Source: Proteromonas lacertae (Eukaryota). From it: DNA of 57,562 nt. Below, one piece after another: positions 1 through 57,562 of this stretch (position 1 is the stretch's first letter; each line of letters starts with the position of its first letter). The stretch is from contig NGBS01001191.1 of assembly GCA_002245135.1 (NCBI GenBank), positions 1 to 57,562 of the forward strand, given 5' to 3'. The position numbers and the translations under genes are program-made. The notes under the pieces were generated by a model. It saw only the letters and a list, made by a program, of their open reading frames with translations. It ran no database searches and was not told the origin of the DNA.

Positions 1-3000
1 TTCTTTAATTCATCTTTCTTCTTTTCTATTGTCTTTAACTTCTTATTTAATTCATTTTCTCTTTCACATATTTCTTTCATTTCTTTTTCACTATTTCTTC
101 TTCTTCTCTCTTCATTTCCTTCTTCACCATCTTCTCATCATCATCATCATCACCTCTGTTCATTGATTCATTCATTATTCTCTCATTTAAATCATTCATA
201 TCATTTTCATATTTCTTTAAATCATTATCTAATTCTTCTATTCCTTCTAAATATGATTCTTTCTTATTCATATTCTCTCTTTTACTTTTATCGATTAATT
301 TACATTTGTTTAAGAAGTCATCTTCATCTAATTCATTAAAACTATCATTCAAATTGGAGATATTTTCATTCATCTCATTTAATAACTTCTCATTTTCATT
401 CTTTTTGTTAAATAATTCTTTATCTCTCTTTAAATCTTTCATTTCTTTTTTACATTCACTCAATACATCTTTTATCTCATCTAATTTATTGTCTAATTCA
501 TTATATTTATCACCTTTTTCATCTTCTTACATTTCTTTAATTCATTCACTAATTTGTCACTTTCTTTTAAACCATTCTTTATTCTTTTATCTTTTTCTTT
601 TATTTCTTTCAACAAACTTTCATTTTCCATATAATCTTCATTCTTTGATTTTTTCATTTCTTCTTCCTCTTTATTTATTTCTTCTTCCAATTCTTTTTCA
701 TCCTCTTTCAAAGTATCAAGGTAATTCTCTATATATTTGGTATTTAATTCATCATAATTCTTCATTTTTTCATTCAATTTATTTAATTCTTCTCTCAGAT
801 TTCTAATTCTTCATTAAATCCATTCTTTTCAATGAAGCATCTTCTTCTTCTTTCACCAGTATTTCATTGTCATTCTTTAAATCATTCAATAAATTATTTA
901 CTTCTTTCAATTCTTCTCTAATTTTATTGATTGATTCTTGTTCATTCTTATTATCTCATTCTGTTCATTCACTTCTTCGTCACTCAAAGAGTATAATTCA
1001 TTATTTACATTTTCAATATCTTCTTTTATTACATTCAGTTTATCTTCAATTTCAGCTTCTTTACCTTTAATTCTTCATATTTAGAATCACTCATATTATC
1101 ATTATTATTATTATCTTCTTTTAAATCTTCAGTTTTTCTTTCAATCTTGTTAATTCATTTGTATATTCATTACATTCTTTTTCTAATTCTTCCATCTCTT
1201 TCTTCATCTTTTGTATTTCTTCTTCATTGGATATTGACAGTTTGATTTCTTTCTCTTTCTCCTTAATTCATTCATTCTTTCTTCTATTTCTTTTAATTCA
1301 CTTTCTAAATTCTTTAAACTTTCAACATCACTTGTTTTTATGTTTTTACTCTTCTTTTCTAATTCTTTTTCTAGTTTCATCAACTCATTTTCTATTTCTT
1401 CCATTTCTTTCTTATTTCGATTGTTTATTATCTCATTCTCACTCAAATTCTCATTATTCATTTTATTACTATCTTTTAACTTCATTATTACTTCTTTTGT
1501 TTCATCATTCTTTTCTCTCATTCTTTTCAATTCATGTTGATCTTCTATTGATTTATGTATTAGTTTATTCAATAAGTCATTCTTCATTTCATCTAAATTC
1601 TTCTTCAATAAACTCTTATTCAAATTACATTTCATCATCTTTTCTCTTAATCCTTTTAATTCTTTCAATTTTTCTTCACCTTCATATTTCTTATTGATTT
1701 CTTTTAATTTACTTCGATTCTCTTCACTTTCCTCATTCAATCTATCACAACTATTCACATAACTCATTTTCTTTACATCTTCATCACTTCTTCAATATCA
1801 TCATATATTTTACATTTATCATTAAAATCTTCTTCATCAAATTCATTATACTCATTTTTTCATTTCTTTTAAATCACTTTTCATCTTTTCTAATATTTTA
1901 TCCATATTATTCAGATTATTCTCATTTTTACTACTACACACTCTTTCCATTTCATTTAATAGCAATATGTTATTCTCATTCAATTTATCTTTACATTCTC
2001 CCTAAATGACTCTTTGTTATATTCATTTTATTACTTATTTCTATTAATATGGAATTATCAGCATTTGATCTGTTTCATATCTATCCATTAATTCCTTTTC
2101 TTCTTCTACTTCTTTTTTACATTCATCTAATAATGGTTTTACAAATGATAATATCTCTTTTAATTCTTTTACTTCTTCTTTCTCACACAATTCCTTCATT
2201 CATTCATAATTTTCATATAATTTTCTTTCATTTTTAACTCTTTTTCCACATTTTTCATTTCTTTTTCTAACATCTCTATTTCATTATTCAAATATTCACC
2301 AACTAAACTACTATCATCATTATTTGGTTTTAACATTATTTCAGATATTGTCTTATTTGCTTCTTCTAATTGAGTTGATAAATCTTCTATTTCTTGTTTA
2401 TCATCTTCTATTCGATTATTTGCATTATATAAATCATTTTCTAATGACTGAATCTTTTCTTTATATCTTCTCTAATTCATCATTTATTTCTTCATTCTTT
2501 CTTTCTAATCTATCAACTTCTTCATTCATCATCTCATTTCCATCATTTAATTCATTCAAAGCATTTTTGGCTTTTTCTAATTCTTCCATTATTTTTAGAG
2601 GATCATTTTCTATTAATAAAAACTCATTTGACATATTACACAAAGTGGAATCAATATCATTCAATCTTTCATTTATTTTCTTTTGATTGTTTTTACTTTC
2701 ATTTAATTCTTTCTTACAATTTACATTATCTTCACCAATCTTCAATTCTTCTAGTTTTATCTTTTCATCATTTATCATATCACCAATTTCATTTAACTCA
2801 GCTTCCATTTCATTCAACTTTCTTATTTCTTTCTTCTACTTTCTCTTTATCAGTATTTTCATTCTCTTTTATATTCTCATATTGATCTTTACATTTGTTT
2901 AACTTATCATTGATTTCTTTGTATTTATTTTCTAGTTGTTCTAAGTTATTCTTTTCTTTTATTAATTCTTTCTCTAAATCTATATTATCTTCTAATTCTT

Positions 3001-6000
3001 TAGATTTATCTTTCAATTCTTTCACTTTTCCATCTAATTCATCTAAACCATTTTTGAGATTCTTCAAATTCTCAACTGAGATTTTACTCAAATCATTCTT
3101 TATTGTTTTCTTTATTTCATTTTCTTTTTCACCTAATCTCTTTCCTAAATCTTCTATTTCTACTTCATTAATACGAATCTCTTGATTACATTTGTTGGAA
3201 AACTCATTATCATTATGTGGATCATATTCAAATTCTTTTAATGATTTCTTCTCATCTTCATTTTCTTTCTTCAATTCTTTTCAAATCTTCTTTTATTGTA
3301 GGTATTTCACTTAACATCTTATTGTAAAGATTAGATTTCATTAACTCTAAATTCTTATTCAAATTATTTCTTTTATTGTTTAAATCTTTCAAATCTTTCT
3401 TAATTTCATCATTTCTTTCATCTAATTCTTTTAATCGCAATGCTCTTCGATTTTCACTGGGTGTTCTTGGACTTCTTGGTGTTGTATTTGGAGTTGTATT
3501 AGCAGAATTATAATTTCGATTTATCTCATTTTCTAAGGATTCTAATTCTTTCTTCTTTTCTTCTACTTCTTCGCTTAATTGGTTTATTGCATTTATATAA
3601 CTTTGTTTTTTCTGCTCTTCATCTTTATTTTCATTATCATCATTATCATTATCATCATCATTTCTATACATTTTACATCTATCCAAGAAATCTGGTTCTT
3701 CAAAATCTTCATATTCATTTAACATTCGATTTAAATCATTTGATATTTCATCAGATAATTTATTATTATCTTTTAGTTTATCAACTAAATTATCACTATC
3801 TTTAAGACATTTTATCATATCATTTATTGTTTCAATATCTTCATTACAATTGTTGATTTTTTCTTCAATACCATTTATCTTATTCTCTATATTATCATAT
3901 TTTTCATCTTTTTCATCACTACTATAATCATTTTCATGTTTCTTTAAATCATTTAACATTGATTCACATTCGCTAATTTCAGTTTTTATTTCGTTGTTAG
4001 AATCATTTATGTCATTTAATGAGTTATTTACATTTATTCCATTTTCACTTTTACCTATTTCTTTTTCACTTATTGATTTTAAATCTCTCTTATTTCTTCC
4101 TATTTCTTTTTCTAATTTCTTTTCTTCATTCTTTAAGTCTTTTAATCTTCTTTCTAAACTTTTATAATTCAATTTATCATTCTCATCTTTGGCATTTTCT
4201 AAAGATTTCTGTAAATCTTCTACTTGAATTTTCAATGTTTCCATTTCATCAAAATTACTAATTTCATTTCCATTCATCAAATCTCTTTCACAGTTTCTTA
4301 TATTCTTCTCAGTCTTCAACAATTTACTGTGTAAATCAACTAATATATCACTTCCTGCATTTGGATCAGTTTCATATTTATCAGCCAAATTTCTTTCTTC
4401 TTTCAATTCACTTTCAATTTTCTTTAATTCTTCTCGAATATTCTTATTCTTTTCTTCAATTTCTTTTATTGATACATTCATACTTGAATTATTCTTGTCA
4501 TTTTTATTCTTTAATTCTTCAATCTCTTTTTCATTTTCATCAGCTATTGAAATGATTCGATTATAATCATTTTCTAATATTTCAACTCTTTCACTCAAAT
4601 ATTCATTCAATAATGTTGTATCTAATGAATAATCAGGATTGGATTTTATATCTTTTAGTATTGCTGATGCTTCTTCTACTTCTTTCTTTAATACATCATT
4701 CTCATCTTTTAATGATTCATTTTCATTTAATGCATCATTTAACTCTTTTTCTATTTCTATTATTCTTTCTTTCATCTGTAAATAACCATTTGTATCATCT
4801 AATAGTTTATTCAATGTGTCAGTTTCTACATCAGCCATATTGATTGAATATGTATCTAACTTATGTTTTACTTGTTTTAATTTATCTCTTAATAATGTGT
4901 CATTCTCTTTATTGATTCTTATTGATTCTTTACATTTGTCAGTATCTTCTTCATTGATTGAATTAACACGACGATTTTGATTTTCGATTTCTTTATCTAA
5001 TTTCATTAAATCACCTTCAATATCACATAATTCCATATTTATATCAGTTAGTTCTTCACTTTCTATTGTTTTACTTGATGCTAATTTATTGTATTTTTCT
5101 CGGAATTTTTCACATTGTCTATTACAATCATCATATTCATCATGCATATCACAAATACTCTGTTTCAACAACAATAATTCTTTACTATTATCAATTGAAT
5201 CTTTAATCTCATAAGTTTTATCTTTCAATTCTTTCAATTCATCTTCATTCTCTTTGTTTTCTTTATCTAAATTCTTTAGACTTTCAACTGATATATTTTC
5301 TATTTCTTCATCTTCTAAAGCTTTTAAATTACTCTCTAAATCATCTATTTTACTTTTCAATTCATTCATTTTTGTCTCATTTTCACATAAATTCTCTTGA
5401 TTTCTTTCTATTATTCCTTGATTGCAATTCTCATTATAACTCAATTCTTCATTCTCTTTCTTTAATTCTTCATTCAATTTCATTAAATCTTTCAGCTCAT
5501 TTTCATTATCAGGTATTTGTTTCTGTATTTTTACATATAATTCCTTCTTTATTTGATTTAAAGAATTCTTCAATTCATCATTGTTGCTCTTTATCTCTTG
5601 CATTTTATTCTCTAATTCTCTTTCCTGATTCTGTAATTTATTTATCTCTTCATTATTTTCTTTTTCCTCTTTCTCTTTCAGACTTTCTAAATCATTTCTT
5701 AAATCATCTAATTCTTGTCTTTTCCTTTCTAATTCTTCATTTAATTCATTTAAAGCATTCAAATAACTCTGTTTCTTTGGATCTTCTATTTCATTCTCAT
5801 TCCCATTATTCATTGATTCATCACCACCACCTCTATTTTCATCATTATATAATTTACATTCATCTAAGAAATCATCTTCATCTAATTGTTTGAAATTACT
5901 ATCCATTTCTTTTACATTATTTTCTAATTCATTTTGTAATTGCTCTTTCTTATTCATATCTTCGATTATCTCATTCATTGTGTTTAATCTCTCTATTGAT

Positions 6001-9000
6001 TTATTAACTTCATTCACATCATCATTCTTTATATCATTCAATTCTTTCTCAATCTCTTGTAAATTCTTCAAGATTTCTTGTTGCTTTTCTTTATATTCTT
6101 TCATCTCTTCTTCATTTTCAGGTTTGTTATTCTCTAATTCTTCTAACTTCAACTCATTCTCATTCAATTTATCTTTTATATTTGATAATTTAGATTCGAT
6201 ATTCTTTACATCTTCTTCTAATAAACTGATTTTCTCTGGATCAACAGATGGAGAGGATTTTAATTTGATTAATTCCTCTTTCTTTCTTCTTAAATCATCT
6301 TCCATATCATTCTCTTCTTTCTTTAATTCATCTAATTTCTTTCTCAATTCAGCTGTGCTAGATGGATCAGGATGGAATTCAGCTAATTCTTCTTTCAATT
6401 TTTCTATCTCTTTAATTAATTCATTTACTTTACTTGTTGATATTCCCTTTTCATCTAATACTTTCAATAAATCAAATAATTGGTCTTTTGCTTCATTTGT
6501 TTCATTTAATAATTGATGAATTCTTTTACTCACTTTTGTTATTTCTTCCAAAGTTGTACAATCATTATTAATCATTTCTTCAACTTTTTCTTCTTGTTCT
6601 GATATTTGTGACTTTAAATCATCAAATTTCTTATCAATTTCAACAGATTCATCTAATAATTCATCATATTCATCTTTATTATTATCATCATAACTGTGAG
6701 ACTTCAAATGTTTTAAATTATCACTTATCTTTTGTAATGATGATGTTGAAGTATCAATTGTATTATTCAAACTCTTTAACATGGCTTTCAAATTACTTAC
6801 AGTCTCTAAATATCTAATTGTATTGTTAGCTTTTAATATTGATATTCTAGTACCAGATAATTCCTTTCTAATATCAGCTAATTCTGGTTTAAGTTGTGTA
6901 ATAGAATTTCCATCTTTTTCTGGATCATTTTCAATAGATTCTAATTCATTTACTAAGTATTTAATTCTTTCTTTATATTTCTCTAAATCAGTAATATCTT
7001 TATCTAGAGTATGTTTCAATTGATTCATTTTTTCTTTTGGAATTAATTCTTTTCCATTTTCTTCTTCTTCTTCTTCCTTGTTACTATTACTACTATCAAA
7101 TGTTGAATCTTTCATTTCTTTAACATATACAATACTGTCATTTACAGCTTTTTTAATTGATTCAACTAGTTCTTTAAATGCATTCAAATAATTCATAAAT
7201 TGTTCTTCATCATATACTGAACCAGATGGTAATTCTTGTATATCAAGTATACTTAGTCTCAAATTCTCATTTTCTTCTCTCAAGTTATTAATCTCATTAT
7301 TTGCATTAGTTATTTCACTTTCTATTGCATTTATCTTTTCTCCTTGATGAGCAACCATTTCTTTTAATTTCAATAGTTCAAATAATCTATCTTTAGCTTC
7401 ACCTGTATTTTCAAGTAATTGATGTATTGTATGTGTAATTTTTACATTCTGTTCAGGTGAAACGGTATTATTTTCGATTAAATTGACAATATCATGTTGT
7501 TGTTGTTCAATTTTTTCTTTGATAGTAATAAATTCGCTCATTAATTTAGTAGCTTTAATATCAATTGCATTACCATTTTTATCAGTAACTGGAGCACTTG
7601 ATTCACTTGGATTCATTCCTTCTGTTATCTTTTCCAATGATTTAGTGGAACTATTAACTGAATAATCCAAACTATTCAACATTCCATTCAAATTATTCAA
7701 TATTTCCAAGTGTTTAATTGTATTATTTAGCTTCTCAATATTAGTTTTTGTGTTGGATAAATCATTACTTATATCAGTCAATATTGGCTTTTGTTCAGTG
7801 ATTTTATTACCATTTCTTACTTCAGTATTCTCTATATCATTCAGTGTTTTGTTTAATTCTTCAATTCTGTTCAAATAATTGTTCAAATTATCAGATTCTT
7901 CTTCAATTGATGTAAATAATTCACTAACTTTATCTTTTATTGGATTTTCTTTAACTTCTCGTTTTTCACTACTACCATCATCTAAAATAATCTCTTCTAT
8001 CTTTTCTACTCTTTCTTTCTCTTCCTCTTCTTCTTTTTGTAATTGAGTTTGGAAGGAGTTAATATTCTCTTTCATATCATTCACTTTTGATGAACTATCT
8101 TCAACAGCATTCTTTACTGATTGTACTAAATCTCTAAACGCATTTAAATAATTCATAAATTGTTCATTATCATAAACAGTACCTTCTGGAAGTTCTTTCA
8201 TTTCCAAAATCATCTTGTTTAAATTAGTATTCTCATCTCTCAACTCACTAATATCATTCTTTGCATTGGATAATTCACTCTCTAATTCAGTAATCTTTTC
8301 ATCTTTAGAATCAATCAGTTGGGTTAAGTTTTGCAATTCTTCTTCATTTTCTTTACTTTGAGATTTGGCTTGTTCAAATTCTTCATCTTTTGATTCTAAT
8401 TTCTTGATTATTTCATCTTTTTCATTTTCTAAATCATTAGCTTTGTTTTCAGCTTCTTTTAGCAATTCTTTTAGTTTCTGTAAGTCTTCAGCTTTTTCTT
8501 TCTCTTTTTCTTCATCAATTTCATTCAATTTAGATTCTGTATCTGCTAATTGATTTTCTAATTTCTTTATTTCATCATCATATTGATTTTTAAGTGATTG
8601 TTCAGATTCTTTTGACTTAGCTAACTCTTGTTCTACTTTATCTTTTTCTGTTTGAATATCATTCATCTTCTTTTTCATGTCATTAATTGTGTTTTGGAGG
8701 TTATCTTGAATTTTGGCAAAATCTTTAATTTGTTTATCGGCTTTCATACATAATTTTCTCAGTTTATCTTCTAAATCACTATTAAGATTCTTTAATCTCT
8801 CAATTTCTTCATTCAAATCCTCTATCTCAGTCTGATATTCACTTTCTTTACATTTCAGCATCTGGTTTTCATCTTCTGTATCTTTAAATCTGTTGATTAA
8901 CAGTTTGTTTTGCTCTTCTTTCTGTTCCAATTCGTTTCTGTGATTGGCTTTAGCTTCCTTTAATTCAGCTTTAGCTTGTTGTAATTCAGTCTTTAATTTA

Positions 9001-9197
9001 TTGTTTTGTGCTTTGATCTTTTCTTCTCCTTCAACAATCTGCTCGTTGGTCAATTTTATATGATCAAAAAACATCTTGATGTTGGTGTTCTCTGTTTTCA
9101 AAGCACTTAATGATTCTTGAAGCTCTTCGTTATTCTGTTTTGCTTCTTCATACAAAGAAAGCAAAATCTCTTTGGGAGTCTTAAGATCCACATTCAT
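1..9197 (-). CDS. Giant E/K/N-rich coiled-coil protein (>3000 aa, apparently intronless, runs off the left edge; 3' third broken by frameshifts)
   Basis: A 1979-aa ORF (3258-9197) continues in shifted frames (2810-3274, 2461-2817, 1204-1767, 493-777, 77-463) with the same composition and recurring internal motifs such as DFLDxCKxY...KKxSY. Confidence 0.75.
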
Positions 9198-9323
9198 AAT
9201 TATAACTGATTACAAATAAGATTATTAAAAAACGGCTAGATATTCTAAAAAAGATTAAGATGAAAATAAAAAACATATACAAACTAAAATAATACAATTT
9301 CTATACAACATTTAAGTTAATTA

Positions 9324-11129
9324 CTACAAGAAATAGATGATTGTTAAAATGACAAGAATTATACAATCAGAATTAAAAATACTGCTATTATTATCTAAAG
9401 CACTGGTTGGTTTAATACTTGGTCTTAGTGTTGGTCTAGAAGTTGGTTTAGGAATTGGATTTTTTGTTGGAGGATTAATAGATGTTGGTTTTGGTGTAAT
9501 TGGAGGTTTAGATGGTGGAAGTGTTGTTGGTGGATTATATGTAGGTATAACTTCAGGAATATCATAATCTTCAATAGAAACATCACCAATAAAAGCAGGA
9601 TAATTGAATGAAGTAAAAGTGAAATAACTCAAAGAATCTATTTCATCTCCCTTTAAAACATACAAAATCATTGTATTATTATCAAATTCATTTCCATAAC
9701 CACATGAAATAACTAAATTATTACTCTTTGTATAAGTATAACACCACATTTCAGAATTACTCTTTGAACAAACTTGATTTTCAGTTGGAAGAGTAATAAT
9801 ATCTTCACAACTGAATAATCCACAAGATCTGAGTTTAATTGAAGTATCAGAATTAGCTGCAAATATAATTTCATAATAACTCAAAAACAAAATATTTGAA
9901 GCAAATGCAATAGTAGTATCATCCACACATTTAACATTAAATGTTAAAGCAAGAACATTATCATTAAAAGCACACCATTGGCTATATTTATACATATAAA
10001 TTGACATTGGAAAGGTAATATTATAATTCTTAATATAACTCTTTCTCAAATCAGCAACATGAACAAAGAAGAATGCTAATTGATTATCAATAGTCCAAAA
10101 TATCTTAGCAGACATAACTGTACAAAAACCTCTAAATCTTGGATATAATTCTAAATACAATGTATCCCAAGGCCAAGGCATTTTAAATGATTTTAAAGAA
10201 CATGCATAACTAATATTAAATCCAGTATATAACATAGATTGCTTTGCTGCTCTTGAAAAGTGAATTGTAACAGAAAATGGAGCTGTATCTGGATAGTAAT
10301 CACCACTAACACTTACAGAAAATTGTTTATCATCTTTTGTAAAATCTTCTACAGTAACATCAACTTTTCCATTTATATTAGTTGGAGCTAAGAATGAGAA
10401 ATAATTAAACTTTATTGGTTTAGGATCTAGCAATAGAATTGATTCAGTAAATGAATCTAAATTATCTAAACTAATTTGACCAAGTATTGAATCAGTTATT
10501 TGCATTCTTTGCATTCTTTTTGTACTCATTGTAACTGGTGATAATAAATATCCAGATGATAATGTTTTAACTCCATTTTCTAATTTATATATTTCAGATG
10601 TTTCTGTTGTTATATTAACAATATACATTCTATCACTCATTCCTTTCTCTGGACTTAAACCAATCAGTAAACCTTCTCCTTTCGCTCTAATCATTAACAC
10701 TCTGTTAAACATCAATTCAGGTATATAAAAACAATCATACCAAAATAAGAACTCATTACTCATTGGAGTTAAATGCAGTTCTGTAAAGAGTGAATCATAT
10801 GTTATAATAAGGGCATTTGATTGTGAAGATATTTCACCACCTACTGTTGTACCAGCACCTGTATCGATGTATATATTACTTGTTTCTGTGCTCTTCAGTG
10901 GATATAAATCGAGAGTGTATGTAGAGTTATTTATGCTTAATAAATTATTTACTACACCATTTGTTAATTTAATAAAACTATCTTCAAGAGTTATTACACT
11001 CTTCGAAAATGTTACAGTAATAAAAACTGGCAATATTTTGACCTGATTACTAGCTGATGTGGTAAGTGTAACAGTAACATCAGCAGAAACGATTGAAAAC
11101 GCCAGGAAAAGATAAAAACAGATAAACAT
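9324..11129 (-). CDS. Putative GPI-anchored surface protein: signal peptide, bacterial Ig-like domain(s), farnesoic-acid O-methyltransferase-like domain(s), Pro/Thr stalk
   Basis: Intact intronless 601-aa ORF. Hydrophobic N-terminus; VTFSKSV..LTNG.V Ig-like motif; FNVKC..IAF...YEIIF..NSDTSIKLR motif; PPT/PKPT-rich stalk; hydrophobic C-terminus with no cytosolic tail. Domain names are from motif recognition only. Confidence 0.6.
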   Translation of the reverse strand: MFICFYLFLAFSIVSADVTVTLTTSASNQVKILPVFITVTFSKSVITLEDSFIKLTNGVVNNLLSINNSTYTLDLYPLKSTETSNIYIDTGAGTTVGGEISSQSNALIITYDSLFTELHLTPMSNEFLFWYDCFYIPELMFNRVLMIRAKGEGLLIGLSPEKGMSDRMYIVNITTETSEIYKLENGVKTLSSGYLLSPVTMSTKRMQRMQITDSILGQISLDNLDSFTESILLLDPKPIKFNYFSFLAPTNINGKVDVTVEDFTKDDKQFSVSVSGDYYPDTAPFSVTIHFSRAAKQSMLYTGFNISYACSLKSFKMPWPWDTLYLELYPRFRGFCTVMSAKIFWTIDNQLAFFFVHVADLRKSYIKNYNITFPMSIYMYKYSQWCAFNDNVLALTFNVKCVDDTTIAFASNILFLSYYEIIFAANSDTSIKLRSCGLFSCEDIITLPTENQVCSKSNSEMWCYTYTKSNNLVISCGYGNEFDNNTMILYVLKGDEIDSLSYFTFTSFNYPAFIGDVSIEDYDIPEVIPTYNPPTTLPPSKPPITPKPTSINPPTKNPIPKPTSRPTLRPSIKPTSALDNNSSIFNSDCIILVILTIIYFL

Positions 11130-11181
11130 AAAATGGTAAGTTATACTAAAACGGGTATAATTTTCGAAATGAATAAGAGAG

Positions 11182-11219
11182 GTTTGATTAGCTTGTTTGA
11201 AAACAAGCCTAAATCAAAC
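11182..11219. repeat. Imperfect inverted repeat in the divergent promoter between the surface-protein gene and MCM4
   Basis: GTTTGATT-A-GCTTGTT-TGAA-AACAAGC-CTA-AATCAAAC. Confidence 0.7.
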
Positions 11220-11234
11220 ATTAATTTCATTAAA

Positions 11235-13725
11235 ATGTCTCAATCTTCAGGTATTCTACACTATTATAATGCCTAGCACAATCACCGACCACCATCTCAG
11301 ATTATAGGCACTCCTACTAGTTCAGTTCAGCCATCTCCTTTTAGAAATATATCAAGTTCACCTTTTAGACCAGAATTGGGTAGAGGAAGTCATTTTACTC
11401 CATCTAGATTGTATTTTTTGCATTATATTATTAAAATGAAATAGAAATGTTCCAAGTAGTCCAGCAAAGCAACTCTCGTCCTGAAAGTGAGCAAGGTGGA
11501 ACAAGTGAAACACTCATCTGGGGTACTAATGTCAATGTACAAGATGTAATTGATTTAATAAAGTCATTTCTTCGTAATTTTAACCCTTCCAATTACCAAC
11601 AAGTAGATAATGATGATGAAGGCTATTATATTAAAAAAATAAAAGAGTTAGCAATAGTTCACAAATATAAATTGAATGTTGATTGTAGTGATTTGTTAGA
11701 TTATGAGCCAACTAAGCAATTATATAACCAACTAGTGAATTATCCCCAAGATATAGTTAGTTTAATGGATTTTGCAGTAACTCAACTGTATAATGAGATA
11801 ATGTCAACATCTGATATACTTCAAAGCACTACAACGTCAGAAAATCAACAACAAGGAATTTTATCACCATCATTTCAAGTACGACCATTTCATTTAAAGA
11901 AATGTCATAAAATGAGAGAATTAGATCCAGTCGATATAGATACATTAATATCAATAAAAGGAATGATCATAAGATGTAGTTCAATAATACCTGATTTATC
12001 AACTGGTTACTTTAGATGTAGTAATTGCAAACAAGGCAAAATAGAAGCAATTGATAGAGGTAGAATTACAGAACCAATTGAATGTTCAAATTGTAAATCT
12101 AAAGTATTATATATATATTTATTTATTTATTCTATAAATAGCATTCATTCGAATTGATCCATAATAGATGTACATTCTCTAATAAGCAGTTTGTTAAAAT
12201 GCAAGAAGATCCTGAACTAATACCTGATGGAGAAACACCTCAAACAATTATATTATACACATTTGAAGAGTTGATTGATGTAGCAAGACCAGGTGATAGA
12301 GTAGAAGTATATATATATATATATTAATATATATTATTATTATTATATAGATTACTGGTATATTAAGAGCAGTACCAACCAGAGTAAATCCACGTCAAAG
12401 AACTGTCCGTAGTATATATCGAACCTATATTGATGTATTACATATCCAAAAGATTGATAAAGGAAGAATGAGTAATGAAGATGCTAATGAAATAGACGCA
12501 GATAAGTGAATATTATACAGCATTTGATGAAACAAATGAAACATCTTCCTTAAAAGATCAAGAAGTAAGACAATTCAATGATATGGCAAAATCACCAACA
12601 ATTTATGATGATTTAGTTAAATCATTTGCACCTTCCATATGGGAGATGGAAGATGTAAAGAAAGGATTATTATGTATGATGTTAGGTGGATCAACACTTA
12701 AGCCAACTCATCAAAAATCATTGCCTTCTTTAAGAGGTGAAATTAATATATTACTTTGTGGTGATCCTGGTTTAAGCAAGAGTCAATTATTGAAATATGT
12801 TCATGACATTAGTGCAAGAGGTATTTATACAAGTGGTAAAGGAAGTAGTGCTGTTGGTTTAACCGCTTATATCACCAAAGATCCTGATACAAATGAATTA
12901 GTATTAGAAAGTGGTGCTTTAGTATTGAGTGATAGAGGTATTTGCTGTATTGATGAATTTGATAAAATGACTGATTCTGCAAGATCTACATTACATGAAG
13001 TGATGGAACAACAGACAATATCTATTGCTAAAGCAGGTATAATCTGTACATTAAACGCTAGAACATCAATATTAGCAGCTGCTAATCCTATTAATTCAAG
13101 ATATGATCCTAAATTGAGTGTTGTACAGAATTTACAATTACCACCTTCTTTATTAAGTAGATTTGATTTGATATATTTGTTATTGGATAAACCTAGTAGT
13201 GAGAATGATGAGAAATTAGCAAAACATTTAGTATCACTCTATTATCCACCTGAAATAAGAGAACATTCTAATAGACACAATGTTCCTTATACTCAAGAAA
13301 CTTTAACAAAATTCATATCTTATGCTAGAAAGAATATTCATCCAAAACTTAGTGAAGAATCAGTGAAACTATTATCTGAAAATTATGTTAAAATGAGAAA
13401 TGGTAGTAATAGTTTAGGTAAAGGTAAAACAATTACTGCTACACCAAGACAATTAGAGTCAATGATAAGAATATCAGAAGCATTAGCAAAGATGAGATTT
13501 AGTGAAACTGTTGATCCAGAAGATGTGATTGAAGCTGTTAGATTGTTGAATGTTTCTACTCAAAAGGTATATATATATATATATTTATATATTTATATTT
13601 ATTGTTATATATAGTCTGCAACTGATAATGTCACTGGTGTTATTGATATGGATGGAATTACTACTAATTATAGTACAAGAGAAAGACAAGAGATTATAAA
13701 TGAAGAGAATGAATTAGAAGACTAA
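11235..13725 (+). CDS. MCM4: DNA replication licensing factor MCM4 (about 5 GT-AG introns, some apparent 1-nt indels)
   Basis: LIWGTNV, zinc finger CSNC...CSNC, GDPGLSKSQ Walker A, IDEFDK Walker B, SRFD arginine finger, ITATPRQLESMIRISEA, SATD..TG.IDMD. Confidence 0.93.
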
Positions 13726-13760
13726 AGAATAATACATAAATTTCTATTTTAAATGTTTGT

Positions 13761-13776
13761 GGTGCTTAAAAACACC
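13761..13776 (-). terminator. Histone mRNA 3' stem-loop
   Basis: Minus strand reads AAATCA GGTGTT-TTTA-AGCACC ACAAAC: a 6-bp stem (one G-U pair) with a 4-nt U-rich loop, about 34 nt after the H3 stop. Confidence 0.8.
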
Positions 13777-13809
13777 TGATTTAAACTCATAAAACAAGAT
13801 TTAACTCAT

Positions 13810-14400
<591 letters not shown>

Positions 14401-14643
14401 TCATATAGTAATATTATGAATGTAGATGGCTTTGATATTTATTTTACTACCCATGTAGGAAGTTTTTAATTCCAATAAGTTTGATATAAGTAATTATGTT
14501 GAGTTTTAACTTCAATAACATATAATTTAGTTTTAGATTAATATAACTGTTATAATATATCCAATTATACTGAAGAAGCTCTTTTTAAAAATCTCAAAAA
14601 TATATCCGTTTCTTTGATTATCGTTTTTTGTTTTTTGAACATA

Positions 14644-16046
14644 ATGAATGAGAATTGTGAGAAGAAACAAGAACTAGGCACATCCAATCAACAAGAAGAA
14701 ATAGAAAATGCACAAAAGAAGTATAGAAAACCTGCAATTGACAAGAAAAAGAAGCAAGAATACGAAGATAGTTTAATTCAGGAATGGAGAAGGACATGGT
14801 ATGGGATTTGTTATATTCATTATTACAATTTAGTACATATATGAGATATAGAGATGAAAAATCGAAGCAAAAGCAGGAATTGGAAATATCAACAGAGCCA
14901 GGTATATTTATAAAGAATATGATGGTATAGAGATAGTTGAAGATAAGAAAGATGATAATCAAAATGTTGAAGAAGAAAAGAAGATAGAAGAAAAACAATC
15001 AAAAATTAATAATAAGATCGACATAAATGAACCAAAAGAAGATAATGATGTTAAAAGCAATGAATATGACGAGAATAAAGATATAGAAAATGAAAATGAA
15101 AGGGATATTAAATCAGATGATGATAATAATGAAAAAGAAGAAGAAAAAGTAGAAGAAACAAAAGAAAGTGAAATAGAGAAAGAAAAGGAAAAGGAGAAGG
15201 AGAAAAATGATCATCCAAAAACATCTGCTCCAAAACAAACCAAAAAACAAGAACCATCAAAAAAAGTATCAGAATCAACAATTGATAAACTACTGAATCA
15301 TGCAGCTAGAGGAAGAGTAGAAAAAGTAATATATTATTTAGATTGGAAACATGTTCCAATAGATAGTAGGAATTCAAGAGGAATGACTGCATTATATTGT
15401 GCTTGTGAAGAAGGTAAAGCAAAATGTGTAAAAGAATTATTATATAGAAATGCTAATATATATATTCCTGATATAGAAAATGAAAGAACTCCATTACATG
15501 CAGTTGCTAGTAATGGAAATGATGAAGATTATGTTGAATGTGCTAAATTATTGATTGAGTATTATAACAAGAATAAAAACAATTACGGAAATGTTGATTA
15601 TTTGAATTTGTTAGATAAATATGGAATGACTGCTGTTATTGCTGCTGCTCAAATAAGAAATTATAATATAATAAAAGTGTTAGCTGAGAATAATGTGAAA
15701 TTGAATAAAAAAGATGAAGTATATATAAAATATATATAAATATTAAATGATGAGAGGTTTGAGGTATGAAATAGTCTCAAATACATTAATGAAAGATATA
15801 TATAAAGTTTCCTTAATGTTATTCTGATATAGATATTATCATATATTTTATTTTATTATGAAATAGACTGGTTGGAGTGCTTTACATTATGCAGCTTTTA
15901 ATAATGATATTGATACAGCAAGAATATTGCTGGAAAGTGGTGCTAGAAAGGATATAACAGACAAAGAGAAAATAACTCCTCAAGATTGGGCTGAGACTGA
16001 TAGTAAAACTGAAGTTGCTGTGTTTATTAAGAAGTTTAAAAAGTAA
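14644..16046 (+). CDS. Ankyrin-repeat protein with a charged low-complexity N-terminus
   Basis: GMTALYCAC, ERTPLHAVA, GMTAVIAAA and TGWSALHYAA ankyrin motifs; 2 introns, with probable indels in the N-terminal part. Confidence 0.75.
15747..15827 (+). ncRNA. Candidate intronic box C/D snoRNA
   Basis: ATGATGA (15747-15753) and CTGA (15824-15827) span 81 nt inside a 148-nt intron (15719-15866), far longer than typical local introns; two internal hairpins. Confidence 0.5.
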
Positions 16047-16156
16047 ATATTGTGAAAAGAAAGAAAATAATTTAATATTTTAATTTATTTAGAATTGTTT
16101 ATTTTATTTTTGAAAATAAATAAAATAATATAATTATTAAAATTAAGGAATATTTA

Positions 16157-18018
16157 TTAATGAAAAGACTTTAATATTGAATTTTCTTCTCTCAATTTTC
16201 TTACTTCCATTTTCAATTCATTCACACTATTCTCATATGTAGTTTTCAATTCATTCTGTTGATTTTCAAATTCTCTTATTAATTCCAATTTCATATTCTC
16301 CAACTCTGAATGAAAATTAAAACTCATTTCATGTATTAATGGTTCAAATACACTTTGAATCAATCTGATTAAAGATGGATCATTAGACTCAGGAATAAAA
16401 TTCTATACATTATTATATATTAGTATATATATACATTTACATCTGGTAGTGAATTATTTTCTAAAAGTGGATTAATCTCTTCCATTGATTTACTTGTTGT
16501 TGTAGTTGTTGTGTGTATATGATTATTTTTATGTAAATAAGGTGGAGGTAATTCAGATTGTTGTTGCTGTTGTTGAATGATTATATCATTATCATTGTAA
16601 TTATATTCATTTTCAACAAACTCCTGTTGTTGTGGTTGTGGTTGTGGTTGTTGTATTGGTGGTAGTGGTGATGATGTAGATGGAGTTTGATTAAAACTTG
16701 AATTATGCCTCGCTTCTGATTGGATATTATTATTATTGTTACTATTATTATTGATATATTGCGGTGAGAATATTGAATTCATTGATGATTCATTTGGCAT
16801 CATATTGTTACTACTTATAGATTGTCCAAATAGAGATGCTAATAAGGAAATATACATAAACAATTATATAATATATACAAATACCACTAACAGATGAACT
16901 TTTACTCATCTCTCCATCTATATATCTTTTAAATTCAATATAATTTGTATGATCATTATATATTTTCTTTTCACATAGTTGTTGACCCATTTCTAATATC
17001 ATATATAATCACCTAATCGATATAATTATATAAATATTCAAATATACTGAACCAGAAAGTGTTCCAACACCTATAAAACATCCATTATAACTTAAACTCA
17101 AACATGTTAATGGATCAAAACATGATATTACTTTCACTGGTCTATATATATATATATATATATATAAATATACCTTTTTTCATTCATTGATAATATTGAT
17201 ATTGTTTTATCAAGCGATGTTCCACATATTAGGTTTTGATCTGTCATTGAAAACTGACAACCTGATACTGGTGACTGAAATGTATTTTCATATTTCTTTA
17301 CATTCTATTTTGATAATAACATTAATAAGGAATAAATACTTGTCCAGTTCTACAATCCCAAATATCAATATCACCTTTATCATTTCCACTTACAATATAA
17401 TGTTTCTTAAATGATGAATTATGTAAGCATCTTATAGCTTTTACTGGATCTACAGGTTGTAATGTAAAGGCTAACTTCTTCTGTTGTACATTATGTGCTA
17501 GTAGTTCACCACTGTAATTTGATGATACTATATAACCTTCATTTGCACCAAATGTTATTGCTGTTATTCCTGCAGAATGGCCTGGTAATGAGCATATTAG
17601 TGGTGAATGATCTGGCTTGCATTTTAAATCCCATATTTTTACTATTTGATCTCTTCCTCCACTACCTACATATCGACATTTTGTTGAAAATGTTAAACAA
17701 ACTACTGAGGCTATACGATATTTATATTATATTTTAATAGAATACATCTTTTATTACTTTGCTCATCTATGTTTACAAATGTATGATGAATATTCCAAGA
17801 TTTTGTATCTAATATGTTTATCTTTCCATCATCTCCTCCAGTAATTAAATATTTATCTAAAATTATAAATAATGAGAATTATTACTATTATGATTCCAGT
17901 GTAGAGCATTAATTTCACCTTTATGAGGTTTTGATGTATGATATTGTACTATATCCGAACCTTTAACAGCCCATTCATCAACTGTACTGGAACATGTACA
18001 AAATTGTAAGTCATCCAT
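16157..18018 (-). CDS. NEDD1: NEDD1/GCP-WD gamma-tubulin ring complex targeting protein
   Basis: N-terminal WD40 repeats (LITGGDDGKINI, VGSGGRDQIVKIWD); C-terminal HSELENMKLELIREF...EVRKLREENSILKSFH resembles the NEDD1 tail; about 6 introns. Confidence 0.8.
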
Positions 18019-18053
18019 GAGAATAATAGAAAAATATTATTGAATTTAAATAT

Positions 18054-18066
18054 TCGGTGCGAAAAT
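18054..18066 (-). promoter_or_regulatory. Candidate promoter motif ATTTTCGCACCGA upstream of NEDD1
   Basis: Identical 13-mer also occurs at 34600-34612. Confidence 0.4.
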
Positions 18067-18113
18067 ATTTTCATTGCCCAAATTCAAAAAACAATTTAAA
18101 AATGTAAAAACAA

Positions 18114-19045
18114 TTATAAAGATTCAAGCACAGCTAAATAATATGTCAAAGTGAGGGAATTCTGTATGACTACACAGTGAAAAACCAAAGAATCATTTCC
18201 AAGACCTATAATCAAATAAATCTACATAAATAATACAGCAAATTACATTACTAGGCTGACAATAACCATATCCAAGCATTCTAGAAAAGTATTTTGCATC
18301 TACTTTTATTTCAACTTCTCTTTTATCAATTGTATTGTCTTTATTATGAACTGTTAAATCAGCAAATCGTGTTTCGATTGTCATACTATCAGATAGAACT
18401 CTACATTATTAGTCATGAATACAAATTAATACTTGAATAGTAGTTGACCATCTTTATTACCTTTTATATATAAAAATGAATCTGTCATTTTCATGGTTGT
18501 AAAGAAATGCTTAAAAATATCTAAACTAGGAAAATCAATCATTATTTCTGGAGGTTCTGTGGTTGGTTCATCATATAGAGCTGAATCTTGACTATCTACT
18601 AAAGATATTGGTGCTTCTTGTGTAACAGTGATTAAATCAGTCATTTCAATGATTATAGAGAATATCGGATTGTTATCTTTTTTGCTTAATTGAATCATAA
18701 CATTTGTAGCTTTGTTTGATCCTGCTAATGCCTTTGCCATTATTTTATTTTGGAATTTTATTAATATATGATTATTACTTTTACTTTCTACACGATAATA
18801 ATAAAACAAAACTGACTATAACATATTAAATTGTTGAAATATACAGGATCAATAGTGACATAGGCAGAAGCACCTTCATTTGATGGAAATGTTGTAAGAT
18901 GAACGGAATCCGGCGAGAAATGAATGACAGTCTCTGGACCTACTTTATCTAATGTTTGGAAGACATCTAAACATATATTAATTTGACCATTTATACTATG
19001 TAGCAATGATGCATATTCTCCAACTAATTTACATCTAAATTTCAT
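18114..19045 (-). CDS. HUS1: 9-1-1 checkpoint clamp subunit HUS1
   Basis: MKFRCKL start, YRVES..NNHI, IQLSKK...P, VTQEAPI, EP..EPP, IKGNKDGQL, VDAKYFSRML, LTYYL; 4 introns. Confidence 0.85.
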
Positions 19046-19084
19046 TTTATATGATGAGATAAATCAAAAAGAATAAAATTGTAC

Positions 19085-19093
19085 TTTTGGCGG
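19085..19093. promoter_or_regulatory. E2F-like site TTTTGGCGG in the HUS1 divergent promoter
   Basis: Matches the TTTSSCGS consensus; a CG-containing word is rare in this AT-rich background. Confidence 0.3.
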
Positions 19094-19140
19094 TTTTGGA
19101 ACTGGTTAGTGAAAATTTTTCATTCAAAAATAAAATAACT

Positions 19141-20511
19141 ATGAATGAAGATGACAGATATATAATTGACTCCATATTGAGTCACTTTAAAGCTGATGTG
19201 AAGGAAGTATATATTTTATTTGTAATATCCAGATTATTGATGAAGTTAAAGAATCAAAATTTGAAACAGAATACAACGAATTGTGGATGTTGCTTACAAC
19301 CACAAGAACATGAAAAAATTCATGAAGTATATATGCTTTTAATTGTGTGTAGTATACTACAAGAATATTGTTAAGCGTTGCAAATAAGTTAAAAGATTTA
19401 GTTCCAAAATGGTTAGAGAAATATATACCTATAATTAATCCCAAAATAGCTAGTTACGAAATGGATGATGAAATTCACAAACAATTAGCTATAAAATTAT
19501 CACCGACTATTGGATCTATTTGTTGTGTAGATTTTCTATATAAGCGAAGTGAAGTACCAACAAATATTACATTTGATACATTAATTGAGGAATTATCAGG
19601 CGAACTTGATTTGAATGAAATACAAAATGTAGTCACACCTATGATAAACAAGTATATATAAATATAAATTAATGTATTAATATAAATAGATTATGCTTAA
19701 CCCCAGAAATGTCAAGCATTTTAGTTCATTATTTTTGTCCAGAATCTTTATTAGACTATGAACTACCAACATTATTCTACGGCTAATAGTGGAGATGGAG
19801 ATATCAAATCATATATCAAGTCAACAGGAATATTCCCATTACAATTATTAGCAGAATGTAGTGAAGATTGTTGGAGTGCTTTAATATGTGTTATAATCTT
19901 TCTACATAGTGGAATAAGTCCAGATATGATTGATCGAAATGGAGGAACTGCTTTACAAATATCCACTTCACATAATGGACCATTATTTAATTATCTTATA
20001 CATTATGTTATAGATAAGCAAAAGAGTAGTGATTCTATGTTGGGATTAACTCCAATATCAACACCTTCACATAAGAATAGAAGAATGAAAATTACTAATA
20101 ACCCTGCTGTTGTATATATATATATATATATGATTTGAATAGAGTAGATTTAAAATGGAAATGAGAGAACCAGTATATAATATTTGATTTTGTTATTATT
20201 AAATAGTCTCCATTAACTAAGAATGAATCGAAAGATGATTTGATGAAAATACCACCATTTAGACCAGTATATTAATATTTTATAATTTATTATTATTATA
20301 TGAATATATATAGAATGTAAAAACAATAGATGATTTGACTAAAGAAATAGAATCACTTAGAACAACTATGAAAGATATGGAGGAGATGTTTATGACAAGC
20401 ATTAAGATGATTGGTGAAAAAGTGGGATTATCTCAGCAAGATTTACACCTTACTCCTTCAATTCCACCTTTGAATAGGTTGAAACAAGTAATGAGTGAAT
20501 GTAAGTTTTGA
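19141..20511 (+). CDS. Hypothetical protein (about 6 introns; C-terminal coiled coil)
   Basis: Exons join through short GT-AG introns; no family recognised. Confidence 0.55.
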
Positions 20512-20636
20512 ATATAATTTGTTTATAAATAATGTTTAAGTATTTGATGCTGTTATGATAGAGAAAAAAAGAAATAAAGAAATTGTTTAAAAAAATAGAG
20601 TTGTTTCATTTTTAGAAAATTTAAAAATTTGGTTGA

Positions 20637-21472
20637 ATGTCAGCTAAAGTTGAGCCAGAAGTTCAGCAAATACCAAAGCCACCAGAATTGAATAATAATA
20701 CACAAGCCTTACCTGATAATGTGAAAGAATCAGATAATGTACTTCCAACAGCAGAACATTCAGAACAAGCAGAAAATTCAAATATAAGTAATGAAGTTGA
20801 GGATGTAAGTGATGATGAATTTAGTGCAGAAGACTTTATGTTAAATCCACCTGAAATATTGAAAAAAGATCATATTCATGAGTTGCAGGTATCTATTTAT
20901 ACGTTTAACTATCATTATATAGGGAAGAGAAGCTGCAGCTAGATTGATTAAAGCAATGATGATGAAACCAGAAGAGGAAGAGGATGAAACCCCAAGAGAA
21001 CCATATGTATATATTCATGAAATTATATTATTAGTATTGGGAAGAATTCCCAGATGAAGTACCAACAAAACGAGTTGTTTATGATAATATGAGATATTAT
21101 GGAAATAATTTATTATACTATATGGAAAGAGCAGGAAATGTATTAACACACTTATTTGGTTTGGATCAAAGAGAGTTTCAAGATGTTATTGATGAGCATG
21201 AAAGAATAGTCGAAGCAAGAAGAATAAGGAAATTAAAAGAACAAAAGAGAAGAGAAAGAGAGGCAAAGAACTTAGATAAAATGGAACAAGGAAATGAAGA
21301 GAAGAGCAATGAATTGATTAATAATGAAAGTAGTGATAGTGATTCTTCCTCAGATGACGATGAATTAAGAGTGAATGTGATAATTATTAGACTTCATTTA
21401 TATTTATGGTGTGTATTTCTTAGTATTACTTTAACGGGCTATTTAAAAACATTAAATATAAAAAATATATAA
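20637..21472 (+). CDS. Hypothetical charged protein (2 introns; 3' end uncertain)
   Basis: ORFs 20637-20942 and 21089-21472 are linked by short GT-AG introns; the last ~30 codons look UTR-like. Confidence 0.55.
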
Positions 21473-21491
21473 TATATTAAAATGATAGAAA

Positions 21492-22337
21492 TTAAAGTGA
21501 ATAGTCCAGAATAAATTCTTTATAATCCCAATTACCTTTAACTGAGAATGGATCACTTATAACTACACCATCTGAACTTACTTTACCAAGGATAAACTAA
21601 TAAAAATATATAACTTAATAAAAATACTCGATTTAAAGCACGATCATGACGATATGTTGCGATTTTCATACATTCTTCTATCAAACCTTTACATTCACCT
21701 TCACTTATATTCTCATGCCATTGATTTCGAAGTAAAGGAGTGGCTAAATGAGACCAAAATCCTGTACAAATGAAATTATCAGTGTATTCACTGCCTAAAT
21801 AATCGCTTATTCCTAAATAGGGTTTGGCATTCTCTATTCCAGCAAATAATAAACTATTACAAATAAAATCACCTTTGTTTCTTCTTCGGTATTGTAAAGT
21901 AGAAAAATAGGAATTCAATTTGGAAGCTTTTATTTCTTCTTGATCATTTAAACAATATTCTGCTATTCTATTTCATACAAATAAATATAAATAACATATA
22001 AATATAAAAATATACAATTTCTTTTCTATCTCATCTTTCACAAATTGAAAATCACTCATATCACCGCTGGCACCAACTAGAGTGTGTTTACCTACTGACA
22101 TCAATCTTTTGGTGTTTTTGAACATCTTCATTGAACCATACGTTGCTATTTATTATCAATAAATACAGCAATATTTTATACTTAAGGTATCACATGCCAT
22201 CATTACACCATCGGAGTATTTTACAGCTAAAACACCTCCAGCCATACAAACAGGACTTCTACATCATATATATGCATAATATAATACGATGTTATTTGTG
22301 TTGGTTGTGAAACAGGAACTTGAATCTTGGGATACAT
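21492..22337 (-). CDS. PSMB4: 20S proteasome subunit beta7 (PSMB4/Pre4), copy 1
   Basis: PV..AGGVLAVKYSDGVMMACDTL, YGS, VGASGDMSDFQ, QYRRRNK, TGF..HLATPLLR, YRHDRA, GNWDY; 4 introns. Confidence 0.9.
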
Positions 22338-22418
22338 TAAATTCAATTTTAAGAAAAGAAGAAGTAAAAGAACATGTAAATTACCTTCAAATCTATTTTG
22401 AATATTTATTTGCATTTT

Positions 22419-24018
22419 ATGTCAGAAGAAGTATATCCGACAATAGGTGAATGTACGAATGGAGTAGATACAGATGATAATGGTGTGACAAGTATATTGA
22501 TAATTAGTAATAAATTTTGTTTAGGTCTTGAAAGTTTATGTCCAAACTGTGAGAAGAATGGTGTGACGAAGATATTATTAACCAAAATCCCATTTTTTCG
22601 AGATATAATCTTGATGGCTTTTGAATGTATATTTTATGAAAATTATATAATAAAATGAAAAATAATACTGAAATTGAATAGGTGGTCATTGTGGTTTTAA
22701 GAATAGTGAAGTTCAAAGTGGAAGTGAAATATCAGAAAAAGGTTGTTTATATCACTTTAACAGTTTCAAATGAAAAAGTATGATTTGTAATTTATTTAAT
22801 GTATGTTTGTGAATAGGATTTGAATCGACAAGTAATAAAGTCCAATTCTGGTGTAGTTCGAATTCCTGAGTTAGATTTTGAAATTCCTTCCATAACTCAA
22901 CAAGGAGTATTATCAACAATAGAAGGTATAATAATGTCTGCTCGAGATGCGATATTAATGGGTCAAGAAGAACGAAGAAAGATCGATCCAACAGTAACAG
23001 CTCAAATAGATTTATTTATTCAAAATCTATCAAAGTATTTTTTCATTGTTTGTTTATTTATTTATTTACTAGATTAATAACTCCAGAAGGAATGCCATTC
23101 CATTTTATATTAGATGATCCAGCAGGTCAATCTTTTATAGAGAATCCCTATGCTCCACACAGTGATCCAAGATTAGAAATGAATACATATTTCCGAACAA
23201 AAGAACAACAAATAGCTTTAGGAGTTGCTTTACCAGATGATATAGCCAATGAGAATGGAGAAGAGAATAAAGATGAAAATGTAAGTGATTATGATAGTTT
23301 AAAGATAAAAGAAGAAAAGATCCGTTTTGATAGTAGTAGTACAAATACTGAGAAAGAAGTGATGGAATTTGAAACAAATTGCTATGCTTGTAGTAAGAAA
23401 GGTTCAACGAAGATGTGTGTAACAGATATACCTAATTTCAAAGAAATAATAATAATGTCATTTCAATGTGATCATTGTGGATATAAATGTAATGAAATAA
23501 AAGGAGGAGGTGCAATTCCAAGTGAAGGTGAAATAATCACATTGAAAGTGACAAAAGAAACAAGTCATGAAGATTTAACTCGAGATTTTATCAAAAGTGA
23601 TTCAGCTGAAATAGAAATACCAGAATTAGATTTCAGTATGGAACCTGGAACAATGGGTGGAATGTATACTTCAGTTGAAGGTGTATTAGCAGTAATAATT
23701 GAGAAAATTGGAATGGGATTGAATTATTATTTTGATGGAGATTCAGCTGCAAAAGAAAGAAAAGTTGAATTTGAAAAATTTATAAATGAGTTAAAACTAT
23801 GCAAAGATGGAAAGAGAGATTTTAGTTTGATAGTAAAAGATCCATTAGCTAATAGTTGGATATTCAGTCCATGTGAAGTTGATGAAAGATTAAAAGTCGA
23901 AAAATATACACGTTCTGAAGAAGAGAATGAAGATTTAGGAATATTAGACATGAAAACTGATAATTATACAACTGAATTAACGACAATAAATGATGGAGAG
24001 AAAGAAGAAGAAAAGTGA
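22419..24018 (+). CDS. ZPR1: Zinc finger protein ZPR1, copy 1
   Basis: Two C4 zinc finger plus A/B modules ([28 protein letters not shown]), [16 protein letters not shown]; 4 introns; one apparent +1 indel near 22747. Confidence 0.95.
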
Positions 24019-24236
24019 AAGTTGATTGGCTTGTTTTTATTTTTTCAAGTTTTAGTTTAATAAAAATTGTGTTGTATTCACTATATGTCATGCAATAAGA
24101 AAATCATTAACATGCAAAAATTAATGAAGATTGAATTGTATCCGTTATAATGGTGATGAGTCAAACTGTTTGTCGTTAATAAATAGCTTTTCAAAGCTGT
24201 TTTATGAGCATTGTATTGTTACAAAATAAATATCAC

Positions 24237-25870
24237 ATGGATGCATCACCAGAACCAGAAATACTAGACACACTAGTAAAAGATGACAAGATTGAAGAAG
24301 ATATCAACTCACGCGACTCATTCCTTCAAAACCATATCATTGTAAGTAAATTAGTAGAAGATAGAAAGATCTTAGAAGGAAGATGTATTAAACTTAGAAA
24401 ATCCTCCAGACAGTTAAACCCTACATACTCTGAACCTTACCACAATCCTCCTGCAGCAGATAGTAAAGACTCTTCAAGAAGGTTTAGTGTGACAGAACCA
24501 GATAAAAACGAAATATCTCGTATTCGTATTTGTATTTAGTATATAGTGTCATTACCACCACAAAAACTCTATAAAATATTAGCTGCCCATATTGGCTCAT
24601 GTTATTTTGTGTATGAACATAATTATTCTATTCAATCAATAGAACTATGACTGACTATACCGATAATATTAATCGTGCTATACTAATAACAGTATTTATA
24701 TAATATATATTATAATTCCTTAGAGAATTGATCAATTATCTGATTTATTAAACCAAGCTCCTGATATCTTTCTGTCAAAAGACTGTATGGATTCTTTCAT
24801 TGGATTAATTCAAAGTCATTTATGTTATGATCAATTAATTCAACACCCACCTTCAACAGCAGATGATGATTATGATATAGAATCTCCCTATTGGGATATA
24901 AGAGAGAGAATATACGATTTAATGATACAATATATCAATTCAGATAGAGCATCTTCTTCTATGACTTTGACTATGATTAATAATAAGTTTTTATCTGATT
25001 TAATGAGTAATTTTAATAGTGCAGATGAGAGAGAAAGAGATAAATTGAAAGTACTTATTCATAAGTATATGTTTTATTTTTTTATTATTTAAATAGTATT
25101 TATAAACGTCTATCTAAAAGAAGATTATTTATAAGAAAGAGAATGTTTGATATATTAATGACTGCAGTAGAAACTGATGAAATGTGCATTGGAGCTGGAG
25201 AAATGTTTGAAATTATATCTTGCATTATCAAAGGATTAGCACCACCATTGAGAAAAGAATATCATGATATTGTACCACATATATTGATAGAATGCCTTAG
25301 AGTATATATATATTATTTAATATCAATTAGATTAAAAATCTAAGTCAAGTTTCTGATAGATTAATCTATTGTTTTGAAAGATTAGTAGCTAAAGATCATT
25401 CATTAGTTAAAACTATTTTGGTTGGATTTTTAAAACATTGGCCTAAAGCTAATTCTACTAAACAATTGTCATTCTTTGAAATGTTACAAGTTATATTCAG
25501 ATATACTAATGAAGATGATATTTTGTCTATTATTAATCCTATATTGTCAAGAATATTATTATCGTTAAAATCTAAAGATTTTAGAGTTGTTCATCAAGCT
25601 AGTTCGTTATTATTTATGTCTAGATCTTTGTTAAATTGTACAAGTAAAATACCATTGACATGCCCATTATTGAATGTTATTGATACTCTACATATGATTT
25701 CTACTTCATTCTGGAATGAGCAAGCAAGAACTACTGCAACTTATGCTTATAAGTTAATTTTATTGCAAGTGAAAAAGGCAGCGCTTGATGAGAGTCAGAA
25801 GAATGAAATTCAGAAGTTTGAAAATGAAAAGAAAAAATTGTTTGATTGGATTCGTGAGATGAATCAATAA
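24237..25870 (+). CDS. Divergent PP2A regulatory subunit B' (B56 family)
   Basis: ESPYW...IY, FNSADERERDKLKVLIHKIY, EII..IIKGLAPPLRKE, LKHWPKANSTK, FRV, SFWN. Confidence 0.8.
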
Positions 25871-25985
25871 CTCTGTACGTTTGTAGATTAATATTAAATA
25901 TTTCTTGTTATTTAAACGATAAAATCATTATGTATGATGATTTTTGTGTTGGCTTGAGATTTTAGCTTGAGAAATATTTATTTAA

Positions 25986-27041
25986 ATGAAGAGAAAATTG
26001 GAGTATAATCAAGAAATATATTGTAGAGATGCATCATTGCCAGTAAATGATAGACTTGCCAAGACTAGATTCACAGATTTCTGTAGAATTAAGAAAATAG
26101 ATCCAAATATTGATATTAAACAGTCTGGACCTCCTCATAATCCTATGTTTACAGCAAGGTATATAAATGAGGAATTATATCTTATAGTATTGACTTAAAT
26201 GTTGATGAGCATGTTTTCAATTGTGTAGCTTTTCATAAAAAGAAGAAAGAAGCAGAGCTGCTAGTTTGTTTGGAATTTGAAAGTCAGTTAAAAGCTGCTG
26301 GCATTTCTTACATAGAAGGAAACAAATACCTTCAAAATCCTCCTAAGAAGATTAAGGAAGATAAAACATCCAATTTAAATACATATAGTAGATTAATTCA
26401 ACAATCAAAAGATGCAATTATAGGATATTGCAGTTATCATAAAATAGCAGAACCACCTATCGAATATACTTCTGAAGGTCCTTCTCATGATTTAACACAT
26501 ATATGTAGTTTAACTTTACCTGATTATACTCATTTTGATGCTCATTTACAGCCTTCATTTAAAACTATAACAGTATCAAGCAAACTAAAGAAAAAAGCAA
26601 CTCAATTCGCATATATAAAAGCAGCAATAGAATTATCATTAATGAATCCTGAACATGTGAAGCAAGAACCAGAGATATGGAATTATATATATCCGAATGA
26701 TCCGATCACAGTAAAAGTTGATAATGAAGGTGAAATATTAGGCATTAATAAAATGAATCAAACAGTACCAACTCAAGTACCTCAAATACAACAAATTCCA
26801 CAAATTCAAGTACCACCTCCTGTAGAACCAATATTACCACCACAAATACCACAAATAAATCTACCATTTCAACAATTACCATATATATGTGATACACATC
26901 CAGAATTAGATCCAAGAATGGCATTGTACAATAGTCAGAATGAGAATACAATCAATAATACAACTGTAAATCCAAACGTCAATTCAAACACTAATACGAA
27001 TGTGAATATGAATAATGTTTCTGAGAAAAGAAAAATTGAAG

Positions 27042-27074
<33 letters not shown>

Positions 27075-30000
27075 TTGATGTCAAAGAGACAGAAAGTTGA
27101 TAATAATAATGCTACAGTTTTGAGTAATCCAATTAGTAATTCAAGTATTAGAGAAAATCAAATCAATAATAATAATGATGAATATACTGACGTAAAACCT
27201 GTAATGCCTGTAATTGATGTAACAATAAATAATGATATTGAACCACCACCTGGTGCTATGATTAATATTCAACATCCAACATCAACAACAGATGCTACTA
27301 CAATTGAGGATGTAAATAAGGAAATGAATGAAATGAATTTTACAGTTGATAATCCTGATAATATAACAGGTGAACAAGTATTGTCAATATTACAAATGAT
27401 TGCAAATTTGTATATATATATAGATCATTTTTATTATTCTATATCTTATAGTAATCCTCGTTATAAAATTGATACAAGTGGTGCTCCTCATCAACAAATT
27501 CATAAATGTAGTTATACAATACCTGGATGTATGTAAATCATATATATAATTATTGATTTATAGATATTTTGGGTTTAACAAGTAATATTGAATGTAGTGG
27601 CAGTAGTTATCGAAAGCATGAAGCTGAAAGAAATAGTTTAATCAACTGTTACTACAAAATTAAAGTATATAAGAATATTTATCCTTTTTAATGTTGATAG
27701 AAAATCAATCCCAATTTCATTCAAAATTTTATAAATATCTTCAAAACACATAATATAAGAAAGATATTCTCTTTGGCAATACCACAACCAACAATTGTAT
27801 TAAATTCCATTAATGTTATGAATTAGATTAAAATCTTGTCTTTACAGAATTCTCATGTAGTTATAGAGAATGAAGAAAATGCTTTAAATACATCAAATAA
27901 TATACTTAGCAAATTATTCAAATCAAAATTTCCAAATGAAACAGAAGAAAAGAAAAAAGAAAGAAGAAATAACTCATCAAAATCACTTCAAATACATTTA
28001 TTGAACAATAATTCAAATAGTAAAATGGATGAAATAATACAGTCTGTTGCTTTCAAACCAAGTATAAAAATAGAATTTATAATAAAATATATAATATAAT
28101 AATGAAATAGATAACAATGATATATGGTAAAGCTGGAAGTGGAAAATCAACCAAAGTTCCTCAATGTATATTTGAAAAGTGTATATCTGAAGGAAATGGT
28201 GGAGAATGTAATATATGTGTTATTCAACCATCAAGATTAACAGCCATACTTACAGCAAAGCGAGTTGCATTTGAAAGAGGTGAAAGTATTGGTAAAACTA
28301 TCTTTTATCAAACAAAGATGGGTGATTTTAATCCTGATGATAATGGTTCAATTGTCTATATGACTCCTATTATATTTATAAAGAGATTATTATATAATAA
28401 TAATCTTGATGAATTTAGTCATGTTGTAATTGATAATGTTGATAATAGAGATTTATATTCTGATTTTATTTTGGTATATATATCATATAAATATAGTTAT
28501 GCATTTTTTTTAGTATTTAATGAAAATATTATTAAAAAAGAGAAATGATTTAAAACTGATTTTGTTTAGTTCTTTACCACAAATGACATTGTTTCAAGGA
28601 TTATTATAATTGTTATAATCCAGTCATTGAAATGGATATGAAACAGAATGATGTTAGAATAATTTACTTGGAGAACAATAATGATAAACAGCAGGATAAT
28701 AATGATGAAAACAACAATAATTACTATAATAGCAATTGTGATAAAACTCATGCATTGATTAATTATGACAGTATTACAAAGATAATAGAAACTAATTATG
28801 AAGAAGGTAAGATTAATAGTAAAGTATTGGTATTTCTACCAGATATAAACACTATAATGTCATGTAAAAGAGAATTGAATAATAGCAAATACAAAGATAA
28901 ATATGAAATTGAAATATTACATATATCATTTTTTAATATAACGATAATATTTTATATATTTTTCTTAATTATGATTGTAAGAGTATATTTCAGAAGAGAA
29001 TCAAGTAAATCTATTTAGTAGTGAATCAGGAGATAAGATGAAGATAATTCTATCAACTGATATAGCAGAATCACTTATTTCAATTAATAACGTTGATATA
29101 GTTATAGATTCATGTTTAACAAAACGAGAATTATTTGATATAGAGAATGGAGTATCAAAATCAACAATACAATATGCAGATAAATCAAAACTATACAAAA
29201 GAATATGTCAAATACATAATAATAATGATAATAATGGGGTTTGTTATAGATTAATATCAAATCAATGTTTTGAAGAATTGCCTGAATTTTCTCCATCAGA
29301 TATTACTTGTAGTTTAGTTGATGAAATATGTTTATATATTTTAGCATTTGATTTAGGAAATCCAATTTATGTAATGAATAAAATGATTGAAGTAACACCT
29401 GAAGAATTAGTGACATTTTCTTTAGATAGACTTATTTCATTAAGAGCAATACATAGAAATGATCAATTAGTTTATAATATACTTCCACTTGGTTATAGTT
29501 TAGTAGCATTACCTCTTACTCCATCAATAAGTAAGATGTTGTATTTATCATCCATATTTCACTGTATGTCTATTTCTTTGATTATTATTGGTATTATTAC
29601 CATTGGCGATGTTTTTATATATGATGATAAAATGATAAGAGATATAAGAGACAAGTATAAATATCTTTTATTATATTGAATAGAAAGTTTAGTTTTTGTA
29701 AAGAGAATTACAGCGATCTTATTTGTTCGGCTTATGCTTATAAAGTTTGGAAAGCTAATAAAAGTGTAAGTGAGAAAGATGAAATAGAGTTTTGTAGTAA
29801 TAATTATTTAAATATTGATGTATTAAGGAATATTGAATCATTTGTAAATGATATGGATAATTTATTTACTCAACTTGGTTATAAATCATCATCATTATCA
29901 TCATCAACAGATATAGATGTATATAATTGTTATAATTAATATATATATATATATATATATACTTCATTTAGAATGAAAGTGAATATTTATTGAGTCAATC

Positions 30001-30516
30001 ATTGTTGTGTGTTGCCTATTATTCAAATACTGTTCAACATATTACTGTATTGATTTATTCATATTTATTCGTTCTTTAGAAAGACATTTATCAATCTAAT
30101 GGTGAGAAGCATTTAATATTATCGAAATACTCTTGTTTAAAACATAAGGTATTTAATCAAAAACAAAACACTTATTATTTATATTCAGTATATTATTATA
30201 TAAATCATATGTTGAATAATAGATATGTGAAGAAAATGGATATAAAAATGTATGTCAATTATCGAATGTAAGACCAATATCAATGGCTATTTTTGGATGT
30301 GATTTTAAACAATACGATGAATTCTATAAATTGTGTCTATTAGATGATTGGATTCTTCTTAGATGTGATGAAATGACATTCAATTTAATCAACACAATCA
30401 AAAGTCAAATTGATACATTTTTGGATGAATATATAAACAATAAATTAGATGAAGAAAAAACAACACCTACAAATACTCTTACAGACATTTTCTTAACATT
30501 ATTGAAATATGTGTAA
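25986..30516 (+). CDS. dsRBD-containing DExH-fold (DHX9/DHX30-like) helicase with degenerate catalytic motifs
   Basis: Three dsRBD-like segments (GPPHNPMF, GPSHDLTH, GAPHQQIH); GKAGSGKST; QPSRLTAI..AKRVAFERGE; LVFLP; STDIAESLISI; HA2-like LGYSLVALP; about 11 introns. Confidence 0.85.
28923..28980 (+). other. U12-type (minor) intron, AT-AA, 58 nt
   Basis: Donor ATATCATTTT, branch TTTCTTAAT. Removal gives ILH|EYISEENQVNLF, the same spacing as DExH-family LHSxIxxEEQxxVF. Confidence 0.75.
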
Positions 30517-30588
30517 TTCTTTGTTTTTTATTGTTCAAATAAACCCAATAAACAAAATATAATAACTCAAACATTTATTAATTAAGAA

Positions 30589-31818
30589 TTATCCCATTTG
30601 TTTTCTTGGAATCTTGTTATCAAAGTAATCAACAACAAATTGTTTCATTTTATCATATTCCATAGCTCCATCATATTCATAATAAGCACCATCTTGTAAT
30701 ATATCAGTTACAAACAAAGCTGGTGTTTTTGTGATATGAGTCAATCCTCTAATTTGTTCAGTTACTTTATTCTCTACATTACCAATAATAAAGGCAGCAC
30801 TTTCTCTTCTTAATTCACTAGCAATCTTCTCAAATCCACTCTTAATCTTCTCATCATTACCAGTAATACAAAATACACATGGTTTTTCATTAATAGCCTT
30901 TGGATTGCTTGTTACATCGAATACTGGTGCTGGAATCCATGGATATCCGTCTGGTTCAGCAACCATAGCATCTCTACCATCAAATCTTATTCTATGTCCA
31001 TTTTCATCAAATAAGCAAACACAAGGAATGGTTTTAATACCTTGACTATTGTATAATGGATCACGTCTCTTATCTCCGAAGGGAATAGCGTATGTTCCCA
31101 TATGACTGAAGTAATCTAAGAAGGGTTGTTCTTCTCTATCTCGAGATACCCACACAATTGGGAAATCTATTCCTTTTTCTGTTAATTTATTATGTATTTC
31201 GACTAAGGTTGGTGTGAAACCTCTGCAAGATGGACACCAACTTGCTGAGAAGTATAATCCGAAGATTTTGCCTTTCAATATGTCAGATTTGATTATGGTC
31301 TTGTTGGCGTCTTTGTATAAGTCACCTTCTAATAAATCATAGATTGTCTTCTTGCTCCAAGGATATTCTGCAACATCTGGATCTTCAGCAATCATTGATC
31401 TAGCATTTTCATTGATTAATTCACCATCTGGTCCAAGCATGACTAATGTTGGAATGCCAGTGACATGGAACTTAGCATTAAGTGCTTTTCTGACATCTTC
31501 TTTTTCGTATGGAATTGCTAACCAAGGCATTTTTCCAAAGTATTCTTTAAAGCCTTCCATATCATTATCCCATGAACAGAATACAACTTCGAAATTTTTG
31601 CCAGCAGCTTGTAATTTTGCATAAGCAGCTTTTAATAATGGCGTAAATTGTCTGCATGGACCACACCAGATAGCTCTACATGAATAAAATATTTAATCAT
31701 ACGTGAAATAGATACCAACATATGTTTTAGGTAGCTTTTCAGCTGTCTTGTATGTTTTACCACTAGCATCAATTAATTCTGGTCCTAATAATGCTTCGTA
31801 TGGGTTAGGAGCTGACAT
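30589..31818 (-). CDS. NXN: Nucleoredoxin/tryparedoxin-like multi-thioredoxin protein
   Basis: GIYFTAIWCGPCRQFTP and GLYFSASWCPSCRGFTP; MPWLAIPY; one 27-nt intron. Confidence 0.9.
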
Positions 31819-31979
31819 ATCTTAATAAAATTCTAAAAGAAATTCTTAAATCTTCTGCAAGAAAACTGAAGAATTTTACATACAAATACATGTCATTTAC
31901 ATGGTTGGTTATTTTTATTTTTTGAATTTTCATCAGCTAATAACAAATACAACATGCAAAATGCAAATTAATTAACGTA

Positions 31980-33539
31980 TTAAAAGCTAAGAAGGTTCAT
32001 AGCATTATGAAGAACTTCACCTTGAATTGTTTTGTTACTGTCGTAATTCTCACCATCTATATCAAGATAACTTCCTTTCACTGATAATCTATATGCAAGG
32101 GCATGAATAACTTCTCCATTTCCATAGCTCAATACTTTCTCAAGTTTATCTTTAGTATTATCACCTAATTATACAAATTAAGAAATAACAATGTATACAT
32201 ATATATGCATAATAATATATTCAAAAAAAAGATATGATAATAAATAAATTCAACAACTCCAGACTTTTACAGTTTTTAACCATATAAATAGTAAAATAAC
32301 CTTCATTCATTTTAGTTTTTGGATCAACAGACATATCAACACTGAAATAAGAACTTGTCAAACTCAAAATACCAATAAAATTACCTTCTTTTCTAACCCA
32401 TCTACTATCATCATCAGGGATAGGTTGATTAATATCTGGTAAATACTGATACTTTGGTTTATCTTCATTATTAGATGGATTGAATGGAGGAATTACAGTC
32501 TTTTCATCATATGGTAAATAATATATAACACCTTCATAAGATCTTAATCTAAATAATGCATTATAAATACTCTAATAAAAATAAATAATAAATAATAAAA
32601 TATAAATATACAATAACTGGAAATCTAGTACTTCCCATCCATCTCATTCCTTCACTCTCAAAATCAGTATCAGCAATAAAACCCCATAACATTGCCAGTA
32701 TTGAATAAAATTGATTATTTTCTACATTCATTAATGTCAAATCTCTAGGTTTGACTTTTCCTCTAACACAATACAATGTAGCTGTATCTACATCGACAGA
32801 TTGATTATTATCATTTAAAATCGTACAAACTATTCCACAACCAGATCCACCTAATAAACAACCAATTGGAATTTTGATACATTCTTTCCAATCATCTTTT
32901 CTATTCATTATTCCATTTACAAATTCATGAATCATTCCATCTCCACTACATATTAATATTTCATCATATTTTTCAGGTTTGAATTCTTTTTCTGCATAAT
33001 TTCTAGCAAAATCTGCAGAGGTTGTGACTATTTCTTCGTATGTTAGAAATGCATTGTCTAATACTGGTTTTATTCTTACATTATATTTCTTTAATGTTTT
33101 TCCATCACCTCCTATTGGATTGATTAGTAATAATGCTTTTCTTTTCAATGAATTATAGTTCTTTATTGGATCATCATTTTCTATATCAAATACTACTTTA
33201 AAAAAAAGTTTGACAAAATCTAACAGGCACTTGTAATTTTCATCTTCCTTACCATCAAAAACAAAACTGTCTACATTCATTACTCTTTTTTTACCTTTAA
33301 ATACAAAACTGAATATGTCTATAGTGAAAATTGTTTCTCGATTTCCGTTTATTGTAATATTAAATAGATCAATTGTCTTGTAATGTAAGAACATCTTTTC
33401 AGAATTGCTAAAAATAGTTATACTATCAGGATTTAGAACTATTTTCTAAAATGTAAAAGTAAGCAGATAATACTGAATCATTATTATTATATTTCCCAAT
33501 TATCATACATTCATTTCTAGATTTAGGCACTTCTGCCAT
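31980..33539 (-). CDS. Sphingosine/ceramide kinase (DAGK catalytic domain family)
   Basis: INPIGG, SGDGMIHEFVNG, GGSG, WGFIADTDFESE.MRWMG..RF, IDGE. Confidence 0.9.
32169..32235 (-). other. U12-type intron, probably AT-AA, 67 nt (acceptor less certain)
   Basis: Donor ATATCTTTTT, branch ATTTCTTAAT. Ending at ...GTATAA keeps the frame (LFII|LGDNTK...IDGE); the AG 4 nt further is out of frame. Confidence 0.65.
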
Positions 33540-33544
33540 TGTCA

Positions 33545-33577
33545 GCTTCAAAAAATCAAAATTAGATTTTTTGAAGC
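33545..33577. repeat. Perfect 13-bp inverted repeat in the sphingosine kinase/TAF13 divergent promoter
   Basis: GCTTCAAAAAATC-AAAATTA-GATTTTTTGAAGC. Confidence 0.85.
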
Positions 33578-33638
33578 ACAAACTTATTCGAGCTTTTCAT
33601 TTCACAAGCCAAACTTATTTTATTTTATTATTTTATTC

Positions 33639-34040
33639 ATGAACAGAGATTGTTTATACGAATATGAACCTTATCATCCATATCTAGACTTGAGTAGATA
33701 TGATTTATCAGCAGATGGTATTAATATAAAGTATAAATCGTCTTAGTAAGAGAAATGATGTATGGATTTGGAGATAATGTTCAAACTATACCTCAAACTG
33801 TTAATTTAATGGAAGCAATAGCAAAGGATTATTTACAAACAATAGTATTGATGAATTGAATTATTTTGATAGATAAATAAAACATTTGATCAATTAGAAT
33901 GTCGTGGTGGAAAATTAGATGAAGAAGTATTCCTTTACACAATTAGAGATGACAGAGAGAAATTTGAAAGAGCAAAATATTTGTTGTTTGAAAGTAAAGA
34001 CATTAGATCAGCAAGAAATGAGGTACCAGATGATGACTAA
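33639..34040 (+). CDS. TAF13: TFIID subunit TAF13 (not in the ORF track; 2 introns)
   Basis: Spliced reading VREMMYGFGDNVQTIPQTVNLME...GKLDEEVFLYTIRDDREKFERAKYLL. Confidence 0.85.
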
Positions 34041-34068
34041 ATTAATTTATAAATTATAAAATATTTAT

Positions 34069-34575
34069 TTATATTCCTTGATAAAAGATTTCGTATTGTG
34101 GAACTCTGTTCTTTGGAATTGGTGATTCAACAATGTACTTTCCATACAAGCCTCCTTTATATATAACTTCGACTAGATCAATAAAATCTTGCTTTATTTG
34201 AAAGGCACCTATCCATTTTGTATGATCTTGAGTTCTAAAATCAACTTTTATATGTCTTGCATTGAAAAAGAAAACTGTTGCTGGTATTAGTGTTATATCG
34301 AAATATTGAATGTATAATGGTATATCATCTGCTTCTACAACACAGATTCTTGCCATTTTTGATAAAACATGTGAACATTTTGCTAACTATATTGGTTATT
34401 ATTAATCAACTATACAATGTCATCCTGTTCCATACACACTGGATCGTCTTCTTTACCAAATCTCAAAACTAATACCTATAATATAAAAATTTTCGAGATA
34501 TACTTTATCTTCTGTTGTTCTTATAGCTCTGTCAACTTCTTCTTTCGTTTTCAACCTCTCTAGACGTGAAACCAT
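34069..34575 (-). CDS. TXNL4B: Thioredoxin-like 4B / Dim2 (minor spliceosome tri-snRNP paralogue of Dim1)
   Basis: KEEVDRAI...KVLVLRFG..DPVC...DDIL, YIQYFDITLIPATVFFFN, DHTKWIGAF..KQDFIDLVEVIY, IVESPI...PQYEIFYQGI. These are Dim2-type rather than Dim1-type motifs. Confidence 0.9.
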
Positions 34576-34599
34576 GAAAAAAACAAAAAATGAATGAAA

Positions 34600-34612
34600 A
34601 TTTTCGCACCGA
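34600..34612 (+). promoter_or_regulatory. Candidate promoter motif ATTTTCGCACCGA in the TXNL4B/kinase divergent promoter
   Basis: Exact match to the reverse complement of 18054-18066. Confidence 0.4.
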
Positions 34613-34633
34613 GAATATCTGTTTTTCTGATAA

Positions 34634-35856
34634 ATGGGTAATTGCTTAAATGATGGTGATTATGATAGTGTAGAGAATCCACAATGCAAGTATATTTCAA
34701 CATATTTTATTAAAATGAGGCCTGTGTCTATTAAAATCAAAGAAGGAGTTATAGTGAGAGTGTATAAAAATATTATTATGATTATAATTAGTAAATCGAT
34801 GAATGATTTTTATGAATTCAAGAAAGAAATAGGAAAAGGAGCAACAGGATCAGTGTTTTTGTGTATAGAGAAGGGAGTTGGTATGAAAATTATAAAATTT
34901 TGTTACTATAAAATAGGTCACAAATATGCAATTAAAAAAATGCTAAAACCACAAAAGAAGAAAAAAGAATTTCAAGACACAATAAAAAATGAAGAGATTC
35001 TCTCATCCTCTGTATTATAATAAGTAATTATAAAACTTAGTTATTTCATCCAAATGTAATAAAATGTTATGGATGTTATAAAGATGATAATTATTATTAC
35101 ATCATACAGGAATATGCTCAAGGAGGTGATTTATGTGATTTTGTAAATAAAACAGATGGAATATCAGTATCAGAAACAAGACAGATTATAAGGACGTTAT
35201 TATTTACAATAGTTTATTGTCATTATAATGAAATCATTCATAGAGATGTAAAACCAGAAAATATATCATTTTTATATAAAATCTAAAAGATTTCTTTAAT
35301 TATTATTTTTTGTTACATACTATTAACAAGAAGAAATGATATTGATTCAATTAAATTAACAGATTTTGGATTAGCATCTCTAAAAGTAGGAAATGAAGTA
35401 TATATATATTATGAATTTGTTTTTTATCTATAATAGAATACAAGTGGTATATGCGGTACACCAGAATATATTGCACCTGAAATACTTCAAAATTCATCCT
35501 ATAATTACAAAGTTGATATTTGGTCAGTAGGAGTAATAACATACTTTTTGATATGTAATACAAATCCATTTATTGATTCTAAATTTAAAAATAAAATTGC
35601 ACCATTGTTAAGAAATATATGTAGAGGTGCTTATAATTTGAATAATCCCAAATTGAAAGATGTTCCTAAATCGTTGAAGAAATTTATCAAGTTTTTGCTT
35701 GTACTTGATCCTTCTAGAAGGCCAACAGCTGACCAAGCATTACATCACGAATTTATGCTAGAAGATTTTGAAAATCTATCTGGTGATGCTACTACTGATA
35801 TAGTTGAATATAATTGGATGATAATCAGAAGATATCAGACTAGACAGAGATGGAAG

Positions 35857-35897
<41 letters not shown>

Positions 35898-35971
35898 CAT
35901 AGTTGGCAATATCAATTCGTTTCTGTGTAAGTTTATTGAAGAAATTTCTTATACATATTGTTATTCATTAG
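34634..35971 (+). CDS. CAMK/CDPK-group Ser/Thr kinase with an MGNC acylation motif and no visible EF-hands
   Basis: IGKGATGSV, YAIK, HRDVKPEN|ILL, DFG, CGTPEYIAPE, DIWSVGVI; about 7 introns. Confidence 0.9.
35263..35316 (+). other. U12-type intron, AT-AC, 54 nt
   Basis: Donor ATATCATTTT, branch TTTCTTTAAT, acceptor TTAC. Removal exactly restores the kinase motif HRDVKPEN|ILL...DFG. Confidence 0.92.
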
Positions 35972-36132
35972 ATAAATTTAATAGTAAATAAATACTTTTT
36001 CTTCCTTCATTGGTATGTTTTTAAGTATTAAAAGAAAACAAATAGAGTTTCTCGCAAGTTTTAAACACATTTTTATTTTATGGTGTGCCAAAACATACTC
36101 CATACACCCAATATTTGAAAAAAGACAGTTAG

Positions 36133-36996
36133 ATGTCTTTTATCGACCGAACCTCAGTTGAGCTTATGAGCTCTCTAGATCCAAGCCCATTTAGTGATTT
36201 GGATCCTAGTTTGAGTATATATTATCACAAATAACTCGTAGATGATAATTTTCAAGTCGTTTATGAAAGAGAATGTCCATTTCAAATTGAAGCAGTATTT
36301 AACTATTCATTGCTATGCATTTTAGAGAAGAGTATCGAATCAAGGATCATTAGAGAATTTTTCTGTCAAAATATTAGTTCAAGTATATCATTTTATAAAT
36401 TTATAATATGTTCTAGATAAATGATAACACATTACAAGTTGTAAAAATTGAATTAATGAAAGAACAAGATTTGTTTTTTCATTATACTTATTCTTGTGCT
36501 TATACCGATTTTCAACTTCTTCAAAAGGATCAGAAACTAACAATAGGTTTTGAAGATTATCCAAATCTATTGATTAAAGTAATAAAAGACTGTATTGCCT
36601 CTCCAATGGAGTATTAATACACAATCTTATTTATTAATAGTCATTTGGCAATATTATCTCATGATGATTCACTTTTACATGCTAAATTTGTTAGAAATAT
36701 GGAATTTAAATATGTTGAACTACTATCTATTGATTTTCTTCCATCACCTTTAGATTATGTCAAAAGAATTGTTACATATAAATATAATACTGCAAAAGCA
36801 TCTTTATTAATATCACAGACAAAGCTTTATGTATATTGATTTATGCTTTTATTCATTTTAATAGGAATTAATGAATATAGTGAAAAATAAAAATCCATCG
36901 TTATTGCATTTCATGAAAGCATCACCTGCTGCTGGTATTCCTCAGACAATGAACAATACAGCTTCTTCATTTAGAATAGCTTCTAAACAGCTTTAA
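36133..36996 (+). CDS. SAS6L: SAS6-like protein (SAS-6 head domain with a short coiled coil)
   Basis: KIEL..EQDLFFHY, QKL...F.DYP, NMEFKYVELLS, TYKYN, IVKNKNPSLL; 5 introns. Confidence 0.85.
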
Positions 36997-37092
36997 ATTT
37001 ATATTCTTTGTGTTATATTGAATTAAAATCATTTTTCTTTTCAAAAACACAAAATAATTGATAAAAAAACGAATAGTTTAAATTAATTACAT

Positions 37093-40000
37093 TTATTCTT
37101 TTGAATTTTGTACAACTTCATTAGATTTACTAACAATAAGAGTTTTCTCATGAACTACGACAGTATTGCTAGTTCCAACTTTCAAAGTACCTCCACTTAA
37201 ATAACTATCTTTACTTTCAGATTTATTAGATCTATTAGATGTGTCAGATTTATAATCAAGTGATGCAGGAGTAAATATTCCTTTTATTTGTGGCAAAGTG
37301 GTAGAATCTGATGGTGTTGCATATAGATATTGACTATTCTTACCCAATCGAGACATTTTCCCTTCTTCTTCTTTCCCAGAAGATCCTTTTGATTTAGACA
37401 TATCCAATTTTTCACCTTTTATCATATACTTACTTGAAACTAAAGATGCAGTGGAAACAACACTATGTCTGGCTGGTGGACCACCATTCTGTAATGTTGT
37501 ATGTAAACTATGCTTTATATATGTAGAATTACTTTCACTAGCAACCAAATAAGCACTACCATTTGATTGATCTGGTTTTAAAATATTCTCATATAATGAA
37601 GTATTTATTTGCCTTGGTTGTAGTTGTTCTACTTGTGAATTTCTTTGGATTGATGATTTTATTAATTTAGTATTTATATTAACATGAACCATATCATTAT
37701 CACCTTTAGTTGCTGTTGTTGGAATTCTATGCTTATTTGCATCCTTTATTACTTTCTCATTTGTTACTGTTATTGGAGATTTACAAACTGAGTATTCGTC
37801 AGATTCACCAGAATTAGAATCTTTTGCATTTCTAGTATTTAAATAGTACAAGTAAATCTTCTGTCCAATAATAATGACTGATATTAATGTAGCAATTAAT
37901 GATATTCCCATTCCCAAAATAATCACTTTCATGTTATAATCATTTAGATAAATCAATGTTGGTGATATTACTAATACTCCAAACATTAAAAAATATATAT
38001 TAAGGAGTTATAATAGGCAATGAAAAGTCAAAAAAAAAGATATATATTAATATAGAAGAGTAAGTGATACTCATTGATTCATTAAACTCATAATCAGCAT
38101 TTCTTAGTCTGAAACTCGTATAAAGTAACATTAAATAGAATATCACTAAAAACAATGCTGCAACTACTACACAAACTATATTGTAAGAACAATCTTTAGT
38201 AATTACATTCCTTGATATATTTGTTTGAGATTCATCAATAGTTGTACTTATTCTAATAAATAAAAATAACAATTATAATATTAATACTCTGCTGGAAAAG
38301 AAAATGTCCATATTGTAAGATAAACAGTATAAACAATCACAATCACGATTATATTGTAAATCAAATCAAATGGTGAAACTGTTACTCTTTTTATTCCTGT
38401 ATTATTCAACACTTTATGAACTTTCCATATTTTAATAAACAGAGTTGAAAGAATAAAACATACAGATAATAGTAAATGAGATAGTTGAGCACTACAGGAT
38501 AATGGAGTATCTGCAAATGAAACAATGGATAATCCTGCTAAAGAAAGAGAAATTGAACCAAGTATAACCATTATACAAAAAGAAGCAAAAGCTCTTCTGA
38601 TTATTTTTGATCTTCTTTTCCATATGATAAATATTGCAAAACATAGATTAATTATTATATTAATTGCAATAAATAAATATAAAAAGATAGTAACTGTATT
38701 GGAAACTTCATATAACACAGTAGGAGGTCCAAAATAAGGTAATTCTATATTTTCACTTCTATAAACAGTTGAATAAGTGTCAATTACTGAAATCGTTAAA
38801 TGATTATTTATTACTCCAAAATAAAAATCAATTTTCACTTCATTTGATGTATCAAGTATTGCATTTAATCCATAATTCACAAAACTAGTCTTATACAACA
38901 AATACCTAAATAACTCATAATCAACATCTTTTATATCACCATATTTTTCTTTATACAGTTTTATTCCATGAGAAATTAAGTTCATTGACAAAGATGACGA
39001 ATAAACAATTCCATTGGTTTTCATTTGACCAAATGAATTTGAATTCATAGTTTGTTGGTAATGTCTCATAAAGGAATTAATTGGCATGTATGAAAAAGTT
39101 ACATATTGTTTTACTAATATGTCTTGGTAATCTATCATTGTATCATAACTGGGAAACATAAATAACATTTGGCTAATTGATTTTTTTAGACCTACATTAT
39201 CATATGTAGTTATAATATTTCTAATACATTCATTATTCACCAACATTACGATTACTATATATATATATATATATACATATAACTATTGAATATTTATACT
39301 TAAAATTTTCTCATTTGTTATTAGATATCTACGAAAAATCTGTGATAGAATCTCTTCAGTTTTTGAACAAATATCAATTTCTGCAGCATCAACAACTACA
39401 TTTGTATTATTTAATTCACTTTTCAATAAACTACATGTAGAAAATATTAAGATTAACTTCAAAAAATTATAGAAAAAAAAAGATATATTGGACAGCTTGG
39501 CATAGAAATCAGCAGTATTTTATTTATGAATAATTTGGCAAGCTGATCACTTATTATATCACTTACAACACTATCAATCAATGATAATGAAATGATATTA
39601 GATTGTAACATTGTTTCTTTTGTAGCAGCTGCTAATGAAAAGAGAATTGTTTTATTGAAATCATATCTTACTGCTTCTAAATGTGATGGCATTAAAAATG
39701 TAATAAATGCGAAATATTTCTCCTGATTCTCTACTAAAATCAATTTCAATTCATCAATTGTTTTGTATTTCTTACTATATAACACATAATTGTTGGTATA
39801 AATATCCTCCTTGTTAATCTCATTAATTTGATACAAAAATGCTAAAAATGCATTAATACCAATCTCATAATCATCTTCTGAAAAGACAAACAAGAATTTT
39901 ATCTGATCAGAATTAAATGAAACACTTTCGACATTAAACATACACTTTTGATCACTTAAATATGGATCAAAATTATAAGCAAATATTGGACTGTCTTGAT

Positions 40001-43000
40001 AATATACAATTTCAAACTTTTCTATTTGATAATTATAGTGTTCTATGAAATATAATTGTTCTAATTTTCTTCCTGGAGTTAATGTGCATGGACCATATGG
40101 ACTTAAAACACTTATTTTTTGATTTAATACAGCGAAAAAGTTACTATCCAAATCATAATTCCCAGATCTATATAATATATCTTTTAATATCAAAAATGAT
40201 GTTAAACCGATATAACTTGGGTATTCTACTCTATACTTATCAGAATAGATAGTGAAAAAGAAATTATTCACATCTACTGCTAAATTTACATAATTAGGAT
40301 TCAAATTAGGATTGTTTTTATCTCCTAAACTCTGAAAATATGAAGAGAAGAAATAAAAACCATCCATTAAATACGTCATATTATCATCAATCTGTAAAGA
40401 TGATAAATCAGTGATAATTATTCTATCATTTGTATTAAAACCTTCTATAAATGACTTTAATACAACACTACCAATATAAGGAACTGGTCCAAATAGCAGC
40501 AAGATAGTATCATCACTCTCTTTCATATATTTATGAATTGGAGAATATGTTGATTTATCATTAATATCAAAGGAAAAAGTAACAATAACTGAAAAGGGAT
40601 AACTATTTAACTGATTATATAAGGGAACAATAAAATCACTATATGATATAGAATAGATAATTGTCAAACTCTTATTATGACTTAATACGAAATTACTTAC
40701 ATGATAACCTATTTCATAAGGAAAGTAATTCATAAAAATGATATTATTTTCACATCACTTCACCACTATAAGGTAATAACTGTAACATTATTTTGTTGGT
40801 TAAATATAAAAGAGGTAAAAAATATTGTGAAACTATCGAATAATCGATTACACTAAAGAAAATAGTTGCTTTTAAATCAGAGAAGCTAGAAATAATATCT
40901 TTATAATAATATTTCTCTAAATGTATAAATTTGTTCATCAATCCTGTATTATTATTGACACTAATCACTAATCTTTCAATAGCTATATAATATGCTTTTT
41001 CATAAAACGTAATATCATGGAGAGGACTTTCAAATATAAATCCAATTTGAAACACATCCATAGTTTTTATATATTCGGCATCTCCCTGTGAATCAGAATT
41101 ATAATAATCAACATAACTGTATTGATTTGTATTTGATTCATATTTATAACACATTTCATATGCTCTATGTAATTTTGAACTAATTACAGATTTTCCATTA
41201 TTTGTATAATAAATAGTTCTTGAAAGAGTGTTAGTTATTGACATTGATATAATCCATAAGCAGTTTCAAATGAATAACTATAAATAGACAAAGATTCTAT
41301 TTCTTCTTTACTGTAATATGAATATAAATAATTTATAAATTCAACATATATCAATCCAACAAATGATTCTTCATTGAATGGTAAGGAATATATTTCTACT
41401 GGACAATAGTTATTCATTAACATCTCAGTTGTATTACTATCAAATATATAGTCTCTTCTATTCACTTCTTCTCTTTTAATATCTCTATTATATGTAGCAA
41501 CAATGTAACTGTGTATATTGGATTTACATTTATCAATATTTTTCAGCGCATAATTCATTGGATCACAGTAATAGACATCTATTGAAGACTTTATTTCATT
41601 ATTCATATTGATACCACATATACTATCAGCAAAATACTTTAAAACAGGTTTATGCAACATACAAATAATATTCTGTGCTTTAATTAATACAGTATACTCA
41701 TTCATAAATGTATCAATTTCAGTCTTATAATCTTCATTATTGATCAAATAGTATGCTATTGGAGAATCTTTAAACTTCTCTTTAATATTGTTTATTAACA
41801 CATCCCCATTCTTTGAATAAACAATTACTATCTTTTCAATATACTTTTTATTGGTTATATGCTCAATAATTGGATATACTATTTGATTAGCACTAGTTGA
41901 AGAAAATATATTCTTTGAAATAACACATTCTAGTATTGGATGGATTGAAAAGAATAATACATTAGTGTCTTTAATATACTCTTCAACTATTTCATATTCA
42001 TGATAAAATAAACCACCAATTATAATTCTCAAATTCTCAAATTTCACTAATTCACTATATGCCTTTTTATAATCATTTTCTGTCACACAATTATATGTTG
42101 TTATTACTATATTCAAATTATTTGTTAAATAGTAATAATTAATTGCATTTACAATAGTTAAAACCACTTGTCTTGTATAATCCATTTCTGTATCATCATT
42201 TATGTTGAAAGTTAAACCAATTCTATTTATACCAATCTTCTTTGTAAGCGCTGTATTATTATCTCTATCTATTAGACAAATTGAACCTGTTTGACTATCA
42301 TCAAACCATGGATAAGGAATAGAAAATGATTCTAAAGTTGAATTGTATATTTTTATTAATTCAACTTCTCTATTTTCATTTGCAAATAGCAAATAAAGTG
42401 GATTTCTAGATGTTAAATATCTACTTATAAAATCTATTTTACCCAAATTTGTCAATATATCAAAATCACCAATTGTTTCAATCATTCTTAAGAGTAGTTC
42501 CATTGCATTATATCCCAAATAATTATATCTATTTGGGATTTGACTATATATTTTTTTAAATCCATCTTCAAATCCATTCATCATAACCTCATTCATTCCA
42601 GTAACATAGTCTTCAATTGAATATACATTCACAACATAATAACTTGAATTATAATAATAATCGTATAGACTTGTTGTAGCAAATAAAAGAGAATCTTCAC
42701 TTTTAGATGATAAGAAATTGAATACTGATGGATTTAATAATGTTATTGTATTAAAAATAAATACTCTAAAAGATATTGACTTATCTAATACATCCTTTAA
42801 ATATAAAACAGAAGGATTATCAACAACTAAACTATTTATACCTAATATCCTTGAATAGCTTCTAATCATATTTGCAAATAAGTTATACTTGCTTTCTGTT
42901 AATAATATGAAATAATTAATTCTTCTAATATAGAAATGATTAATCACAGTTGAAACTTGGTTTATTTTACTATTCACTGTTGAAATTATATGTGAACTAC

Positions 43001-46000
43001 ATACTCCTGGATCTCCATAGAATGATAACAACACTTTGTTATACTTAATCAATATAGGAGACATTAGTTTTATACAATCAATTCCACTACATCCAATAAA
43101 TGCAACTACATTTTCATCTTTAGCCAATTCTGTAATTTCGTTAATATTAAATCTTACATCTGTATCAATAATATGTGTGTTTAAAATCATTTTATTATAT
43201 TTTGTAGATAAAACATAGTGTAATCCTGTATATATCTCAAAAATATTATCTGAACCATCATTTATATAAACTATTTTCTTGATTGTCAATTGTTCTATAT
43301 CATTGTCATGATAAACATCACATGCTATTGGTTCTAAATCTCTATCAAAGAATAGATAATATGGATCAGGCTTTATTTTATCACTTTCATATTCCAATTT
43401 TACTCCAATTCTATTATTAGAATCATTATAAAATTTACCAATTCTAATATTTCTGGTAAGATAATTTGATTTATCAAGATCAATAATACCTTCAGGAGAA
43501 TAGTAACTAAAATTTGTATTTGATCTATCACTAATACTATCGTTCTTTTCGTGATTGATTTTATAATAAAACTCTGTTAAAAAACCTCCTATATAAAACA
43601 ATGAACTAACATTAACCTCATTAATATAACTAAATATTGTTGAATTAGTCCAGATAGTATTGTAAGAAAGATTATAACTTGGCAAATAATTACACATTAT
43701 ATAATTGTTCATTAAGTATTCAACAGGATATTTCTGTGCTTCAAAATAATCCATATTTAAATCGAAAACAACATACTTGAAAGAAGGAAATAAAACTGAA
43801 TATTGATATAATTCATTATAGAATTTATATGTAGATTCTGATATAGTATATAATACAAAAGCATATTCAGTATCATTATTACTAAGCTCATCAAAAAATA
43901 GTCTCAATTTCGCAGCATCACTAAATATGTATGATGAAAATACATTCATAAAGTGAGTTTTCATTATATACTCATATGCCTCATCTAAATACCATTCAAA
44001 TCTATCAGATATTAACACTGTATGCCTAATAGCAGTTGTATCTAAATATTGAGCAATGGCTATTAATTTTTGATGTAAAACTGTTCCTAAAATTATAAAA
44101 TTCTTTGAATAACATTCTGGATAATTAACATCATAAAAATAATAAAACGAAGTGTTTGTATTATTTATTTCCCTAGAAATTAACGTTTCTAGCTACAGTA
44201 GATGGATAACCACCAAATACTGCTACATATTTCTTTTCAACAAGTGTATGAAGTAAATATCTAAATGTATCAACATCATCTCCACAATTATAATAATCCA
44301 AGACATATTTTACATCATCACTCATTAGATGAACAAAATAATTAGAAGCCAAAGTTAATGCATATATTACACTTGAATATGTTTCTTTATAAAAGCCAGA
44401 ATATGGATGAATTACACCAATATGAATAGTATTAGGAAATTCAACTGCTTTGCCATTAACACAAATGTAATACTTATGTTGATATAAAGCAGAATATGGA
44501 GTAGGTATATATATATCAGCACCTTCATTCACTTGCACTATTTTTGTATGATTTTTATTATATGTTCTTAGATAAGTAACTTGAGCTGTGTATAAATCTT
44601 TAGTTATATGAATTCGACCAATTACTGTATTGTATGAATTTATTAATGTTGTATTTTTGATTTTAGAAAATGAATTCGTATTACCATTTCTATAATTCTC
44701 ATACAATATTTTCATAAAAGTATATAACACTGCACTATCATCATCAAATAATCCATCAATACCTATATGACTTTTAATAATATCTAAATAATGAAGGTTT
44801 TCTTCAATATTAAGTCTTGGATTGTAATTAACCAGAAAATATAAATGGTAGTATGATATTCTATCTCTTAACATCAAATAAGTGAAATCTGGAGAATTAT
44901 TAATCAATAAGTAATATGGTAAATCCCAATTATCATCATAGATATATTTATAGAAATATAAAATCATCTTTTCCAAAATATCTATTTCATCAACTAGTAA
45001 GACTATTAACCCACCATTATTAATCTCACTTCTAATTGTTTCAAACAACCTGTAATATGATTGTTGAGTTAAATCATCAGTTATTACATTAGACACAAAA
45101 TGTTTAACATCATAAAATTCTAAATATGGTTTTAACATATTTATATAATCTTGAGAATAAACATGTTGATCTACAATAATTGAAATAGGCAAAGACCATT
45201 TCTGTAGTAAATAGAATAAAGACATTATTTCTTGACTGATGATTGTTCCTCCAATTATACTATAATAATTATAATATTATAATATTATATACATATTTTT
45301 CAAACACATTTCTCCATTTGATTGATATGGAGTAATTAATGGAATATCTTTCTCAACAAGATAATCATCAAAAAACAATAGACAATCTTTATAATAACAT
45401 CCTATGATTGATGTAAAATTGAACTTATCTAACAACTCATCTAGTTGGGTTTTATATGTAGTTGGTGGTATATTAGATTTAAATGTAAATGGAATAATTC
45501 TCTATAATAATAAATAAATCAACATATATACGATATAAACATGACTCAAAGATATTAAATCATAAGATGCAGCTGAAGCTCCATACAATGTAACTACATC
45601 ATGCAAATTGTCTTTATCATAAAGATATAACGAATTATAAGCAGTTTGTTTATATAAAACACCATAGCTGCATTTATATACAAATGTATTTAAATCACTT
45701 GGATTAAAAATATCTTCTGGATATACTACTCTCTTATTTTCATCATAAGTTGTATATAAAAATGGATAAACAGTTGAAGAAGATTGATGTTTAATAGTGA
45801 ATGTTTCATTCACAATTTTAATAACAAATATATAAGATAACATGGATGGATTTTCATCAATTGTAACAACACCTTTTGGAGATATAATACTATCATAAGC
45901 ACCACTTTTAATATATTCTAATGTAATATAATAATTAAGTAAATAGGTAGGGAAATAGAAATGACCATCTTTAGAAAATGGGAATGTAGTGTTGTAAGTT

Positions 46001-49000
46001 TCATAATTATTACCAAAAGAATCAATATCATTGTGAATTTTGATATTCTTTGTGGAATTCAGAGTATTAGAGTATGTTGTAACAATATAAGTGTTGTTAT
46101 ATTTTTCCAAATTGTCCAAAACATTTGCTTCATCATTTCTTATCATTATTAATGTAATACTATTATCTAAATCAGTCACAATTATGTCATTCTTCTTTGT
46201 TATTAAAGTAGAAATAAGAAACGAATTTAAACACTCTGTATTTACTTTATTTAACTGTAATTGAACATTTGTATCATCGATTATATACTGCTTTCATTAT
46301 GTATCTTATAAATAAAACATCTCCTTTTATAAACTTAATCAAACCTTTTGTATATATATCATTTTCTCCTATTATACAGAGATTAATATCATTCTCACTG
46401 TAAATTTTTTCATTCTCAGTCAACAGACTGGAAATACCAGTTAATGTCTGTTCTAATGAATCTCCCATCTATAAATAATATAATATATAAAATAATACAT
46501 TTACATAATTTGTTTCACATAATGATTCAGAATACCACCAAGTGTTTATTACACATGCATTTACACTCTTTATATCAGCTTCTAATTCATATAATAGTTC
46601 TTCACTAATTGAATAATAATACATTATATTATATACCTAAATGTAGCAACTAAATATGATTCTTTAGATTTATCTTCTTTTATTCTTTTAAATGCATTTC
46701 TGTAACACACAACTGAACCAAAAGTACAACTCATAGGAAAAATTAATGGAATAATATTTTTTCTGTTCGTTGAATATGTATTTTGAAATAAATAAAACAG
46801 GGAATATATCAAATCCAAATCTCTCGATTCTTCAATTGGAAATACCATATAAATATAAATAATAGGTTTTGGTGTAATAGTATTATCTACTGCATTACAT
46901 ACATTAAACGTGTGATTGGATAAATCATAATCATAGGATGTTGATATTGTAGGAAATGGACAATTTGTATATACGCTAATAGTTTTATCTGGATCTAATT
47001 TGAATTGCTTTGGAGTTCCCATAGCTTGGAAATTATATCCAATCGAAGTTTGTGTTATGCTTGATGGAAATTCATAGAAACATTTTTTATAATTTGTTGA
47101 ACTGTAACTACTACAATTACTATAACTGTCTCTGATATTATCAACTAAATGCTTTCCAATCCTATAATCGATTGTATAATTCATATTAAATTGTGTGTAA
47201 TAATAATTATATGATAATATTCTTGTATCTACTGGATCATTACTGTATATGGACATGAAGAAAAAATTATCAAAATTGATATTAAATGCAAATATTTTGT
47301 ATGGAGTAGTATGACTAAATGACACAAAACCTTTTAAGCTAGGATTGCCATTGTATAATTTAAAAAATTCTAATGCACATTTACCTTGAACAGCAAATAC
47401 AACCAAATGTTCTATAAAAAATAAAATAAATAATAAATAATTCATTTATACTATTAATTTCAGATTTTAAAATATTAACTATTTCCTGAACATTTGAAGA
47501 ATCTTTTTTTAATTGATAATACTTATTTACCTCATACCTATGAAATGATTCTTCTTTTGAGACTAAATCATAGAAAAAATCTCCATATCTGCCTTCTGAA
47601 TATACAACAAACAATGTATTCAAATCAGGTGGATTATATATTGCATAATTTGCAGATACAAAGAAATGAAATTGACTGTACATTCCTGAATTATAAAAAA
47701 CAACATTTGAACTACATATATTACCTTCATTTTCTTCAACAGAGAATAACAAAATATCTAAAGATTCCAACACTATATATATTACATATATTAAAATAAA
47801 AAATACATGGGACAATCTGAATCAACAAATCACTATCAATAGCTGCAAATATTGTATCAACTTTATAAACTCGTGCATACTCTTTTATCTATTTACAATA
47901 TATATTATTTAACTATACTAGTTTTTCTAATCCTTCAATTGTATCTGGAACTACATCTTCAATCAATCTCAATGAATACATATCCTGTTCATCATATAAA
48001 CGCTTTAATTCAGAAGTAATAATATCAAGAGAAGATTGAATTATATTATCTCCCATATAATAATTATTTATTACTCCATAATATTTAAACTCATTCATTC
48101 TCATTGTACAAAGATTCTGATGTGATGCATTTGATATTATTGGTGTAAATGCTCTTTCATCTAATGGTGCGTACATTCCAAACTCGTCTAAATATACCAA
48201 TTCATTAGCATCATTAACTGTATATAAGTAATGATTACCGTAATAGAAACTATTATTACTCAAATACAAAACAATTTCTGGTGTAATAATATCAGTTCTA
48301 TATACCTTATCAATAATATTTGGATCATCAAAAACTATCTTATCAAGCGTATCAAGCCATTGTTTTACCATATAAAATGCAAAATAATCAACAGATGATA
48401 CATCATTTGCATTACCATAAACATTCTCATATAATCCACTAAATTCAGTGTTTTTAATGCCGTGTATATAATCAATAAATAAATATTGACCAACTGCATT
48501 GGGGTTTGTTTCATATACAGTTTTAACAGAATCAATCAGTGAATATAAACGAATACCACTTACTGACTGTAGTTTCATTTCATTCAATAGATCATCTGTG
48601 TCTTTATCTATTAACAATGAAACAATAATACCTCCATTAGGTAAATATTGCTTTATCTTTGATACTGTATCTGTTGATGATGAAAATTCTATCAATCCAT
48701 GGTAATTTAACCCTAAATGAATGTTATATGCATTTGATGGAAGTAATAGTTTTTCTAAACTTGTTAGTTACTTCGTCTATATTACCCAATATTATTATAT
48801 CACCATACAACTTCATTAACAATGAAACAACTTCATGTATATATAAACCTGAAAAGACTGCGTTGTATATACAATCTGGAAAATGGGTAAATTCTAGGAA
48901 CTATTAGAAATGACCTAGCTATTATGTTTTGTTCATATATAATTTTTAAACACTTACTATTTACATATGCAAAAGCCATCGATACAGACTGATTAAACAC

Positions 49001-49237
49001 ATAATAAGCACTACTCTGACATTCTTCTAAACTAGTAATGTTTTTGTTTATAAAATTATAGTTTCGTTCATTTGGTAAATTTGTATGATTTTGAAAGGCT
49101 AACTGAAAGGATTTATAAATTGAGTTTGATGATGACGAAAACGAGGATGAAATATCTAATATAACTCCAACATTAATTGTTGGAACTATTTCTCTAGAAA
49201 AAGCAATAAAAGATAAAAACAAAAAAATAACCACCAT
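37093..49237 (-). CDS. Giant class C (GABA-B-like) 7TM receptor with about 9 tandem type I periplasmic-binding (Venus flytrap, UrtA/AmiC-like) modules
   Basis: Signal peptide; repeated IxIGVI starts and E/GxCxxNI motifs; 7TM region with RRSKIIRRA...F, IKIWKVHKV, FNES..I; long Ser-rich tail; about 11 introns and several apparent 1-nt indels. Confidence 0.8.
37986..38043 (-). other. U12-type intron, AT-AA, 58 nt, in TM6 of the receptor
   Basis: Donor ATATCTTTTT, branch CTCCTTAAT. Removal gives FNESMSITYSSILI(L)FGVLVISP. Confidence 0.8.
39437..39486 (-). other. U12-type intron, AT-AC, 50 nt, in the receptor ectodomain
   Basis: Donor ATATCTTTTT, branch ATCTTAAT, acceptor CTAC. Removal gives in-frame MPSCP(I)CSLLKSELN. 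Confidence 0.82.
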
Positions 49238-49418
49238 TAATACATCAATTATACATTTAATACAACTGTATTTGTTCGTTTTTAAAATTTATTATGAAAA
49301 AACAACAATTCGTAAGCTAAAAAGTATATTCTTAATTAATAATCTTATAGGACATTAAATATAAATTAATTACTATATGAAAAGTCTTAAATAAATAGTA
49401 TGAAAAAATGTGTATAAT

Positions 49419-50589
49419 TTACAGTAATAATGTAGGAGAACTGGGGTTTATAGCAATAATTGGATGAATTTTAGCTGAGCTATAGGAAATAATAGGAGAA
49501 TTATCAGTTTTTGCTCTACTTCTTTGCATGAACCTATTCCTTCTAGCTGCACTACGTAAATCATATCTCATTACACTTTTAGGAGATTCTCTTTCGGCTA
49601 TTTTACAATAACCATACTTACATCGAATTTCGTAAATTATAGAAGCTTTAATTCTCTTAAAATCATCACCAGGTTTTCTATACTCTGTGTATAGTAATGG
49701 TGGTTTAGGCACTACAATCCTGCTAATAATTTCAGTACATTTTTCAACAGGTTTGGGAGAGAGATAAAAGCCATCCAAATATGAGTTATAATAATGCATT
49801 CTAGCACATATTCTGAGGAAATTCTTTTTTCCAACGAATGCACTAATTAAAGATCTTTTTAATTTATCAAAAACAGAGATTAAACTGTAACTACTGTGAA
49901 TAAGCGATACAACTTCTCTAAGTGAAACAAATTCGGATGGATCTTTTCCAGCTATGTATGTCTCTAAGGATGTCTCTAAATGAGAATTTTCAAGTAAAGT
50001 GTGAAAAAATTGGGAAGCTTGTTGATAAGTCAATGATATATTACTCTGATAACCACATACTGACATCATTACTATTGTAATAAACATAAAATAATATTTT
50101 GATTATACTCTTTACCCTCAATTCAAGCGAAAAGAATACAAAAATACCTATAAATTGCAACAAATGATCCATTGATATTAAATGATCTATTGGTGAATAT
50201 AAACATTACACAGAATACCTGTTATTTTGAAATATTCTTCAAAAGCAGGACTATACTGACAATCAATCGCACTAAACAAGTTTTCAGCTTTAATGCATGT
50301 TCTGGATGGACATTTATACCATAGGGCTAAATAATTATGTTGAATTATGGATATTTCATAATTATTCACTATATAACCGTAATGATGTATATACGACAAA
50401 GAGCTTCAGCTATTTTGACGGAAAAGAAGTTTATTGAAAAAAGAGGTTCTCTTCTAAAAGACATATTTTGTACTAAGGTGAAGTGTAGGTATTTATGCTT
50501 TCTATGAGAATTTATTGATAAATATATGAAATAATAAGATATACCATTTCATTAATTAGCTCATCTTCTTCATTTAGATTATTTTGCAT
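49419..50589 (-). CDS. Hypothetical protein (several short introns; start uncertain)
   Basis: ORFs 50187-50399 and 49419-50087 join through GT-AG introns and a small middle exon; no family recognised. Confidence 0.45.
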
Positions 50590-50837
50590 TTCAAAATAGA
50601 TTTTTCGGTTATTTATTCAAAAATTAAAATGGGAGGAATAATGTTATAAAACTGTGTTATTGACCATAAAATATTATTTATCTAATGAAGATATGTATAA
50701 ATAAGTATTATTATGTGAAAAGACTATTAAATGATTCATTTCTAAAATATTCTTTTGAGTGTTTTATTATAATATACAACAAATCACCTGATCAAATACA
50801 TAATTATTTCGTCTAAAATGTTCTATAGTCTATTTTT

Positions 50838-50873
50838 TGACATAAAATTGACAAAAATGACATAAAATGACAT
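50838..50873 (+). repeat. Short tandem repeat (TGACATAAAA-like, about 4 copies) overlapping the WD40-FN3 start codon
   Basis: TGACATAAAAT TGACAAAAA TGACATAAAA TGACAT. Confidence 0.65.
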
Positions 50874-51969
50874 CGTTACCAACAACACCCAAAATAGATA
50901 CTAAGAAGCAAGAAAAAGCTCGAGATGAGGTTATTGAAAAAGGTAAAAAAGTTTTGGAGGCTAGAGAGGAAAGAATTCGAATGAAAGAAACTAAATTGAT
51001 GGAAATAGAAGATAAATCTGCAACAGAACTTGAGACTAGAACAAGAAATACATTAAGGTTACTTAGAATAGAAAATGATAAAAAGGTATCACAATTTCTG
51101 TTATTGTTTTAGGAAGAAAGAGCATTTAAAGAAATGCGTATGCAGGATATATTAGCTGAACAAATGGAAGATGGATTGCATTTTAGGTATGGAAAGCTTA
51201 CTTCTCTAAAACATCATAAATCTTCTGCTACTTTAGTAAGACTATGCTATGGTCATGTAGGTCGTATATCAGGAGTAGATATGAATTATAATGGAACATT
51301 AATTGTATCATGTTCAGAAGATAAAACCATCAGAATTTGGTCTTCATCTTCAGGAAATGAATTATTAACTTTACCTCAAGATGACATAGAAGCATCAGGA
51401 CATACAAAATCAATATCTGATGTAAAATTTATACCTAACATTAATCAAAATTATTCATCCTTCATAATAAAGAAAACATCCTTACATGAGATAGAAAATC
51501 ATTATTCAATGAGAAATGTGATTAGAAAATTAACTAGAAAAAACACTAGTCGTTCTAGTTTAGGTGGAATTCCTGAGGAACAACAGAATCAACCAGAAGA
51601 ATTTCCCAAAACATCATCAGGGATAGAAGAAGAGAAACCTAGCATATTACAGAACTCATTATTAGAGGAATTAGATGAAGATTATAAAGAACCTGAGCCA
51701 CCAGTAGAAGGAAGAATTGTTAGTTGTTCCAATGATATATCATTTTTGTCATATATATTTTTTGTATTTCTTTAATTATAAGTTTAACATACTGTAAGAG
51801 TATGGGATTTAAAACGTAGAAGAGAAACAATGACATTGACAGATCATAAAGATATTGTATATTCAGTAGCAGCATCACCAGATGGTTATTTTATAGCCAG
51901 TAGTTCTGAAGATAAAACGGTAAAATTGTGGGATGCAATAACAGGCAAATTAATAAGAACATATGTGTA

Positions 51970-52003
<34 letters not shown>

Positions 52004-54941
52004 TAATATAGTGGTCATACAGATGGTGTGACATCTGTAACATTTAGTAATGATTGTTACTATATAGCTAGTGCAGGTAGTACATCTGATTTGACAATCA
52101 AACTTTGGTCTGTTTTACCTGAGGAATATGAAAAGACAGGTGTTTCTGGTCATGGTGATATTGATCAATTCTTACCTCCAGGTCAAGCTGAGACATTTCA
52201 TTGTCAGTATCACGGTGGATGCAATCTTAGAGCTGGTGATAGTGGTTATTGTGATATTGTGGAACATCAGAGAGATAAATTGAGAGAAAATATTATTAAA
52301 CAGAATGGTGAGAAGTTGAGAAATGAAACTGCTAATTACTTGAATTCTTCAGAAGGTAAAGCTCAATTGAGGAAACAAGTTGAAGAGACAGTACAGAAAT
52401 CAATAGAACAACATGCAAAAGAAGTAGAAGAAGCAGGAATTAGTTTGTTAAGAAAGGTTGTACCATCTCAAGAAGATGTTGATCGATTAATTGAAGAAGC
52501 AAAGCAAATGGCTTTAGAAATGGCTGAAGAAGAAGGTAAATCAATTGGTAATGAAGTATTTAGTAAGATTAGAATTGTAGAGGAATTAGATCCAATGGAA
52601 ACTGGTGGATTAATCAGAACATTTGAACAATCAATTCCAAATGAAGTTAGATGTGTATATTTTATATAATTTTAATTATTCTTTATATAGTCTCATTATT
52701 CTTGGATTACTAGTTTAGAATTCTCACCAGATGATAAGATATTAGCAAGTGCAAGTGGTGATGGAACTATCAAACTATGGCATGTAGAAAGTGGATGGTT
52801 AATTCGTACTATGTATTGTCATGGAGAATGTATTAATTGCTGTAAATTTTATGATGATGGTAATCAAATAGTCTCAGCAGGTACAAGTGGTATTCTTACA
52901 TTATGGAGTGTTCGAAGTGGTACTAAACGTTTAGAATATCATGGACATAAAGATTCCATAATGGATTGTTGTTATAATCAGTATAGTGGAAGATTAGCAA
53001 CTGGATGTTATGATAAAAGTGTTGGTATTTGGCAAGTCATTCCTCAAGGACCAGGTATCCCTCATAAACCTGTGATTACAAATCCAATTACTGATATTAT
53101 GAATAGAAATGCAGCTGTACAAGTTAACTTTAGAGCTCCGCCTGCTAATGGTGCTGCTATTACTCACTATCGTGTTCAATATAGATTAGAGAATCAAAGT
53201 AAATATGATAATGAAGTTACTATTAAAATTGCAAGTATATTTATTTTTATTTATAATATAAATTAATTATTATAGATCCTGAAGCTTATGTAACAATCCC
53301 AGTCAAAGATTTAATACCAGGAGAGTATTATAGATTTAAAGTAGCAGCTGTTAATACAGAATGTTCAAGTGAATTTAGTGAAGAATCTGATTCAATTAAA
53401 ACAGCACCATCCAGTATTTTTTATATATAATTGTTTTTATTATAATAGTACCTGATACATGTGATCAACCAGAAGTAGTTAAAATCTTACCAAGAGCAAT
53501 GACTATCAAATTCCATTGTCCATCTTCAATGGGTAATGATATTTTGAACTTTGTAGTGCAAGTACGAGGAGGTGGTAATAGAGAATGGGGATCTATTAAA
53601 GATGTGAAGATTGATCATGATACTGCTATTCATGAAGGTGTTGTTTATGAACAATTGAGAGAAAAAGTATAAATATTATATTGTTGTTATTTATTGTTTT
53701 ATATAGATAAGAAAATCAACACAATTTGATTATAAATCATTGAATATTAGAGCATTAGTTTACCCTACTAAAACAATAGAAGAAATCAAGAATGAAATGG
53801 AAGATGAACAAGAAGAGTTAGAATTGAAAATGATTAATCAGAAATTAAAGAAAATAGGAAGAGGTTCAATTTGTTGTATAAAAGTAGAAAATCTCAAACC
53901 AGGTTTGCCATATCAATTTAGAGTAAGTGCTGAGAATTCCTTAGGTTTAGCTGATTTTAGTGTTCCCTCTTTAACTACAATGACTGCTGCAGACAGTATA
54001 TTTATGCAATTATTTATATAAATATAGTTCCTGCAAAATGTCCAACTCCAAGAGTAGTAAATATCACAAGAGATTCAATAGAATTAGAAATCATTCCACC
54101 ATTTGATAATGGAGGTATTTTGATCAATTATAAATTAAAAATGGATAATAATGAAGTGTTACTCAAATCAGATGATTTTCATTATACATTTAAACACTTA
54201 AAACCTGGTGAATATCATCAATTCAGTGTTTGCGCTAAGAATCAAGAAGGTTGGGGTGAATGGAGTGATATTTTAGGACCAATTTGTGCAACAATTTCAA
54301 TTCCAAATGTTCCACCTCCACCATCACTTATCAAACCAACCAGTATCTCATTAGTCGCACGAATATTTCCACCTGATAATGATAATGGTTCAAAGATAAC
54401 AAAGTATCATTTTGAATTGTATTATGCTGATAAAGACAGTAGAGTATTTAGTATTACAATTGATCCAAACACATTGGAATTAATAGAGAATAGTTATTAT
54501 GAATATTTCATCAACGATTTACGAAGTGACCAAGAATATAATTCAAGAATTGCAGCTGAAAATAGCCTTGGTATTAGTAATTATAGTTCATTCTCGTTAA
54601 TTACATCTACATTAGCTCCAACTGAACCAGTTTGTCCGCCTTTTGTTAATGTTGTTGCACTTACCTCTGAATATATATCAATAGAATGGGGAGTTCCCTT
54701 TGATGGTGGTGCTGCTATTTTGGGGTATAAAATAACTGAGAGAATTAATGAATTGGGTGAGTTTGATAACATGATTGAAGTTGGGAATAAAACTCAACAT
54801 ACTTTTTATGATGTAAAAGAAGGAAATACGTATGAGTTTTGTGTATATGCTTATAATTGTGTTGGTGATAGTGAAAGTGGAACTAAAACTGATTTAATTA
54901 ATGTTCCTATGACAATTGAACATATAATGTCAAATTATTAA
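50867..54941 (+). CDS. WD40-repeat plus multiple fibronectin type III domain protein
   Basis: GH...SCSEDKTIRIW-type repeats, then FN3 motifs (PPANGAAITHYRV, LKPGLPYQFRVSAEN, PFDGGAAILGY); about 8 introns. Confidence 0.88.
51737..51787 (+). other. U12-type intron, AT-AA, 51 nt
   Basis: Donor ATATCATTTT, branch TTTCTTTAAT. Removal gives SCSND|HTVRVWD, matching the spacing of SCSEDKTIRIW in the same gene. Confidence 0.8.
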
Positions 54942-55036
54942 ATTAATTGTAGTTATTTTCATTGTATATGTGTTGAACGAATAAAATAAATACAATAATA
55001 ATAATCTATTCTTATAATATATTAAAATGATAGAAA

Positions 55037-55881
55037 TTAAAGTGAATAGTCCAGAATAAATTCTTTATAATCCCAATTACCTTTAACTGAGAATGGATCA
55101 CTTATAACTACACCATCTGAACTTACTTTACCAAGAATAAACTAATAAAAATATATAACTTAATAAAAATACTCGATTTAAAGCACGATCATGACGATAT
55201 GTTGCGATTTTCATACATTCTTCTATCAAACCTTTACATTCACCTTCACTTATATTCTCATGCCATTGATTTCGAAGTAAAGGAGTGGCTAAATGAGACC
55301 AAAATCCTGTACAAATGAAATTATCAGTGTATTCACTGCCTAAATAATCGCTTATTCCTAAATAGGGTTTGGCATTCTCTATTCCAGCAAATAATAAACT
55401 ATTACAAATAAAATCACCTTTGTTTCTTCTTCGGTATTGTAAAGTAGAAAAATAGGAATTCAATTTGGAAGCTTTTATTTCTTCTTGATCATTTAAACAA
55501 TATTCTGCTATTCTATTTCAAACAATAAATATAAATAACATATAAATATAAAAATATACAATTTCTTTTCTATCTCATCTTTCACAAATTGAAAATCACT
55601 CATATCACCACTGGCACCAACTAGAGTGTGTTTACCTACTGACATCAATCTTTTGGTGTTTTTGAACATCTTCATTGAACCATACGTTGCTATTTATTAT
55701 CAATAAATACAGCAATATTTTATACTTAAGGTATCACATGCCATCATTACACCATCGGAGTATTTTACAGCTAAAACACCTCCAGCCATACAAACAGGAC
55801 TTCTACATCATATATATGCATAATATAATACGATGTTATTTGTGTTGGTTGTGAAACTGGAACTTGAATCTTGGGATACAT
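55037..55881 (-). CDS. PSMB4: Proteasome beta7 (PSMB4), copy 2
   Basis: Same protein as copy 1; the exonic substitutions I found are synonymous. Confidence 0.88.
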
Positions 55882-55962
55882 TAAATTCAATTTTAAGAAA
55901 AGAAGAAGTAAAAGAACATGTAAATTACCTTCAAATCTATTTTGAATATTTATTTGCATTTT

Positions 55963-57562
55963 ATGTCAGAAGAAGTATATCCGACAATAGGTGAATGTAC
56001 GAATGGAGTAGATACAGATGATAATGGTGTGACAAGTATATTGATAATTAGTAATAAATTTTGTTTAGGTCTTGAAAGTTTATGTCCAAACTGTGAGAAG
56101 AATGGTGTGACGAAGATATTATTAACCAAAATCCCATTTTTTCGAGATATAATCTTGATGGCTTTTGAATGTATATTTTATGAAAATTATATAATAAAAT
56201 GAAAAATAATACTGAAATTGAATAGGTGGTCATTGTGGTTTTAAGAATAGTGAAGTTCAAAGTGGAAGTGAAATATCAGAAAAAGGTTGTTTATATCACT
56301 TTAACAGTTTCAAATGAAAAAGTATGATTTGTAATTTATTTAATGTATGTTTGTGAATAGGATTTGAATCGACAAGTAATAAAGTCCAATTCTGGTGTAG
56401 TTCGAATTCCTGAGTTAGATTTTGAAATTCCTTCCATAACTCAACAAGGAGTATTATCAACAATAGAAGGTATAATAATGTCTGCTCGAGATGCGATATT
56501 AATGGGTCAAGAAGAACGAAGAAAGATCGATCCAACAGTAACAGCTCAAATAGATTTATTTATTCAAAATCTATCAAAGTATTTTTTGTTTGTTTATTTA
56601 TTTATTTACTAGATTAATAACTCCAGAAGGAATGCCATTCCATTTTATATTAGATGATCCAGCAGGTCAGTCTTTTATAGAGAATCCATATGCTCCACAC
56701 AGTGATCCAAGATTAGAAATGAATACATATTTCCGAACAAAAGAACAACAAATAGCTTTAGGAGTTGCTTTACCAGATGATATAGCCAATGAGAATGGAG
56801 AAGAGAATAAAGATGAAAATGTAAGTGATTATGATAGTTTAAAGATAAAAGAAGAAAAGATCCGTTTTGATAGTAGTAGTACAAATACTGAGAAAGAAGT
56901 GATGGAATTTGAAACAAATTGTTATGCTTGTAGTAAGAAAGGGTTCAACGAAGATGTGTGTAACAGATATACCTAATTTCAAAGAAATAATAATAATGTC
57001 ATTTCAATGTGATCATTGTGGATATAAATGTAATGAAATAAAAGGAGGAGGTGCAATTCCAAGTGAAGGTGAAATAATCACATTGAAAGTGACAAAAGAA
57101 ACAAGTCATGAAGATTTAACTCGAGATTTTATCAAAAGTGATTCAGCTGAAATAGAAATACCAGAATTAGATTTCAGTATGGAACCTGGAACAATGGGTG
57201 GAATGTATACTTCAGTTGAAGGTGTATTAGCAGTAATAATTGAGAAAATTGGAATGGGATTGAATTATTATTTTGATGGAGATTCAGCTGCAAAAGAAAG
57301 AAAAGTAGAATTTGAAAAATTTATAAATGAGTTAAAACTATGCAAAGATGGAAAAGAGAGATTTTAGTTTGATAGTAAAAGATCCATTAGCTAATAGTTG
57401 GATATTCAGTCCATGTGAAGTTGATGAAAGATTAAAAGTCGAAAAATATACACGTTCTGAAGAAGAGAATGAAGATTTAGGAATATTAGACATGAAAACT
57501 GATAATTATACAACTGAATTAACGACAATAAATGATGGAGAGAAAGAAGAAGAAGAAAATGA
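55963..57562 (+). CDS. ZPR1: ZPR1, copy 2 (extra 1-nt insertions near 56941 and 57352; assembly error or pseudogene)
   Basis: Near-identical to 22419-24018. Confidence 0.8.

Follow-up and report, generated by a model that had tools for sequence, protein, structure and literature searches.

As described in PMC3584512 and PMC11874965, U12-type introns of animals and plants carry the donor RTATCCTT and the branch consensus TTCCTTRAC; among them the GT-AG subtype is the more frequent one, about 4% have non-canonical ends, and the density of the class is at most about 0.5%. The U11 snRNA pairs with donor positions +5 to +10 and proteins read −1 to +4 (PMC11874965), the branch distance has its optimum at 11–13 nt (PMC3584512), and among the non-canonical minor ends of animals and plants AT-AA occurs most often (PMC10639083).

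Two protist systems also resemble the locus described here. In Blastocystis ST1 the minor-intron density is 346/35,412, or 0.98% (Gentekaki 2017, PMC5608401). The minor introns start with AT and stand beside major introns of about 30 nt that mostly end in TAG; they are longer than these, form local clusters and have a branch motif of the CTT.A[CT] type (PMC5608401, PMC10639083). Phase 0 is common among them (49% in ST1), and Larue and Roy 2023 suggested that the phase-0-rich minor introns of Blastocystis were recently gained (PMC10639083). Physarum polycephalum possesses 20,899 minor and 154,299 major introns (11.9%); its signals are transformed and include a donor variant with T at +6, and its non-canonical ends include AT-AA (27%) (bioRxiv 10.1101/2020.10.12.336362).

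Candidate introns and shared signals

The window, i.e. the whole stretch of 57,562 nucleotides that was analysed, contains six segments which, judged from the sequence, are likely to be AT-AN introns of the minor (U12-type) spliceosome with a drifted code; we hold this reading with good confidence. They are located in five host genes unrelated to one another. Intron 1 (28923..28980, + strand, AT-AA, 58 nt, phase 0, branch-like motif at 28961–28969) lies in a DEAH/RHA-type helicase gene and intron 2 (32169..32235, − strand, AT-AA, 67 nt, phase 0, motif at 32177–32185) in a sphingosine-kinase gene. Intron 3 (35263..35316, + strand, AT-AC, 54 nt, phase 0, motif at 35292–35300) interrupts a CaMK/CDPK-like kinase gene at KPEN|ILL. 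A class C (GABA-B/GPR156-like) receptor gene contains both intron 4, in its 7TM part (37986..38043, − strand, AT-AA, 58 nt, phase 1, motif at 37999–38007), and intron 5 (39437..39486, − strand, AT-AC, 50 nt, phase 2, motif at 39446–39454). Intron 6 (51737..51787, + strand, AT-AA, 51 nt, phase 0, motif at 51768–51776) is found in a WD40 and fibronectin-III gene at SND|HTVRVW. All coordinates, strands and lengths agree with the initial annotation. Its claim that removal of the segments restores frame and motifs also holds: KPEN|ILL, SND|HTVRVW and ILH|EYISEENQ are re-established, and the remaining three sites have open frames. Read unspliced, each of the six leads to a stop or a frame shift.

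The donor is ATATC[A/T]TTTTT in all six candidates, one T longer than annotated at first, with A at +6 in three and T in three. Compared with RTATCCTT, 7 of 8 positions match in every candidate and the +6 C is missing in every one. The candidates have in common a branch-like motif [CT][CT]TTAAT at 9–17 nt from the 3′ end. Counted after the second A of the 9-mer, 12, 9, 17, 14, 10 and 12 nt follow in introns 1 to 6; the annotated range of 9–17 nt was correct, and it brackets the optimum of 11–13 nt. The motif deviates from TTCCTTRAC by two mismatches in five introns and by four in one. The four mismatches to TTCCTTAAC in intron 5 count against the U12 reading, as does the distance of 17 nt in intron 3. 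The introns end in AC at 35263 and 39437 and in AA at 28923, 32169, 37986 and 51737, so that the termini known from U12-type introns occur as AT-AC twice and AT-AA four times. Homology favors the AA end at introns 1 and 6, and it is putative at introns 2 and 4. The consensus is thin because it derives from n=6 introns.

A composite of donor and branch motif matched 6 times on both strands, compared to 0.26 ± 0.48 expected from 200 order-3 Markov simulations, none of which reached 6; this significance is overstated because the motif was defined on the same six segments. The donor motif by itself is mildly enriched (10 seen, 5.1 expected). Donor-like matches were rejected at 36385, which sits within a GT-AG intron, at 40744 (− strand), which is coding sequence adjoining a single-base frame break, and at 198 and 46356, both antisense. 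U12-like introns starting with GT were not found in the window; two GTATC donors are without the branch motif.

Contrast with the local major introns

To count the major introns ab initio we used a self-trained gene finder, from which five models spanning the candidates were removed before counting. It predicted 91 GT/GC-AG introns at 11.1–55 kb (11130..55000; GTAT...TAG, 26–57 nt), in line with the roughly 90 counted in the initial annotation. As a confident set we took the 78 GTA...TAG introns no longer than 60 nt. C at +5 occurs in 6/6 candidates and 2/78 confident GT-AG introns (p = 7e-8), the branch motif in 6/6 and 0/78 (p = 2e-9), and T at +7 to +11 in 6/6 and 0/78. The candidates are also longer, as had been proposed (Mann-Whitney p = 9e-5), and only 3 of the 78 reach 50 nt.

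These counts bear on the idea that the segments are genuine introns which the major (U2) spliceosome removes, either as AT-AN variants of its GTAT donor or as one-time minor introns that it adopted once the minor machinery had been lost. The local major donor is indeed GTAT, with T at +4 in 77/78 confident introns, and ATAT differs from it at +1 only, which counts against the U12 reading; so does the missing U12 hallmark, C at +6, in 6/6. U2-type AT-AC introns exist and were reportedly described by Wu and Krainer in 1997. An Rfam search limited to the 57-kb window gave no match at gathering score and no minor snRNA, and at E up to 0.1 a histone stem-loop only. However, 6/6 candidates combine +5 C and T7–T11 with a U12-like branch, greater length and an end other than TAG, a set that the GT-AG class hardly ever shows, and a take-over by the major machinery is not expected to preserve these signals. 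U2-type AT-AC introns would be expected to carry internal signals like those of major introns; the candidates depart from the major class in +5 C, T7–T11, branch motif and length alike. We consider processing by the major spliceosome unlikely.

Proposed splice junctions

With an HMM of 7 homologues the intron 1 junction ranks first among 3787 gap options (74.7 bits; best GT/GC-AG option 57.9), and the same donor combined with an in-frame AG at +3 scores 69.2 versus 75.1 for the proposed end. Intron 2, which reads through into a stop, reaches 55.9 bits compared to 45.9 for the best GT-AG option, yet its rank of 233 among 2331 means that homology leaves the 3′ end unfixed; past the branch motif, no A-N end that keeps the frame and avoids a stop comes before its AA. 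Intron 3 contains an in-frame stop, and with a single kinase reference its junction is tied first among 2380 options (29.0 bits; best GT-AG option 13.5); in comparison with PDB kinases the exon upstream stops at KPEN. The in-frame stop of intron 6 is accompanied by rank 1 of 843 (23.4 bits; best GT-AG option 10.7), scored with an HMM built on five further WD repeats of the window. At introns 1, 2, 3 and 6 GT/GC-AG options thus score 10–17 bits lower.

For the receptor gene, the exon upstream of intron 4 matches Pfam 7tm_3 up to profile position 206/251; a PDB search with this exon gave 0 matches. The nearest GT-AG option would delete 36 coding nt, and the AA end is provisional because in-frame AG ends are present at +9 and +15. 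Intron 5 reads through into a stop, its nearest alternatives have GC donors, and an in-frame AG lies at +6. The homologue search returned none for this junction, Pfam gave no match for the exons flanking intron 5 or the exon after intron 4, and relatives' ORFs running into intron 5, sought for their +6 base, were not found. In sum, homology leaves the 3′ ends of introns 2, 4 and 5 unfixed, and in-frame AG ends occur at introns 1, 4 and 5. Run with the loosest penalties, a motif-blind gap option of the gene finder produced six non-GT gaps past 9 kb, and four of these coincided with introns 1, 2, 5 and 6; under stricter penalties it picked 3, then 0 of the six candidates.

The window shows many apparent single-base frameshifts, and a dropped base could thus make AT-AA from AT-AG or AT-AC at introns 1 and 6. 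Such breaks, three of them in the receptor gene of introns 4 and 5, would also suit the view that the segments are assembly errors, broken genes or GT-AG introns with other boundaries, and frame-restoring GT/GC-AG options exist near 5/6 sites, with distant ones only at intron 3. But errors would not produce inserts of 50–67 nt sharing donor and branch motif, and the alternative boundaries delete or corrupt conserved residues and are mostly without a GTAT donor. The dinucleotide CC occurs at 0.90 of its expected frequency in the window, which is no strong depletion, and the three ATATCA donors cannot result from a lost C. An explanation by errors or misplaced boundaries is very improbable.

Comparison with known minor-intron systems

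With canonical U12-type introns the candidates share the ATATC start, the branch near the 3′ end, the AT-AC and AT-AA termini and, in 6/6, the lack of G at −1; their differences lie in the donor, the branch, the absence of the GT-AG subtype, the share of non-canonical ends and the local density. Blastocystis ST1 resembles the locus in the traits named at the outset, density excepted, and differs in detail. The +6 C is present in 336 of 339 listed ST1 introns starting with ATATC (ATATCT 3, ATATCA 0) versus 0/6 here, and +7/+8 are variable in ST1 whereas T7–T11 is fixed here. Among 60 hand-counted ST1 rows the ends are AC 32, AG 23, AA 3 and AT 2, compared to AA in 4/6 candidates. ST1 introns measure about 37–45 nt and have their branch a few nt before the 3′ end; the candidates measure 50–67 nt, with the branch at 9–17 nt. 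Minor introns make up 0.98% in ST1 and 6–7% locally here. Physarum is similar in high density and transformed signals, but its minor introns are mostly GT-AG while 6/6 start with AT here, its TTTGA branch is matched by a changed U12 snRNA while the branch here is near canonical, and it has transposon-like ends, in contrast to candidates without inverted ends and with A at +6. The initial annotation had placed the novelty in density and consensus. The consensus does differ from that of Blastocystis; high density and transformed signals, including +6T and AT-AA, are already known from Physarum.

A mobile origin was proposed for the Physarum introns, and the six might by analogy have been copied from a mobile intron (introner) that was active recently. 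Exonic AT precedes 5/6 candidates and 10/78 GT-AG introns (p = 5e-4), AT also directly follows both AT-AC introns, and phase 0 in 4/6 exceeds the 22% typical of minor introns (p = 0.02). Introns 4 and 5 belong to a lineage-specific receptor gene, which suggests gain. Comparison of the six candidates with one another, on the other hand, revealed neither mutual similarity (the interiors are unrelated, with local alignment scores of 4–9 versus self scores of 19–36) nor inverted ends, the 3′ ends not being inverted repeats of the donor. Recent copying has very little probability; an old gain by an introner-like route may have occurred.

Possible mechanism

If the six are minor introns, the target code of the minor spliceosome may have drifted by loss of cytosine in an AT-rich genome. 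The proteins of U11 would read +1 to +4 (ATAT), as in humans. The 5′ end of U11, pairing with +5 to +10, would be deprived of its +6 pair: with A at +6 in three candidates and T in the other three, one base in U11 could not pair with both. The canonical U11 G opposite +6 cannot pair with A, a point against the U12 reading. U11 could instead be held by the +5 C together with the now-fixed U-run at +7 to +11. As the branch motif differs from TTCCTTAAC chiefly by C-to-T, an unchanged U12 snRNA could take G-U pairs. The 3′ end might be set by branch-point distance, in which case AA would work equally to AC. Blastocystis ST1, with rigid C5C6 and a loose T-run, would then represent the opposite solution of the same pairing.

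Few signals in eukaryotic genes are conserved as strongly as the minor 5′ splice site. A lineage without +6 C that favors AT-AA would reveal dispensable U11/U6atac contacts, and a retuned U11/U6atac reading, if true, would be a natural recoding of the 5′ splice site in the minor spliceosome. Such introns would escape standard annotation and classifiers trained on RTATCCTT.

Local density and the question of expansion

Locally 6 of about 84–97 introns, or 6–7% (95% interval 2–13%), are of the candidate type. The initial interpretation of a lineage-wide expansion with a shifted consensus survives in part: the contrast with the 78 GT-AG introns and with the +6 C of Blastocystis argues for a distinct U12-like class, while an expansion is not established by a single 23-kb stretch, which holds all six candidates and is preceded by 0/47 such introns at 11–29 kb, given ST1 local runs of up to 7/97. 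Since this is one window only, a genome-wide expansion cannot be shown from it.

Within the U12 reading, the chance is just short of even that the six form nothing more than a local cluster, their genome having about 1–2% minor introns like that of Blastocystis ST1. Of 18,889 sliding windows of 97 ST1 introns, 117 (0.6%) hold at least 6, with a maximum of 7 (193 of 339 ATATC rows, rate 1.0%), the window was chosen for its cluster, and the 47 introns without a candidate point the same way. Against this, a binomial model gives exactly 6 in 97 a probability of 0.0004 at 1%, 0.01 at 2% and 0.17 at 6%; even under ST1-like clustering the event has a frequency of 0.6% per window, and the six are spread over five unrelated genes. 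By judgement, a genome-wide fraction of at least 2% is somewhat probable, at least 3% is nearly a coin toss and at least 5% is doubtful. We tentatively suggest, as a possibility short of probable, that minor introns have multiplied across the genome of a flagellated protist, perhaps a member of the Blastocystis/Proteromonas group, until they make up several percent of its introns, a share exceeded only in Physarum. All of them would start with AT and most would end in AA; the near-invariant +6 C would have been abandoned for a U-run, and U11 and U6atac re-tuned. Such a genome-wide density, if true, would be a second large minor-intron gain alongside Physarum and would test the recent-gain suggestion for Blastocystis.

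Relatives and host context

No report of minor or U12 introns in Proteromonas was found in literature that excludes most subscription journals. The source organism encodes SAS-6 and for that reason is probably not Blastocystis. Among 80 metagenome loci there was no close relative of the window, and 9 of 10 window ORFs had no entry in the protein collection searched. For MCM4, the 120 matches listed included no named relative that was informative, and identity to homologues went up to about 66%. A quick tree of 60 rows (38 of 120 proteins, 21 of 80 loci and the window) placed the window in no strongly supported clade and outside the named plants, fungi, animals, dictyostelids and foraminifera. 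The ESM Atlas provided a family name only. Close relatives were present among Logan proteins, with 86% and 55% identity in the sphingosine kinase.

Signals, hosts and reading frame of the six segments

The window is densely packed with genes, and its GC content of 26.8% comes near the value of 27.0% recorded for Proteromonas, a flagellated relative of Blastocystis. All six segments put forward in the initial annotation as U12-type (minor) introns were confirmed in the sequence at their coordinates: 28923-28980 (+), 32169-32235 (−), 35263-35316 (+), 37986-38043 (−), 39437-39486 (−) and 51737-51787 (+), here numbered 1 to 6. Each donor reads ATATC, followed by A (three segments) or T (three segments) and TTTTT. 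Each segment contains a [CT][CT]TTAAT motif with 9-17 nt 3' of its second A, and the 3' terminus is AA in four segments (introns 1, 2, 4, 6) and AC in two (introns 3, 5).

The segments lie in coding-strand orientation and interrupt five genes, namely a DEAH/RHA helicase (intron 1), a sphingosine kinase (intron 2), a CaMK/CDPK-like kinase (intron 3), a class C GABA-B/GPR156-like receptor holding two of them (introns 4 and 5), and a WD40-fibronectin III protein (intron 6). As had been claimed, they must be removed to keep the frame: unspliced, all six give a stop or a frame change, and both segments with a length divisible by three contain in-frame stops. The composite of donor and branch motif was observed six times versus 0.26 expected from 200 Markov simulations, the motif itself being derived from these six.

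Contrast with the major introns

In the 11.1-55 kb interval, a self-trained gene finder predicted 91 GT/GC-AG introns after five models forced across the candidates were dropped, and 78 of these can be called with confidence as GTA...TAG introns (26-57 nt). Their GTAT donor is very uniform, with T at +4 in 77 of the 78 (11130-55000), which may reflect altered U1 or U6 pairing. A +5 C occurs in all six segments compared to two of these 78 introns; the T-run at +7 to +11 and the branch motif are both present in all six and in none of the 78, and length differs as well (p = 9e-5). The six are thus unlike the local GT-AG model, as initially proposed. Among all 91 predictions the branch motif occurs twice, once 50 nt from the end and once in a model bridging a frame break. 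In an ankyrin-repeat gene, a 148-nt GT-AG intron at 15719-15866 (+) lacks a U12 donor and carries, 50 nt before its end, a U12-like branch motif that is near-canonical; this may represent either a nested splice site or a relic.

If gaps with any ends were allowed in the gene finder, four of the six gaps beyond 9 kb at the most permissive setting covered introns 1, 2, 5 and 6, though not to the exact borders. Under stricter settings, three and then none of the six segments were retained.

Junctions

For four sites every frame-keeping, stop-free gap was enumerated and the resulting peptides were scored against homologues. The proposed junction of intron 1 ranked first of 3787 (74.7 bits; top GT/GC-AG option 57.9), and its AA end scored 75.1 compared to 69.2 for an in-frame AG end 3 nt further. 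Intron 6, in a WD40 repeat, ranked first of 843 (23.4 versus 10.7 bits for the top GT-AG option). Intron 3 tied first of 2380 (29.0 versus 13.5, single reference sequence); the ties are slides whose peptides score the same, and among them only AT-AC is a standard pair. The proposal for intron 2 (55.9) outscores all GT-AG options (top 45.9), yet comes 233rd of 2331, since higher scores go to longer deletions; homology thus leaves its 3' end unfixed.

No homologue turned up for the receptor introns, nor any relative of one receptor exon. The exon preceding intron 4 matches Pfam 7tm_3 as far as position 206 of 251, and the nearest GT-AG alternative would remove 12 residues of membrane helix. In-frame AG ends also lie 9 nt past intron 4 and 6 nt past intron 5.

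Many apparent single-base frame breaks (1-3300, about 40750, 41247 and 44170) affect a giant coiled-coil gene and the receptor gene, which points to a long-read assembly left unpolished or to genes in decay. Dropped bases could therefore account for one or two AA ends; they are no plausible source of all four, and they do not explain the ATATCA donors.

Comparison with Blastocystis and a potential splice code

Blastocystis and the window are alike in having short TAG-ending major introns and longer AT-starting minor introns; together with the GC content, this makes the Blastocystis/Proteromonas group a candidate lineage for the window. In Blastocystis subtype ST1, with 346 minor introns of 35,412 according to PMC5608401, the base following ATATC is C in 336, T in three and A in none of the 339 introns listed with this start. 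Positions +7 and +8 are variable in the 193 ATATC rows examined, and a hand count of 60 of these gave the ends AC 32, AG 23, AA 3 and AT 2. The rigid +6 C and variable +7/+8 of ST1 are the mirror image of the window donor with its split +6 and fixed T-run.

The U12 consensus is RTATCCTT for the donor and TTCCTTRAC for the branch. Departures from it in the six are mostly losses of C (donor +6, branch motif, last base). The shifted consensus of the initial annotation is borne out by A or T instead of C at +6 in all six and an AA end in four. Of the new points, we regard the changed donor and the predominance of AT-AA as the firmest. Judged by their signals, the segments quite probably behave like U12-type introns, though without the consensus +6 C.

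The 5' end of U11 is A-rich. With A at +6 in three segments and T in the other three, pairing there is probably lost, and this position would no longer belong to the U11 helix, in which the fixed U-run could substitute. The C-to-T changes of the branch motif could be accommodated as G-U pairs by a U12 that has stayed the same, and the 3' end may well be picked by distance. PMC11874965 describes recognition of −1 to +4 by proteins and pairing of the U11 5' end with +5 to +10, and AT-AN introns as a CENATAC-dependent subtype; the optimal branch-to-end distance of minor introns is 11-13 nt according to PMC3584512.

Density and origin

The six putative minor introns stand among 84-97 introns in the window, or 6-7% (95% interval for 6 of 97: 2.3-13%), in agreement with the several percent first estimated from roughly 90. 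Published values include 11.9% for Physarum (bioRxiv 10.1101/2020.10.12.336362) and 0.554%, which PMC10639083 describes as one of the highest fractions outside Amoebozoa. As to the lineage-wide expansion proposed from this density, the six are clustered: between 28.9 and 51.8 kb they are interspersed with 38 predicted GT-AG introns, whereas none of the type occurs among 47 predicted introns at 11-29 kb. In ST1, 117 of 18,889 sliding 97-row windows hold at least six minor introns (maximum seven; 19,081 rows covered, row order as proxy for genome order), so that a 1% genome occasionally gives such a window, and the present one was selected for its intron cluster. On balance we favor a raised density, with expansion as a lead.

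Four of the six segments are in phase 0, five have AT directly before the donor, and two sit in the lineage-specific receptor gene. We lean from this towards gain over ancient retention. Neither mutual similarity nor inverted ends were found among the six, which leaves no sign of a recently mobile family.

Relatives and other features of the window

In an MCM4 tree the window did not fall into any strongly supported clade. The sphingosine kinase has relatives among the Logan proteins at 86% and 55% identity. These keep the GT-AG intron position of the gene, as judged by ORFs that stop just downstream of the shared exon end. Public sequencing runs therefore contain relatives of the organism both near (86%) and further off (55%), as shown by Logan proteins P0151, P0160 and P0301-P0308.

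A 2.5-kb block occurs in two copies (21468-24012 and 55013-57554, 99.4% identity) and, from the translations, presumably encodes proteasome beta subunit-like and ZPR1-like proteins. The two copies seem to have the same frame break (at about 22750 and 56295), and the repeat is either a recent duplication or an assembly artefact. The receptor gene or cluster is very large (37093 to about 48900, −), with several periplasmic-binding-like domains. The SAS-6 N-terminal domain at 36417-36830 (+) makes it probable that centrioles or flagella are formed in this organism. A histone 3' UTR stem-loop at 13736-13781 (−) comes after an intronless histone H3 gene, with E = 1.6e-5 and 32.5 bits, just below the gathering score of 34.
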